Shown: positions 1-64,000 of the stretch, piece after piece
Layout of the letters: each line of letters opens with the position of its first letter
Numbering within the stretch: the first letter of the stretch is position 1
DNA from: Haliotis cracherodii
Lineage: Eukaryota
Direction of reading: 5' to 3'
DNA length: 64,000 nt
Assembly: GCF_022045235.1 (NCBI RefSeq)
Contig: NW_027266308.1
Location: 15,624,001-15,688,000, forward strand
Notes under the pieces: generated by a model
What the model was told of the DNA's origin: nothing
Database searches by the model: none
What the model saw: only the letters and a program-made list of their open reading frames with translations
Position numbers and translations under genes: made by a program

Positions 1-809
1 ACATTAAGCTGACACGCCGCGATATAAATGTAATACAGTTATAAGCGGCGTTACACCCAACTCAATCACTCACTGAAACCAAAACAATAGAGCTCCGCAC
101 AGCAAGTTCGACAACCCAAGCCCTGCGCATATCTCGCTTCGGTTATGTTTTCATTTGAGGCAAACTGAAAAAAGCCGTGATTTTTTCATACGGAAGGGTT
201 ACAAAATGCTAATTGCCAGCTTTATTGGATTGGAAGGCAGTGTTTATCAAAGCAAGGATTACAATATAAATGCCTCGGTCGTATGTAGCCATGGAATCAT
301 TCAGCTACCCAGAGTTCCTTTTGGTCAGCCGTGTACCTCTCTGCCACATTTTTTTTACACAGTCCATTCAAGATAATGCATGTTTGTCATCTACATATTT
401 AGATAAACATATGTCATGAAATGTATAACTTTCATTGAAAATATTTGCACTGGCGTACTTATCCTTTGTTTTCATTGGGTGTACTGCTCCACGTGCTGTG
501 TAGCGCTGTATTGTCATGCGCGTAACTGTCGCCGTGGTAGGAGAAAATCTACATGATTAAGCTAAACAGTATGAATAGTGCACCGAGAGGCTTAAATTGG
601 ATTCGTATCTTCTTATTTCAGAATAGGTGCGTTTGTTTACAAAAGTGACATGAGGTGCAATGGGGTTTAAATTCGCGTTCAAGATTATTGCATGCACGTG
701 AGTGTGTGGCAGCGTATACTACTCGCTTACTATTGGGGATTTAGCGTGCGCTTACCGACATAATGCGTATTTCTCACACGGTTTTACTACTCGGGACTAA
801 TGACGATTT

Positions 810-1070
810 TATAGTTTTATAGGCCACTGAGATACCATGTCACAGTTTAACATGAATACCCCACTCAGACACAGTATACTGACTACGAGCCGACCAGTCC
901 TTGTTTTAGTCCCTTAATACCAAGCGCCAGGCAGGGTAACAATCGCCAGGCAGGGAAACAATACATATCATCTCTTAAAATCTTTTGCGTATGACGCGGG
1001 CGGGGATCGAACCACCGACATTTCGCTCTCCGGGCAGACGCTCGAGCCACTAGGCCACGAAGATGGACCC
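810..1070 (-). mobile_element. tRNA-derived SINE, family S3 (partial)
   Basis: Matches the 16736-17085 copy (gataccatg..cagtttaacatg..actcagacacagtatactgact..gagccgaccagtccttgttttag). The tRNA-like head with B-box GGTTCGATCC is on the minus strand. Confidence 0.75.
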
Positions 1071-1099
1071 CTTGGATCAAGGATCCAGGCCATCTGGTC

Positions 1100-1370
1100 T
1101 GGACCCTTAAAGATCCAGCGTAGAATAGGTCTTCAGCAACTCATACTTGCCGTAAAGGGCGACTATGCTTGTCGTAAGAGGTGACAAACGGAATCAGGTG
1201 GTCAGGCTCGCTAACTTGGTTGATGCATGACATCGATCCCAATTGCGTGGATTTATGCTCATGAAATCAATCAGTGGATTTTCTGGTCCAGACTCGATTA
1301 TTTACAGGCCGTCGTCATATATCTGGAATATCGCTGAGTGCGGCGTTAAACAACAAACCAACTAACCAAC
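1100..1370 (+). mobile_element. SINE family S1
   Basis: gaccc..aagatcc..agaataggtcttcagcaac..cttgtcgtaagagg..ggtccagactcgattatttacag..gcggcgttaaacaacaaacc; seven copies in the window. Confidence 0.8.
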
Positions 1371-2008
1371 CATCTGGTCTGATAATACTTCTATCCTCGT
1401 CATATAAACCGAGGAGCTTATACCTCTCAGTTGATTTTATCATATGTTTGATTTTGTTAAAAATATCTTAACCCAACGATATTATATCCTAAAACTTAAC
1501 TGTACTGTCTCTGAGACAGCACTCAAAGTATGAAAATTAATAAAGTTGCTTTTTTCGGTGCAGAGTTTCATTTCAAACATGGTAGGATTCATGTGTAAGC
1601 AAATTCAATTTTTATCCCAGTCTTCATTGAACCAGTTTAATTTTACATCAACTTACCCAGCCACAGATTAATTTTCACTAACTGTTGCAGGAATGAGGGA
1701 AGGTTAAATTACACTAAATTATTTAGTTTAAAATCGGCTCCAAACTCCAACCAGAGTATTAGAATGTAAGATAAAAGGTTCCTCACCAACGCGGGCTAGT
1801 AGTCGCATGTATACTCACACGCAAAAGAAACGCAAGTCGAGTATGCAGTGTACATGTTATTTATTTTCAACAGTAAAGACAAGAAATACTAATAGGGCAA
1901 GATTGACAAAAAATTGATTGAAGACAGTTTAATGGATTAAAAGGCAGATGACATAATTGTTTTTTTTTCAAATGTTACACAGTTTCGGGTCAATACCCAA
2001 AATGTCAG

Positions 2009-3046
2009 TCAATACCTGGTGTGACCACCATTAGCATTGATCACTGCCCCACATCTCATGTACATTGAGTGGGTCAGACGATTTGTGAAGGCCCTAGGGA
2101 TCCTCCTGCACACATCCAGAGCAGCTGTGCGTAGTTCATCGGCAGTTGTAGGGACTGGGCGCACATTGTGCAGACGCCTTTTAACCTCATCCCACAAGTG
2201 TTCGATGGGGTTCAGATCAGGGCCGAGGGCTGGCCACGGTAGAACACGGATGTTGTGTTGTTGCAGAAAGGCCATGGTAGTTCTGGCAACATGGGAACGA
2301 GCGTTGTCCTGTTGGAAAATGTGTTGTTGATGTTGTACAATAAATGGAACAACGTTGGGGTATGATCACTTGGTCGATATACCGCTTAGCAGTGACGCCA
2401 TGTCCCCGACCTTGACCAACATTAGAGAGCACATGGGTCCAAGTCTCGCATTAAGTCCAATCCCTGCCCATATCATGACGCTAGGTCCACCCCATGGATC
2501 CCTTTCCACAACGTTTTTGTCAGTGAAACGATCACCTCGACGCCGCCAAATTCTGACTCTTCCGTCAGCATGGGAGACACAAGAGCGACTTTCATCAGAG
2601 AAGATGACACGCCTCCACTCACGATGACGCCAATTGTGATGACCCTGTGCCCACTGAAGTCGTGCTTGTCGATGCCGTGGTTGAAGAACAGGACGACGTG
2701 CTGGTCGGCGACATCTGAGGTTGTTGGAACGGAGACGTCGGATCACAGTGTCCCTGCCAATGTGTCGATTATGTGTTCCTATGGTCTGTCGAGCACTTTC
2801 ACTTCCAGTTAGGAACGGATGTCGCTGGTGTTGACGGGTAATCAGCCGATCTTGTCGAGGTGTGGTGACCCTAGGACGACCGCTTCGAGGAAGGTCATCT
2901 GTGGTCTGTGTAGCATTCTATCGATGCAGGAGACGGTAAATTGTGGTTATGTTAACGTTGAAATGACGGGCGACATCTTGGACAGACTCTCCAGTTTCCA
3001 AACGTCCGATAGCCTGGTTTCTCTGAATTTGAGTTAGGCGTGGCAT
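2009..3046 (-). pseudogene. Tc1 transposase pseudogene
   Basis: N-terminal HTH region MPRLTQIQRNQAIGRL.., then VIFSDESR, FQQDNARSH..GPDLNPIEHLW with 34 residues between the second D and the E. Premature stop at 2918-2920 and frameshift(s) around 2350-2430. Confidence 0.92.
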
Positions 3047-3137
3047 TGTTGACGAATGAATGGTAGGTCCAAGAATCGGCCACAGTTTTATACCCACTAC
3101 AGTTCGTGACAGAAATGGGTGCATGATACCCACATAG

Positions 3138-3428
3138 TCATTGAAATGGTGCGTTTTGGCGATTCGTTTTTTATGTTGCGTTTTTACTCGGGGCTTCTAA
3201 AATGCAACCAAAAATATTGATAACACCATCAGGCTTCACAACATGCTAAAACTCGTATCAATTTATGGTTCCGTGTTTGTGACATATTCATTGAAATGGT
3301 GCGTTTTGGCGATTCGTTTTTTATGTTGCGTTTTTACTCGGGGCTTCTAAAATGCAAACAAAAATACTGATAACACCATCAGGCTTCACAACATGCTAAA
3401 ACTCGTATCAATTTATGGTTCCGTGTTT
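3138..3428. repeat. 150-bp-period direct duplication inside the Tc1 5' region
   Basis: tcattgaaatggtgcgttttggcg..ccgtgttt at 3138-3278 and 3288-3428, nearly identical. Confidence 0.9.
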
Positions 3429-3482
3429 TTTACCTATTTGCTTAAAAACACTTGCGTTTCTTTTGCGTGTGAGTATATTTAC

Positions 3483-3877
3483 TAGGGGTGACTATTGGTC
3501 TGGAAATCACTATTGCGATAACTATTGATATTGAAAGCCACTGTTGCGATAAATTTAGATAGTTTTCAGTGTATCGTTTTAGATTTTTTAGTTGAATTAA
3601 ACCTTGGAACTGAAGTTTCCTTTGAATGTGATAACCAACACAACAAATACAAAGTAAAGTTGAGGTATTACTATTCTGTTTTTTCTTTACCCTAATAATT
3701 TAAGAATTTAGTTTTTCTGCTGTGAGCGTGACTCAATCGTATGATATGGTAAATACAATCGAAACTATCGATATTTCTAACTGAAATCGATACTATTGAT
3801 CAGAAACTCATTTAACAATCGATTTATTGACTTTAAGTGCTTACTAATAGCAATATATCAATATTTCGACACCCCTA
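3483..3877. mobile_element. hAT-type non-autonomous element (MITE)
   Basis: Termini TAGGGGTG...CACCCCTA. 8-bp TSD GTATTTAC (right copy 3878-3885; left copy split by the Tc1 insertion). Confidence 0.75.
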
Positions 3878-3964
3878 GTATTTACTGTCGCTAATGAAGG
3901 GGACTTTGACTTTATAACACTCTTCCGTAAGTGATGTTGTTTGCGTCTCCATGTGTATATATGA

Positions 3965-4200
3965 AGAGAGCCTTTAACAGTATTTCTGTTATATCACGGC
4001 CTGTCAGCTTCATGTGGGAGTTAATCCCAAAGTGATGCAGGTCTGAGAGGTTTACCCCTTTTGATGAAACCTTGAAACATAATCAGGGCGAACTGGATCC
4101 TGACGCGTCCGAGGGACGCAACTCTGCACAACGGGCTAGCGGAAATTTTACTGCAGTCACTCACCCGCTCATCCACTGACCGACTCACACCCAGGCAATG
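3965..4200 (-). mobile_element. SINE family S4 (degenerate)
   Basis: Similar to 25370-25605 and to the reverse complement of 6283-6533 (tttaacagtatt..atatcacg..gtcagctt..tgtgggag..aagtgatgcaggtct). Confidence 0.65.
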
Positions 4201-5017
4201 CTGACATGTATAACGACGAGGCATCATCGCCTGGGGTTCGTCTGACCAGACGCACTCGTTCTAGTCGTGGCCGCATAATTGGATGTCCGTTTCAAAAGGT
4301 TATATTTGCACAATATCAACATTTCCACATTACACGTATTATGTTTTTGTCATGTATAATGTTAGATATTTTAAAAGAGAAATGAGTGTAATCAATGGAA
4401 TACATCAATCCGATACACTTCGTCCCACGATCCGATATGCAAATATGGCCACCAAGCAAAACTATGTTTTATCTCCATATATCGAAGACATCGTAAGAAT
4501 ATAGTAAGAATAACATATTATGATACAGAGATTATTACCGTCGTGTGTTTCCGAATGGTACATAAGAAATAGTAGAATACAAGTATATAGGTTCGAGTTA
4601 GCCAGATATTACTATGTTTTACCAAGATGTCTGTATTGAAATCTGATTGAAACTGTTTACCCGTTCATGAGTAATACCGTACACAGTCACCTGGTGAATG
4701 CACCGTGTTCGTGATGTATGTGTCATGTACAGTATAACCTTAAAATATCAAGTCCCGGGGATCATCAGAAATAGGTGACGTTAATTTCAGACGATGACAT
4801 ATGGTTTTATGTGTCAGACATGTAACACTTGAGAGGGAAGACAATACAAACTGTTAGAAATATGTGAGTCAGATTCATTGTGCGTGAAATTTTGGAAACA
4901 GTTTTCAGTAAGGCGATAACAGGTGAATTAAGCGAGAAGATGACACACACTGCACAGGCAATACAAATTGTACTCAGTTGTACTCCGACGACCAGTATCA
5001 AGCAAGTGATATACATA

Positions 5018-5220
5018 GTACTTACTTACTTACTTACTTTGGAGATTTAACGTGCGCTTTCCGACTGATGCGTATTTCGCACACGGGCCCGGTCAGGCCA
5101 TTTAATGGTTTCCGAAAGGGGCGAAATTGGTGTGCGCAACCCAAGAGGGGGCTTTAGAGGTTGCTTATATAGAATTTGGGAATTTTCAGATTTGGAATAG
5201 ACGCCGATGGGGTTGGGGAG
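5018..5220 (-). mobile_element. 3' end of an I/Nimb-clade LINE with (TAAG)n tail
   Basis: Reverse complement matches 37166-37384 (gggcccgtgtgcgaaatacgcatcagtcggaaagcgcacgttaaatctccaaag(taag)n). Confidence 0.8.
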
Positions 5221-6282
5221 GTATATATAGTGTGGTTGACTTATAAACACTACCCTTGTGTATACATAACAAGCTTCTCTTCTCTACTCCAGTATAACAA
5301 TATCTACTCTACTGTATAAACATTACCTCCTACTTGTATATATACTTGTCAACCACACTATGTATATCACTTGCTTGATATCGGTGTCAGAGCCTACACC
5401 GAAACGTCGCTCTTAATTGTAAAATAGAAGTTGTTCATCCATAAATTCGTATCCTTTCTTAGTACTCCAACTAATCAAAGAAGTTAGGGCTAGAGTACCT
5501 TTCCTTTGACAAAGGGCAGTTACTCTAGCGGACAGACCGATGGATTGCCGCGAGAGGCATGTAAAAACGATTGTTGTTTTGCGTATATATTGCTTCGCCA
5601 CTGTATTAGAAACAGATTTCAATTGGAACTATATTGACCACTGTCCGACTGACACATCACTTACCCTGTGACATAATAAATATTTATCTTACATATTGTA
5701 AAAACAAAGGTCATAGGTCACTTTTCTCGAAACTTCGTTTAAGTTATCACAAACTAAAAATTGAAAATTGATAGATATACAAAAACACCAATCCCATTGG
5801 AACAACGTCTCTATGAAACGTGATGTCTCAGAAGATGAACAACATCACGCCCTGTCTTACGTTATACAACCGAGAAAGAGAATCACAAATAATCCTCAAT
5901 CATGGTAAAAGAAATTGGTAGACTCTGTTAATCGGAACAGTTCTTAATAAGTTTACCAACAGTTATCCAGAAACAACTTCCAAGATCTCTTATCATATCA
6001 ATAATTACAAACAAATTCCTTTATGTACAACATTACCATAGTTTTGCTCTATTCTCATATTGTTTCAGTATCATTATAATACACTTGTCTTGAAAAAAAT
6101 TGTTATAATGTACCTCCTTTGTATGTTGAAAGTTCCTGTGTTTTTTAATTTTCGTTTATTGTGCATGTATTTTGTCGTTTGTGATCGTGTAATATTGCCA
6201 CTGTTTCTTCATGGAATGTTCCGCAATACATATCTCATCTAAAACATCTTTGTTGGATTATAGTTTCTTACAGTTGTGTACG

Positions 6283-6533
6283 GGGGTACGGTTGGCCCAG
6301 TCGTCTAAGGTGCCGCAATTCGCTATGCAGAGTTGTGTCTCTTGGGCACGCCAGAAACCTATGACAGTGTGTTTGAATCTCGGTTTTGTTGTCAGCAAAA
6401 AACCCGTGCTCGTTGGTTTCACCAAAGTGGTGAACGTCTAAGACCTGCATTACTTCGGGCTTTCCTCCCACATCAAGCTGCTAACACGGAATGCTATTCA
6501 AAACGGCGTTAAACCCAACTCACTCACTCACTC
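6283..6533 (+). mobile_element. SINE family S4
   Basis: tRNA-like head (tggcccagtcgtctaagg), gggctttcctcccac core and ggcgttaaacccaactcactcact tail. A tail-only copy lies at 1-75. Confidence 0.7.
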
Positions 6534-7324
6534 TTGAGTACGGTTTCGTTTGGTTAACTGGGTTTGTGTTATGATTGCTTCCGGTTCAGATTTGAAGTAT
6601 GTTTAGAAGAATGTTACTTTGTTCAACCCAAACATCGTTAAGATATCATGCAACCGTATTATCTTTTTGGAAAATAATTGCCAACTACAGACCAACCTGT
6701 TGATTTCCTATGTATCCAGAAGCAAAGAACATATACGGGTGTATAATCTCTGCCGGAAATTAAAAAAACCCTGTCAAGACAAAAAAACCCATGCAGAACC
6801 GTAAACTGCCACATGAAACTGTATGAATCATACATTACATACAGTGGACTATTTGAAACAATACTGTGCACAGCAAGCGCCATACATGTGATTATGAAGA
6901 CAATTCATTACAAATTTCTGAAATCAAACCCGCTGTTTTACATATGTTATTTATTGAACATACTTTATAGAAGCCCGGTATTTAATCGTGTTGAATAAAA
7001 TGTTGCAATAGCAGTGTGCAAGTCGAAAGATTGAGAGCGCGTGACAGGCTTGACCTGAATTCCTGGAACCTTTCTCGATGGCTGCCTGAATAACATACGA
7101 TACATTGCAATGGTAGTGTGCAATAGAGCTGTTCGGGTAATCACTCACTCTCAGTGATACAGCTTGGATAAGATACGATGTACAGCATTGCAGGTCAGTG
7201 CGTGATAAAGGTATATACAACGCCTATAGCTAAAGGAGATAATCGCTCAATGCGCAATAATTTATTCTGACAAAAATATAGACCGGTTAATATATACCGG
7301 ATATATATTTCCCCTATATTTTCC

Positions 7325-7570
7325 TTAAAGATCCAGGGTAGAATAGGTCTTCAGCAACTCATTCGTGCCGTAAAGGGCGACTATGCTTGTCGTAAGAGGT
7401 GACAAACGGAATCAAACGGAATCGGGTGGTCAGGCTCGCTAACTTGGTTGATGCATGTCATCGTAACCCAATTGCGTGGATCGATGCTCATGATATTAAT
7501 CACTGGATTGTCTGGTCCAGACTCGATTATTTACAGACCGCCGTCAAACAACAAACAAACAAACAAACAA
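7325..7570 (+). mobile_element. SINE family S1
   Basis: Same consensus as 1100-1370; ends in (AAAC)n. Confidence 0.8.
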
Positions 7571-7924
7571 ACAGAAAAGCAAGACAATTTTGAAGTATCT
7601 CTTATTGGTGGAAAAGTTTATCATCAACATTTCACGCACATGATTTGCAAATTTTGTTTTGGTAACCGTGTGGCTTGAAATTTCAAAGAAACAAACATGT
7701 CGACATACGTGCTATAAAATTAACCTCTCCCGTATAACAAAGTAAACTTGTTAATGTAGTACATTGCTGCCCCCCACCCCCCGACACACACACACACCCC
7801 ATCGTATATTCCGTGTCGTCTGCTCACTGATACAATCTGCTCTGCTATAACTAGTTACAATAAGCAGCATCAATAAGTATGAGATTCTAAGTATCTAAAC
7901 ATATTAGACATTATGATGAGCTGA

Positions 7925-8125
7925 AGTGAGGGAGTTGGTTTAACGCCGCTTTATTACATTATTTCCAGTATATCCTCCTGTGGGAGGAAAGCCCGGACAT
8001 ATGGTGCTGACAAACCTAGAAAACATCATCAGGGCGAATCTGGGATTCAAACTCACGATCATAGGTTTCTGGTGCACCCAGGGGATGTAACTCTGCACAG
8101 CGAATTGTGGCGCCTTAGCCGACTA
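7925..8125 (-). mobile_element. SINE family S4
   Basis: gtttaacgccgcttt..tgtgggaggaaagccc..ggtgctgacaaacctagaaacat..cataggtttctgg, as at 25370-25605. Confidence 0.65.
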
Positions 8126-9171
8126 ATGAGAATCAGGATGTTACTATGTGTGACCGGGCTGATTGCGTGTCATTGCACCCTGACAACGTGGATGGTTGTT
8201 AATGCTATCGACCACCTTTGTCTAACGACTTTAGAGACGGTAAAAGAGGCGTTATCCATACAAATGTCATGCCCTTATCATTTACTAGTTTCTAAGTACC
8301 TATGTAGAATTCGGAGTCATAGTCATCCCATATATAAATGTTAGCTCTCCAATACCGGGAACAACCTCACAATACCTATGTGAATTATAGAATGGATAAA
8401 TGCTATATTCATATATGGTCGTCATGTGTTGGGGTCATCTTCAAGGATCCCTTGCAACGCTTAAACTCTGCTGCTTGCCTCGTTACGCTGACATAAGAAG
8501 AGGGCATCCTTCCCAAATGTTGCACTCAAATCTTCATCGGTGTTGTTTTGTTTTACGCCATTTTTCTCCAAGTTCTTGGTCTAGTTCTATGTGTGTCCCA
8601 GAACTTAATCAACCCTCGTATGTGTTGATGCATGTGTTTATGAATCACTATCAAATAGTGATGATACCAGATGTTCGCGAAAAGGTGGGCATATATTGCC
8701 CCACCGGCAGCACACGTCACAAACACCTGTAAAGGCAAATCAGTTGTTCTCCTACAGAAACACGGGAACATATTGTACAAGCCAAAAACTCATGACAAAC
8801 GTTAAAATGACAGTCACCATATTTATTCAAACCTCAACAAGAACAAAATCACAATAGAAAACACATAACAAATAAGGAACTTTTGCCACAGAAGTATGTT
8901 CCGTAAAGACAGATCGAAGCATACATTCGATGCATAGGGATACATGAGGTAAACCAAAGTCATTTCTCGGTTTATCTCAGCTGAAATAAATCATAGATAA
9001 AATTTATAAAGGCACGAGCTCGGAAGTTAAACACTTCTTATAGCACTAAGGGTAACAGCTGCAAGCAGTATCACAGTTTGGGGAATTGCAATTCATGCAA
9101 TTTCAATTTTGTCCCTTTGTCACTTTGCATTGAATGGAAATTGAATTCATCTAGTGTTGACTCATGAACAG

Positions 9172-10114
9172 TTAATAATTTGAAAATGAGCCACTTCTGC
9201 GTCTGAAAATCTTCTTGATAATGTTTGTGTTCTTTTTCCTGAACTTGAGAGCGGAGAAGACGACATGCTGAAAGACCTCCTTCAAACCCTTGTGGTCGCG
9301 AGCGGAGCACTCCACATAGCAGTCAGCACCAATGTCCTTGGCCAACTGGAAACCCTCGTCCGTGGAGACCTCGCTGTCTTCATTCCCGACTCGGAGGTCT
9401 ATCTTGGTGCCCACGAGGATGACCGGTCTCTTCTGTTTGGTGTGTTTGGAGTGTCTCTTCAGTTCAGGCATCCACACGTCATTGATGCTGGCCAACGTTT
9501 CCCGGTCACAGGTGGAGAAACAGAGGACCAGGACTTCACTTTCCTGATAGGAGAATGCTCTTAGACTCTCAAAACGTTTCTGGAAAGGGAAAGAAGGAAC
9601 CATAAGTACTTTGTAATGTAGAACAATGCAGAAAAAATGTAAATCTTAAAATTGTTCATAAACAATGCAGAAAATATAGACAATCAAAATGATTAATAGA
9701 AACTGTTAGAGATCTAACTATGGATATAGAAAGAGGAAAATATCAGTTCTATGAAAGGGTAGTTAATCACAAGCCTATTTTTGCATTAAGAAAAAGTATA
9801 ATTCAAACAGGAAATAGATGGAAATCTATAAAAATTAATAAACATTTTGTAAATCGGGTGTCTCATCCCGTTACGCTAAAATCTAACTTGCTACATACCT
9901 CGGCTGAGTTGTCGAACATGCTGATGACAAACTCCTCTCCAGCGACATTCAGAGGAACGACATAGTTGTCAAACACTGTGGCTTCATAATTATCCTTGAA
10001 GGACTTCTCAGCATAGCTCTCGGAGATGCTGGTCTTTCCGACCATCCCATCTCCCATGATGGCACAGTACAGGAATTTCTTATCGAGGTTCTTCATAGTA
10101 ATTCCTCCCTTCAT
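9172..10114 (-). CDS. Atypical Rho-family GTPase paralogue A (Cdc42/RhoJ/RhoQ-like), 207 aa, 2 exons
   Basis: Exon1 10114-9899 (72 codons; donor GAG|GTATGT), phase-0 intron 9898-9580 (319 nt; acceptor ttccctttccAG), exon2 9579-9172. G1 GDGMVGKTS, switch I YEATVFDNY, G3 DNSAE, G4 TKID, G5 CSAR; ends RRRSGSFSNY. AATAAA at 8827-8822. Confidence 0.93.
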
Positions 10115-10172
10115 CGTGAGTTGTTAGTTTGCAAAGCTCGGATCGATTGTACTGTCGCGAAGTGATGTCTTG

Positions 10173-10237
10173 TTATATACTCTGATTCTACCAATCAGAA
10201 GCTAGAACAAGATGACTCGTGGCTAGACGGCCACGTG
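10173..10237 (-). promoter_or_regulatory. Core promoter of gene A: E-box, inverted CCAAT, TATA
   Basis: On the sense strand: CACGTG (10237-10232), ATTGG (10195-10191), 11 nt, TATATAA (10179-10173), about 60 nt before the ATG. Confidence 0.7.
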
Positions 10238-13200
10238 ATGGATGGCACACACTGAGTGGCATGTCTTGAGTTGTGTGTACAGAAAAATATGCAGGACAGC
10301 CTTAGAAAATTAGTAGATTTGTCCAGATGTTGTTTTAAAGTTAGTCTAATTAAGGAATGATGGATAAACATTGTTGATTGGCTTAATCACGTTGTTTATT
10401 CAGTGATGGTTATGACCCTGAACGCTGCACATTAAAACACCTTCCTGTCTGCGGGCCGAGCTTGGATTGAGTAACTTCATGGGTTTTGCGTCCGGGTGTT
10501 AAACTGCGGGGCAAAAGACAGCATACCGAATATATTTTTTTTATAATTGAAAATTGAAAGAACTGTTAAATTTGATTATATCTATTTAACCGCCCTCCTT
10601 CTTGCAAAAGTTTGTAAAAATGTAATCTGCGGCTGGGTAATTTTGTATAAAAATAAATTGGTTCAATGAAGACTGGGTAAGAAATGAATTTGCAATCACA
10701 TGACCCCTTCCATGTTTGAAATGTTATAAGTTAGTGCAAATAGCAAATTGGTTGATTTTCATAGATAAAATGTATAAAATACACACCAGCAGTTGTATAT
10801 TATGCAAATTGTTTTTGTTTGTTTGTTTTTAAAAAAGTTTTAAATCAAATTATATTTTTAAAAATAGTACCATGCAAAAGTATGATTTGAGTGCTGCCTC
10901 AGCGCCGGTGCAGTTAAGTCTTTGGACATAATACTGCTGAAGTAAGATATTTTCCATTGAAAATCAACTGTATAATAAAATCAATTTAGAAGAATTGTTT
11001 CTTTTGCTCCTCACTTTAGTTTATTGCAAATACAACTTGGTAATATTCAATGAATGTGGACCTTGGCACAGACAGCAGGCGTTTAGTTTGTTGTCAATAC
11101 AATGAAACACATCTGTAACGTCACTTCAATGTTTAATCGATCCATTATTTTCCACAAAAGAACTACGTCGTTGTCAGTTATTAACGCCTACATTATGTTG
11201 AAACCATATTTCAATGAGGTAAACTTGGAATAGACGGAACTGTTTTTTTTATTTTGACACTCAAGTGACGGATTTCACAATTTGTCGGAAGACAAGTATC
11301 ACCCGTTGGGCTTTAACCCACATCATATATGATTTGTAGACGTGTAATAGTCAATCACGGCTACAGCGACACAATTGCGAACGGTTGTTAAAAAAATGAA
11401 ATGTATTAAAATAGCTATTATAATCCTGTAAAGCTTAGAAAATACATATTATATGTATAATGTTCTTACATTATTTTGCCTATAACGATACTCATTTTAA
11501 AGTAATTATATAAACCTTTGACGAGAAAAACTAAGAAACATACAAACAAATATATCCTTGTTAAGGGCTCTCGAAATTCTGTTTTCAAAACGTGCATTAA
11601 TAAATACCCGGTTATGACCCCACGAATTTGTAAAGAGCCTTGCACCAAGCATTGTAAAGATCAACTTTCGATGGAGCTTGGTGTACGTTCAAAAGCTGCT
11701 TCACGCACATACGATTCACGCAGTATGAGTACAAAACTATTTTCCACTAAAGAAGGTTTAGTAATAGTTAAAAATTAAGGATGTATTTCAAGTTTGAGAA
11801 TGTAGGAATCTGTTTCAATACTTGTGGTGTAAACCTGACTTGCCTTTGTATGTGTTTGTGATGGGTGCAACTTGTGAGGCAGGATACTCTCACTATTTTG
11901 AACACCTGGTGTCATACGTTATTGATAGTGATTCATAGACACATGCGTGTGATATAGTCGGAATTTTACAATGGACTCTGCTTGAAGAAGATATTTGTTA
12001 TGGTAATGAAAAAGAGTTTGTCGCTTATATCATCATATTGAAATGATATGCGTGAGTCCGAAAAACAATTCGACAGTTTCATTCTTGTCTATGAACTTGA
12101 CATCAAGCCGATACCATGTGAGGATTACAGAAATATCCCTTCCATTGTTACACATTCACCGCCAACACTCTGCCCAAAATCCGATATACTGATTGAAATT
12201 CAATATATTTGTTATTCGCCCTTCCATCCTAAATCAAATATGTTTTTCTTCTACTATTAAGCCAATAATAGCACTGTCCTTTAGCAGAGCTTTCTTATGA
12301 TCATGGAAAGAGTGTTATCGCTTTTAACTAATTCTAAACATATTATATTATACTCCGTAATTCAAGAAGACGGTGTTTCCGGACTAGCGACGTTCACTAT
12401 GTGTCTAGTGTATTTATATTGTATAAGGTGAGACTAAGATCTGCAACTTATCTGTCAGTAAATGTAATATAGTAACTAATGCATATAGTCAGTACAGAGT
12501 CGTTACAGTGGCCAACTGGCACATGACTACAGTACACGATGTATTTGAAATCCATTATGTGACGGGTGCCACCGGTAGGTCAGGATACGCTCACTTATTC
12601 GCAAACCCCTGTGTCATCACCATTGGATATTGATGCATAAGCACATGCTTCTAGTCCGAATCCCACAATTGACTCTGTTTTCAGTAGAGATCGCTGGTGA
12701 TTATGGCGATGTTTTTTTTTAATCGGAACAGCGTGAAACTAACTCTCCAGTTGATAATCTACAGCGAAACCTTGTTACTTCGAGAACTATCGAACATTCA
12801 TCGTGTTGCCGTAGTTCCTGACAAACATGTGACGATGTAAGACGATGTTTTCAATAAAGAATGATTTTGACGGGATCGTCTTAAACGATATATGGGTCAA
12901 AATTATTTGTAATAAACAAGGTTTCACTGTGCATTAAAATTCGTCATCACTAAAAAGTCATAAGATGACAAAAGTAAATTTGAAACTCATAATATTTATT
13001 AAAATTCAACAAGAACAAATGACAATAACAAAACATACAAAACAATGCACTTTTGTGATTAAAATCTGTTTGGGATGCATCTTTATATTATATTCGACAT
13101 GAATAAGTTATCACGAATATCACAGTTCCTTCTCAGGCTATCACAGCTGAAATATATCACAGATAAAATCGATAAAGGCACGAGCTCAGAAGTAAAACAC

Positions 13201-13361
13201 TTCTTATAGCACTGAGGATATCAGCTGCAAGCAGTATCACAGTTTGCACAGGCATCCACACAGAAAATGTCATTTGCCGCTCATGTGTTTTCCATTTGTC
13301 CCTTTGTCACTTTGCATTGAATGGAAACTGAATTCACCTATAATTGTTGACTCGCGAACAG

Positions 13362-14157
13362 TTAATAATTTGAAAATGAGCCACTTTTGCGTCTGAATAT
13401 CTTCTTGATAATGTTTGTGTTCTTTTTCCTGAACTTGAGAGCGGAGAAGACGACATGCTGAAAGACCTCCTTCAAACCCTTGTGGTCGCGAGCGGAGCAC
13501 TCCACATAGCAGTCAGCACCAATGTCCTTGGCCAACTGGAAACCCTCGTCCGTGGAGACCTCGCTGTCTGCAGTCCCGACTCGGAGGTCTATCTTGGTGC
13601 CCACGAGGATGACCGGTCTCTTCTGTTTGGTGTGTTTGGAGTGTCTCTTCAGTTCAGGCATCCACACGTCATTGATGCTGGCCAACGTTTCCCGGTCACA
13701 GGTGGAGAAACAGAGGACCAGGACTTCACTTTCCCGATAGGAGAATGCTCTTAGACTCTCAAAACGTTTCTGGAAAGGGAAAGAAGGAACCATAAGTACT
13801 TTGTAATGTAGAACAATGCAGAAAAAATGTAAGTCTTAATCAAAACAAGAAAATATCCAAATTAGTAGATATCGGTAACCATTGATTAAATGTGATGTCT
13901 CATCCCGTTACATGTACACTGATATGGATCTTGCTACATACCTCGGCTGAGTTGTCGAACATGCTGATAACAAACTCCTCTCCGGCAACTTGCAGTGGAA
14001 CGACATAGTTGTCAAACACTGTGGCTTCATAATTCTCCTTGAAGGACTTCTCAGCATAGCTCTCGGAGATGCTGGTCTTTCCGACCATCCCATCTCCCAT
14101 GATGGCACAGTACACGAATTTCTTATCGAGATTCTTCATAGTATTTCCTCCCTTCAT
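13362..14157 (-). CDS. Atypical Rho-family GTPase paralogue B, 207 aa, 2 exons
   Basis: Exon1 14157-13942, intron 13941-13770 (172 nt, GT..AG), exon2 13769-13362. G3 DNSAE, G4 TKID; ends RRKSGSFSNY. AATAAA at 13000-12995. Tandem paralogue of A with alignable UTRs and promoter. Confidence 0.93.
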
Positions 14158-14215
14158 CGTGAGTTGTTAGTTTGCAAAGCTCGGATCGATTGTACTGTCG
14201 CGAAGTGATGTCTTG

Positions 14216-14238
14216 TTATATACTCTGATTCTACCAAT
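14216..14238 (-). promoter_or_regulatory. Core promoter of gene B (ATTGG-N11-TATATAA)
   Basis: ATTGG 14238-14234 and TATATAA 14222-14216, identical to gene A. Confidence 0.7.
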
Positions 14239-14899
14239 CAGAAGCTAGAACCAGATGCTCCCGGGCTAGACGGCATATGTTGAGTGGCATGTCTTGAGTT
14301 GTTGATAGAGAGAGAAATGCGGGACAGCCTTAGAAAATTAGTGGATTGTCCCTCCTTCACGCTCAGTTAATCTTGTTGTTTTAAGGTCAGTCTTATTAGA
14401 GGAGTGGTAGATAAACATTAGTGATTGTCTAAATCACGTTGTGTACTCAGCGATACGTTTGTTGACGGGCCATTGTTAATTCCTAATATATCTGACCACT
14501 AACCTTCCTTCACATATGGACGCCCTTGTAAAACGGAACCATGAGACATTATGACATTATGTGATACAGACATATTTATTCAGCACCATCAAGAAGAAAA
14601 ATAAAAATAGAAAAAAGGTAACCCTCGTGTATCCGCACCCATACTCACATGCATACATCCGCACCCTTCGACTCATTCCCCACCATACCCCAATATCCGT
14701 CTCACTATATCCAAGCCAGCCCTCATGTATCCATACTTTTGCTCACATGCAAACACTCCCCTCCCACCACTCCCGCAATAGAAAGAGCGGCGGCTAGAGA
14801 TTTTACAAGCGCGCCGGAACGAATTAAGCTCAACTGGTCAACAGGTGATGATTGCATAAAATTACAATAAACTTCAGTCACAGATTTCCATATGGACCA

Positions 14900-15078
14900 T
14901 ACAATCCAGTGACTGACATCATGAGCATCAATCTATGCAATTGGGACACGACGACGTGCATCAACCAAGTCGAGTCTGACCACTTGATCCCGTTAGTCGC
15001 CTCTTACGACAAGCATAGTCACTTCTTACGACAACCATAGGTTGCTGAAGACCTCTTTTAACCCGGATCTTCACGGGT
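14900..15078 (-). mobile_element. SINE family S1 (3' end missing)
   Basis: Reverse complement of the S1 consensus (acaatccagtga..gatcccgttagtcgcctcttacgacaagcat..ggatcttcacgggt). Confidence 0.75.
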
Positions 15079-16735
15079 ACATACATGTATAGCCCATATG
15101 GGCCTATGGGACCTAGATGTCTCTGTAGTTGTGTCTGTGAATGTGAATGTGTATAGTGCGTACTTAAGGCTCCACACAGCGAGTAGTTTTAAACTCTTAT
15201 TTCCAAAGCATATTTACTAAGCCTCTTTCATCCCACATTTCGTCGATAGTCGTAATTAATTTATCAATTTTAAGTTTATTTCTAACAATTTGATAACAAT
15301 ATTCTCTCAAGATTTACAATAGAACATAGAAACTATTATGTGTTACAGCCCATTTTACCGACTAACTTTATTTGGTTCAGCAACTTAATAATGGCAACAT
15401 TATAGACTTATATGGCTTTACACATTGTACCCATTGTACCAATTGAGGAGCAGCATACTACAAGGCTACCCCACCAGCCCATTCAATGCATAACTCTACA
15501 ATAAAACATGTATTTCTATGCCATCTTTTATGTGTCGCCAATAATCTGTAAAAGTAAGAAAGGTTCAGAGTTTGTGCTTTTGTCTGTCACTGAAACAACG
15601 GAAGTTGGCCTACCTTCCATACAAGAACATAGTCAACTTCCTCACATTAAAAGAGACATCGCATCAACTTTTTCGAGGATGTGGTTCCAGGCTACAAAGG
15701 TTATATGCAAATACAAACAGTCATCTTCTGAGAACCACCAGTCTCGACCATGCGCCGAATCAGACCCCGTTTGTCGCTATAGCCAAAATAGCGGGGAAAA
15801 CTGCCTGAATGAATAATTGAAAACCAGACATGACACCATGGGTCCGCGAACAGGGTAAACGTGTCCTGCCCTACCCATTTAGCTCCCGCCACTCACACAA
15901 TTTGCAAAATAAATAAGTGTTTGTTTCCTGACGCCGGACAGCTGTACCCCTGTCATGTGAATGCAGCCTGTGAACAAACAAGACAATCAAATGGTAGACT
16001 AGAAAATCCTGCTTTACGAAAGCATACTCAGAGCACTCAAGTTATATCACGAATTTGAGTTGTTTGAAAGGCATTACTTAAAGGTTGACGGATTTGCATA
16101 TGATTGTAAGATTGGACACGTTTTGAACGACCCTCATCCTCATCATACAACACATATCAAGTATATGACCATGTTTATGATATGCCATTTCCATAAATAT
16201 AAAAGCGACAAAACGCTTTCAATTAACACAAGAGTCCATTGTACGATTCCGACTATATCCTAAGCATGTATTTATATTTACGAATCACCATCAAATACTG
16301 ATGAAACCAGGTGTTATCAAAATGGTGAGTGTATCCTGTGAAGAACGGCATTTGAATTGGTAGATTAACTTTAAAACTACATTATTTCAAGCGTTCGAAA
16401 ATGAACAGTTGTTGTTTTCTAGGATACAGACAAATCGGAATAGCAAATTATTTTTGATAGTATCTTTCTGATCAAATGACCTATTTTGTCTGGCATTATA
16501 TGTCAGTATTAACAGTTGTAACAGGAAACACTAATTAACAGACGCCATGCGATAAGAGCTCACGTTTTGCGAAGCAATGTGTCTTTGACAATGAATCATT
16601 AATCATTTTTTTGTATTACGTGTTACCACAAAAAACTGCAATAAACAATAGTTTATGGGAATGATAATTGATAACGACAGAAAACAAATTATCCCGACAC
16701 GTGAGGATGCGAGAGTCGATGTACCCTTGTCTGAG

Positions 16736-17085
16736 GTGAGGTGAAATTGCGTTTAACGTCGCGTCCAAGATTATTACACTTATATAGCGACGTGCATGTA
16801 CGTGTATGCGTTTGTGTGGCTGCTTGTACTAGTCCGGACTGATGCCGATTTATAGTGCTAGCTCACTGAGATACCATGCCGCAGTTTAACATGGATACCC
16901 AACTCAGACACAGTATACTGACTCCGAGCCGACCAGTCCTTGTTTTAGCCACTTAATGCCGAGCGCCAGACAGGATAACAACAAGTACCATCTTTTAACG
17001 TCTTTTGGTAAGACGCGGCAGGGGATCGAACCCCGGACCTTCCGCTCTCCGGGCGGACGCTCTACCACTAAACCACGGAGGCGGT
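16736..17085 (-). mobile_element. Full-length tRNA-derived SINE, family S3, with TSD
   Basis: 12-bp TSD CCCTTGTCTGAG at 16724-16735 and 17086-17097. Head has A-box TGGTTTAGTGG and B-box GGTTCGATCC; tail ..gcgacgttaaacgc.. Confidence 0.9.
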
Positions 17086-17229
17086 CCCTTGTCTGAGCAA
17101 AGACTGAGATCTCGTGTCATTATCCGGTGTAAGTGGAGCAGGATATCAGACGGGTGTACGTATGTCATCCGCACACTTTCGCGATGTTTTATCTTATTTC
17201 CAAATTTTTGATTTAAACATAAGTTATTC

Positions 17230-17940
17230 ACAAAAAATGAATGGGATTTGGTACAAGTTATCCAACTTAGGACACCTTCTCCCAAATGTATAGACAATTG
17301 GTTTACAATTTGTACTAAATATGAACGGAACAGAACGAAAGAAAGGAATAGGAAAGATAAGTGAACAGTGGGAAAAATATAGTTTACATAAATCTCTTAA
17401 TATAACGTATATAACTCTCTAATAATTGAAAATGTCTATGTTATCTTGCTCTGGTAAATCCCCCATGTCCATTGAATATCAAATTGAGATCAGTTGGTGT
17501 ATCTTCGGCTATGCTGCTTATGTTTCTATGTAAAATGGCTCTTTCTTCATTAAACAAGTCACATTCAAAGAAAATGTAAAAGCATTTTCAAATTTACTAC
17601 CACATAAACATTCTGCTGTGTCTTAAGTTCCTAGTCTACGTAAATCATTATTTAACTGACTAACCTTATGTCTTAGCTTTGTGTGTATAATATTATGTTT
17701 CTATGTCCAAAGGAGAAGTGCGGTGGGGCCTTGGGCTGATTTTGACTTATAAGTGTCTGAAAATGTTGAGTTGAACTACAAGTTCTTCCATTTAATGGAA
17801 TGTCATTCCACAGATAGTAGATGTGGAAAAATCATGTGAGGGTTTTAGTCTCGTGAGGGGAATTTGGATATTTTCCGAATCACATAGGGAATATGTATTT
17901 TGGGAAGAGACCGAATTGGGTAAACTATTCTTCAAGTAAC
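17230..17940 (-). mobile_element. 3' fragment of a CR1/L2-like LINE
   Basis: Minus-strand translation near 17540-17620 gives frameshifted C-terminal Cys/His motif pieces ..AECLCGSKFENAF / HFLFECDLFNEER.. Confidence 0.55.
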
Positions 17941-19059
17941 GTCGTTACATATGTTCTGATTTTGAGTTTTAGTAAAAAGTAGGTTTTATACTGCCCAGCC
18001 CAGGATTGATTTTTACTACTGCCAAGACCTGCAAGAATATACTCTTCAAAAATGACACGCAATACGGATATGTTTGGCCATAAAAGCAAAATAAGCGGAC
18101 CAAGAGGTGCAAAAAGAAGAGGCTTAATGTGTTATAGTGTCAGTGACAAATTTCCCGGATCAAAATGATCACAACAAGGACATGCAAACCATTCGTCGGG
18201 AAACACGTACGATTCGGAAAAAAACGCATCCAGTGCATTAAGAAAAGGGCCATGGAGCTGCACGTACTGCACGTGCAGCAGCACTATGAACGGTATTAAA
18301 GATCAGGGTTTTTGATTGCCTGGCATCTGCGTCAATCGAACAGTGACAGTTCAACAACATGCCAATATTTACAGAAGTGCAAAGAAACATCGTTATAGGC
18401 CGCTTGCAGGCAGGGTAATCCCGATCGGCTGTAGCCAGGGTTTTCAGTGACAGCGCCCAGCACTATTACAGGGCTATGGGATCGGTTTCAACCGCATTGG
18501 TCAACGCGTGATCGGCCAAGGTCGGGACGACCATGTGTAACCACTCCCGTCTAAGATCGCAACATCCGACTGCGCTACCTACGTGAAAGGACGACCACAG
18601 CCACCTCAACCGCATCCAATACTCGGATTTCGGACTTCGCAGAATCTCCGACCAGACAGCACGTAACCGTTTAAGAGCAGCAGTTCTACGACCAACACGT
18701 CCTGTTCGACGCGTCATATTGAGTCGACAACATCCAACAACGACTGTATTGGTCAACACAGGGTATGGCCTCAACTGCGATGGAAGGGATATCAATGTGG
18801 CAATATGGCGGACCGAGCAAGTCGGGTGTTGCAATAGCTCCGTGTGTTGTTTAAAATAGCTGAATAATCTGGACAGTGACTAGACTATATATACAATGTA
18901 GCACAATGGGAATATGTACGGAACAGTTTCGGGTGAAAATCGGGTGATTTGTACCTGTTCAGTGGTGGATTTTGAACAAAATGTGTAGCAGGGCATTGGC
19001 GTCCCGAATACCTCGTAAACATGCAATGACGAACATGGTGTTGAACTTGTGATGTTATT

Positions 19060-22000
19060 GTTTGTGCTGGTGTCGAATTAAATCCAGGACCAATTGATAA
19101 GCCATGTGAGGATCAACGTATGCTTCGGAGCTGCAGTGGTGTCAGCAAACAAATCCTTTTGACTGATCCAAAACAAAGCAAAAGTGACCCAGTTTTCGAG
19201 GCCATTCAAGGACTGACTGCTAAAATGGACTACATCATGGAATCCAACAAGGCCCTTCACAGTAAGTTGGACAATGTTAATGCATCTATTGAGAGCCTTA
19301 CAGATCAGTTGTGTATTGTGGAAGAGAGATGTGAACTTTTGGAGTCGGAAAATAAGGGTATAGAGTACTTAGACAAAAGCTTGTCTGCTGTGTTATATGA
19401 ACATCCAGACTGCTAAATTATTCTTCCTGATGACTATAATGCACGGTGTGGTAATTTGAAAGATTTTATTATCGACGACAACATCAGATTTATTACATGT
19501 TTAGAAGACATGGAGTATGTATCGGACGTATTTGACGTGCACCGCAGTACCAGAGATGATGTGTGTGATGAATACGGGAGGATCTAGTAGACTTTTGTTG
19601 TACGTTTTCTGTCCATATTGTAAATGGACGATTTGCTGGGGATAAGGAAGGATCATATACTTGTTTTAAGGAGGGTGTCGCTAGTTTGGTTGATTATGTA
19701 CTTGTTTATTTGACAACATTTCCGACTTAATCATACATACTCGCTGTGAATCAGATCATTTTTGCTATCTTACTTACCCTACATGGATGTGATAGACAGG
19801 TCGACAATGTTGTTGAAATGCATGTAAATAATATTCCTAGATATACATGGAGAAATGGAATATGTGATGCCTATAATCATATGTTTCTGAGTCATTGTCT
19901 GCACTTCACATGGATGAGTTTATGCATTTATTGTCTTTAATGTTGATTTAGCTGTTGAAGCTTTGACCAATGCAGTACATAATGGTTCTATTTCATGCGG
20001 ATTACTTTCTAGAGCTAGAAAGTCGAAACGTAAATCTGGAGAAAAATGGTACGATAAAGACTGTGAGGATATGAAGGCTAAAAAGATTAGATAAGTTTAG
20101 AGTTACTGTTGATAAAGATGATTCTTTCTAAATATTCTACATTAAGAAATAGTTACAGGTCTTTATGCAGGAAGAAAAGATTAGAATACGAAGAGACTTC
20201 TGTTCTTGAACGTTTAGACAGTAGTGGAGATAGTAAAACATTCTGGAAAAAAGATAATTGCATTGACAAAGAAGACAAGTTGTAGTCAAGATTTGCCAAG
20301 AAGGTTGGTTTGATTATTTTAAGAATATTTTAAACCATACTGATATACTCGTGGACTCGGATATTATTGAGCATGTAGATGATGTTATAAATAATCATAA
20401 TGAACAATTGTGTGATTTCTGTTCTGATGATGATGTAAATAATATTCTTAATGGTGATATTACACAGGAAGAGATCGAATCATCCATAAGAGATCTGAAG
20501 CAGGGTAAGGCTGCGGGACCAGATGGTATTAAGGCTGAGATGATCAAATGTTGCAGTACTGTTTTAATTCCATATTTGTTAGTTATGTATAATAATATTT
20601 TGTCAACGGGTAATTTTCCATCCGAATGGGCTAAGAGTGTTATTGTACCACTCCATAAAAAAAGAAGCTTTGACTGTGTCAACAATTATAGAGGCATATC
20701 TTTGATGGATATATTTGGGAAGTTATTCTCCTCTATTCAAAATGCGCGTTTTAAACGGTTTGTTTCTGATCACTCTAACGGTATACCTGATCCCCAGGCA
20801 GGATTTAGGAAAGGTTATTGCACAACGGATAATATTTTCACTCTGCAATGTCTTGTACAAAAGTATTTATCTAAAAGTGGCGGACGTCTTTACTGTATTT
20901 ATGTTGACTTTAAGAAAGCATTTGATTCTGTTAATAGGAAATTACTATGGTATTCAGTAATGAATAAAGGCGTTCATGGTAAATTAATCTCTGTACTGAG
21001 AAATATGTATTCGAATATAAAAGCAGCTGTAAGAGTATCCAACACTACTATTACTGATTATTTTGAAAGTTTTAGTGGAGTCAGACAAAGTTGTGTTATC
21101 AGCCCGTTTTTATTTGCAATGTTTATTTCAGAATTTCAATCCATGATGAAAGATGCAGATGTAAGAAGTATATTTATAGGTGTAGAATATTTGGAACTAC
21201 AATTATTATTGTATGCTGATGATTTATGTATTTTTGATGACAGTGTTATTGGTTTGCAAAGAAAGATTGACATTTTATGTAAATATTGTAAATCATGGGG
21301 CTTACAGATAAATATGGATAAGACAGAAATATTAGTTTTTCGAATTGGTGGTTATTTACGACATTATGAGAAGTGGTATTTTGATGGCGAGCTGGTAAAG
21401 ACAGCAACTTATCATAATCATTTAGGTATTATGTTTTCTACCAGGTTGTCATGGACAGTGTGTAAAAATACTCTTGTTTCAAAAGCCAGTAAAGCTCTAT
21501 TTGTTATTAAACAATTACAGCATAAATACCCAAATATTCCTGTAAATATCTTATTTAAGTTGTTTGATTGTAAAATAAAACCTATATTTGTATATGGGGC
21601 GGAGGTGTGAGGCTTCCATGAAAGAGCTGTTATTGAAAGATTTCATAATAAATTTTGTAAATATGTATAGGGTGTTGGTAAACATGTACCGAGTAGTGCA
21701 GCTTTAGCCGACTGCGGTAGACACGGACTTTATATAGATTACTACCAAAAATGTGTAAAGTACCAGTGTAAATTGTTAAGAATGTCAGATGTTCGTTATC
21801 TCAAACAATGTTACCTACTTATTAAGAAGTTAGATTCAGCAGGAAGGAAGACATGGGCATCCTGTGTAAGATTGTTGTTATACTCTATGGTTTTTTATAT
21901 GCATGGGTTAGTCAAGATATTGGAGATATTCCATATTTTCTGTCGATGTTCAGACAGAGATTAGAAGATTGTGGAAAACAAAACATTTTTTAGTATTATC

Positions 22001-22500
22001 AGTGATTCAAATCCACTTGCACATTATAAGAATATTGAGTCTTTGCTGACTGTTGAATATTATGTTATAAACATCAATGTCAGGGAATTAAGAAGATATA
22101 TGTGTTAGTTGAGATTGCATGAACTGCCGTTGCGTTGTAATATCAGATGTAAAGAAGCTATAACTGTTAACCGAATTTGTAGGATGTCTAATACTAATAG
22201 CATTGAAGGTGAACTCCATTTCATATTTGATTGCGAGGCATATGTATTGTTGAGAAATAAGTACATACTGATGTGGCATATTTCATCAAACATTTGTAAA
22301 TTTCGTAAATTACTGACTTCTAATGATGTGTCAATCCTTAACAAATGTGCTGAGTTCGTTAAAGAAGCTCTGAAATGTAAATATGCACTTGATAATAGGT
22401 ATTTTGTGTCATCTACCACCTAATTGCCATATATGTATTATTGTTGTATCAACTGTGTACATGGGCCGATGGCCTACAAAACAGAACATGAACTTCTATC
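19060..22500 (+). mobile_element. Degenerate non-LTR retrotransposon (endonuclease + RT; CR1/L2/RTE-X-like)
   Basis: Coiled-coil ORF1 remnant 19120-19370 and endonuclease remnants (DYNARCG, LVDYVLV, SDHF). RT ORF 20351-21610. C-terminal EGELHFIFDCEAY motif around 22200. Many stops and frameshifts. Confidence 0.88.
20351..21610 (+). pseudogene. LINE reverse transcriptase domain (419-aa open stretch)
   Basis: GKAAGPDGI, EWAKSVIVPLHKK, NNYRGISL, QAGFRKG, VDFKKAFDSV, GVRQSCVISP, LYADD. Ends at an in-frame TGA where W is expected (YGAEV*G). Confidence 0.92.
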
Positions 22501-22774
22501 TATGAAGGGATATCCGTCGAAGGGATATGATATGATCTGGTTTTATACTAAGATATTTGTAAAGAGTTTATTCCCCATGTATTAAATATGTAACGAAGTT
22601 ACACTTAAATACATTATCTGCCTGTCTGTTGGCCGCGACATATCACGAAGTTAAACTCGTGTGATTAGCTCGCTATATACTCATTCTTAGCTGCTTATGT
22701 GTTCGTGATACATCGTGAGAGATCGTGGTTTGTTTTACGATGTCGGAGATATTATGGATATGTTCTCCAGTAAT

Positions 22775-22950
22775 CGTGTTACACCCTGGCCTGCTCGTGT
22801 TACACCCTGGCCTACTCGTGTTACAACCTGGCCTACTCGTGTTACACCCTGGCCTACTCGTGTTACAACCTGGCCTACTCGTGTTACAACCTGGCCTACT
22901 CGTGTTACACCCTGGCCTGCTCGTGTTACACCCTGGCCTCTCGTGTTATA
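22775..22950. repeat. 21-bp minisatellite, about 8 copies
   Basis: Unit CTCGTGTTACAMCCTGGCCTR; it generates the repetitive ORFs at 22715-22988. Confidence 0.9.
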
Positions 22951-25369
22951 CCCGTGTTGTGCTCGGTATTGTTCGTAGTACGTGTTGAAGACGAGCTTGT
23001 CGCGAGTGCACTACGATATGGTCACGCGCGGGAGACGCAAGATTATCACGAGTGTAAATGTTGGTCGCGCCCCCCGCCAGCAATAAGTTTACAGCGAGTT
23101 GAATATCAGTTTGCATCAAGTTTCCTATTTTCAGTGTTTTCAGTATGCCAGGCTTGAAGTAGCCTCGGGACAGGACAGCGGCTGCGGAGGAATCCCAGGA
23201 CGGTTGAGGAGGAGAGAGAGTGGTCACCGTCACCAATACAGAGCCAGGTCCAGGCCAAGGATAAGCCCCAACCCCAGTTCGGAGAGATCACCCACAATCA
23301 CAACCACAAGGCCGAGGACCAGCCACAGTCCCAGCCACCCCTGGTTGCGGATTTTTGGCGTGTTAACATCATGACATGATCATGATTAGAGATCGTATTA
23401 ATGTCGCTGTAACATAGGAATTAACTCGTGCTCAACACGTACGAAACTAGTCTATATTGTGCCAACATCGGTATTTCGTTGTGACAGCGCACTGACATCT
23501 TACTAAACTCGTGTTATATTCGCTGTAAGCTCGTGATGTGCACGTACTACATTGTGGGATTGTATACCCAGTACGATTTCAAACATCGTCATATATCGTG
23601 GTCAACATCGCGGAAGTGGGCGGATAGCCTATTTAGTCGGTGGTACAAGTACACAAGGTCTCGATCACGACACATGAAGGCCGCTGCGATTAACTACAAG
23701 AAATAACCGATTAATCACAATCACATCTCTTGCAACTCACGTTTCAAGCCATACACACCTCTGGAGGACCTGCTGGGTAAACATGTCACTTGTAAAAGAG
23801 GTTAACCTTGGCGATATTCACTGCCACAAAAATGTGACCTATAAAAAGCGCATAGAAATGCGTCTGTTCTTTTTAAATCAATAGTAGAGAAGCATGTCAT
23901 GGTTGCGTTTGACGCACGGGTCTTGTTTTTCATGCCAGGTGATATATCAGAGAAGTGAATAGTTCCTCTGTGTCTTATATCACATTGCCTCGAAGAGAAA
24001 ATAAAAACGTAAATTTTCACTCCATAAAACGCAGGGACGCTTCACCACCCCTTGAAATTGCGACTTAATAAGTAGTTTCGAGTTACCAAAAGTAATACAA
24101 AATATTTGAGGTCACTAAAATTCTTATTACACATTTGGATATGACTATATACAAAATATACTTAAACCAAAAATATTCTTCAAGGCTACGAGACCGCTGT
24201 TGGAAGCATGCAGCGAAACACGCATGGATACATGCTGGTCACGTAACTGATATGTCGCTTTGCGAAACGATTGACGAGTTAAATGAGAAACTTAGATTTT
24301 TCGGATCAATCATAACGAAACGACAAGAAGGGAGAGAATTTGCGGGGAGGTAACTCGTATATGACAATAGTTTCGTCGAAGTATTATGTTCACTGCAGTG
24401 AAATATCAAGTGTTATGTTTGCGGCAATGAAAATATCCCTTTTCTCAAATTCAGAAAACTCAGTCGTTCACACTGAAGTATATAATAAATGTCTTAGTTA
24501 CATTCGCCGGTGATAGTGTAGAATATAATTGAACGTAACACGAATGTATAAATAAAAAAGCCAATTGCCTTTTTTGGCAGCTTGCATGCTTTACGTAGTA
24601 CATAGTTATAAGTAACAAAACAGTTTCATATTGACAGGCAACTCTAAATAGTGGATAATGTACATTCTACTCCTGGGGCGCATTTTATGTTACTGAGATG
24701 AGTCCAAGGTATCCAAGGTAATTGAAAATAATAGTTAGAATAGATTTTAAAATATTTGAGAACTATATATTTTAATATTCAACACGCTTTCCGTTTATGT
24801 TGAACCGTCAAAACACATAAACAGAGTTCAAAAAAATATACAAATATGTTATCAGTTTGAACGAAGCAAGCAGCTGTCGATGACTCAAGTCGCGTGTGCA
24901 CCAGCAGACAATTCTTTGAAGGGAATCTGATTAAACTGCTGTATTTTCACCACTACATCGCGACGAGAGAGGTTATACTCTACATTGATCCTTGGTCGGC
25001 TTCTCTTCCCAAATCCTAGATTCGGATTCTAATTCTACTTGAGTTTCGCTTGCTAGTGAAAGCAGAAAAGAATCAAGAGAACGGTGAAAACAATATATCT
25101 CCTCAATTTGTTACTGCGGTGTGTCAGTTCTATCTGAAGTATTTTTGAACTATGATTCATATCTAGATGGCAGATGTACAGAATACTCAAAATGTTGTAT
25201 TTGATGTTTTTAAATTTTACTTAACAGGTTAACAATAAATCTGGCCAAATTTCTTTTGTCCATAACTGCGTTGAGTCATTTATATATTTTAAACAGATTT
25301 GTCCAGATGACAAAATAAATTCGGAATTAAATCGATTCTTTGAAAAAGAACTTCGCATCAAAAGCTATA

Positions 25370-25605
25370 AGTAAGTAAGTGAGATAGGTTTAACGCCGCT
25401 TTTAACAGTATTACAGTTATATCACGCCGTGTCAGCTTAATGTGGGAGGAAAGCCCGAAGTGATGCAGGTCTCAGACGTTTACCACTTCGGTGAAAACCA
25501 CGAGCACGGGTATGGTGCTGACAAACCTAGAAACATAATAGCGGCGAACCAGGATTCGAACCCACAATCATAGGTTTCTGGCGTGCCCAGCGAATCGCGG
25601 CGCCT
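25370..25605 (-). mobile_element. SINE family S4
   Basis: Simple-repeat tail at 25367-25380, gtttaacgccgc, gtgggaggaaagcccgaag, and a B-box-like GGTTCGAATCC on the minus strand. Confidence 0.75.
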
Positions 25606-26229
25606 CAGACGACTGTATGGTTTATGGTGTATGTTGAATGAAATATCTGTAAATCCCGAAAGTCGAAAATTCTATTTTTCAGGAGCCTATCATCCAGAGG
25701 AACAGAGTCTATGTTTCTGATGTGGAGACATGAGTCTTGAAGTGGTTGAAAGCTACACTTATACGGGCCTACTGTTGTCGGATTATCTGGACTACAACCC
25801 ATTGAACAGTTGTAGAGCTAGTTGAGCTCTAGGAATTCTTATATCCAAAAGCAATATTCCAGGAGGAATGCAGTGTAGGACCTTCACAAAGCTCTGCTAT
25901 TCTTTGGTGTGGGTAACTATCAATTACGTTGCTGCAATATGGGGAGCATTTTCACTTTAAAGAGTCCAACGGCGTGGAGCCGTATACGCAGAGTTCCCTA
26001 CCCTCTGGTGTGCTCTGACGTGTTGTGGCATATTTCGGTGTGGAGACGATCCACAATGTGTTGAGGATGAATGTCAAGTTATGTTGCACTGTCCACTCTA
26101 CCATAATCTTACACATATTCTTTTAAAAAAAGTGCAATTCAATCTGTGGTAATTTTAGGGCTTTAAGTGAATGAAAATTTTCTTTAATTTTGTCCAGCGT
26201 TTAAATGATGTATGTATCGGCCAAAACAT

Positions 26230-26880
26230 GCAAACTCTTATTAGAAAAATGAAACAACTTTTATAATTTGTAGCTTAATGTTATGAATATATGTATGTAT
26301 TTTTATTACGTATTTTATTTCTGGAAATGTAATTGCTGTAAATATAGTCTTTCATAACCAATCCTTTAATTCATTTTTATATTGCTTTTATTGTACGAGG
26401 TGAGACTTTAATAAAAAATCTGACTGTGTGTCGGAAGAAGAAGATATCGTTCGAAGTGTGGGCTTGCTGTTGATAATACTGTCCCGAAGGACTCAAGGTG
26501 ATACTACTTCTCCAGTTTTGTAGGAATTTGTCTTTTAGTTTTCGTTCAACATATGAGACTAACCAGGGCGGGGTGCACAAGGAATGGTCATAAAATAGCT
26601 GTGTAACGCCAACATTATTTAAAATTTGTTTTACATTTTACAAACTGTAACCATGGGTACATATTCGCGTTAACGTCACTGTCTAATTACGTAAGGCCAT
26701 TTTCATAAGTAGGCTTATGCCGGAAAGACATAACCTGTTTACAAACTCTAATATTTAAAGGTTCTCGACCTATTCATCATCGACATGAAGTTTGGTGTTG
26801 AATTTCTGAGATCAGATGTCCTCTCTTTATGACATCTATATTTTCAAAACCCCATACTTCCTAGCCGTTTGGCACAAACA
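26230..26880 (-). mobile_element. Degenerate 3' LINE ORF2 fragment
   Basis: ..YVERKLKDKFLQNWRSSITLSPSGQYY resembles the post-RT region of CR1/RTE-X-type LINEs. Confidence 0.4.
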
Positions 26881-27544
26881 CATTGTCAAAACAAGTATAC
26901 GTTCTACTTCTAAATTAACCTGCCGAAAAGGACCGTTCCCTAACTGTCAAAAAAGGGCGATAATACATCTTTATCACACGGTTGAATTAGCAGTTTGAAA
27001 AGACGTGAACAGCTGTCGATGAATTAAGTCAAATGGGCACCTGTTCGCCTTTTCGCTAACACCTAGTATCATCAAAGTATTTCATAGTGATTCATAGACA
27101 CTTGGTTATAGTCGACTCTATGGATATGAAAAGAATTTTGTCGCTTTTATTTTTATTCCGAAGGGAAACGAATTAATCTACTGTATATTCATAACCTCAA
27201 TCATAGCGACGAGATGTATAATAATTAGTAACCACATATGACCATGATGAGCCAGACATTAGAAATAGCTGTATTAAAGAAATATGTCCAATACATGAAA
27301 GATACGCAAAATAAGCACGCACTTCGTACTCATGTCTCGATAATTAGGGACACTAAAATTTCCAATCCGAGACAATGTAATGTTTTCGAAAATAATGCTG
27401 GAGTAAATGATATAACAAATAGAATATTTATACAGGTGACGTCAGACATAACGTCCGATAACTCACACATACTTTATTTAATTTGAGATGTCATGACATA
27501 TCAGGCTATAAGTATAAAAAAACCGAAACCATGCACTCTCGAGG

Positions 27545-27560
27545 GTGTGTGTGAATGTGT

Positions 27561-27591
<31 letters not shown>

Positions 27592-27601
27592 GGGGGGGGG
27601 G
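27545..27601. repeat. (GT)n microsatellite plus G homopolymer
   Basis: Seen directly. Confidence 0.9.
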
Positions 27602-28325
27602 ATAGTGCATAAACGCATTTAAAAAATTGAAATTCACTTGTAGATTCTTACCAAATGAATGAATCATAAAGGCGATATATAGGTTTCATAGGGCAGCTGT
27701 TGATATAACTGAATTACTTTCAGCTGAACAGTTTTCTTTTTCTTTTTAAAAACATCGTACATTTATCCTAAAAATGACATAGAGGGCAGACATAAAGCCG
27801 AGGATGACATATGAGATACCGACAAATTCACTGAAGAGCCTTGCAAATAATATACATGAGATGTTTTAATTTATTTTCTTCCAGATGTGTCAGTCTCACA
27901 TAATCAAATCCCTAGGATTAAAAAGAAAATTCTGATCGTTATACAAAAAAAGTAACTGTGAACATATATCCAACTCTTGATCTAACTGCCTGTGAAATTG
28001 TCACTTAGAAGAAAGAGACAGACGAATACTTTCCTTTCTAATAAAGTACAGGATTTAAGTTGCAATTAGCTCAGCTTTTAGACTGAAATTCATTTCGTGC
28101 TTCTACCATCCATATCGTTTCAGACAATCAAAATAATCCAGCCAAGCTAATCCATTTATTTGATTAATCCAATCCGACGTATTTGCCTAAATACAAATAC
28201 TCTAATTAGACAACTACTGATCATTGTCTGTTGATTTACAAACGAGACAGCTCAAGACGGTCATCTCAGACTTTGACACCGGGGAGAGCGCATGATACTT
28301 GCCTAATTACAGGTTTAGTCTTCTG

Positions 28326-28347
28326 ATTGGCCGGTGATATCTTTATA
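28326..28347 (+). promoter_or_regulatory. Core promoter of gene C (ATTGG-N11-TTTATA)
   Basis: ATTGG 28326-28330, CCGGTGATATC, TTTATA 28342-28347. The same motif precedes D at 33275-33296. Confidence 0.65.
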
Positions 28348-28413
28348 TTCAGACGCCCACAATGTACCAACAGAAAACGATTTGCATGTTTGAAACGATA
28401 CATTTGCATAAAC

Positions 28414-29313
28414 ATGAAGGGATGGAACAAACATATGAAGAATCTTGATGAGAAGGTCGTGTACTGTGCCATCATGGGAGATGAGATGGTCGAAAAGACC
28501 AGCATCTCCGAGAGCTATGCTGAGAAGTCTTTCAAGGAGAATTATGAAGCCACAGTGTTTGACAACTATGTCGTTCCCCTGCACGTAGCCGGAAAGGAGT
28601 TTGTCATCAGCATGTTTGACACAGCAGGAAAGGTATGTTTATTTAGATGTTACATTCAGTAATACTACTTTGTGAATTTCGTGTTAACACTGAGAATAGA
28701 ACCAGTTGCAATATTGACGAAAATTGTTTATAAGATGTGTATGGATAAGCGTGGATTATGTTTAGCTTCAGAAAAGTATCGCATCAAACATTACATTCTG
28801 AATTTAATTGAAGTGTTTCTATCACTATTTAGGTGGCATATATGCGTTTTTGTTGGTTCTATTTACTATACATCGTGTACTGATCTATCCTTCTTACGTT
28901 TACAGAAACGTTTTGAGAGCCTAAGAATGTTCTCCTACAAGGAAAGTGAAGTCCTGCTTTTGTGTTTTTCTACCTTTGACCGGAAGACATTTCACACCGT
29001 CAATGACCTGTGGATGCCTGAACTAAAGAGACACTCCAAACAACACAAACAGAAGAGACCTGTCATCCTCGTGGGCACGAAGATAGACCTCCGAGTCGGA
29101 AATGAAAGAATTGGGGTCAGCACGGACGAGGGTGTCCAGTTGGCCAAGGACATCGGTGCTGACTGCTATGTGGAGTGCTCGGCTAACGACCACAAGGGCT
29201 TGAAGGAGGTCTTTCAGCATGTTGTCTTCTCTGCTCTCAAATTCAGAAATAAGAGAACCAACATTATCCAGAAGATGTTCAGACGCAGAAGTGCCTCTTT
29301 TGTAAATTACTAG
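28414..29313 (+). CDS. Atypical Rho-family GTPase paralogue C, 208 aa, 2 exons (damaged P-loop)
   Basis: Exon1 28414-28632 (AAG|GTATGT), intron 28633-28905 (273 nt), exon2 28906-29313. G1 GDEMVEKT, G3 DTAGK, G4 TKID, G5 CSAN; ends RRRSASFVNY. AATAAA 29595-29600. Confidence 0.88.
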
Positions 29314-32300
29314 ATTCAACAGGCTTTCATGTGATGATGGAAAATTACAAAGTGCAAGCATTATGAGATATCTGAATATTGTTGCAATATGAATGTCAAA
29401 TGAAAATTACATCAACAATGGAGGGAGGGAGATGTTCCACTTTACTTATACATGACATTCATACAAAGGCTTTTCATACATACATTTTATTGAATGACCG
29501 ATTAGTGCTATTTACAACCACGTCCTATGTCTGTTATAAGTGACAATCGTTCTTTCATATATGTTACTGTTTACTGTTATTCGTATTTGCCTTCAATAAA
29601 CTATGTATGTGATATATGATCATCAGAGTCTTGTCGATATGTCTCCTCAATACGATACGTGTTTTGAGCTAAGTCAGCTCTCAATAAACACGAGAAAACG
29701 TTTTCCATAATCATAACAAATATCCATTGTACAGCGTGTATCAAAAGTATGTGTTTATGAATCATTATCAAAAGTGATGATACGAAAAGGCAAGCGTATC
29801 ATGTCCCAACCGGAGATACTCGTCAAATACACAGTTGAAAGAGCATGCTCGAGTATACCTCGAAGGATGTGGAATGTAGACAACAAAGACTGCAGCTGCT
29901 GGAATATTGCTCGACATATGTGGAAATTTGACTCTTGCACAGTCATCCCTCTTGTCGTATGGTCTTGTGGGTTGTTTGTTTTTTCACTCTGAATCTTTAT
30001 GCATAAATCTCTATTTTAAGTTCAGGTGGGTAAATAAGAGGAGGGGATTTAGCTATTAGATCACGAATATGCCTAAAGCTTAAGTTAAACTTCTGGTCCT
30101 AATTCCCACGCAAATGAAACGCAGTTTCGTTTCTACGAGAATACGTTTAAAAGGACTAAACAGTTTTACACGAATGTCTCTTTCGACTGATTTACGTGTA
30201 TGAAAATATATGTCCACACATCATTGACTCTTTTATGTACACTAAAACAGACTGGGAAGATTTAAAAATAAAGCCAAAATAGTATGTTACCGATTTGGAT
30301 TCAATACAGATTTGTCACGGTCAGTTTTGTTAAGGATTTGGAGGCTGGTAGTGTTTATTCGAGGACCAAGTGAACAGTGACCTCGACTTTAATTCTCGCT
30401 ATGTATTTTGATTAGTTCCGTAAGACAAATACCTTAACTGCCCTTTATTGTGCTAAATGTTAGCCTTGAAACAAGAATTCGATTTCCTATACGTGCTGGG
30501 GCATGAGTTCATGTCTCAGCAATTCTGCTGCTTGAAGAAACGTTTCACGTTATATGTTTCTGTCTCTTAAATATAATCTGAAACTCGCGATATTGTGATA
30601 ATGTTTGGATTGAATGAATGAGTGGCTCTTTGAGTACATGTAAATCATCGAAGTTCGGGAAGCATGCACCTATGTATAAAACTTCACTGTCAATGGCTAC
30701 GACGTAGGTGTACAGTAATGAAGGTGCGTGTCAAGGTGAGTTATTTTAGCAATTACCTATAGACTGTCACGCACGTTGTGACATCTATTAGATCACTGGC
30801 CATCTACCACAAATTGCCAAAAGGATATACATGCAATCTATCCAAGGGAGTCGGCAACGAATATTAATACAGGCTCTGCACAATGTATGTTGTGATGTTT
30901 TGCTATTCAAACTATTTTGAATTAATATCTTCAAACAACATACGTTTCACCAACAGTAAAGCAAATGTGTTACACAACAAGAAGAGCAATACCTCTTTTC
31001 TGTTTGAAACAACACAAAGATGAATCCTACGGTCAGACAGCCCATTTATAAAAGTTTTATTGGCCAACTGTATAGTGACCTGAAACCCACTATGTCGCAC
31101 TCGCTGTTCCTGCCGAACAGCTTACAACCATACTAACTCAATCACAGAGCTATATTTACTGGTATTGTCTCACTTTGATAGACATTTCTCGTCTTCCATT
31201 TTTACCAACTTTTGAAAGTCCATCAACGACTTCAATGAACATGTCTCGTCTACCTAAACGGAAAGGAGATGGTAATAATAATGACAATATTCTGTTACAC
31301 CGCAGAAAACAACCAGTGCATTGCAACGACAACGAGGCTATTTGACGGGATGTGATTGGCTTCTGTCCATTGCCGCCTTATCCTTTCATTGTAAAACAAC
31401 AACGAATCCATTCACTTCTATTAATCCAATCAGACGTGTTTCCTTAGCCACTCTGAATCAGACAGCTACAAAATCAACAACGCTAATTCGAAGTGTTTAT
31501 TTGCATACATTTCCACTAATGAGCATGACACAACTAATATGTAAACATATACCAGGATTAAATTAGACATAGCTGCTTTAAAGATAAGTGTGCAAATGCA
31601 TGAAGAGACACAATATCAGCAACCATTTCCCTTAACCTACATATGTCTGGAAAGAAAGCCTCTAAAACTTCTAATCCGTGACTATGTAATGTTTTCGAAA
31701 ATACATAATTGCTGGGGTAAATAATATAACAAATAGATGGTGTGTAGAGGTAGAGTCAGACAATAATTTCAATAATTCGAACTCAAACAAACTTCATTTC
31801 ACTTGAGGTCATGTCATGGCAACCGAAGGTATAAGTATAAATTAATATAAGAAATCTTTGCAAACTCGATGGTAAAACACTGTGCATAAACGCATGTAGT
31901 ACATTATACATTTTTACTCATCATTCACGAGTACATTCTTACCAAATCCTACAGGAGATAAAATAATTAAGTTAGATTTACATCAGCAAGTGTTGATAAT
32001 ATTTACATACTTTCAACTTTACAACTTTCTTATTATTTAAAACATCCTACATATATACTAAAACTAATACACAGATCAAACATAATGCCAAATATGGTAC
32101 ATGCGATAGCGACAAATTCGCTGAAGCGCTGGCAAATAAGGTGCGGGAAATGCTTTTTACTTTCTTCCAGATTTTGTTCGTTCCAGACCAACACAATTAA
32201 TGCTTTACGTTTGAGTAGACAATATAATTGGATCTTTTTTAAATAAATAAGCGTGAGCATACATACGAAACCATCTTTAAATCTCTATGAAATTACTTTG

Positions 32301-33141
32301 TAGAAAAAGAAGCTTACCAACACGTTTCTTTCAAATAAATTACAGGAGTTGAGTTGCAATTAGCTTACTGTTACTTCTATTTTGACATTTTTAATTTTTG
32401 GTGTATTAATTTTTTATTCAAAGAAATCCATTTAGTTCAGCTTGGTATTTTAAATATTTAACTTTTGTTCGTTTTACAACATTTTTGGTATTTTTGTTTC
32501 TTTCCTGGTTAAAAAATCCGTGTCACAATGCTCAGGGTATCTTCCTGATTTTAAATTTACTTCCTGTCATTCAATACCGCATGTTCTCTCAAGACAGACA
32601 TGTTGAATGGGGTACAAAATTTTGTCATTTATTTATTTCAAAATTTAATATTTTATCATAAAATTTCAGCATTTATAAAATGTAAACAAAGTATGTTTGT
32701 TTGTTTAAATGTACAAGGTATAATATTTTGGTGTAAATTTAAGTCTAATTTAAAGGTGCATTCTCACTATTACATTGATAATTTAAAGGTAAATTTATTG
32801 TTTGTTAATTTGATTTATTTTTTATTGTTTTGTTTGTTTGTTTACATTTTTACTTATGAGTATTATTGTTTATTTATTTTAGCTTGTACCGGCTTAACTG
32901 TGTACAGAAATAAATTCTTTATCCCCCACACGTACTTCTAAGATTATAACTGATTTCGTGTCTCCACAATCCATATCGTTTCAGACAATCTAAATTACTA
33001 GTATTTCTACAAAGCTGATCAATTCATTTGATTAATCCAGTCTGACGTATTTGACTAACCACTCAGAATTAGACGACTAAAAACACAAGAAAAAATATTG
33101 GCAGTAGTGCCAGGTATGAGTAGTCATGCGTTTAGCACCAA

Positions 33142-36100
33142 ACAAATACTCTAATTAGACAGCTACTGATCATTGTCTGTTGATTTACAAACGAGACAGC
33201 TCAAGACGGTCATCTCAGACTTTGACACCGGGGAGAGCGCATGATACTTGCCTAATTACAGGTTTAGTCTTCTGATTGGCCGGTGATATCTTTATATTCA
33301 GACGCCCACAAAGTACCAACAGAAAACGCGTTGCACGTTTGAAACGATACATTTGCATAAACATGAAGGGATGGAACAAACATATGAAGAACCTTGATGA
33401 GAAGGTCGTGTACTGTGCCATCATGGGAGATGAGATGGTCGGAAAGACCAGCATCTCCGAGAGCTATGCTAAGAAATCTTTCAAGGAGAATTATGAAGCC
33501 ACAGTGTTCGACAACTATGTCGTTCCCCTGCACGTAGCCGGAAAGGAGTTTGTCATCAGCATGTTTGACACAGCAGGAAAGGTATGTTTATTTAGATGTT
33601 ACATTCAGTAATACTACTTTGTGAATTTCGTGTTAACACTGAGAATAGAACCAGTTGCAATATTGACGAAAATTGTTTATAAGATGTGTATGGATAAGCG
33701 TGGATTATGTTTAGCTTCAGAAAAGTATCGCATCAAACATTACATTCTGAATTTAATTGAAGTGTTTCTATCACTATTTAGGTGGCATATATGCGTTTTT
33801 GTTGGTTCTATTTACTATACATCGTGTACTGATCTATCCTTGTTACGTTTACAGAAACATTTTGAGAGCCTAAGAATGTTCTCCTACAAGGAAAGTGAAG
33901 TCCTGCTTTTGTGTTTTTCTACCTGTGACCGGAAGACATTTCACACCGTCAATGACCTATGGATGCCTGAACTAAAGAGACACTCCAAACAACACAAACA
34001 GAAGAGACCTGTCATCCTCGTGGGCACGAAGATAGACCTCCGAGTCGGAAATGAAAGAATTGGGGTCAGCACGGACGAGGGTGTCCAGTTGGCCAAGGAC
34101 ATCGGTGCTGACTGCTATGTGGAGTGCTCGGCTAACGACCACAAGGGCTTGAAGGAGGTCTTTCAGCATGTTGTCTTCTCTGCTCTCAAATTCAGAAATA
34201 AGAGAACCAACATTATCCAGAAGATGTTCAGACGCAGAAGTGCCTCTTTTGTAAATTACTAGATTCAACAGGCTTTCATGTGATGATGGAAAATTACAAA
34301 GTGCAAGCATTATGAGATATCTGAATATATTGTTGCAATATGAATGTCAAATGAAAATTACATCAACAATGAAGGGAGGGAGATGTTCCACTTTACTTAT
34401 ACATGACATTTATACAAAGGCTTTTCATACATACATTTTATTGAATGACCGATTAGTGCTATTTACAACCACGTCCTATGTCTGTTATTAGTGACAATCG
34501 TTCTTTCATATATGTTACTGTTTACTGTTATTCGTAATTGCCTTCAATAAACTATGTATGTGATATATGATCATCAGAGTCTTGTCGATATGTCTCCTCA
34601 ATACGATACGTGTTTTGAGCTAAGTCAGCTCTCAATAAACACGAGAAAACGTTTTCCATAATCATAACAAATATCTGCTAAAAGCAGAGTCCATTGTACA
34701 GCGTGTATCAAAAGTATGTGTTTATGAATCATTATCAAAAGTGATGATACGAAAAGACAAGCGTATCATGCCCCAACCGGAGATACTCGTCAAATACACA
34801 GTTGAAAGAGCGTGCTCGAGTATACCTCGAAGGATGTGGAATGTAGACAACAAAGACTGCAGCTGCTGGAATATTGCTCGACATATGTGGAAATTTGACT
34901 CTTGCACAGTCATCCCTCTTGTCGTATGGTCTTGTGGGTTGTTTGTTTTTTCACTCTGAATCTTTATGCATAAATCTCTATTTTAAGTTCAGGTGGGTAA
35001 ATAAGAGGAGGGGATTTAGCTATTAGATCACGAATATGCCTAAAGCTTAAGTTAAACTTCTGGTCCTAATTCCCACGCAAATGAAACGCAGTTTCGTTTC
35101 TACGAGAATACGTTTAAAAGGACTAAACAGTTTTACACGAATGTCTCTTTCGACTGATTTACGAGTATGAAAATATATGTCCACACATCATTGACTCTTT
35201 TATGTACACTAAAACAGACTGGGAAGATTTAAAAATAAAGCCAAAATAGTATGTTACCGATTTGGATTCAACACAGATTTGTCACGGTCAGTTTTGTTAA
35301 GGATTTGGAGGCTGGTAGTGTTTATTCGAGGACCAAGTGAACAGTGACCTCGACTTTAATTCTCGCTATGTATTTTGATTAGTTCCGTAAGACAAATACC
35401 TTAACTGCCCTTTATTGTGCTAAATGTTAGCCTTGAAACAAGAATTCGATTTCCTATACGTGCTGGGGCATGAGTTCATGTCTCAGCAATTCTGCTGCTT
35501 GAAGAAACGTTTCACGTTATATGTTTCTGTCTCTTAAATATAATCTGAAACTCGCGATGTTGTGATAATGTTTGGATTGAATGAATGAGTGGCTCTTTGA
35601 GTACATGTAAATCATCGAAGTTCGGGAAGCATGCACCTATGTATAAAACTTCACTGTCAATGGCTACGACGTAGGTGTACAGTAATGAAGGTGCGTGTCA
35701 AGGTGAGTTATTTTAGCAATTACCTATAGACTGTCACGCACGTTGTGACATCTATTAGATCACTGGCCGTCTACCACAAATTGCCAACAGGATATACATG
35801 CAATCTATCCAAGGGAGTCGGCAACGAATATTAATACAGGCTCTGCACAATATATGTTGTGATGTTTTGCTATTCAAACTATTTTGAATTAATATCTTCA
35901 AACAACATACGTTTCACCAACAGTAAAGCAAATGTGTTACACAACAAGAAGAGCAATACCTCTTTTCTGTTTGAAACAACACAAAGATGAATCCTACGGT
36001 CAGACAGCCCATTTATAAAAGTTTTATTGGCCAACTGTATAGTGACCTGAAACCCACTATGTCGCACTCGCTGTTCCTGCCGAACAGCTTACAACCATAC

Positions 36101-36756
36101 TAACTCAATCACAGAGCTATATTTACTGGTATTGTCTCACTTTGATAGACATTTCTCGTCTTCCATTTTTACCAACTTTTGAAAGTCCACCAACGACTTC
36201 AATGAACATGTCTCGTCTACCTAAACGGAAAGGAGATGGTAATAATAATGACAATATTCTGTTACACCGCAGAAAACAACCAGTGCATTGCAACGACAAC
36301 GAGGCTATTTGACGGGATGTGATTGGCTTCTGTCCATTGCCGCCTTATCCTTTCATTGTAAAACAACAACAAATCCATTCACTTCTATTAATCCAACCAG
36401 ACGTGTTTCCTTAGCCACTCTGAATCAGACAGCTACAAAATCAACAACGCTAATTCGAAGTGTTTATTTGCATACATTTCCACTAATGAGCATGATACAA
36501 CTAATATGTAAACATATACCAGGATTAAATTAGACATAGCTGCTTTAAAGATAAGTGTGCAAATACATGAAGAGACACAATATCAGCAACCATTTCCCTT
36601 AACCTACATATGTCTGGAAAGAAAGCCTCTAAAACTTCTAATCCGTGACTATGTAATGTTTTCGAAAATACATAATTGCTGGGGTAAATAATATAACAAA
36701 TAGATGGTGTGTAGAGGTAGAGTCAGACAATAATTTCAATAATTCGAACTCAAACA
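33142..36756 (+). repeat. Segmental duplication, copy 2 (contains gene D)
   Basis: Nearly identical to 28193-31789; ends abruptly at a LINE junction at 36757. Confidence 0.95.
33363..34262 (+). CDS. Atypical Rho-family GTPase paralogue D, 208 aa, 2 exons
   Basis: Exon1 33363-33581, intron 33582-33854, exon2 33855-34262. G1 GDEMVGKT, G3 DTAGK. AATAAA 34546-34551. Confidence 0.91.
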
Positions 36757-37344
36757 CTAACGAAACCAAAAATTCTCCATCCATCGAAAAAAAATCGACA
36801 GAGTATTCACTAAACTCCAAACAGGACACACCAACCTAAATAACCACCTAAAAAAATATAAAAAACACACTACAGGTAACTGCCCACACTGCGAACAACC
36901 AGAAACTCCAGAACACGCACTCATCCACTGCACACACTACATAACACATCGAACCGCATTACAAACCACCCTCAATCTAAACAAGGCTCTCACTCTAGAA
37001 GCAATACTAAACCCATAAAATAAACTAGAAAACTTCTAGGCCTTAGGCGTATTCTTAATAAAAACGGAACTAATAAAACGCTTCTAAAAAAACACAATAA
37101 CCTACCAAATCAAAATCACATAAACAAACAAACATCCACCATACCCAGCTCCCTTAGATCTCCTCCCCAACCCCATCGGCATCTATTCCAAATCTCAAAA
37201 TTCCCAAATTCTATATAAGCAACCCCTAAACACCCCTCTTGGGTTGCACAGACCACTTTCGCTCCTTTCGGGAACACATTAATTTGCCTGGCCGGGCCCG
37301 TGTGCGAAATACGCATCAGTCGGAAAGCGCACGTTAAATCTCCA

Positions 37345-37384
<40 letters not shown>
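36757..37384 (+). mobile_element. 5'-truncated I/Nimb-clade LINE (3' end)
   Basis: Translates ..DRVFTKLQTGHTNLNNHL..GNCPHCEQPETPEHALIHC.. (I-clade C-terminal zinc knuckle), followed by the 3' UTR and a (TAAG)n tail at 37348-37384. Confidence 0.85.
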
Positions 37385-38848
37385 CACACTCTGCGCCAAA
37401 ATGGCAAATCTTCAGAGAGCTGAGTTTGTTACTTCACAGAGAGGCGGTCAACAAGTGCTTCATGCTGGATACCGATACAGACTGAATGTCAAGCATCAAC
37501 TTGCAGTTCACTTCAAGTGTGTAATTCCTGGCTGCAATGGAAGATGTAGCACTATCTGCGACCACATCGCATCCACTCTGCACACTCATCCTCCTGTTGA
37601 GAATGCAGATCACATCAGAATGATAGCCAGAATGAAGGAACATGTCAAGACTGACATCAAGTCGGTTCTGCCAGTTCCTGAATCCAGAGCCAACGTCAAC
37701 CTGGAAGATCCATGGACCAAGACAGAAGATGGCAGAGACGTCCTGTGCGTAGATGTGCGTAGATGACAGACTACTGGCGTTTGCAACCACTGAGATGTTG
37801 GAAATACTGAGTGAAGCTGACATCATGTTTATGGATGGTACTTTCTTTGGTTGCCCTAGCTTGTGGTTGCAGGTGGTCATTATTCATTGTCTGGTGGATG
37901 GCAAAATGTATCCTGTGGCATTTTCACTGCTCCCAAACAAGACCAAGCAGACTTATGTTAGATTATTTAGATTGTTGAGGGACATTGTTGGTGTAAGGTC
38001 TGGTGTAGAACTCTCCCCAGATGTGACCCAGATAGACTTTGAATCGGCTGTCATCAGTGCTGGCAGTGAGATCGTCCCTGACAGCTCAGTTGGGGGCTGT
38101 TTTTCCCACTATGCCCAAGCTTCGTGGCGTCAAGTTGCTGACAGAGATCTTTGGCGAGAGTAGATGAACAATCCTGCAGTACAGAGCCACGACCGACGAG
38201 CTGCAGCTTTGCCACAACTGTAACTGGATCAAGTCCAAGATGCTTGGATTGAAGTTATAGAGCAGGGCCCAGATGGTCAACAGATTTCCACCTTCAATGA
38301 CTTTGTAACAAGTACCTGGGTAGAAGACGACGCTAGATTTCCCTTTAATATCTGGAACCATCACGAGAACACTCGCTCCAACAAACACCTGGAGGGGTTT
38401 CACACTGGACTAAAGAAGAGAATGCCCCGGTCACATCCCAACATCTACCAGTTCATAAAAGAAATCAAGAAGTTTGAGACAGCAGATAAACGTTCTAGAT
38501 GACAGACAGGTCTTGGTGGTGCTGTTAAACGCCGTGCACGTATTGACAAAAACAGAGATGCCCGACTTGAGAGACTGAAGCTACACCTCGCAACTGGGCG
38601 AAAAACTGTGATGCAGTTTCTAGATGCAGTTGGACACTTGGTGAAATTACAGTAATTGTTATGTGACTGATGAATTAGTGTATCACACATGTACTTGATT
38701 AACTTATGTGACTGATGATGATGGTGATGATGATGATGATGTATGTTGAATATATGACCTGATTAAAGTATACATCATCATAAACCCTATATTTGTTTTG
38801 ATAAGGGCGTAGGCGAAATGGGGTGTAGGCGATATGAGGTCAGGCCAC
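37385..38848 (+). mobile_element. Mutator-like (MULE) transposon with a decayed FLYWCH-MULE transposase (37401-38655)
   Basis: FLYWCH-type N-terminus (TSQRGGQQVLHAGYRY..FKC..C..HTHPP), then FMDGTF, YPVAFSLLPNKTKQTY, IDFESA, GCFSHYAQA, SNKHLEGFH. A 10-bp duplication (gtgcgtagat, 37745-37764) shifts the frame, and there are stops. Repeated gtaggcga subterminal motif at 38805-38835. Confidence 0.88.
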
Positions 38849-38849
38849 A

Positions 38850-40049
38850 CAAAATACATAATGGCAGTATTGATAGTTATGAATAGTCAAGCGTTTATCC
38901 CCAAACAAATATTTTAATTAGACAGCTACTGACCATTATCTGTTGATTACAAACGAGACAGCTCAAGACGGTCATCTCAGACTTTGACACCGGTGAGAGC
39001 ACGTGAAACGTACCTAATTACAGATTTACCCTTCTGATTAGCTCACAATATCTTTATATTCAGACGCCCACAATGTCCCAACAGAAAGACCTGTTAAGAT
39101 CCCGTTAGGGAATAGGTGTTCAGTAACCCATGCTTGCCTATGGCGACTATGCTTGTCGTAAGAGGCGACTAACGGGATCGGGTGGTCAGGCACGCTGACT
39201 TGGTACATGTCATCGTATCCCACTTGCGTGGATCGATGCTCATGATATCCATCAGTGGACTGTCTGGTCCGGACTCGATTATTTACAGAACGTCGTCATA
39301 TTGCTGGAATATTGTGCGGCGTTAAACAACAAACATCGCATACGATGCCTAATTGACTCTTCCATCCTCATCTAATACTTTGAGCATAACATTACTTTGG
39401 AAGTGGGATCGACTTGCATTCATTCGCAAAAACTTAATTCAGTTATTCAGTACTTAACTGCCCTTATTTGCGTATTTATGACCATACAATGACGCCTTGT
39501 TTCCCCGAGAATAGCTTTAATTGCTGCAAATCTTCCCACACCAAGAAAACATTTGAAATAGCACGCTTGTATATATTTGTGTCTTGATATTAATATTTTA
39601 TATTTCAGAATCATACATCAATATTGGATCGATTTCACCGTCAAATATGTTACAAGCAGTCGAGAAATCTATAAATCTGGTTATTAATGAACAAATGAAA
39701 AACTGGCCCCATTGCCTGGCGTACTTGCATGGCAAGAGGTTTATGTATATAATTATCGTACTGATCGATCCTTTTTACAAGGAAACAAACAATCCAAAGA
39801 GAAGAAACCGGTCATCCCCGTTGGCACCAAGATAAACCTCCGAGATGGGAATCAAGGAAGCGAGGTCATCATGAACGCGGGTTACTAACTGGCTAAGGAT
39901 ATTGGTGCTGACTGCTATGTTGAGTGCTCGGTTCGCGACCACACGGGTTTAGAGAAGAGTTTTAGGCATGTCGTCTTCTCCACTCTGAGAGAACCAACAT
40001 TATCAAGAAGATGTTCAGACGCAGAAGTGCCTCTTTTGCAAATATTTAG
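38850..40049 (+). pseudogene. Pseudogene of the Rho-like family (C/D type)
   Basis: Promoter 38850-39087 is homologous to D. A SINE sits at the presumptive 5' UTR and exon 1 is absent. Exon-2 remnant about 39775-40049 reads KKPVIPVGTKINLRDGNQGSEVIMNAGY*LAKDIGADCYVECSVRDHTGLEKSFRHVVFSTL / RTNIIKKMFRRRSASFANI*, with TAA at 39886-39888 and deletions. Confidence 0.9.
39088..39333 (+). mobile_element. SINE family S1 inserted just downstream of the pseudogene TATA
   Basis: S1 consensus begins right after ..gtcccaacagaaa. Confidence 0.8.
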
Positions 40050-40779
40050 ATTCAACAGTCTGTTATGTGGACAAGGAAGAGGATACACTGCAAGCGTCAT
40101 GAAATATCTGATTATTGTAGCTATGTGAATGTCAAATTAAAATCACATCAACATGGAAGATATATGTTCGAAGAGGTTTAAACCCGATTGCACAGTTACG
40201 TTGACTTGCATCATGGCTGTCACCAAGTTGAGCAAAGAACTTTCAGACGAACCATCACTGTACAAATTCGTGCAAAAGGAAGAAGATGTAACACTTAATT
40301 GATACATGACATTTATAGCAAGGCTTTTAACATGTACAAGTCCGCCCTGGTTAAAATTGGTCCGCCCTGGTTACACCGTCACTCTAGTTCTAATGCAATA
40401 TGTTTCTCAGAACGGATTTCCTCAGTGCAAAAATCCTTGGTTTTAATGCCACCCATATTATAATGCCAATGCCAATGGGCTTTTTTAGAACAAACGTTCC
40501 ATTTCACTGATTATAATGCGAATTTGTTTTAAATTTTGAGATAACATTGGCAATGTATTTCTCCTTTCTAAATAATAAAAAAAATAATGGCATTGACTTC
40601 AGTTGTTTTCAAGTTTATCCTCACACACATTGAATTATTGATTAGTGCTGTTTATATAAACAGACAAAAACCCTTTCCGTATTCATAAGAAATCTCAGCG
40701 TGTCGATTGTACTATTGCCCTCCAATAACGTTGCGCTGTTATTAATGACAATATGAATTTCATATGATACTGCTTATAC

Positions 40780-40980
40780 TGGCCCGGAGAGAGGAAGGCC
40801 CGGGGTTCGATCACCGGCCGCGTCATACCAAAAGACGTAAAAAATGGTACTTGTTGTTACTTGTTGCTCGGCATTAAGGGGCTAAAACAAGGACTGGTCG
40901 ACTCAGGGTCAGTATACTGTGTCTGAGTGGGGTATTCATGTTAAACTGCTATCTCAGTGAGCTAGCACTATAAATCGGCA
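40780..40980 (+). mobile_element. SINE family S3 running into the gap
   Basis: ggttcgatcacc..gtcataccaaaagacg..aaggactggtcg..gagctagcactataaatcggca. Confidence 0.8.
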
Positions 40981-41147
40981 NNNNNNNNNNNNNNNNNNNN
41001 NNNNNNNNNNNNNNNNNNNNNNNNNNNNNNNNNNNNNNNNNNNNNNNNNNNNNNNNNNNNNNNNNNNNNNNNNNNNNNNNNNNNNNNNNNNNNNNNNNNN
41101 NNNNNNNNNNNNNNNNNNNNNNNNNNNNNNNNNNNNNNNNNNNNNNN
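40981..41147. other. Assembly gap (167 N)
   Basis: Run of n. Confidence 1.
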
Positions 41148-41639
41148 CTTGTCTGCATGTCTCCTCATGCGAAATATCTGCTGAAAGTAGAGTCCACCGG
41201 CAAAGAATACCATAAACATATGTTTATGAATCTTTATGGAAAAGTTATAAGTTTTTATAGTTGAGCAATTGACTTGCCCTTGCGTGTATTTGTGACAGGT
41301 GCGACGGACATGAACCGCTTACCTTTTCGCGAACAACTAGTATCATCACTATTTGACAATGGTCATGATAATAGCTGGAAGCGTGCAATGGACGCTGCTT
41401 TAAGCATATATTTCGTATTTCTTATTCTTATGGAAGTCTCTATATGGCTGAAATAATGCCGATGCGACATTAAATTTTAACTCACTCACTAACTATTGTT
41501 ATGGAAAGGATTTTGTCGATATTTATTTCAAATGAATGAGATGACCCGTTGTTAAATTCCCGATAGACACGTTTTCGGGTCGGAGGGAGAGCACTAAGGT
41601 CAAGTTGGACACGCTTGGCCTTGTTGTTAGCTTCCAATT

Positions 41640-42330
41640 TGTTCACGCGGGTCACAAACACAGATGTGTTCTTATGGGCCTTGCTTATCCTGTTCTTTAG
41701 CGATTAATGTCACCGCATCGGATGGTTGTTTGTCCGCAGTCCTACGTTCCATTGTTGCATCGTAATCCATCCACGTTGTACTCACATCGTCATAAAAACG
41801 CTTCACTATCTTTTCATCAGGACCTTCTTCCATGGCATTTTCCAAGTGTCTTGGACTTGATCCAGTGGTTATTGGCATGGGGATGCGGCTCCTCTCTCAT
41901 GTACTTGGGCATGGGGATTATAGGCCCGCGTTAGAAGCCTGTGTGAAGTGGAAGAAGCAGCCTGCCATGTCAGTGTCTGGACACACTACCTCATCTGCCC
42001 AGGGTGACCTGAGGTAACAGCTCTGTCCCAAGTCTAGTCTATGTGACGTTGTTCAGTAAGGTGGACAGCCGTGCGTAACTGTATCTTGAGCTGTCTTGTA
42101 ATAGAGCCATCATAGCTGTGAACTGCATACACTTTATCTAAAGGTTTCGGAAAGACATATTATGTAACATTCATGTACCATGTTTCAGCCTCCTGAAACG
42201 TGTTGAGTATGTCTTCAGTAGCAGGCACAAGAAATGTGTCATTGTCGTCCTCATTCAAACATAGAAATGGATGTACAGCCTGTGTTTCTCATCGTCATGC
42301 AACTGCTGGATCGGAGTAACATTTTCTTAA
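41640..42330 (-). mobile_element. Second, highly decayed MULE transposase relic
   Basis: Minus-strand translation near 41930-41980 gives PDTDMAGCFFHFTQA, the MULE CxFH motif. Confidence 0.6.
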
Positions 42331-44159
42331 TCCTTCCCTTACAAAAGCACTGTTTAATTTGATAGACTAACATAAATGTTAAGCGTTTTTAACTCAAATT
42401 GCAGAACCCATTTTCTTTACTCATTACACAAGTTACGTAGCATCCTTGTTCCCTAAAATATACACTGTTCAGCTTGATATGTTAACAGAAAACATTATGT
42501 GTTAACAGATAGTATTCAGTGGAAATGCTACAACTGGAGAAGTCAATTTCTTTAGTCAGTAAACAAATAGATTCTATTCCAGTTAGCCTCTACTCTTCAA
42601 TACAAAGTAAACTGTCCCACCCAAGAGAAGAATGCAGGACTTTATGTTTGCTTTCCATTTTTAAAGGAAGGAAGATGCTAATGATAATGGCAATATTTTG
42701 TGACGCTGTAGATTTATTATTTTCAAATTTAAGGAAATCAGGTTATTTAAGAGTATTTGTTTCTCTGCCCTTTTCTGGCATAGCCTTATCCAAAACATTT
42801 GAAAAGGAACACACATTCATTTTGATTAATTTAATGAGAGTATTTCTTTAACCTTTCTGAATTTGCAAATAACATAACAACAACCCAACACCTCTGTTGT
42901 GTGGCAGTATGTAGTTGAAGCTAATTTCTTGTGATTGTTAGTGGAAGAAATTATGAACCGCTCATAAAATCTCGCGCCTTGGTAGTGGTTTGCGACACAC
43001 AGAAGAGTTACTAGCCTTTGTAAAAACTGATCTGATTGTTTAAAGATGTCCCGTGATGCATCAGTTTCTAGGTTGGCTGAACCTATATAACAGAGAGACT
43101 TGTGTAATTCCTGGCCTTCTACGACATAGCGTGCGTCTTATCTGCTTACCCAACGGAAAACCTATCTGATTCTCATACAAGACATTCGACTGGAACAAAT
43201 TAAAGATATTCGTGTATGTAATTGTTGCTGCTTCCAATATTTTACCCATTTCATTGTCTTTTGTGATTGTAAACCTAATCATATGTGAATAAACTTGTTA
43301 ATTATTCATAAATCTTGTATCGTTATTTACTGATTTCACAACTTAGTTCTGTACATGCCGATTTCTGGGTTAAGCTTCGCGTTTCAACTTTGGAATCAAC
43401 ACGTATCACAACACGTATCCCTGAATGACACTCTACACTTACTTTACACTTTTCTTCGGAGTCCATGTAATGTTTTCGAAAATAGATTTAGTATTTGCGT
43501 AAATAATAGAATAAGTAGGTATTCTGTATGGATAATGTCAGACAGTGATTTTAATGGGAGATGTTATTTATTTACTTGCAGTTATGTTAGCTTAACATAA
43601 TGAATGCGCAAGAGAAAAACAGGCTCCACTGCCCGTAAATGGTTAAATTGTAGTCAACATTACTTGAATTCTTCACTGAAAATCACAATGACACCAGGTG
43701 TTCGCGAAAATTGTACGCATGCCACCGGTTGGGCAGGATACTTTCACCTTTTCGCGAACACCTGGTATCATCACTATTTAATAGTGATTCCTAAACATAT
43801 GAAATCGTACAATCGAGTCGCCTTTTAGCATAGATTTCTTACAAATATGGAACATGTTTTTGTCGCTTTATTGCTCTACATGTAGCACGTGCCACTTGCA
43901 CGAAGAAACCTATTATCATGCCTATTTATCTTTGTATAAAGCCAGGCGTTTTAAAGAAGAGTTAAATGAAGGGGGTTTTTTTTAGACGAAAACTCAATTA
44001 ATGTCGTACACTTTTTGCGAATACCTGGTTGTCATCACTGATTTTCACAGTGATCCATTCACATCATTTTCACCGCTATTTTGACTTTTACATTAAATGG
44101 AATCGTCGGATAATCGAAAATAGTTAATCTCTGTCAGTTGACGTTTAATATATACCATC

Positions 44160-44465
44160 CACTAATTTCACACAATCCAAATCCAACAAAGCTAACCCAT
44201 TCGTTTGATTCTACCAATCAGACGTATATACCTAACTACTGAATTAGCCAAGTGCAAAAACAATATGCAGATTCCCATTTGTGATTAGTCATGCCATCGT
44301 CAGACAACTATTTTAATTAGACAGCTACTGATCCTTGTCTGTTGATTCCAAACGAGGCGGTAATCTCTGATTCTGACACCGATGAGGTCATGTCATGCTC
44401 GCTGAATTAAAAGTAACGGGAACATATTCATATATAAAGGCGCCCATATTGTTCCAACAGAAACG
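44160..44465 (+). promoter_or_regulatory. Orphan copy of the C/D-type promoter with no downstream GTPase exon
   Basis: Aligns with 28140-28380, 33010-33330 and 38905-39087 (taattagacagctactgatc..gttgatt..aaacgag..gacaccg..TATATAAA at 44431-44438..gcgccca..ccaacagaaacg). Confidence 0.7.
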
Positions 44466-46127
44466 AGTCACAGATTTAGAACTGAGACCGCTCGTTATTA
44501 GTTTTAAACCTCATTTCACGTCTTGTCTTTTCAATAATCGTGTGAAAAGCTAAAGATGCAAATACTGTGAAACATTTTTCTGCGATGGGGACCTCCTACA
44601 ATGACTTATGTTCACGTAACCTTGTTTACGTTCTGTTCGGTACAGACAAACCGCAATTGACAATCTAAATCAGTTTAAATCAAAGGCAACAAAACAAATC
44701 ATTTCACATGTATCTGTGCTAAACACTCACACAAAATTTGTGCCGTCACCAAGTTTCATTGTAAAATCGTTTTTATCACTTGTGTATGCCTGGCAAGGTT
44801 CTATCGATGGTTGACGTGTCTGGCGGATCAAAGGTTGAGACGTCAGTAGCAGTGGAACTAGTCACATTAGGGTCTTGATTTTCTCTGAACGATTGAGTCC
44901 ACTGTCACCGACATTTCCATTAAAGTACTCTGATAAAAGAAAAGACTGTTTTGCTTGAATTCTATATCTATAACACATTCTTCTTTTTTTCTGCTCGTCA
45001 ATTTAGTGTGAGTACAAGGATCGCCAGTCTGCTTGCACACCACCTATCTTCACTGCATATAGAAGTAGTATCGACTATGAAACTTGGGGCTTCGAACCCA
45101 GGGATTGTTGGTCCAAACTCAGACGATATTCAACATGCCAGACGCCACACTAACAAAGATGTGGGAAATAAAACAATAATCATCGTTTATAGCTTGAAAT
45201 TTCGAACGGAAGCCGATTTATGCGTTTATGCCTCTTCGACAATTAGCTGTTTATCTACTCCGCAGTCGCAACCCTGAGTAGCTCTCAGTGAGGAATTTGT
45301 GCAAAATCAGCCAAACCCAGCGGTCTTACAGTGACGGGTAACAGTTGACCGGAATGGATAGATCCCAAAGGCTGCATGAGCATATCAAACCTTGCCGGTG
45401 TGACATTGAAATGGACCCGCGTTGAAAAGTGACCCAGAAGTCAGTATTCAACGTTGAAAACATACCCGGTCTCACTTTTCAACAGAGCAGGGTGAAATTT
45501 CAACAGTTGAAAAGTGACCCTGTCAGCTTACCAAGTCGTTAAATAGTGACCCGGGCCTCGCGTTGAAAAGTGACTCCGTTGAATTATGACTTGTGGTTTA
45601 TTCTGCTGACCAGAAGACTCTTTATAGCATGTCTAAATTGGTGCAAATATTTATCAGTGTGTTCGGGATGAGGGTTGGAGGTGACACGCATTTATAGGCA
45701 TGTGTTAACGTATACATATACAAATTGCCATGGTTCCTGGCTTTAGAAATGGTCGTCACGATATGCCTGAAATATTGCCGATGTGACGTAAAGCATTAAC
45801 TCACTCACTCAATCACTTTAGAAATGTCCAAAAATGTGTGTGCATGTACAGCTGTCCAGTTACTGCCTGTGCGTACGCTTGCACGTGTGTTATGTTTGTT
45901 TGATTGGGTTTTACGTGGCTTTGGGTAGTATTTCAACCCTAACGCCACGCTGGTTACAATGGGGCACCAGTCTTCGGGCTGAACGAAAGTGGCCCGGTGG
46001 GTGCATGTGTGTTAGAGCAAGTATGTGGGTGCAGGGTAGTATTATATATGTATGTATGTATGTGTGTGGGAGAGAGAGAGACACCTACAATCTGGAAGCC
46101 GTAAATAGAAAGAGGCACACCGAAAGC

Positions 46128-46480
46128 GTTCTCAACCTAAAACGTCCCCATGTTCATGGTGGTGTTAGGAATATCGTTTAATGATTATATTTTCGAAGTG
46201 TTAACATGATGTCAAGTATATTTCAGTACACGAATATATAAATGTTGTAATTTGAGGTCATTCTGATATAATTATATTGATGCAAATACATATTGCGTTG
46301 GCACGCAAGTTGGTATATTTATATACAATCTTCATCCCCGTTATATTTCAAAATATAAAATCCCACTTCACAAACGAATAAACAATTCTGTGAGAAGTTA
46401 GTATCAATGAGATTAGTTAAAAAACACTAACATTAAAAGCACCATTCGCATTCGATGCATGGGGACGTTTTCGGTCGAAC
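46128..46480. mobile_element. Nested MITE
   Basis: Inverted ends tcaacctaaaacgtccccatg / catggggacgttttcggtcga. Confidence 0.55.
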
Positions 46481-47599
46481 TCAAAAGAAACCATTAAACT
46501 AATGCATGACAAAGGTCTGAAAGGACAGACTGCAAGTGTTACCAGCTACCAAAAGGACGTGCCCACAACGTTGTAAGAACATTACTTTGTTTAAGCAAAG
46601 TGGCATCCAACGTTACCCTCAACGTGACGTTGTCGTAATATTGCTACAACGTATTAAAGCAGCCAACAAGTCGAACGTTGCACAGACGTTGCATGGTTCC
46701 ACGGAAACGTTCTCGTGACATTACTGGGAGTCTACATAGTAACCAAATAGTAACCTACGAATGCAACGTTGCCAGGGGGTGTTAACTGGGTAATTAGCAT
46801 CTCTGTTGGAAGGGTGGATCACATCATCATCAGGATTAGGAATAACAACGGTTTATGCAAGGCGGGTGAAGCAAATCAGAAATGCATAGTTTTGTATTAT
46901 AAACCCTAGAAGTTTCTGATCACATATGTTACATTGACCACTACCATCATTTGCAACTTGAAACAAAAGTGCAGATCGAGCGATGGCGGCACCAGACTCG
47001 CCAACAGCAAAATTCCAAGTTTGGTTTCAAAAGATTAAACTTTTTTACTATTTCTGAAAAGGTCAAACACTTAATAGATCACACAAAGGTAAAGATCAAA
47101 GACACATCTGCATACTATAAGCATTTCAAGATAAGAAAGCTGAAAACCTGACCAAAAGGGCAATGTTCTATTAAGTCAGTGAACTGTTTCCGTATGGGTG
47201 TGGCAATGAAGGCAACTCTTCGAAAAAACACAAAATCAAAGCGATTGAACTCGTTTAAAAAATTGACAATGATGTTACACTTTACACAATTCCTATAAAA
47301 TACTATTTTAATTGTGGAAAGTGATGTGCGCAATTAAATGAAAAGAAACAAAACCAGCACTATTTCAAAAACTTCAGTAAATTGTAGTAACATCCATGCA
47401 CAGTGAATTTTAGAAATGTGGACATTATCAAATGCTTTGAGCCTAAAACACTTGTAATAAGTAGATAACGACGAGCATTCTCTACCACATTCTCTACCCA
47501 AATGCTAGTACTTGTTCTAGATTGTCTAACAAGAAAACGCACCAGTACACGCCAGCTGGATTGTGATGGATGCTTTTCTTGAACGTGGGTTCGACCTGT

Positions 47600-47848
47600 G
47601 ACCTACAGATCTAGCCCCCAGTGATTTCCACTTGTCCCCTCAATTGAAAAAGCACCTGCGGGGTTGAAGATTTGAGTACGGCAACAATTGACTGCTGGAC
47701 TTCTCTATATCGGACATTAATGATTGGAAAACCATATGGAACATGTGTGTGAAACTGGAAGGGGACTATGTTGAAATATAATTGTAAGTTTAACAAGAAT
47801 TTCAACATTAAGTGAGTGAGGCTCAAAACGTTTTGATATCCGCTCGTA
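47600..47848 (+). mobile_element. mariner 3' fragment
   Basis: TDLAPSDFHLSPQLKKHLRG*RF (mariner SPDLAPSDY/F motif) and CVKLEGDYVE; ends ..ttttgatatccgctcgTA. Confidence 0.75.
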
Positions 47849-48429
47849 AAAGTACTTTGTTTATTACTTAAATCTTAACAAAAATGAAGATTGAAATGTA
47901 GCTTGGTTTTTGATTGTATAGTTTTGGCCAGTATATCTTGAATCTTTTTTTTTCCCGTTTTAATAAAACATTAAACGCCCCCACCCTTCCCTCTACCGCA
48001 CTCAAAAAGACATACATATACGTAAAACAACTGATGCAAGCTGGCAGATACGCATTCAGAAACACCCGGATAAAGACACTAAAAAGATTTCATCGATTGT
48101 AACATTAAATCTTTTTATTTACACTAGAAGTCACAATTCATCGGAGTCACTTTTCAACGCGAGGCCCGGGTCACTATTCAACGACTTGGTAAGCTGACAG
48201 GGTCAATTTTCAATTGTTGAAAACTGACCCTGCTCTGTTGAAAACTGAAACCGGGTATGTTTTCAATGTTGAATACTGACTTCTGGGTCACTTTTCAACG
48301 CGGGTCCATTTTCAATGTCACACCGGCATTATATCGTAATGAGAATCTCCCACGTGTATATCACAATTCATAGAGACAATGGTAAGATTCATTACTGAAA
48401 TATTATATATTATTCACAATTTTAGTTGT

Positions 48430-48850
48430 TAGACAATCAAATTTACCCCCAATGACATGTACTTCCCATACAGTTTGACGAGATATTTTTCAAGGCGATC
48501 CTCATTACTGGAGACGACCCGCGTGTTTCCTTTTAATCTTTCAACTGCTTTTCGCAATTTTGACGTCGACAGCTGTAACTTTGATTTGGAACCACTGTGT
48601 AGATATCTGTGTTGATCCCCTGACCTAAGAGCAAAGTTCAACCCGATAAAGTAGATGAGGGTATCCCAGAGCGTATGTGGTGTATCTTATCCAAGTTCTC
48701 ATCCGAGTTTACCTGTCTCCCAATGTACATCTTCCTCCTGTTCAGTGACGACATCCGCTCGTCTCTATCTGCTCCTATCCCCTTCCAAGTTTATAAGTAC
48801 ATCTTAACATCAAGAACCGATCGCACACCGTGTAACAAGATGACTCAAAG
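48430..48850 (-). mobile_element. Crypton-like tyrosine recombinase (DUF3504-type) relic
   Basis: Minus strand reads ..LG*DTPHTLWDTLIYFIGLNFALRSGDQHRYL.., resembling the F(G/A)LRGxxEHR motif of the Crypton-derived DUF3504 domain. Confidence 0.55.
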
Positions 48851-49077
48851 AAATTGATGACAACCCCTTCGTGAGAAATACTGAAGAGAAGACAGCATTT
48901 GATAAAGAGTATTACCACGGTACTCTTCACGCGTTTGGTTTCGAACCCCAGTCAGAAATAACATCAATGGTCTGTTCATGTTTGTTGTCAGCTAACGACT
49001 CTATGTCATTGGAATTACTGCGATTTGTGCCTCTCAACATACCAAGTGTGCCACATCGGATTCGGGAAGGTTCAATT

Positions 49078-49375
49078 GTTTGTTTGTTGTTTAACGCCGC
49101 ACTCAGCAATATTCCAGCTATATGACGGCGGTCTGTAAATAATCGAGTCTGGACCAGACAATCCAGTGATTGACATCATGACCATCTATCCAATCAGTTG
49201 GAATACGATGACACCAGACAATCCAGTGATTAATATCATGTGCATCGATCCACGCAACTGGGATCGATGACATGCATCAACCAAGTCAGCGAGCCTGACC
49301 ACCCCATCCCGTTAGTCTCCTTTTACGGCAAGCTTGGTTTGCTGAAGATCTATTCTAATCCGGATCTTCACGGGT
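49078..49375 (-). mobile_element. SINE family S1 with internal duplication
   Basis: Reverse complement of S1; ccagacaatccagtgatt occurs twice. Confidence 0.8.
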
Positions 49376-49783
49376 TGGTTCGGGAAGGGGATTACTACCA
49401 GGCAGAGACGTTTTACTTTCTAGATATGTTGCTAACTACGTTACCAATACAGCTTTCTGAACACTTTCAGTGTTACCTTTATACGAATAAAGTATCTAGG
49501 AATTACGTGAATATAACATTCTCTCAGATACATGTGTGTCAATACTTCCTCTTTTTACTATCCCCTGAGATCATCAAATACATCCTGACGTGCATTACAC
49601 ACTTCGGTGTCAGTGTTCTCATCAGACAATAATATGCTTAGTTAAACATTCTGACATTAATCGTCTTCAGAGTTATCCGTGTAAAGTAAAATTTCGAAAT
49701 CTGAGTTGACAACCAATCAATCTGTATTCTGAGTCCTAAATAATTCATCACCTGTCCACATTCCGACATGTTGGTTCCGATAC

Positions 49784-49948
49784 GGGCGGGCGGGTAGCCT
49801 AGTGGTTAAATCGTTCGCTTGTCACGTCGAAGACCCGGGTTCGATTCCCGACATGGGTACAATGTGTGAAGCCCATTTCTGGTGTCCCCCGCCGTGATAT
49901 TGCTGTAATATTGCTAAAAGCGGCGGAAAACCATACTCACTCACTCAC
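49784..49948 (+). mobile_element. tRNA-derived SINE family S2 with TSD
   Basis: A-box TAGCCTAGTGG, B-box GGTTCGATTCC, (CACT)n tail. TSD TGGTTCCGATAC at 49772-49783 and 49949-49960. Confidence 0.9.
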
Positions 49949-50649
49949 TGGTTCCGATACGGTCGTCACAGAAAGACTTGACCTAATTTCCATGACCCGT
50001 GCACATGTTGCCCTCCAGTAGTTAGCACGTGCGATGCTCCGTTTCAGCGGATCGATCAGCTCAACACATTTGCTCGAAGATGTGGTGATAAACGTGACCT
50101 CCATAGGCTGGCTCAGTAATTGTGTGAGTACATAAGACTGATAGACAATTTTGGAGAGTGTTTTGTTTTCATTGGGATAATGCCCTCACCTCGCCAACAA
50201 TCTGCCCCATGTGGGGAACTTATCGCGAGTTTGTATACATTCCCCTTCACACAAGTGTTTTACAATCAAGATGACGCAATCTAACCTTTTAATTGAAAGA
50301 ATAAAGAGGTACGTGTGTTTTCTACTGCGCTAGGCGTACTTCTCAACAACAGCAGTAGATTGACGTTGCTATAGAGACCTATAGATACACCACTTAAAGC
50401 ATTTACAGGTTTGCATAAGTAATAGTATTTAACTTTGTAAATTATTTAACCACAGGATATAACGTTCATCTATAAGAAAGCATAATAAGTTCTGTATGTG
50501 AGTGCATCGCTATGTGTTGCATACGATAGATAGCTTGGGAATATATTCTGGTCCTGTCCCTGGCCATGCCGTACCATGTAGGTTAAAAGATAACACTTGT
50601 TGCTATCCTGCATGACGCTCCGTATTAAAGGGATAAAACAACACACACC

Positions 50650-50656
<7 letters not shown>

Positions 50657-50689
<33 letters not shown>
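50657..50689. repeat. (CA)n microsatellite
   Basis: Seen directly. Confidence 0.95.
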
Positions 50690-50691
<2 letters not shown>

Positions 50692-52383
50692 AATGCATTT
50701 TGCTATATAAGTGCAACTCGACGATAAACCCAATTTCACCTCACAACATATGTTTAGAAACCCTTTCAGAAGTCATCGTACGTTGACGAGTGATACAATG
50801 TGGAACTTGGAAAATAACTCATAATTCGTTTTTAATTTTTATTAATTGTATTAATTGTCTTGAAAGGTATAAAACCATATTTGAATTTTAACATCTAACA
50901 TCCCATATCTGTAAACGCAAATTTGTTATCAACAAATCACTATTTCATTTTCAAACCCAATCTGAGTTGTGACTGGCCGTGAGTCATGTGGGACTACTTG
51001 TGATCTCATGGCACAAACAACACTCGAGGACATGAGAGAGTTGGTGGCCATGAGTCCACGGAACACGTTTACTTGAATCGATTGTGCTCAAGGACGACAG
51101 TCACTGCCAACGGATTATGTGTTAATTTGGGAATAAATCTTGGCTTTTTTCATCATATGATCTAAAAAAGCCCCAAATAGATAAAAAAAAACCGTTCATT
51201 TATCAATACGAGCAAGCATATTTCAGTTATATAACGGCGTGTCAGTTTAATGGCCTAGGCGAGACTAAAATTAAGCAGGTCGTAGATGTATACTTCCTCG
51301 GCGGCAGCACGTGGCACTGGCAGATCAAGGATCATAATCAAAACGAGTATTGGATTTGAACTGACAATATACGGATCCTGTCACGCGGCAACACGACCAA
51401 CGTCTTAGACCTCTGCGTCACTGACAAATAAATGTATCATATGTCATGAGCAGGATAGAGACAGCCAACAAAACATGTGTACCTGGATTCAAGTGTCATA
51501 AACACCGTATACCTCTATACTCTCCTGCCATTTTTTCAATGTATCTGTTTTGCCTCAGTAAGAAGTTACAGGGGTAAATTGAGAAACTGGCGCTCCTTAT
51601 GTGCTCCTTAAATAACTGTCAGTGATAGCATTAAGAGGATCAAAGAAGTGGGAATTGTTTCGATTTAACCCATGAACACTTGTAGACATTCGCTAGTGAT
51701 AGGAGTCGTTTGCAAAATATGTGACCAATTCATCATGGAAATATCCCGAGACCATACGGTGAATGTGCTTATGTACTCTCGAGAAAAGATTAACTAGTTC
51801 TCATCGCGATATTGCCGATGCGAAGTAAAAGTTTAACTCACGCACTCATTATGTACTCGTGGTGATAACAGTTTGATGGGGTTTTGTAATTGAGCGAGTG
51901 AGCTATATCAGCACCGTTCCCGTGCTCTTATACGTTTCAACACAGGACTTGAAAGATGGTCAGACATGTAGTGTTATGTTTGGAGCACGAATGATTATTA
52001 TTCGATTGGACATAGAAATCTCGCACAAACACTTCTTATATTCATTACCATCATTAGCATTTATTTCGTCAGGACCATTGGCGACCCATGATGACCAGTA
52101 TAGTTTGCTTTCTGCTGATCCTAGGGGCTGGTAACAAGTTCTGGACAATGTCGGAATCATTTGGTATTTCACTGAATCTTTCGCAGATGCAAGGTACAAC
52201 AATTGATAATTTATTGCTGAATACCTGTATATGATGCACCTCGCGGACTTCATGCCTGGGATAGTTGGTCTGTTCCTGATCACAACCCGTAAATAGAAAC
52301 TCCAAATCTGGAAGCGCGCCATCGTGTCATTGGATTATCTGGTCAAGACTCAATTGTTTACAAGCAGATAGTACGACACGAGT

Positions 52384-52817
52384 GGCTATGCGCTACTCGT
52401 AAGGTCACTGGAGAGGCTATGCGCTACTCGTAAGATCACTGGTGTGGCTATGCGCTACTCGTAAGGTCACTGGTGTGGCTATGCGCTATTCGTAAGGTCA
52501 CTGGTGTGGCTATGCACTACTCGTAAGGTCACTGGAGAGGCTGTGCGCTATTCGTAAGGTCAGTGGTGTGGCTATGCGCTACTCGTAAGGTCACTGGAGA
52601 GGCTGTGCGCTACTCGTAAGGTCACTGGTGTGGCTAGACGTTAGTCGTAAGGTCACTGGTTTTCGCGCTACCCGTAAGGTCACATGAGTGGTAGTGCGCT
52701 TAAGGCCGTGCGCAGATTGTACGACACGGTGTGTGTGTGGCGGGGTGGTGGGGTGTGGGTGTGTGGGTGGGTGTGAGGGAGGGGGGTGGGGGTGGGGGTG
52801 GGGGGGGGGGGGGGGGT

Positions 52818-52855
<38 letters not shown>

Positions 52856-52880
52856 GAGCTACTCGTAAGGTCACAGGAGT
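52384..52880. repeat. 31-bp minisatellite (about 10 copies) interrupted by a G-rich/(GT)n island
   Basis: Unit GGCTATGCGCTACTCGTAAGGTCACTGGWGW at 52384-52690, G/GT tract at 52728-52852, one more partial unit at about 52855-52880. Confidence 0.9.
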
Positions 52881-54036
52881 GGATACGTTTACGATGTTAC
52901 ACCCCTTGTCTTTGTTTCCCAATGTTGCTTGGTGAAATATTAACCAGATGAGGAAGCCCACGCTCAAAGGAAAAGGCCTAAAAAATGATGAAAACCTGCA
53001 CAAGGCTAAAAGTGAATACATTCAGTCACGCCTGTTGGGAGGTTTGGGAGTTATAGACATAATATTTCACTTTCATATCTTTCAGAAGCAAAAAAATAAA
53101 TTCATTTCACGAGAACTGCTGATCGTTTATGTTTCCACACAAGAACTGTAAAACACAAGATGAAAAAATAAAATAAATAATACCTTGGCGGTAGAAACAC
53201 CAGTGAAACGCCAGTGAAATTTACTTGTAAATACACTGTTTGTACCAAGACTAGCTGCAATAAATCTTATTTGCGGATGTAATTATGTCTCTTGAAATAG
53301 TTCAGGACACTCCATCAATACCTGCTTTCCGCGACGGGCAACAGAACCTAGATGATCAAAGATGATTTACCTTTCTAAACGGACGAGCTCTTATTGGCAT
53401 GGGGTCTAGACTGGGGCTGTAAATCCTCCATTGTATCTGTTCTGTGTGTGGGTTCGATACTTTCTGGTGACAAGATTAGCTCAGAAACAAAAGTTATCTT
53501 TGGATGTTTTGAAACGAGGCTGATAAAACAGCAGCGACTAATCGTCAGCTGATACACACGAACGAACTATTAGTCCTTTCGCCTTGAGTACATAAACTTA
53601 GTTTGCCATAGATATCGATCTTCTCCTTTAATAGATTACAGTGAAACTTCCTTTTTCCGGATCCTGTAAATAAAAAGCGAAAGCAACCCTTTCCATAATC
53701 ATAAGATATCTTCACCAAAAGCCATTGTACGATTCCGAATATATCATGCGGATGTGTTTATGAATCACTCTGAAAAAGTGATCATACCAAATGTTCAAAA
53801 AGGTCCGGAAACTTCAGGCAATTGCTATTAGGGAGGTTTATGTTATTCAGCTGGTATCATACGTACCTGAGATTGGTTAATCCGCAATGCGTTACTCCGC
53901 ACCATACTCCACACCACCGTGCATGGCACTAGCGTGATTACGACGTTAGCGTTATACAGTATAGTGTCTTACAATCATGACAGACAATAGCAGCCTCTTA
54001 CTAGAGTGAATGGGGCAACGGTGGTCCAGCAGCAGC

Positions 54037-54043
54037 AGTAGTC

Positions 54044-54089
<46 letters not shown>
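54037..54089. repeat. (TAG)n microsatellite
   Basis: Seen directly. Confidence 0.95.
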
Positions 54090-54699
54090 CGACTTCCTCA
54101 TTATTAGTAGAAGAAACAGAAACCAGTAATTGAGATTTGAGTTGTTAAATGTTTAATTAATTTTATATGGTCAACGGTATGGAAAGAAATGCTGATAGCA
54201 AGTAAGAGCATCATCTTTACTGATTATTATTAATATCATTATTATTACATCTGCCGAAATGAACATGTTTTAAAACAATGGATACCGTATCACGTGCAGA
54301 CAAGCGACAATGATATCTGGTCAATAGAGAGGAGATTAGAACTGTATAATGCTGTGTTACCTGTGTTAGTGACATATTTGTAAATTGTCTTTTGAACGGA
54401 CCCATTTGGTATATTTGGCCCTATTAGCATAGAAAGGGAAAAGATTTTATAACATACCCAAACTGTATTTCATAAGTCTCATTAGTGATTCCATTACAAT
54501 TTGAACAATTTGTAAAACCATCCTTATCAATAATTGACTTGTACGTATAAAGTTCACAGTGGCAAATACGACGTCATACTTTCGTTTGCGCCTGCGAATC
54601 TTTCGGTAAGTCTGAAATGAAGGGCACAAAGATTGCATGCATCGAATTGTGCCATTATTCCACAACGCTTATCACACAGAGTGCAATGGTGCGGTTTGG

Positions 54700-54963
54700 T
54701 TCGTTGGTTTGTTGTTTAACGCCGCACTCTGCAATATTCCAGCTATATGACGGCGGTCTGTAAATAATCGAGTCTTGACCAGACAATCCAGTGATTAATA
54801 TCATTACCATCGATCCACACAATTGGGATCGATGACATGCATCAACCAAGTCAGCGAGACTGACCACCCGATCCCGTTAGTCGTCCCTTACGACAAGCGT
54901 AGTCGCCTTTTACGGCAAGCATGGATTGCTGAAGACCTATTCTACCCCGGATCTTCACGGGTC
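54700..54963 (-). mobile_element. SINE family S1
   Basis: Well-preserved reverse complement of the S1 consensus. Confidence 0.85.
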
Positions 54964-55199
54964 GCAAGGGTGCGGAAAAGTAATTGTCAAAACTCTTGGA
55001 CATGACTTAAACTGTGTGATATCAATATTAGTTCTGTCATGAGCAAACAAACTCAGACCAATACGAGCGGGGACCCATACATTATCACAACGTATATACT
55101 TTGAAATAGAAGAGCGTCTGATTTCAATATTGCATATACAATATCATATCTAGTTCCTGATACATCAGATTCAATCGTCTCAAAAACTGTCATGAAATC

Positions 55200-56300
55200 A
55201 GTGGATTATATTGCTTCATGATTGTTTTCATTGACCCATTTCAGACCTTGAAGTTTTGACACCAGACCGACTGAAAAGACTAATAAACAGCCATGACGTT
55301 GAAACATAGATGTCATCAGCTCCTGCTGCACGACCTCTTGTTATATCTTTAGATGCGTGAGTATTAATGCGAATGAAGCCAGAATAGCGCCCAGAAATAT
55401 AATCTTCAGACAGAACATTAATAGCGGTTTGGTTTATGTACTTATTGGTCTCATTGTTTCATTCTGACACAAGTCCTGGTTGTAGGAAACTCTATGGATC
55501 TGTCTTAGGTTGCACAGATGAGTCAAGTGTGTCACACTCCTGGTGGTCATATTATCTTGTAACTTGTCAAACGCCCTATCCGAATGACGTTTTCAGCCCA
55601 ATCACTATCAAATACACACATATGTGGCAGGTTGATATTTGGTCATTAATTATATTTTCAGGTGATATATCAATGACGGTTCTTCATTCAACCTGTAGAG
55701 CAGCTTTTGGGGTGTTTGAGAGGACACTGGTACAAAGTCGTAATGCCTTAGATTGCTTGTAATCGAGCTACATAAGATACTCTACGAAGATCACAACTAT
55801 TTTCTGACCCAAATGGACTCGGAAATCAAATCGCGTCCGCTGCCAGGAAACAGCTTTTGTTGCTCATATTATGTAAAGTTGCGGACACATTTTCTGCGGA
55901 AGCCCTCACGGACCACCCGCGCTTAGCGTTATGTTCTTCCACATGGTGTAAGGTAATTATTACGTTCAGAAAGTTCGAATGGAAATCATCTATTCGTATC
56001 AGTTTCACAAATGAGACCCACTGTGTCAATACGTTATGTATACGTCTGCATTCATACCGAGACAGTTAATTCCGAAGTGCCAGCTTCACCTATTTGAACG
56101 CATCATATCGCATCACATTCAGGTGTAATGTGTTTGGCTGCATAGAAAACATAATTGGTGAAGAAATGTACAAGTAGGTCTGCGAGAATCGGTACACTAG
56201 AACGACCGCATTCGGTGAAGTGTCGTAAAATCAAACATTTATGGTTTTGTTGTCAGCACCGATGTGGAGGCAGTACAAGCCTCTGAACGCAATGAGTCAC
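55200..56300 (-). mobile_element. Decayed I-clade LINE ORF2 (post-RT/RNase H region)
   Basis: Minus strand near 55690-55770 reads LDYKQSKALRLCTSVLSNTPKAALQVE, resembling the LxxIQxxALRxxxGAFxTTPxxALxVE motif. Boundaries are approximate. Confidence 0.5.
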
Positions 56301-57185
56301 TCTTGCCGGGAGACATTTTCTGATGGAAAATCGATATCCGCTGATCAGCTCCTGGATGCTGCCTGTTTCTATAAAACTACATGTGGTGAGAGGCGTCTCG
56401 TGTTCAGTGGCCCAATCAACTATGGTTCAGCTTGTAAGTTGCCATTGGTAAACTCTTCATGCTTTCATATTTGTTATTGTAAAAGTACAGTGCACTAAGA
56501 CACCAGAGGTGAAAAATAGACGCCGTCTTATCGACTAGTTTAAACTAGTGCCTGAACCTTATTAAAAGCCCCGTATCATGTCAGGAGTAGGGTTGGTCCC
56601 CAAACTTGTAACAGGTATTGAGTAATATATTCCTGGTGGTTTCAATGTGTTATCTGGCTGATATGGCAGCGAATATGGAACCCAAATGTGTTTAAGGTGA
56701 CTGTTAAAGAAATAGGCTGAGTAAATATTGATATTGTTAGGTTTACAGCCACAGGTTGACTTTGGGATTGAAAAGTTGACTGTCAGAGATGTGGGTTGAC
56801 TAGATATTGATGTTGTTAGGTTTACAGCCACAGGTTGACTTTGAGATTGAAAATTTGACTGTAAGAAGGAGTGGAAGATTGACTGTTACACTAGAAAATT
56901 GACTTTGTGAATGGAATCTTGACTGCGAAGACACCCTTGTACCCACAAATTAGATATTTTAAAAAAAATCTTCAGGATACGAGCTACATGTTTCATACTG
57001 ACATATTTAAACTCAAGTAAAGAGGTCATCATTGAGATACCGCACACGCTAGAATATGTTCAATTTTGCTATTCCAGGGAATCAAACTAACGATTTCGGT
57101 TACATTTCAACATCAGCTTGTTAGATCTGAGTGACAGATAGCTCTGCACCACTCACGATCCAGCTATGCGCAAAGCTCTATTCTG

Positions 57186-57207
57186 ATTGGATGAAATAAT
57201 CTATATA
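57186..57207 (+). promoter_or_regulatory. Core promoter of gene E (ATTGG-N11-TATATA)
   Basis: TTCTGATTGG ATGAAATAATC TATATA, about 57 nt before the ATG. Confidence 0.7.
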
Positions 57208-57263
57208 TGACCACCAACGTTTAAGACGGCATCAGGTGTTGATGCACAGACTACACCAGGAAC

Positions 57264-58136
57264 ATGAAAAACGTCAATATGAAGAACGATGAAGAAAAAT
57301 ACATATCCTGTGCCATCATGGGAGACGGGATGGTCGGAAAGACCAGCATCTCCGAGAGCTATGCCCAGAAATCCTTCAAGGAGAACTATGAAGCCACAGT
57401 GTTTGATAACTATGTCGTTCCACTGAATGTAGCTGAGGAGGAGTTTGTCATCAGCATGTTCGATACTGCAGGAAAGGTGAGCTGACAATAATGCCAGAAA
57501 TATGTTCACTTTTTGTTTAAAAGAGACCAGTCTAGTTTTTTGCTGTACTAATGTATGTATTATGGATCATTGACTACCTATGAGTAGCTCACTGTTGCAA
57601 TTACATGAGCTTGACAATGGCATTGTGCCACATGTATTATAGATATAATATACATTCTACTTAATTTATTACAGAACGTTTAAGCGCATACATGTATGTT
57701 CATGGATCTTGAAAAACAATAAATGTTTACCTTTTTTGTTTCATATTTCCAGAAAAACTTTGAGAATCTCCGTTCCTTCACATACCGTGAGAGTGAAGTC
57801 CTGCTTCTGTGTTTCTCCACCTGTGACCGGGAAACGTTGGCCAGCATCAATGACGTGTGGATGCCTGAACTGAAGAGACACTCCAAACACACCAAACAGA
57901 AGAGACCGGTCATCCTCGTGGGCACCCAAATTGATCTCCGTTTCGGGAATGAAGACAGCGAGGTCTCCACGGACGAGGGTGTCCAGTTGGCCAAGGACAT
58001 TGGTGCTGACTGCTATGTGGAGTGCTCTGCTCGCGACCACAAGGGTTTGAAGGAGGTCTTTCAGCATGTCGTCTTCTCCGCTCTCAAGTTCAGGAAAAAG
58101 AACACAAACATTATCAAGAAGATCTTCAGACGTTGA
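57264..58136 (+). CDS. Atypical Rho-family GTPase paralogue E, 198 aa, 2 exons
   Basis: Exon1 57264-57476 (AAG|GTGAGC), intron 57477-57752 (276 nt), exon2 57753-58136. G3 DTAGK, G4 TQID; ends KKIFRR*. AATAAA 58660-58665. Confidence 0.93.
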
Positions 58137-59102
58137 AGTGGGCAGTCGCGAACAATGTTCCTTTAAAATGACTGTATTGTCTGCGCCACTAAAGCCAATA
58201 GTGACTTTGAAATCTCAAACTGTGATATTTTGCAGATTTAGTAAACCATTGAGTGCCTTCATCAGTATGATGCCCATATGGGCAGACCAATTTGTGCTTG
58301 CGTTTTGTACTTGATGTAACTTCCTTTGATCCTATTTGTTCGACATTTTCAATCACCTTGGCAAGTTGTGATGCTGTTTATCGAATTTTGATATTAGATA
58401 TCAAAACACACTGTATTATCAAAGTTTAAGTTGCAATCAGAGACAACTTTCAGAGAAGACACCACTTATCGAAGTTTTCTGTGGTATCCATGGGAACAGG
58501 CGAGTGACGTTATTCCGTTTTCACAACGTGACTACATTTACAAGGGTCACGTGGGTATGAATTATGTTCAAGTTTATATCTCGGCATTCCAGTGCCCAGT
58601 ACCGTTTTTGTAAACAATATGCAATTTCCATTTTATACGCATTAATGTTTTATACATGAAATAAAATTGAAAGTGAAAGTAAAAGCTTCTGTCTTTATTT
58701 TAATTTGGAAGTAAGGGACAAACTGTGGTGTCTTGGTGTTGTTTCCAGGTGCATATATCCATCACCAGGTCTTAAGAGCAAAGGCAAGAGTTCCTAAATT
58801 AAAATAGTTCTTCCTTATTATTAATGATGAGGAAAATGTTTAAATATAATGCGCATTTAGTTTCTAGATAAATCACTGAGGCATTTAATATAATATATGA
58901 TTATAGATTTGGTATAGTGTATATTAATATCAATATGAACAGTTGTTTGAAATGGAAACCTAAGTGGGAACAGTTTAAAATACACTTAAATCAAATGTTT
59001 ATAGGTTGTTGGTAATTGGCAAAAGCTAACAAATCTATTGCCCAATGTAGTCATCGTTCGCTACATCGTGGTTCACTGCGGTGCTTCTTACACATAGGAA
59101 TG

Positions 59103-59275
59103 TGGAGGCGGTCGGGTAGCCTAGTGGTTAAAGCGTTCGCTCGTCGAGCCGAAGACCCGGGTTCGAATCCCGACATGGGTACAATGTGTGAAGCCCATTT
59201 CTGGTGTCCCCCGCCGTGATATTGCTTGAATATTGCTTAAAGCGGCGTAAAACCAAACTCACTCACTCACTCACT
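59103..59275 (+). mobile_element. tRNA-derived SINE family S2 with TSD
   Basis: A and B boxes, (CACT)n tail. TSD CACATAGGAATG at 59091-59102 and 59276-59287. Confidence 0.9.
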
Positions 59276-60082
59276 CACATAGGAATGAAACCATTAGTTA
59301 TTTCTGGACAGCGTTCTGATTATAATACGCAACTTTGAAGCGTTAAGTTTTTAAATATGATATAAGAATTGTGAAGCTAAGCTACGTATTGGTAGCCAAT
59401 TTCTAGTGGCGCCCGCCTTGATATTCCTTAAATATTTGGAAAGCAGCGTAAAACCCTACTCACTCATTCACTCAAATACGCATACACGATTCCTTGAGGC
59501 TATGTGATGCTCATTGCATTTCAAATGTCATCGTTTTGTTTTGACGGATGCAAATTTGCATATTTGAATGTTTTGACGATTTCTATTCAGTGTCGGTGGA
59601 CGTGCGACGTAATAAGGCGATAACTGTAACAACGACTTCCGACGTCAATAAATGACCTTGACCTGAATTGTTGTGACTGTACTAATTGATATCCAATTCA
59701 CGTCCTGGAGATGTCATTTTAAACCTGCAATTGAAATGTACTGTAAATCATAGCGATATGCGACTTCAGTCAGGAGTCAATTATGTCCGTTGTATTGACC
59801 AGCATTACAGGCAAGGATTCAAACAAGTATTAAAGGGAAAGGATTTCTTATCTACGTCTGGTCATCAACACGGAGGAGCGAATTAGCCTTCATTCGAATT
59901 AGCCTACTTTCGAGTTAGCCTACTTTCGAGTTAGCCTACGGTCGAGTTCGCCTACTAGATTATATAATGAGAAACTATTGTTGAGTGCGGCGTTAAATAA
60001 CAAAAAAAAAAAAAAAAAGAATATAAAAATATGAAAGCAGGACTGAACCAAGTGCAGTTGAACTACATGTATGCAGGTTAAC

Positions 60083-60630
60083 ATCATTCTGACGGTTAGA
60101 ACATGATGTATAAGTCAATGTCCAAAGTCACACTGACGATCTTATTATGATGTAGAGGTCAATGTCTAACATCACTCTGACGATCTTAATATGATGTAGA
60201 GGTCAATGTCTAACATCACTTTGGCGATCTTAATATGATGTAGAGGTCAATGTCTAACATCACTCTGACGATCTTAATATGATGTAGAGGTCAATGTCTA
60301 ACATCACTCTGACGATCTTGATATGATGTAGACCCGTGAAGATCCGGAGTAGAATACGTCTTCAGCAACCCTTGCTTGCCGTAAAAGGCGGCTATGCTTG
60401 TCGTGAGAGGCGACTGACGGGATCGGGTGGTCAGTCTTACTGGCATGGTTGATGCATGTTATCATTTCCCAATTGCGTGGATGGATGCTCATGATGTCAA
60501 TCACTGGATTGTTTGGTCCAGACTCGATTATTTACAAACCGCCGTCATATAGCTGGATTATTGAAGAGTGCGGCGTTAAACAACACACAAACAAACCAAT
60601 AATATGATGTAGAAGTCAATGTCCAACATG
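60083..60630. repeat. 44-bp minisatellite interrupted by an S1 SINE
   Basis: Unit CACTCTGACGATCTTAATATGATGTAGAGGTCAATGTCTAACAT, about 6 copies. Confidence 0.9.
60331..60600 (+). mobile_element. SINE family S1 with TSD
   Basis: Begins gacccgtgaagatccgg; flanked by ATATGATGTA at 60321-60330 and 60602-60611. Confidence 0.88.
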
Positions 60631-60810
60631 TCAGCGTTCAGCGAATGTGGGGGCATGTTTCATGCTGCCATATGGCAGGCCTACTGTTGTGCGGTTTCAG
60701 GAAACAAACAAACGTTTTCATTTTTATGCAAACTGTGTGAGTGTCGAGTACTGCCGGTAGAGCAGGACTTGCTGAACCAGTTCGCGAATACCTTGCTTCA
60801 TCACTAATTC

Positions 60811-60910
60811 CATCACTAGTCTGCCTGTCACGCCCAATGGAATCTGTTTCGGCTGAATATCATCACTAGTCTGCCTGTCACGCCCAATGGAATCTGTTTC
60901 GGCTGAATAT
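60811..60910. repeat. Perfect 50-bp tandem duplication
   Basis: catcactagt..ggctgaatat occurs twice. Confidence 0.95.
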
Positions 60911-61491
60911 CAAGACTGATTCTCTGTCGTTGACGTTTTATCAGTCCTGTTTGACTTTTCAGACTCTATTATGTACACGTCATACAGACTGAACATTGCA
61001 GACTGATACGTTAAACCAGACTCGCTTAGGTGTTTTCCCCGTTCAGTGTCGCGCCGCTAACAACTAACTCTGATGGAATTAGTTACTGAAGCGCCATGCA
61101 ATCACCTTGGTTGGCCACAAGACTGCGTATCTTGAGGCTGATCCATTTTGTATCAGCAGCTTCGTGTGGATGATATTCCTGAACGACAACAGCTAGTCAA
61201 TACACATGACTCAGATGATACGGACAGATTGTTTATGTCTAGTTTGCCAACTGCTCACTTATTTCCGGGATTAGAAAACAACCATGTCACTATCAAAGTT
61301 ACCGAAAAAATATATATGGTGCGAATGGAATACAATAAATCAAGCAGCAACATTTCTCGGGTATTTTAACACCTCGGCTCAAAAGGTTTATAGATCTTTA
61401 AACCGTTTGTTATTATCGTCATTAGAAATGAATGCATTACCAAAATTTCGGTGAAAGTTTTCATAAAAGACCAACAAAAGCTCTTTGAACG

Positions 61492-61642
61492 GTGGAATAG
61501 TCTTGTGTTTAAAGCATTCACTCGTCACGCCGAAGACCGGGTTCAGTTCCCTACATGTGTACAATCTGTGAAGCCAATTTCTGGTGTCCCCCGCAGTGAT
61601 ATTGCTCGAATATTGCTAAACGTGACATAAAACATTCACACA
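61492..61642 (+). mobile_element. SINE family S2 (degenerate)
   Basis: cgtcacgccgaagacc..tttctggtgtcccccgc; TSD CTTTGAACG at 61483-61491 and 61643-61651. Confidence 0.75.
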
Positions 61643-61905
61643 CTTTGAACGTCTTGAAGCAAGCTAGGATTGTATAAGTGGTTTGTACGTCGCCTGTCTT
61701 CAACGGGCAGATTAGTAGCCACGTCGCCTAACTCTAATAACAGAAGCTCCAAACAATCAGACAATGTAAACATTGTCATAACTCCCCAGACAAGTAAATA
61801 CTAATAACACCTTGTAAGATTTCCTTAAGACCATGATGATTTACATTGCGCGTGTTTCCAATACAGCAACCTTGTCCATCTGGCAGTCCCCTGGCATCGT
61901 TAAAC

Positions 61906-61964
61906 CACGTGACAACCGTGGCGTGAGTGTTCTTGCTCGTAATTGGTCAGTTCTGTCTATATAA
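61906..61964 (+). promoter_or_regulatory. Core promoter of gene F: E-box, inverted CCAAT, TATA
   Basis: CACGTG 61906-61911, ATTGG 61942-61946, 11 nt, TATATAA 61958-61964. Confidence 0.7.
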
Positions 61965-62013
61965 GCAAGTATGCTTGGCAAGAATTGGCACACGTTGACT
62001 GAACTACATTACT

Positions 62014-62858
62014 ATGAAGGGTCGCAATATGAAGGCTGATTCGCAGAAATACATATCCTGTGCCATCATGGGAGACGGGATGGTCGGAAAGACCAGCATC
62101 TCCGAAAGCTATGCCCAGAAATCCTTCAAGGAGAACTATGAAGCCACAGTGTTTGATAACTATGTCGTTCCACTGAATGTAGCTGAGGAGGAGTTTGTTA
62201 TCAGCATGTTTGACACAGCAGGAGAGGTGAGCAAAATATTTGAACGATGATCTATCGATTGGTATCTGATGTATTTTATGTATGACAATTCTTTCTTTGA
62301 AGAAACAAGATTGTGTTCGCTATTGATTCAAACTCGTTATGGAAAATGTATACTTGCTGCAGTGCTAGGCTACGACAGCATGGCTAAGATATTCTCAAAT
62401 GAAAAATAACAAAAATATTGTCAGTCGTAATGCTACAAGAGTCATACATTTACCTTTCCTTTTCTTATTTCCAGAAAAACTTTGAGAATCTCCGTTCCTT
62501 CACATACCGTGAGAGTGAAGTCCTGCTTCTGTGTTTCTCCACCTGTGACCGGGAAACGTTGGCCAGCATCAATGACGTGTGGATGCCTGAACTGAAGAGA
62601 CACTCCAAACACACCAAACAGAAGAGACCGGTCATCCTCGTGGGCACCCAAATTGATCTCCGTTTCGGGAATGAAGACAGCGAGGTCTCCACGGACGAGG
62701 GTGTCCAGTTGGCCAAGGACATTGGTGCTGACTGCTATGTGGAGTGCTCTGCTCGCGACCACAAGGGTTTGAAGGAGGTCTTTCAGCATGTCGTCTTCTC
62801 CGCTCTCAAGTTCAGGAAAAAGAACACAAACATTATCAAGCAGATCTTCAGATTGTAA
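62014..62858 (+). CDS. Atypical Rho-family GTPase paralogue F, 198 aa, 2 exons
   Basis: Exon1 62014-62226 (GAG|GTGAGC), intron 62227-62474 (248 nt), exon2 62475-62858. G3 DTAGE, G4 TQID; ends KQIFRL*. AATAAA 63456-63461. Confidence 0.93.
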
Positions 62859-63024
62859 CCGACACATCAGGGACATAACCATGTGGTGCCTTCTGGTCAT
62901 GCTCAGGGACATGACACCCAATGGACATGTGATAAATTGACTTCGCACAAGATTAACATAGCTGTGATACATAAACAGTTAGCCTGATCTGTGACAAGAA
63001 AGTATCTCGGCCTTTGACGACAAG

Positions 63025-63150
63025 TATTGATCTCTGTATGTGATATGAACTTATGATCTCGGTATGTGATAGGAACGGATGATCTCCGTGTGTGATATGA
63101 ACTTATGATCTCGGTCTGTGATATGAACTGAGAAACTCGGTGTCTATATG
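63025..63150. repeat. Short degenerate tandem repeat in the 3' UTR of F
   Basis: Variants of gtgatatgaacttatgatctcggtat. Confidence 0.7.
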
Positions 63151-64000
63151 ATCTCTACACTTGTGGCAGTGCTATGATGCCACCAGTTGAATATATTCTT
63201 CATTGTATCAAATGCCTTATGAGAATCTATATGATAATTTGTATGATAATTTATAATCGAGTGTCGTTTGTCTTTGATACGTGTTTGACTCAGCAGTGTC
63301 CTCTCGATGTCGGTATGGTCGCATTTGCTTTAGTACCATTGTCGCGCCCACAACATAACCCCTGTTGAGGTAAAAACTGAAGGTCCATCATGTTTGTTAT
63401 ATAGTATACAATTGTTACACCTTTAACACAGCTGCTGGACAGCGAGTTTCATTTAAATAAACATTGATATGAACCTTCGATTTAGTCTTTATTCAAGTTG
63501 GGAACCGACCATTTGATGTTCTGGGGGCGGGGGTGGGGTCGGGGTGGAATATCAAATGATCGGTACCTCAAAAGAATGAGTGTGTAAGTTGAGTTTAACG
63601 CCACTTTGAACACCACTCCAGTTACACGATGGCCTGTCAGAATAACATGGAATGCCTAGCATAGTGCTGAGTTTTGGAGTATGCCCCTGGCAACGAGGGT
63701 TGCTTCTCTGTACAGCGAGTTGGGCGACATTGACAAAGATATCGCAGTTGGTACTACTACCCTGATATCATAACCCCTCCAACGTACCAGTCTTGGAACA
63801 CCAACCAGCTGCCCATGTTGATAGCATGGTCAATGCTCTGAGCCAATCACCCAAGACCCAAAGCCTGGCCATTCGATACACATTTTAGTCGACTTTTAGG
63901 GTTTGAGGATTGTAACAGTTGACCTTTTGTGAAAATTAACTAATAAATATTTTCAAATATTCATAGCATATAGGAACACTTTGTTTCCTGTTGGGATATT

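What the first reader, a model, noticed from the sequence alone, without database searches (positions are those of the whole stretch)
9899..9913. G3 motif diversified three ways, with the catalytic codon pinned at the splice donor
Seen: DTAGQ is replaced by DNSAE (A,B), DTAGK (C,D,E) and DTAGE (F). The Q61-equivalent codon is the last codon of exon 1 and is always NAG (GAG or AAG) before GT. CAG therefore changed only at its first base and kept the AG|GT donor context. A and B also lose the near-invariant G60 (to Ala), which in Ras-family proteins contacts the gamma-phosphate and drives switch II movement. From memory, and needing verification, RhoJ/Q/U/V genes have a phase-0 intron right after Q61 while Cdc42 has a phase-1 intron in G60, which would support RhoJ/Q ancestry. 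Inference: repeated change at the catalytic residue with no copy retaining Q suggests selection, and A/B may be mechanistically different (switch-uncoupled) from C-F.
Basis: partly seen in the sequence, partly recalled or inferred. Interest (0 to 1): 0.7.

Follow-up and report, generated by a model that had tools for sequence, protein, structure and literature searches.

The report
Abalone Rho copies lacking catalytic glutamine
Abalones carry a row of duplicated Rho-type signalling-switch genes that have lost the residue used to switch off, while the parent gene nearby keeps it; the copies likely act as slow-to-turn-off signals, and two have a rebuilt switch loop kept across four species.

Summary
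The motifs are real: DNSAE (A,B), DTAGK (C,D,E), DTAGE (F), each ending exon 1 as NAG|GT. All six spliced proteins equal RefSeq Haliotis models. Two readings fail. (1) 'No copy retains Q' holds only inside the window: the parent gene 63 kb beyond it has DTAGQ in four species, and a neighbour 10 kb before it has DTAAQ. Q was most simply lost once (to K), then K became E twice. (2) The splice pin is the ordinary -1 G: 19 of 20 abalone Rho genes with this intron end in G, but CTG and CAT also occur there, and Q61K also arose in a gene with no intron at that place. The A/B idea holds up: T58N, A59S, G60A and 61E are fixed in 6 of 6 proteins from four species, are tightly clustered, and Ala60 occurs in 0 of 91 non-abalone relatives. 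The copies are under purifying selection and keep their nucleotide-binding residues (except C). They belong to a mollusc-wide, CAAX-less Cdc42-like subfamily whose sister group is unresolved. Best reading, inferred and not assayed: hydrolysis-impaired atypical Rho proteins, convergent with Rnd/RhoH.

The parts
9899..9913 (-). Gene A G3 motif DNSAE (T58N, A59S, G60A, Q61E in Rac/Cdc42 numbering); codon 61 GAG is the last of exon 1
9899..10114 (-). Gene A exon 1 (72 codons: P-loop GDGMVGKT, switch I TVFDNY, G3); lacks the parent's first intron
   Evidence: (product = P0035)
9580..9898 (-). Gene A phase-0 GT-AG intron, 319 nt, directly after codon 61
   Evidence: agrees with the RefSeq model
9172..9579 (-). 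Gene A exon 2: switch II KRFESLR, G4 TKID, G5 CSA, basic amphipathic tail, no CAAX
13362..14157 (-). Gene B (exons 14157-13942 and 13769-13362), G3 DNSAE, GAG|GT
   Evidence: P0036; intron joined in one contig
28414..29313 (+). Gene C (exons 28414-28632 and 28906-29313), G3 DTAGK, P-loop GDEMVEKT (G12E and G15E)
   Evidence: (P0047)
33363..34262 (+). Gene D (exons 33363-33581 and 33855-34262), G3 DTAGK, P-loop GDEMVGKT (G12E)
   Evidence: P0009
39784..40043 (+). Broken relic of exon 2 (in-frame stop, frameshift); no exon 1 found for it
57264..58136 (+). Gene E (exons 57264-57476 and 57753-58136), G3 DTAGK, AAG|GT
   Evidence: P0003
62014..62858 (+). Gene F (exons 62014-62226 and 62475-62858), G3 DTAGE, GAG|GT
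   Evidence: P0046

Best explanation
The six genes are abalone tandem duplicates of a nearby CAAX-less Rho-family parent that keeps Q61; they have lost Q61 and likely work as hydrolysis-impaired, GTP-loaded proteins controlled by expression rather than by GAPs. Shown: duplication from the parent lineage, loss of its first intron, purifying selection, intact nucleotide-binding motifs in 5 of 6, and class-specific G3 motifs kept across species. Inferred history: one Q61K in the common ancestor, K->E twice, and in the A/B lineage a rebuild of four adjacent codons (T58N, A59S, G60A, 61E). Inferred mechanism: C-F would sit GTP-bound with a Cdc42-like switch I core exposed (C probably binds nucleotide poorly). 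A/B would also bind GTP, but by analogy with Ras G60A would hold the switches open and signal weakly or to other partners. A basic amphipathic tail would replace prenylation. The splice donor only holds the third base of codon 61 at G and does not explain the choice of K or E.
For: Parent DTAGQ at C45:15750743-15752409 and in 4 of 4 Haliotis species. Parent plus copies form a clade at 100/99, the derived copies one at 100/99. dN/dS among A-F: exon 1 at most 0.30 in 15 of 15 pairs; exon 2 at most 0.35 in 12 of 15, the other three resting on 0-1 synonymous differences. DNSAE is in 6 of 6 A/B-class proteins from four species while 16 of 186 other sites vary; 4 of 7 class-fixed differences lie in codons 58-61 (P about 1e-4, post hoc). 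Among 33 Haliotis family proteins K16, T35, Y40 and D57 are kept in 33, G15 in 32, F28 in 30. The model of A has pLDDT 89 and a Rho/Rac fold, rmsd about 2 A. Literature: all codon-61 HRAS mutants tested, Q61E included, hydrolysed more slowly and Q61K transformed strongly (PMC6813200, passages). H-Ras G60A is mostly in state 1 with impaired hydrolysis, state 1 having poor effector affinity (PMC4867591, passages). Rnd/RhoH/RhoBTB are GTPase-deficient through changes at 12, 59 and 61 (PMC6321241, passages).
Against: No biochemistry; every functional step is carried over from Ras and human Rho mutants. The switch II surface also differs (62-64 are KRF/KNF/KHF; E62 is kept in 1 of 91 non-abalone relatives), so the analogies may not transfer. 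I recall reports that Ras Q61E can hydrolyse faster intrinsically (no call). Transcript support for the copies is thin: the deep contigs laid on F carry the parent's letters at 16 of 17 listed sites, and contig depth cannot rank genes. C has G15E and a broken relic lies at 39784-40043, so some copies do decay. No site-wise positive-selection test was possible without other species' coding DNA.
Confidence: 0.6

Rival explanations
1. Relaxed selection: once the parent kept the function, the copies drifted and the G3 changes are tolerated damage.
For: The parent keeps DTAGQ; C has G15E and there is a broken relic; C/D-class proteins vary at 52 of 186 sites; many other abalone Rho paralogues also carry changes at 12 or 61.
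Against: dN/dS well under 1; DNSAE and DTAGK each present in four species; no reversal or other residue at 61 among the 25 A/B, C/D and E/F-class proteins (17 K, 8 E); clustering of the A/B changes.
Confidence: 0.13
2. A/B (and Z) are paralogue-encoded dominant negatives: GTP- or GEF-bound open-switch decoys that sequester regulators of the parent.
For: G60A arose in A/B (GCC) and apparently separately in Z (GCG), whose exon 1 is synonymous-saturated against all others; Ras G60A is called dominant negative in a reference title seen in PMC4867591.
Against: Switch II residues that contact GEFs in Rac/Cdc42 (recalled) are changed family-wide; no GEF for the parent is known; co-expression with the parent is not shown.
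Confidence: 0.12
3. The copies still cycle, using Glu61/Lys61 or a residue supplied by a dedicated GAP, as Rap-type GTPases do (recalled).
For: All other catalytic and binding residues are kept; the oyster family member has DSAGE with Gly60, so Glu61 recurs in the family (8 of 91 rows).
Against: Lys61 with G12E/S/D in the C/D and some E/F-class proteins stacks two hydrolysis-impairing changes.
Confidence: 0.1
4. Splice constraint is what shaped the residue: only NAG codons are tolerated at this donor, so K and E are the only exits from Q.
For: 17 of 20 intron-bearing genes end in AG; three successive changes all keeping NAG has chance probability about 0.02-0.03.
Against: CTG|GT in L089 and L090 and CAT|GT in L092 (exons predicted by me, and L092 has a GC donor at a later intron); Q61K as AAA without an intron in L083; H, C and L at 61 in 8 of 91 non-abalone relatives (their introns not checked).
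Confidence: 0.05

Closest known systems
GTPase-deficient atypical Rho proteins (Rnd1-3, RhoH, RhoBTB1-2)
   Same: Natural substitutions at positions 12, 59 and 61 in a Rho G domain; RhoBTB also lacks CAAX (PMC6321241 passages).
   Different: Separate origin: best solved relatives are TC10 and Cdc42. Residues are K/E, not those of Rnd/RhoH (recalled S/N). A/B also lose Gly60. A Q61 parent sits in the same cluster.
Oyster 'CgiRhoJ' XP_011427678.1 (Beljan et al. 2020, PMC7600811)
   Same: Same subfamily: it is P0112, falls in the family clade, has GDGMVGKT, Glu61 (DSAGE) and no CAAX cysteine.
   Different: In the section and passages I read the paper notes only the missing CAAX cysteine and files it under Rho; it keeps Gly60.
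RhoJ/RhoQ (TCL/TC10) and RhoU/RhoV
   Same: TQxD G4 in the parent; TC10 is the best PDB hit (145.7 bits against 138.9 for Cdc42); the parent has the same three-exon layout (59-nt middle exon) as abalone RhoU and the TC10-like gene.
   Different: No CAAX, no C-terminal cysteine, insert about 9 residues shorter; own clade, 97/87 with the chiton protein.
Engineered and oncogenic Ras mutants Q61K, Q61E, G60A
   Same: The same substitutions at the same positions.
   Different: Here they are fixed germline states in paralogues. The KRAS Q61K splice problem is creation of a cryptic donor (PMC11448470, one passage), not a codon at an existing donor.

Membership tests
Rho family G domain | G1 GxxxxGK[ST], T35, D57, G4 T[KQ]xD, G5 CSA | tested here: met
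   6 of 6, except G15E in C
Rho family G domain | Rho/Rac fold | tested here: met
   Model of A, pLDDT 89; top Foldseek hits Rac1, EhRho1, Rac3, RhoA, Cdc42
Classical cycling Rho (Cdc42/Rac/RhoA) | G3 DxxGQ | tested here: not met
   Q61 in 0 of 6; Gly60 in 4 of 6
Classical cycling Rho (Cdc42/Rac/RhoA) | C-terminal CAAX | tested here: not met
   No Cys in the last 25 residues of A-F; Cys at -4 in 0 of 91 non-abalone relatives
Classical cycling Rho (Cdc42/Rac/RhoA) | Full Rho insert helix | tested here: not met
   9-residue gap against TC10 for the parent; only a 3-residue helix there in the model of A
GTPase-deficient atypical Rho (works like) | Substitutions at 12, 59 or 61 | tested here: met
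   61 in 6 of 6; 59 in A,B; 12 in C,D
GTPase-deficient atypical Rho (works like) | No measurable hydrolysis, GAP-insensitive, GTP-bound in cells | not testable with these tools
   Needs biochemistry
Rnd/RhoH/RhoBTB (membership) | Closest relatives are Rnd, RhoH or RhoBTB | tested here: not met
   The 60 best PDB hits shown are TC10, Cdc42 and Rac types; no Rnd/RhoH row was in my trees
RhoJ/RhoQ | Phase-0 intron after Q61 | tested here: inconclusive
   Present, but shared by 20 of 35 abalone Rho genes examined, RhoU included; human gene structures not available
RhoJ/RhoQ | One clade with the abalone TC10-like gene | tested here: inconclusive
   Not recovered, not rejected (p-AU 0.16). The TC10-like label is mine from recalled motifs; its last exon hits Cdc42 above TC10
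RhoU/RhoV | One clade with abalone RhoU | tested here: inconclusive
   p-AU 0.19; RhoU identified by best hit 2q3h
RhoU/RhoV | Palmitoylated C-terminal cysteines and proline-rich N-terminal extension | tested here: not met
   No tail cysteine; N-terminus 12-15 residues without proline in A-F

The most novel reading that the evidence does not exclude
The cluster is a selected natural allelic series of a Rho switch: cycling parent (DTAGQ), locked-on copies (Q61K, Q61E, G12E+Q61K) and open-switch decoys (G60A in Z; T58N/A59S/G60A/Q61E in A/B) that act as paralogue-encoded dominant negatives, tuning one unprenylated mollusc Rho pathway by gene dosage instead of GEF/GAP control.
Probability: 0.15. 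Interest if true: 0.7.

Novelty: new variant of a known kind. Interest (0 to 1): 0.42.

Why it matters
Natural loss of Q61 is known in Rho proteins (Rnd, RhoH), but a maintained Gly60-to-Ala change inside a fully rebuilt G3 loop is rare: 0 of 91 relatives outside abalone. The cluster puts a Q61 parent beside Q61K, Q61E, G12E+Q61K, G60A and NSAE copies that are 74-81% identical to it, a ready-made set for asking what G3 changes do in an evolved rather than engineered background. It also points to a mollusc-wide, CAAX-less Rho subfamily that databases label Cdc42, RhoJ, RhoQ or RhoL and that my searches did not find described as a group. The splice-site part is ordinary.

Tried and rejected
Micro-exon restoring DTAGQ: no such motif in six frames of the window. 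Special NAG pin: rejected in favour of the ordinary -1 G. Intron as a RhoJ/Q marker: not diagnostic. Sister-group tests: none of four rejected (p-AU 0.07-0.19). The 248-nt join near F belongs to parent-type contigs. The first fold modelled the parent from 13 sequences (pLDDT 72) and was not used further; ligand-free models say nothing about switch state. Exon-wise trees on 60 and 126 columns are poorly resolved, so event counts are parsimony estimates. Earlier scan findings: none by place or sequence. Paper searches for a description of this cluster or subfamily gave only PMC4669188 (9-12 bivalve Rho genes; no such group in the part and passages read; its supplements not opened), PMC7600811 (above) and PMC11250055 (unspecified 'cdc42 homolog' up-regulated after Vibrio challenge; passages; cannot be tied to these genes). 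No complex prediction was run, since no binding is claimed. Distribution outside molluscs was not tested beyond the 120 best of 418 hits.

Full report
Observation. The minus strand at 9913-9899 reads DNSAE and is followed at once by GT. All six genes have two exons split by a phase-0 intron after codon 61, which is GAG (A, B, F) or AAG (C, D, E). The spliced proteins are identical to six RefSeq models that the source names Haliotis cracherodii. One shallow contig joins the B intron exactly (1 of 4 runs, depth 2.4).

The cluster is larger than the window. Searches of the own genome found three more members on the same contig. Z, about 10 kb before the window, has DTAAQ and a P-loop GDSHIGKS. 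The parent, about 63 kb after the window, has DTAGQ and an extra phase-1 intron after NYA. A more distant paralogue about 152 kb after the window has DTPGQ. The parent has DTAGQ in 4 of 4 Haliotis species in the protein collection. So Q61 is retained in the cluster. Deep contigs laid on F carry the parent's letters at 16 of 17 listed sites, so the parent is transcribed if those runs are RNA; depth cannot rank the genes.

Family. An alignment search gave 418 hits, of which the best 120 were listed; the named ones are molluscs apart from two fungal Rho1 and one fish protein. In a 48-row tree the family forms a clade (97/87 with the chiton protein, 99/95 without), apart from abalone Cdc42, Rac, RhoA, RhoU and a TC10-like gene. 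Parent plus copies form a clade at 100/99 and the copies one at 100/99. None of 91 non-abalone rows with a G3 motif has Cys at -4 (6 fragments and 3 non-family rows were dropped). The tail after helix 5 has a net charge of +6 to +9 in A-F; its best 11-residue window is more amphipathic than any in the G domain for A, B, E and F, and than all but 5 of 163 for C and D. Membrane binding through it is an inference. The oyster member is the 'CgiRhoJ' of PMC7600811, noted there for lacking the CAAX cysteine.

History of G3. Codons are CAG (parent, Z), AAG (C, D, E) and GAG (A, B, F). F-type Glu is found only in two species and the asinina and rubra proteins of that class have Lys; A/B group with C/D on exon 2 (support 98). 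The simplest history is one Q->K and two K->E; the trees are short and alternatives are not excluded. Six copies without Q therefore reflect mostly one inherited loss.

Selection. Pairwise dN/dS among A-F is 0.05-0.30 on the last 60 codons of exon 1 (15 of 15 pairs) and 0.17-0.35 on the first 126 codons of exon 2 (12 of 15; A/B 0.81, C/D 0.52 and E/F undefined rest on 0-1 synonymous differences). DNSAE is in 6 of 6 A/B-class proteins from four species while 16 of 186 other sites vary. Three of four sites unique to the class are 58, 59 and 60, and 4 of 7 class-fixed differences fall in 58-61 (chance about 1e-4, computed after seeing the pattern). At position 60, 90 of 91 non-abalone rows have Gly, one Ser, none Ala; in Haliotis 8 of 33 have Ala. 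At 61, non-abalone rows have Q 75, E 8, H 4, C 2, L 2 and no K. Against a tidy picture: C carries G15E on a 3.6-kb block 98.6% identical to D's, and a broken exon-2 relic lies at 39784-40043.

The splice pin. Of 35 abalone Rho genes examined (those I fetched, not a full census, and not independent), 20 have the intron. Of these, 19 end the exon in G and 17 in AG. Q/K/E codons end in G in 17 of 17 genes with the intron and 8 of 13 without (Fisher p 0.009). That is the ordinary -1 G of a donor. The middle base is not fixed: L089 and L090 have CTG|GT in phase-consistent exons and L092 has CAT|GT (my exon predictions, and L092 has a GC donor further on, so it may be damaged). L083, a Cdc42 paralogue without this intron, has Q61K as AAA. 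Three changes all keeping NAG has chance 0.02-0.03, so some bias remains, but preference for charged residues explains it as well as splicing does.

The intron as ancestry marker. Abalone Cdc42, Rac and RhoA have no intron at G60 or Q61. RhoU (best PDB hit 2q3h), the TC10-like gene and several others have it, three of them grouping weakly with Rac (83/30). The parent's best solved relative is TC10, narrowly over Cdc42. AU tests reject none of TC10-like, RhoU, Cdc42 or Rac as sister (p 0.16, 0.19, 0.07, 0.07). RhoJ/Q ancestry is possible, not shown.

Mechanism. Shown: K16, T35, Y40 and D57 are kept in 33 of 33 Haliotis family proteins, G15 in 32 and F28 in 30; the fold is Rho/Rac-like; switch I of A-F reads TVFDNY as in abalone Cdc42, while switch II positions 62-64 change from acidic to KRF, KHF or KNF. 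Inferred from Ras and Rho mutants: loss of Q61, with G12E in C/D, slows hydrolysis and blunts GAP action (PMC6813200 and PMC6321241, passages), so D, E and F likely sit GTP-bound and are controlled by expression. G60A favours the open state 1 with poor hydrolysis and effector affinity in H-Ras (PMC4867591, passages), so A/B likely bind GTP without closing the switches. None of this is assayed. I put the hydrolysis-impaired reading at 0.6, drift at 0.13, a dominant-negative decoy role at 0.12, alternative catalysis at 0.1 and splice-driven choice at 0.05.

Comparison and novelty. The copies work like Rnd/RhoH in logic but are not members of those groups; they fail the classical Rho tests for Q61, CAAX and the insert helix. 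Searches found no description of the cluster or the subfamily, within a library that lacks most subscription journals. Verdict: a real, maintained, new variant of a known kind; the splice-pin part is ordinary. Interest 0.42.

Noticed in passing
G000:C45:15613727-15612498 (L073), about 10 kb before the window: Gene Z: exon 1 is synonymous-saturated against all cluster genes, parent included, while exon 2 has dS 0.09 to E/F. This suggests exon-2 homogenisation by conversion or a chimeric gene. G3 is DTAAQ here and in H. rufescens, DTASE in H. rubra.
   Followed up: partly
window A-F and L073, against L074: All seven derived copies lack the parent's phase-1 intron after NYA but keep the intron after codon 61: one precise intron loss at the base of the expansion.
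   Followed up: partly
window 28193-31789 and 33142-36756: 3.6-kb block 98.6% identical carrying C and D; very recent duplication or an uncollapsed haplotype. C alone has G15E among 124 family rows.
   Followed up: no
window 57726-58130 and 62449-62852: E and F exon 2 have no synonymous difference while exon 1 has five: recent conversion of exon 2 is likely.
   Followed up: partly
L083 (C15:9.98 Mb), L092 (C8:16.34 Mb), L087, L089, L090 (C45), L028, L035, L036 (C56): Many other abalone Rho paralogues carry changes at 12, 60 or 61 (G12E+Q61K, G12E+Q61H, DTVEE, DTVGL, DTLGL, DTGGS, DTSEQ, DAGGS), so atypical Rho copies are common in this genome.
   Followed up: partly
P0061, P0065, P0068, P0073, P0083 (Babylonia, Nucella); Potamilus and Sinanodonta rows: Independent expansions of the same subfamily in other molluscs; the whelk copies show DTRGC, DTSGH, DTRGH and DTSGL.
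   Followed up: no
family alignment, position 62: The switch II glutamate E62 is kept in only 1 of 91 non-abalone and 0 of 33 Haliotis rows, so the whole subfamily may be uncoupled from usual GEF catalysis (role of E62 recalled).
   Followed up: no
window about 1102-1369, 39087-39335, 54696-54963, 60331-60599 and 59107-59250: Short high-copy repeats, very deep in all laid runs; probably SINE-like elements.
   Followed up: no
window 40981-41147: A run of 167 N.
   Followed up: no

Follow-up and report, generated by a model that had tools for sequence, protein, structure and literature searches.

The solved structures closest in sequence to the GTPases of this abalone locus are those of TC10/RhoQ, RhoJ, and Cdc42. 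With gene H of the cluster as the query, TC10 gave the highest score (145.7 bits), followed by Cdc42 (~138 bits) and Rac1 (~124 bits). The abalone proteins share with TC10/RhoQ, RhoJ, and Cdc42 the G-domain fold, the TVFDNY switch I, the TQID G4 motif, and the W-x-PE and Y-V-ECSA sequences. However, the family to which they belong has no CAAX box, a Rho insert that is 9 residues shorter (with ~4 residues left), A34 in place of P34, M13 in place of A13, and the switch II sequence xDYExLRA, and in the copies described here G12 and/or Q61 are missing too.

Residues equivalent to Ras G12 and Q61 are also substituted in Rnd1-3, RhoH, and RhoBTB, with the rest of the nucleotide pocket kept. Rnd and RhoH are controlled by expression and turnover rather than by GEFs and GAPs, as would be expected for the abalone proteins. 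However, the abalone genes arose independently within a mollusc clade, and none of Rnd1-3, RhoH, or RhoBTB appeared among the top 60 solved relatives. Prenylation, the insert, and G60 are all present in Rnd and RhoH, whereas the abalone proteins have neither the lipid nor the insert, and two of their groups (type 1 and gene G) have lost G60. Rit, Rin, and other small GTPases that have no lipid anchor also combine the absence of a CAAX box with a strongly basic C terminus, but they are Ras-branch proteins and the likeness is an analogy, the membrane role of the abalone tail being putative. Entamoeba EhRho1, which lacks the insert helix, was among the best structural matches of the gene E model (ranks 6, 25, and 27); it is amoebozoan and lipid anchored, and here too the likeness is an analogy only.

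Gene structure and the dead copy

The window is a 64,000-nt stretch of the Haliotis cracherodii assembly GCF_022045235.1 (NW_027266308.1:15,624,001-15,688,000, forward strand). It contains six intact two-exon Rho-like genes, A to F (Table 1), in the divergent layout originally predicted (A and B on the minus strand and C to F on the plus strand). In all six, an intron of 172 to 319 nt lies in phase 0 straight after residue 61, with canonical splice sites (donor, AAG/GAG|GTATGT or GTGAGC; acceptor, CAG|AAA), and the encoded proteins give Pfam Ras matches. Each spliced product has exactly the sequence of an H. cracherodii RefSeq XP_ model; these models are predictions and are named "Cdc42 homolog" or "RhoJ-like"; the genes are thus already annotated, and it is their subfamily that is unnamed.

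TABLE 1 Features of the GTPase gene cluster in the window
Feature	Position	Strand	Description
Gene A, exon 2 and stop	9172-9579	-	KRFESLR, TKID, ECSA; tail RRRSGSFSNY, without Cys; Pfam Ras, 9.2e-19; acceptor CAG|AAA
Gene A, exon 1 (type 1)	9899-10114	-	Met to FDNSAE; P-loop GDGMVGKT; YEATVFDNY; degenerate G3 DNSAE; product P0129
ATTGG-N11-TATATA, putative CCAAT/TATA core promoter	10174-10195	-	Upstream of A
Gene B, exon 2 and stop	13362-13769	-	Differs from A at 5/405 nt in exon 2 and 10/216 nt in exon 1
Gene B, exon 1 (type 1)	13942-14157	-	DNSAE; product P0130
ATTGG-N11-TATATA	14217-14238	-	Before B
C/D tandem duplication	28193-36756	+	28193-31789 versus 33142-36756; 98.6% identical over 3.6 kb; recent
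Gene C, exon 1 (type 2)	28414-28632	+	P-loop GDEMVEKT (G12E and G15E); DTAGK; product P0137
Gene C, exon 2 and stop	28906-29313	+	KRFESLRM; tail RRRSASFVNY; Pfam Ras
Gene D, exon 1 (type 2)	33363-33581	+	P-loop GDEMVGKT (G12E); DTAGK; product P0009
Gene D, exon 2 and stop	33855-34262	+	KHFESLRM
Dead type 2 copy	38847-40157	+	Between D and E; promoter remnant, SINE-like repeat, partial exon 2 and 3' flank
Assembly gap, 167 N	40981-41147		Intergenic repeat DNA; 0.8 kb past dead copy, 16 kb before E
ATTGG-N11-TATATA	57186-57207	+	Before E
Gene E, exon 1 (type 3)	57264-57476	+	P-loop GDGMVGKT; DTAGK; product P0003
Gene E, exon 2 and stop	57753-58136	+	KNFENLR, TQID; tail KKIFRR
ATTGG-N11-TATATA	61942-61963	+	Before F
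Gene F, exon 1 (type 3)	62014-62226	+	P-loop GDGMVGKT; DTAGE; product P0136
Gene F, exon 2 and stop	62475-62858	+	Differs from E exon 2 at 4/381 nt; introns and flanks unalignable

The pseudogene and the orphan promoter originally described as separate elements are halves of a single dead copy, since they are collinear with one C/D-type unit. The promoter remnant (38847-39087) is 86% identical to DNA upstream of D and is followed by a SINE-like repeat (39087-39335). The second block (39786-40157) comprises the 3' two-thirds of exon 2 and the 3' flank, with 77% identity and one TAA. About 700 nt, including the repeat, take the place of exon 1, the intron, and the 5' part of exon 2, and the distance between the blocks is 661 nt, compared to 699 nt in D. 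A repeat copy stops exactly at position 40980, the edge of the assembly gap. No family ORF or exon touches this gap, and the gene models are therefore independent of continuity across it.

The ATTGG-N11-TATATA motif has five matches, compared to 0.79 expected, and four of the five precede family genes; in C and D its place is taken by ATTGG...TATATT. In run X1, a putative RNA run, just exon pieces of A and B were found, at depths of 2 to 4. One contig of 204 nt lies on exon 2 of gene A (9214-9417). Another, of 151 nt, lacks the 172-nt intron of gene B and joins 13942 to 13769 at exactly the predicted junction, with 21 nt on one side, which is below the 31-nt rule.

Switch I reads YEATVFDNY in all six copies, and the G4 (TKID or TQID) and G5 (ECSA) motifs are kept throughout, as predicted. 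The absence of Q61 and of any C-terminal tail cysteine was also borne out for all six spliced copies, residue 61 being glutamate in A, B, and F and lysine in C, D, and E. In A and B, which read DNSAE, the glycine of the DxxG motif is gone as well as Q61. In contrast to the original prediction, G1 is not intact in all copies, as the P-loop is substituted in C and D; the G15E substitution is unique to C among 34 Haliotis proteins. The predicted divergence of switch II (KRFESLR, KHFESLR, or KNFENLR) is present, but much of it (xDYExLRA) is family-wide and not specific to these copies.

A mollusc Rho subfamily and its Haliotis sub-branch

In a tree built without Rnd and RhoH sequences, 57 rows from gastropods and bivalves group in a single clade (support, 100/97), which is nested in neither Cdc42 (92/84) nor TC10/RhoJ (100/99) and lies in a poorly resolved region alongside Cdc42, TC10, and RhoU. 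The abalone Cdc42 and TC10-like genes on C15 do not have the intron after codon 61 that is present in the family. On these two grounds the RhoJ/RhoQ-like identity first proposed was rejected, whereas the view of an atypical, unnamed, and nonprenylated Rho subfamily, lacking Q61 in the window copies, holds. We found no name for this mollusc family in the literature. Among the family-like cluster representatives, all 17 with an organism given by a source were molluscs. The family is thus mollusc-wide and not lineage specific as was first suggested; what is particular to Haliotis is just that G12 and Q61 have been lost.

The subfamily P-loop is GDGMVGK[TS] and its switch I is Y-x-A-TVF(D/E)NY, and G4 and G5 are 27 to 28 residues apart, compared to 37 in canonical Rho proteins. 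The C terminus is a polybasic-hydrophobic tail (ALK[YF]RKKKxxIxxxFxR; net charge, +6 to +9 over 17 to 18 residues), which contains no cysteine in family members outside the caenogastropods. The missing CAAX box, the shortened insert, and the polybasic tail are ancestral to the mollusc subfamily. G12 and Q61 are present in most other members, and the neighboring abalone gene H, like the older members, retains all catalytic residues; the older members, including H, probably cycle normally. The AlphaFold2 (AF2) model of the gene E product (pLDDT, 87.7) has the G fold with helix alpha5 reaching the C-terminal end and without an insert helix (insert block pLDDT, 63), and its top Foldseek matches were Rac, EhRho1, RhoA, Cdc42, and TC10 (TM, 0.75 to 0.80). 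The amphipathic moment of the tail was no higher than that of shuffled tails, and a membrane-binding helix is thus unsupported beyond the charge.

The window genes are the central part of a tandemly amplified, Haliotis-only sub-branch with types 1, 2, and 3; the whole cluster comprises nine genes over 230 kb, of which G, H, and I lie outside the window. The sub-branch has changed only seven family-conserved positions, among them 12 (G to E, D, or S in some types), 61 (Q to K or E), and 63 (D replaced), and the DxxG glycine is replaced in type 1 and gene G. The derived states, including DNSAE and DTAGK, are identical in Haliotis asinina, Haliotis rubra, Haliotis rufescens, and H. cracherodii, and have been maintained since the genus arose. 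Between H. cracherodii and H. asinina, orthologues of the derived types are 80% to 93% identical and those of the founder genes H and I 96% to 97%. The copies are under purifying selection, with pairwise dN/dS values of 0.12 to 0.38, although the paralogue values are blurred by gene conversion.

Exon 2, which encodes the G-domain body, has been homogenized by gene conversion among types 1 and 3 and gene G. Genes E and F differ at 9.4% of nucleotides in exon 1 and 1.0% in exon 2 (P = 1.5e-6), and the corresponding values for E and G are 39.8% and 3.1% (P = 5e-30). The segment formed by exon 1 and the initial 15 codons of exon 2 covers the P-loop and switches I and II and is type specific, so most of the difference between copies falls on the nucleotide-sensing and partner-binding face. 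The predicted birth-and-death evolution is accordingly only part of the picture: the recent C/D duplicate, the dead copy, and a copy number that differs among Haliotis species agree with it, but exon 2 evolves in concert. The premise that tandem arrays are rare among Rho genes fails in the abalone genome, which has several Rho arrays. A further degenerate Rho trio lies 53 Mb from the window cluster.

Proposed function and competing explanations

Redundant duplicates drifting toward pseudogenes, in which G12, G60, and Q61 were lost through decay and no new function arose, could account for the dead copy within the array, for G15E in gene C, for derived types evolving 2 to 6 times faster than the founders H and I, and for dN/dS values (0.2 to 0.38) that are high for a Rho gene. 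Gene C may indeed be turning into a pseudogene, since G15E should damage phosphate binding. For the array as a whole we consider drift quite unlikely, because frames and splice sites are intact in 6/6 genes, DNSAE and DTAGK have become fixed across four Haliotis species, of which H. asinina is a distant one, the remaining nucleotide-binding residues are all retained, and every comparison with enough changes gives a dN/dS well below 1. The same low values, below 0.4 in exon 1 also, give no sign of the positive selection expected if the proteins were immune decoys or guards for Rho-modifying pathogen toxins, with a switch face diversified by host-pathogen conflict and a homogenized body. A tandem, fast-evolving family with gene conversion, divergence concentrated on the P-loop and switch face, and retention of the toxin-target residues Y32, T35, and N39 would suit such a role, as would a "cdc42 homolog" up-regulated in abalone hemocytes after Vibrio challenge, although this transcript is not traceable to a given gene (PMC11250055). 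The ancestral family is, however, widespread and conserved, as fits a housekeeping signaling role, and the decoy explanation appears very improbable.

Ordinary cycling switches that signal like Cdc42/TC10, with E61 or K61 and the altered switch II offset by a coevolved GAP or another catalytic geometry, are somewhat easier to envisage but still unlikely. Switch I is close to that of Cdc42/Rac, T35 is kept, and ancestral family members look fully competent. E61 need not abolish hydrolysis: Ras Q61E reportedly hydrolyzes GTP faster than the wild type, and residue 61 may therefore leave A, B, and F able to hydrolyze GTP. However, both catalytic positions, 12 and 61, are substituted together, as in the GTPase-deficient Rnd and RhoH, and these positions are among the only seven family-conserved positions altered. 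K61, and A60 in DNSAE and DTAAQ, match known Ras mutants defective in hydrolysis or switching.

We therefore regard it as probable that the locus represents a Haliotis sub-branch of an unnamed mollusc Rho subfamily, with the hydrolysis residues replaced and exon 2 converted, whose products would be permanently loaded or switch-dead binders. The copies other than C would still bind guanine nucleotide, because K16, T17, T35, D57, [TN]KxD, and ECSA are intact; C is excepted because of the G15E substitution in its P-loop. Hydrolysis would be slow or nil and GAPs would be unable to act, which would make types 2 and 3 permanently loaded binders and type 1 and G switch-dead ones, the constitutive GTP binding originally proposed being putative; in A, B, and G, residue A60 suggests a switch-dead state, not an "on" state. 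The basic tail, not a lipid, would hold the proteins near acidic membranes, and the RRxS site in the type 1 and type 2 tails may serve as a phospho-switch for this attachment. The dose of the proteins would be set by their transcription and turnover.

Gene structure and transcription

Six Rho-like genes with two exons each were recovered in the window where the original prediction had placed them, as shown by the ORF table together with a six-way alignment of the DNA (A and B are here called type 1, C and D type 2, and E and F type 3). In all six copies, the donor (AAG or GAG followed by GTATGT or GTGAGC) lies right after the codon for residue 61, the acceptor is YYYCAG followed by AAA, and the intron is 172 to 319 nt long. 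The spliced products are letter-for-letter identical to RefSeq models of Haliotis cracherodii. The genes are annotated already, as "cell division control protein 42 homolog" or "RhoJ-like"; the feature itself is real and these names are misleading. Exons were joined only for this identity check and for codon-change counts, and the searches used single exons or the proteins P0011 and P0003. The motif ATTGG-N11-TATATA was found five times (0.79 expected), in four cases a short distance 5' of a family gene (A, B, E, and F).

Features of the window and relatives of its genes on the same chromosome; genes A to F are placed from the ORF table and mapping
Feature	Strand	Position (nt of the window)	Details
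Gene A	minus	exon 1, 9899-10114; exon 2, 9172-9579	P0129
Gene B	minus	exon 1, 13942-14157; exon 2, 13362-13769	P0130
Gene C	plus	exon 1, 28414-28632; exon 2, 28906-29313	P0137
Gene D	plus	exon 1, 33363-33581; exon 2, 33855-34262	P0009
Gene E	plus	exon 1, 57264-57476; exon 2, 57753-58136	P0003
Gene F	plus	exon 1, 62014-62226; exon 2, 62475-62858	P0136
Gene G		11 kb before the window	P0002; DTAAQ, P-loop GDSHIGKS
Gene H		64 kb after the window	P0011, locus L006; canonical GDGMVGKT and DTAGQ
Gene I		152 kb after the window	P0147, loci L009/L058
Dead copy, promoter part		38847-39087	86% identity to the region upstream of D
Dead copy, 3' part		39786-40157	77% identity to 3' exon 2; one TAA
Assembly gap		40981-41147	only run of N in the window
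Transposase fragments, Tc1/mariner type	minus	2009-3133	DDE_3 (1.4e-7), HTH_Tnp_Tc3_2 (9.7e-9)
Retroelement ORF, 419 aa	plus	20351-21610	RVT_1 (3.4e-28)
Minisatellite	plus	22715-22978	(V/R)TPWP(T/A)RVT-like units in two frames
FLYWCH/MULE element	plus	37401-38163	FLYWCH zinc finger (3.2e-6), then MULE transposase domain (5.6e-9)
SINE-like repeat copies		1102-1369, 7328-7546, 14893-15078, 39087-39335, 49213-49375, 54696-54963, 60331-60599	about 200 to 270 nt; 72 to 89% identical

The assembly gap lies 0.8 kb past a dead gene copy, with E 16 kb further on, and directly abuts the end of a dispersed repeat (position 40980). Since no exon or family ORF touches the gap, the gene models are independent of continuity across it.

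The search for sequencing runs yielded none recorded as RNA. Run X1, which is presumed to be RNA, covers exon pieces only within 9100 to 14300. One of its contigs (204 nt) lies on exon 2 of A. Another (151 nt) joins 13942 to 13769, as predicted for the B junction after removal of the 172-nt intron; with 21 nt on one side, below the 31-nt rule, it weakly supports that splice junction. Runs X2 to X4 were rejected as expression evidence: they also cover intergenic DNA, at 95 to 99% identity, and are therefore DNA from a related individual or species. Among Logan contigs, many short ones code for oyster members of the family; these may be transcripts.

Catalytic residues and C-terminal tails

Both exons match Pfam PF00071 (Ras), and the predicted proteins have a Ras-like G domain. 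Switch I reads YEATVFDNY in all six copies, corresponding to the Rho-type TVF(D/E)NY, and the predicted absence of Q61 and of a C-terminal cysteine was confirmed throughout: residue 61 is E in A, B, and F and K in C, D, and E, and the tails end in IFRR, IFRL, SGSFSNY, or SASFVNY before the stop codon. G4 and G5 are also kept in six of six (TKID or TQID, and ECSA). The claim that every copy has G1 did not hold, as the P-loop is GDEMVEKT in C and GDEMVGKT in D. Position 12 is accordingly E in these two genes, and it is D or S in orthologues. In A and B, G3 is damaged (FDNSAE), so that G60 of DxxG is gone too. K16, T17, T35, D57, [TN]KxD, and ECSA are intact, the P-loop of C excepted, and the P-loop and tail motifs of the window copies have drifted slightly from the family pattern. 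The proteins display the pattern of GTPase-deficient family members, in which the equivalents of G12 and/or Q61 are replaced and the remaining pocket is kept.

The AF2 model of E (pLDDT 87.7) shows a G domain in which helix alpha5 extends to the C-terminus; the insert helix is absent, and pLDDT in that block is 63. Its best Foldseek matches are all Rho proteins (Rac, EhRho1, RhoA, Cdc42, and TC10; TM 0.75 to 0.80). The tails carry a net charge of +6 to +9. An amphipathic membrane helix in the tail was rejected, as the hydrophobic moment is reached by a fraction of 0.07 to 0.6 of shuffled tails, and the charge alone stands.

The Q preceding KRFESLR could be read as a Q61 masked by mis-splicing, but it is the acceptor CAG read in frame; with no usable AG further upstream and with concordant RefSeq models, a hidden Q61 is ruled out. 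An extra exon supplying a CAAX box is ruled out by RefSeq models that stop at the same codons and by the cysteine-less tails of family members outside the caenogastropods.

Rnd and RhoH are GTPase-deficient atypical Rho proteins with replaced G12/Q61, and by analogy the replacement of both residues would abolish intrinsic and GAP-stimulated hydrolysis. For the Ras mutant Q61E, GTP hydrolysis faster than that of the wild type has been reported, which is a caveat on the copies with E61. Ras G60A keeps its nucleotide bound, loses the GTP-driven switch, and traps exchange factors; A60 in A, B, and G, the last a relative outside the window, resembles this mutant and might behave similarly. Proteins of this kind would exert their effect through dose: permanently bound to effectors or regulators, they would themselves be positioned by electrostatics, and RRxS in the type 1 and type 2 tails is a possible phospho-switch. 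From what is known of Ras and Rho, we infer constitutive GTP binding, and the other functional proposals have the same footing. It is conceivable, though we consider it improbable, that abalone maintain a battery of "locked" or switch-dead paralogues as dominant modulators (GEF/effector traps or Rho-toxin decoys) and not as switches, with a diversifying partner-binding face (exon 1 and switch II) and with gene conversion holding the rest of the protein uniform.

Phylogenetic position of the family

Exon-wise and whole-protein searches identified close relatives in molluscs only. Matches were found in gastropods (Haliotis, Gigantopelta, Batillaria, Littorina, Nucella, Babylonia, Pomacea, Biomphalaria, Bradybaena, Elysia, Aplysia, Patella, and Lottia) and in bivalves (Solemya, Sinanodonta, Potamilus, Tegillarca, Mytilus, Magallana, Mactra, Mya, and scallops); a chiton sequence (P0068) is doubtful, being inside the clade in two trees and outside in one. 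An exhaustive HMMER search of 1.84 billion cluster representatives gave 86 matches at E values up to 1e-30, and the source was molluscan for all 17 family-like representatives having an organism on record. Automatic names of family members include Cdc42, RhoQ, RhoJ-like, RhoL, Rac1, racD-like, and ARAC7, an inconsistency to be expected for a clade without a name.

The family is characterized by the motifs GDGMVGK[TS], Y-x-A-TVF(D/E)NY, FD[TS]AGQxDYExLRA, and TQxDL and by a basic, cysteine-less tail, ALK[YF]RKKKxxIxxxFxR. The CAAX box is absent from the window copies and from family members outside the caenogastropods. The Rho insert helix (about 13 residues) is also absent: the G4-to-G5 spacing is 27 to 28 residues (canonical Rho, 37; Rab-like proteins, 24), indicating a Rho insert shortened by 9, and a 9-residue gap appears when the family is aligned with Cdc42 and TC10. 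Caenogastropod members from Littorina, Babylonia, and Nucella (P0021, P0037, P0039, P0042, and P0074) carry a C-terminal extension of 30 to 40 residues ending in LSC, VSC, or VSCC. Judging from these sequences, the SC/SCC end is possibly a regained lipidation site in an otherwise cysteine-less family.

In an IQ-TREE analysis (91 rows, LG+C20+F+G4; bootstrap incompletely settled, correlation 0.984), in which canonical abalone Rho genes were included as partial exon translations only, the gastropod and bivalve members formed one clade (100/97), separate from Cdc42 (92/84) and TC10/RhoJ (100/99); supports for its sister group were just 22 to 43. By both motifs and tree, the genes of the window belong to this mollusc CAAX-less clade. 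The assignment to the RhoJ/Q branch in the original prediction is therefore not upheld, as the family lies outside both the TC10/RhoJ and the Cdc42 clades. The solved structures nearest to the protein of H are TC10 (145.7 bits), Cdc42 (about 138), and Rac1 (about 124). The abalone Cdc42 gene (contig C15, 9.857-9.866 Mb) has exon breaks near residues 37 to 39, 96 to 97, and 162 to 166; neither it nor the TC10-like genes are interrupted after codon 61. The family has a phase-0 intron at that point, and the abalone Rac and RhoU genes also have an intron there. The family forms a separate Rho-like clade; its affinities are with the Cdc42/TC10/RhoU region of the tree, but it is distinct from RhoJ/Q.

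Published surveys recognise a fixed set of animal subfamilies within the Rho family. Our search of the literature for lophotrochozoan-specific Rho families and for abalone Cdc42/Rho found none naming this family. A systematic survey of mollusc Rho proteins counted nine subfamilies, the present one being absent, and the two oyster Cdc42 genes in it are identical canonical 191-residue proteins (PMC4669188). A "cdc42 homolog" is induced by Vibrio in abalone haemocytes (PMC11250055), a gene that is not identifiable there with A to F.

Expansion and divergence in abalone

A whole-genome search with exon 2 of E identified three more intact relatives on the same chromosome, G, H, and I. Genes H and I, the founders, share the phase-0 intron after codon 61 and have an extra intron inside exon 1 (between FENYA and VPL); the extra intron is absent from A to G, which places the loss of one intron ahead of the abalone expansion. 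A to G form a clade (100/99) that is sister to H. Types 1, 2, and 3 each have H. asinina orthologues and are therefore older than the crown of the genus.

Columns conserved at 75% or more in the rest of the family were compared with the A-G sub-branch, and the changed positions (Cdc42 numbering) were G12, Q61, D63, S89, F90, Q116, and K183; the shift thus affects the two catalytic residues as well as switch II. In four Haliotis species the derived states are fixed. Type 1 has FDNSAEKRFESLRA in all six of its proteins. Type 2 has FDTAGKK[RH]FES, with E or S at position 12, and G15E is unique to copy C. Type 3 has K61, E61 being confined to the F lineage of H. cracherodii and H. rufescens. Pairwise Nei-Gojobori dN/dS values among A to H, which compare paralogues only, were 0.12 to 0.38. 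At the protein level, H. cracherodii and H. asinina are 96 to 97% identical in H and I, 91 to 93% in types 1 and 3, and 80% in type 2, indicating that the derived types evolve faster yet are constrained.

Divergence differs between the exons. E and F differ at 9.4% of nucleotides in exon 1 and at 1.0% in exon 2 (p = 1.5e-6), their introns and flanks being unalignable; the values are 39.8% and 3.1% for E and G (p = 5e-30) and 4.6% and 1.2% for A and B. Past the first 45 nt of exon 2, 11 differences separate A from E over about 336 nt. The pattern does not extend to C and D. The exon-specific divergence indicates that gene conversion has homogenised exon 2 across types 1 and 3 and G; exon 1 and the switch II codons remain type-specific.

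C and D lie within a 3.6-kb tandem duplication (98.6% identity). The separate pseudogene and orphan promoter of the original prediction, which lie between D and E, turned out to be collinear with a single C/D unit and make up one dead copy, its two pieces separated by about 700 nt that include a SINE-like repeat. This repeat, which occupies the expected exon 1 place of the dead gene, is one of a dispersed set scattered through the cluster. The other mobile sequences of the window are a retroelement between B and C, a FLYWCH/MULE element immediately past the D duplication unit, ahead of the dead copy, and Tc1/mariner-type transposase pieces, which are spread over several frames and hence decayed.

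That Rho genes rarely form arrays, a premise of the original prediction, fails in abalone because the genome holds several: three Rac loci on C8, the Cdc42 and TC10-like genes on C15, and trios at 59.5-60.0 Mb and 68.94-68.99 Mb on C45, the contig of the window (15,624,001-15,688,000). The genes of the latter trio (L017/L035, L028/L049, and L029/L048) have a CAAX box, two of the three have a divergent switch II, and they fall outside the clade in trees. A second large Rho expansion comprises about 10 RhoA-like loci on C56, 21.10-21.28 Mb (L012, L013, L018-L021, L024, L026, L027, and L031-L038), some with in-frame stops (L020/L042 and L036).

The core of the prediction, an unnamed subfamily, survives in changed form, as the subfamily is mollusc-wide and its anchor and insert were lost ancestrally; the window holds an abalone-specific, catalytically degenerate, conversion-homogenised offshoot of it. 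The family belongs to the atypical Rho GTPases, as a new variant among them. Abalone being both farmed and endangered, a connection with haemocyte or stress signalling, at present hypothetical, would have practical interest. Rho proteins are recognised and localised by two hallmarks, the insert and the CAAX box; a mollusc-wide clade with neither would extend the Rho family tree by one branch. In addition, a single cluster would provide a natural series from the competent founder H to G12/Q61-less proteins (types 2 and 3) and G60-less proteins (type 1 and G), usable for studying the origin and role of pseudo-GTPases.

What the first reader, a model, noticed from the sequence alone, without database searches (positions are those of the whole stretch)
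57264..62858. Exon-restricted homogenisation of E and F: 366 identical nt flanked by unalignable introns, promoters and UTRs
Seen: exon 2 of E (57753-58118) and F (62475-62840) is identical for 366 nt, including all synonymous sites. Most of exon 1 differs at only two synonymous sites. The introns (276 vs 248 nt, apart from the splice-site ends), the first 11 or so codons, the promoters and the 3' UTRs cannot be aligned by eye. Protein-level purifying selection cannot explain synonymous identity. Inference: an old duplication with recent or ongoing gene conversion confined to coding exons.
Basis: partly seen in the sequence, partly recalled or inferred. Interest (0 to 1): 0.7.

Follow-up and report, generated by a model that had tools for sequence, protein, structure and literature searches.

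The report
Abalone Rho genes share converted exons
Two old neighbouring copies of a Rho-like signalling gene in an abalone have a letter-for-letter identical coding stretch but unrelated-looking introns and promoters, likely because DNA patches are repeatedly copied between members of the gene cluster; this is a clean new example of a known process.

Summary
Confirmed. E and F are identical over 375 nt (366 of exon 2 plus 9 of the acceptor). Their introns and promoters align no better than shuffles. They belong to a 140-kb cluster of eight intact Rho/Cdc42-like genes and one pseudogene. Homogenisation is cluster-wide and patchy: inverted copy Z, 69 kb away and saturated in exon 1, shares 174 identical nt of exon 2; one 71-nt block is identical in six copies. 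In four Haliotis species E and F group by paralogue at the protein ends (5 sites) but by species in the core (7 sites, none by paralogue), so the pair is older than about 36 Myr and has been homogenised repeatedly. Short-read contigs reproduce the identity borders, so an assembly artefact is unlikely; raw reads were too shallow to close this. Best reading: recurrent DNA-templated interlocus gene conversion, confined to coding sequence because only that stays similar enough to pair. This is the pattern described for yeast duplicates, and this scan noted it on other DNA (shark ferritins, abalone TRIM genes). 'Ongoing' is not shown. New locus, known process.

The parts
57264..57476 (+). Gene E coding exon 1 (71 codons). 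Codons 1-11 paralogue-specific; 57297-57460 near-identical to F; last codon (K71) is the Q61-equivalent position
   Evidence: spliced product equals database protein P0001
57477..57752 (+). Gene E intron, 276 nt, GT..AG; not alignable to F's intron except at its ends; orthologous intron present in organisms B and C at about 95% identity
   Evidence: spliced form seen in contigs of run X12
57753..58136 (+). Gene E coding exon 2
57744..58118 (+). 375-nt tract identical to 62466-62840 (9 nt acceptor + 366 nt exon)
   Evidence: borders reproduced by contigs of runs X1 and X2
57810..57880 (+). 71-nt block identical in six paralogues (Z, A, B, E, F, G); encodes residues 101 and 106, which change in concert between species
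57186..57209 (+). E promoter-like motifs: ATTGG (reverse CCAAT) at -78 and TATA-like box at -62; the same order is found upstream of 7 of 8 copies
   Evidence: sequence read directly; function not tested
62014..62226 (+). Gene F coding exon 1 (E71 at the Q61-equivalent position)
   Evidence: spliced product equals P0025
62227..62474 (+). Gene F intron, 248 nt
62475..62858 (+). Gene F coding exon 2; identical to E up to 62840
9172..10114 (-). Paralogue A; exon 2 shares a 117-nt identical block and a further converted stretch with E/F
13362..14157 (-). Paralogue B (younger duplicate of A, flanks alignable)
28414..29313 (+). Paralogue C; largely escaped from exchange with E/F (longest identical block 33 nt)
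33363..34262 (+). Paralogue D (recent whole-gene duplicate of C, 98.6% over 3.6 kb including intron)
38905..40328 (+). C/D-type pseudogene: promoter remnant, no exon 1, partial exon 2 with a stop; not homogenised (longest identical block 20 nt)

Best explanation
E and F are old tandem paralogues of an atypical Rho/Cdc42-like GTPase whose coding cores are identical or nearly so within each abalone species, likely because short interlocus gene-conversion tracts have been copied between cluster members again and again. Shown: identity and its borders; an eight-gene cluster; mosaic identity between six copies in both orientations over 140 kb; grouping by species in the core and by paralogue at the ends. 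Inferred mechanism: a break in one copy is repaired from a neighbouring copy's DNA. Purifying selection keeps the coding core similar enough to pair, while introns, UTRs and promoters drifted past the homology threshold long ago, so tracts stop near the edge of the conserved core. Copies that lost similarity (pseudogene, C/D, distant paralogue H) dropped out. The likely result is a set of near-identical GTPase cores under different promoters, termini and Q61-equivalent residues. E and F lack the catalytic glutamine and are predicted to be GTPase-deficient (untested).
For: 375-nt identity against unalignable introns. Z versus E: exon-1 pS 0.84 but first 174 nt of exon 2 identical, permutation p 0.0005; G versus E: exon-2 pS 0.43 but an 83-nt identical block, p 0.001. 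Exon-1 and exon-2 trees conflict. Four species: 7 core sites by species, 0 by paralogue, 16 mixed; 5 terminal sites by paralogue, 0 by species. V106 is in 6 of 8 cracherodii and 6 of 7 rufescens copies but 0 of 9 rubra and 0 of 5 asinina copies; T101 and H137 are in 4 of 5 asinina copies and almost nowhere else. Synonymous site 57431 is A in both E and F of organism A (intron-anchored contigs) and G in both spliced contigs of organism D (17.8 of 17.8 depth) and in organism B (27.2 of 27.2). For a DNA template: the tract includes 9 intron bases where the E orthologues of B and C differ at 4 places in 7 nt; the UTRs and terminal codons are not homogenised; both introns persist. Controls: pseudogene longest identity 20 nt, paralogue H 12 nt. 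Precedent: PMC3924837.
Against: No long reads or deep raw reads were seen: run X21 gave at most about 1-fold depth on the exons. Logan contigs drop minority variants (an unbroken X2 contig crosses a place where A/B/G diverge), so they confirm the borders better than the interior. The Sawyer-type test on E-F alone is weak (p 0.0085 all sites, 0.24 after correction for 28 pairs; p 0.26 on silent sites), and on silent sites alone no pair passes correction. E/F labels in rubra and asinina were assigned from the protein ends, not from synteny, so the 'ends group by paralogue' count is partly circular there. In rufescens E and F differ at 6 core residues while E differs from cracherodii E at only 1, so homogenisation is intermittent. 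The direction of the acceptor change is not polarised. A single conversion within the last few Myr explains the 366 nt; continuous exchange is not shown.
Confidence: 0.88

Rival explanations
1. The donor is reverse-transcribed spliced mRNA (cDNA-mediated conversion), which would confine homogenisation to exons by mechanism rather than by homology threshold.
For: Synonymous divergence is far below intron divergence, the criterion used for fungal ribosomal-protein duplicates (PMC6993855, passages). Donor and acceptor copies lie in both orientations up to 140 kb apart. The first intron of G and H (ancestral three-exon form) is precisely absent from the seven two-exon copies. E and F orthologues are spliced in contigs of run X12 (RNA status is the tool's guess).
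Against: The identical tract includes 9 intronic bases, with similarity over 27, and these differ in E orthologues of B and C. UTRs and terminal codons, present in mRNA, are not homogenised. The last 16 nt of exon 1 carry 4 differences. The remaining intron has survived in all 8 copies. The genome search found E-like exon-2 DNA only in this cluster, 9 of 9 matches (lower bound).
Confidence: 0.06
2. Assembly collapse or read polishing made E and F look identical.
For: Raw reads were too shallow to test the interior. Polishing can homogenise near-identical paralogues within each assembly (general knowledge).
Against: Contigs of runs X1 and X2 (two studies) carry E- and F-specific flanks with 0 differences and end 30 nt past the same borders as the assembly (E 57326, 57419-57773, 58094; F 62076, 62169-62495, 62811). 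No artefact explains identical patches with Z and G inside otherwise 40-80% synonymous divergence, or lineage-wide residues such as V106 shared by two species' assemblies. It could at most hide one or two real differences.
Confidence: 0.03
3. Selection on the nucleotide sequence itself (codon use, RNA structure, regulatory element) has frozen exon 2 since the duplication.
For: Exon GC3 is high (0.68-0.69) against intron GC 0.32-0.33. One block is invariant in six copies.
Against: The sequence is not frozen: it changes between species in all copies together, at synonymous sites (57431; 58028 is T in E/F of organism A, mostly G in B, A in C) and at residues 101 and 106 inside the six-copy block. 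C/D, the pseudogene and H differ freely there.
Confidence: 0.02
4. E and F are a recent duplication whose flanks were replaced or evolved fast (birth-and-death).
For: Recent whole-gene duplicates exist in this cluster (C/D, A/B).
Against: Those recent pairs have alignable introns and flanks (272 of 273 intron bases for C/D), E/F do not. E- and F-specific promoters and introns are conserved at about 95% in organisms B and C, and both protein types occur in rubra and asinina.
Confidence: 0.01

Closest known systems
Coding-region-restricted concerted evolution of yeast whole-genome duplicates (Fawcett and Innan 2011, PMC3924837; passages read)
   Same: Old duplicates; homogenisation confined to coding sequence; no detectable non-coding homology; explained by purifying selection keeping coding regions convertible; diverged regulatory regions.
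   Different: Here a tandem animal cluster of eight genes, an intron that interrupts the tract, patchwork exchange among six copies in both orientations, and a signalling GTPase rather than high-dosage ribosomal genes.
Fungal ribosomal-protein duplicates with proposed cDNA donor (PMC6993855; passages read)
   Same: Synonymous divergence far below intron divergence; promoters diverged.
   Different: That paper favours cDNA donors; here the tract enters the intron and UTRs are not homogenised, which favours DNA.
Clustered protocadherins, domain-restricted conversion (PMC2764143; passages read)
   Same: Tandem cluster in which some coding segments have much lower synonymous divergence than others.
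   Different: Protocadherin segments lie within one large exon; here borders roughly follow exon edges.
Mosquito vitellogenin paralogues (PMC2875236; abstract and section 9 read)
   Same: Within-species paralogues closer than orthologues; short tracts in Aedes.
   Different: In Culex the tracts include introns and promoters; here they do not.
TC10/RhoQ, RhoJ, RhoU and Cdc42 branch of Rho GTPases
   Same: Best solved-structure matches are TC10 (E 8e-39) and Cdc42 (E 3e-36); GDGxVGKT P-loop, switch-I TVFDNY, GTQIDLR and CSA motifs; three-exon form of G matches the exon number of bivalve Tc10 and RhoU genes (PMC4669188, section 9).
   Different: Q61-equivalent is K or E in 6 of 8 copies; no CAAX box, basic tail instead; Rho insert shortened by 9 residues in the alignments. 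Orthology to a named subfamily was not established.

Membership tests
Concerted evolution by interlocus gene conversion | Duplication older than the species compared (orthologous loci present in each) | tested here: met
   E- and F-specific flanks in organisms B and C; both protein types in four named species; rubra/asinina labels rest on protein ends
Concerted evolution by interlocus gene conversion | Paralogues share species-specific changes in the converted region | tested here: met
   7 core residues by species, 0 by paralogue, 16 mixed; site 57431; V106, T101, H137
Concerted evolution by interlocus gene conversion | Non-random identical tracts and discordant trees along the gene | tested here: met
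   11 of 28 pairs pass p<0.05 after correction on all polymorphic sites; 0 of 28 on silent sites alone; E-F itself does not pass; exon trees conflict
Concerted evolution by interlocus gene conversion | Identity is real, not an assembly product | tested here: inconclusive
   Borders reproduced in contigs of two studies; interior not tested by raw or long reads
Concerted evolution by interlocus gene conversion | Shared polymorphism between paralogues in populations (ongoing exchange) | not testable with these tools
   No phased population data
cDNA-mediated conversion | Tracts never include intron bases | tested here: not met
   9 intronic bases inside the identical run, differing in E orthologues of B and C; polarity not fixed
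cDNA-mediated conversion | Synonymous divergence far below intron divergence | tested here: met
   also expected under DNA conversion with escaped introns
cDNA-mediated conversion | Precise intron loss | tested here: inconclusive
   First intron precisely absent from seven copies (one ancient event); second intron kept in 8 of 8
Rho-family GTPase | Ras-family G domain with closest matches to Rho members | tested here: met
   Pfam PF00071 above cut-off for both exons; TC10, Cdc42, Rac1 top matches
Classical Cdc42/TC10-type cycling Rho GTPase | Catalytic Q61 and C-terminal CAAX box | tested here: not met
   K71 (E), E71 (F); ends in KKIFRR / KQIFRL. Position-61 changes give GTPase deficiency (PMC6321241, passages)
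GTPase-deficient atypical Rho (Rnd/RhoH-like behaviour) | No GTP hydrolysis, constitutive GTP binding | not testable with these tools
   Predicted from residue 71 only; not a phylogenetic member claim

The most novel reading that the evidence does not exclude
The cluster works as a conversion-coupled family of constitutively active Rho-like switches: new amino-acid changes sweep through up to six genes across 140 kb, while selection protects each copy's promoter, termini and catalytic-site residue, and part of the copying uses RNA-derived donors in the germline (which would also explain the precise loss of the first intron).
Probability: 0.07. Interest if true: 0.7.

Novelty: new member of a known kind. 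Interest (0 to 1): 0.3.

Why it matters
The process is known, so this does not change theory. The locus is a tidy natural test bed: eight genes at graded divergence, with copies still exchanging (Z, A, B, E, F, G), copies that escaped (C/D, pseudogene, H), and dated species, which allows the homology threshold and tract length of conversion to be measured in a mollusc. It also warns that exon-based trees and dates for this family are misleading (a pair older than 36 Myr looks brand new) and that short reads cannot be assigned between E and F. As a side result, abalones carry an expanded set of Rho-like genes, most lacking the catalytic glutamine; my one search for it in print found no description.

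Tried and rejected
Raw reads of run X21: about 1 in 100 of the run was read, exon depth at most about 1, uninformative. The first read-laying run spanned repeats between E and F that swamped the tables (291 difference rows not shown); the second was narrowed to E (26 rows not shown). Site 58028 (A in 95.4 of 95.4 depth in X11) is kept as supporting only, because contigs can drop minority variants. Maximum-likelihood protein trees timed out and were replaced by FastTree on 12 of the 37 aligned proteins; P0019 (partial) was left out of the residue counts. The silent-site-only permutation test gave no pair that survives correction. Marginal local-alignment p-values for upstream regions mostly reflect the shared ATTGG/TATA motifs (inference). 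PMC1274310 (abstract only) is the opposite pattern (UTR converted, coding diverged) and was not used as the closest case. Literature searches for abalone plus conversion and Haliotis plus Cdc42 plus tandem found nothing on this cluster; subscription papers are not covered and no supplements were read. No structure or complex prediction was run, as neither bears on the claim. No earlier scan note lies near this place.
Full report
Observation. Gene E has coding exons 57264-57476 and 57753-58136; gene F has 62014-62226 and 62475-62858. The introns are 276 and 248 nt. E 57744-58118 is identical to F 62466-62840: 375 nt, of which 366 are exonic (about 77 synonymous sites) and 9 are the acceptor end of the intron. 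Exon 1 has 2 synonymous differences in 57297-57460 and 4 more differences in its last 16 nt. The first 11 codons align without gaps at 19 of 33 nt. Trimmed introns and upstream regions align no better than 100 dinucleotide shuffles (p 0.78 and 0.80); the downstream region is marginal (p 0.04).

What the genes are. Both exons match Pfam Ras PF00071 above cut-off. The closest solved structures are TC10 and Cdc42. The database holds the spliced products of all eight intact copies under the name Haliotis cracherodii, 'RhoJ-like' or 'Cdc42 homolog'. Residue 71, the last codon of exon 1, aligns with Q61 of Cdc42 and is K in E, E in F, and Q only in G and Z. Position-61 changes make Rho proteins GTPase-deficient (PMC6321241, passages), so I predict that for E and F; it is untested. 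There is no CAAX box.

The cluster. A genome search with E exon 2 gave 9 matches, all on contig C45 within 140 kb. In window coordinates they are Z (-11502 to -10273, minus strand), A, B (minus), C, D, a pseudogene, E, F, and G (126743-128409). G has an extra first intron; a distant paralogue H, 88 kb beyond G, has it too, so the seven two-exon copies descend from a copy that lost it precisely. C/D and A/B are younger pairs with alignable introns and flanks. E/F is different: coding core identical, flanks unrelated.

Mosaic identity. Z and E have synonymous divergence 0.84 in exon 1 but are identical over the first 174 nt of exon 2. G and E differ at 43% of synonymous sites in exon 2 but share an identical block of 83 nt. 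A 71-nt block (57810-57880) is identical in Z, A, B, E, F and G. A permutation test for runs of identity over 210 polymorphic sites passed correction in 11 of 28 pairs; over 54 silent sites none passed; E-F alone did not pass, because it has few differences anywhere. Trees of exon 1 and of the two halves of exon 2 disagree on the place of Z. The pseudogene (longest identity 20 nt), C/D (33-36 nt to E/F) and H (12 nt) do not share long blocks.

Other species, proteins. Searches gave the cluster's proteins from H. cracherodii, rufescens, rubra and asinina (30 proteins, aligned with 7 others). Among the eight E/F proteins, 5 terminal columns separate E from F in all species and none groups by species; in residues 12-193, 7 columns are shared by E and F within each species and differ between species, none separates E from F, and 16 are mixed. 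The core tree pairs E with F in cracherodii, rubra and asinina (support 0.86, 0.76, 0.95) but not in rufescens. V106 occurs in 6 of 8 cracherodii and 6 of 7 rufescens copies and in none of 9 rubra or 5 asinina copies; T101 and H137 occur in 4 of 5 asinina copies. Rubra Z and E share T73 and C83, a second, independent Z-E exchange. The E/F labels in rubra and asinina come from the protein ends, not synteny. Published dates are 36.4 Ma for the western/eastern Pacific split and 4.3 Ma for the eastern Pacific ancestor (bioRxiv 10.1101/2024.09.16.613283, passages). So E/F is older than about 36 Myr, and residue 58 (E in both cracherodii copies, G in both rufescens copies) points to exchange within about 4 Myr, barring ancestral polymorphism.

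Other species and individuals, DNA. In run X1 (organism A) the E- and F-specific contigs have no differences from the window and stop 30 nt inside each shared stretch, at the positions the assembly predicts; X2, from another study, does the same for E. Organisms B and C have separate E and F promoters and introns at about 95% identity. Synonymous site 57431 is A in both genes of organism A and G in both spliced contigs of organism D and in organism B (the F letter in B is inferred from contig overlap). X12 contigs skip the intron at GT..AG in E-type and F-type forms, so both orthologues appear to be spliced (RNA status is the tool's guess). Limits: these contigs drop minority variants, and the one raw-read run was too shallow.

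Mechanism. The data fit repeated interlocus gene conversion. The restriction to coding sequence is most simply a homology threshold: selection keeps the core similar, so it can still pair; introns, UTRs and promoters have escaped. This is the explanation given for yeast duplicates (PMC3924837, passages). A cDNA donor, proposed for fungal ribosomal-protein genes (PMC6993855, passages), fits less well: the identical run includes 9 intron bases, where the E orthologues of B and C differ at 4 places in 7 nt; the UTRs and terminal codons are exonic yet unconverted; the intron survives in all eight copies. The direction of that acceptor change is not polarised, and an unspliced-RNA donor is not excluded. 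Whether the differences kept at residue 71 and the termini reflect selection or just tract ends near non-homologous sequence cannot be told here. Odds: DNA-templated conversion 0.88, cDNA donor 0.06, artefact 0.03, frozen sequence 0.02, recent duplication 0.01.

Novelty. A new member of a known kind. Two literature searches found no account of this cluster; the library lacks most subscription papers. This scan's notes list the same pattern in a shark ferritin array and in abalone TRIM and EF-hand genes (unchecked AI notes, used as leads to papers). Interest 0.3.

Noticed in passing
G000:C45:15612498-15613727 (-), 10 kb before the window: Paralogue Z is a natural chimera: strongly diverged exon 1 (altered P-loop and switch I, 48% identity to E) joined to an E-like exon 2 (96%), in three species.
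   Followed up: partly
G000:C45:15750743-15752409 (+) and 15839937-15843750 (-): G and H keep a three-exon structure with a 59-nt middle exon in G; the first intron is precisely missing from the seven other copies.
   Followed up: partly
window 57474-57476, 62224-62226 and paralogues: The Q61-equivalent codon is the last codon of exon 1 and is K, E or Q depending on the copy; 6 of 8 copies lack the catalytic glutamine.
   Followed up: partly
window 38905-40328: The pseudogene's promoter (86-88%) and tail resemble C/D, but its exon-2 remnant is closer to Z/A (35-36 mismatches of 201) than to C/D (46), suggesting C/D exon 2 evolved fast or an old conversion.
   Followed up: partly
window 57186-57209, 61906-61965 and upstream of other copies: ATTGG followed about 16-18 nt later by a TATA-like box in 7 of 8 copies, with an upstream CACGTG in A, F and G, although the promoters are otherwise unalignable.
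   Followed up: no
G000:C56:21109341-21282498 and C23:2870473-2884072: Further tandem groups of small-GTPase-like exons (about 40% identity to G): at least 8 matches on C56 and 2 on C23.
   Followed up: no
window 28193-31789 and 33142-36756: Recent 3.6-kb tandem duplication (98.6%) carrying C and D; C has G24E-type change in the P-loop (GDEMVEKT) that may impair nucleotide binding.
   Followed up: no
window 59107-59271, 60331-60606, 61487-61651: Very high-copy interspersed repeats (SINE-like) and a 44-nt tandem repeat at 60079-60332 lie between E and F.
   Followed up: no
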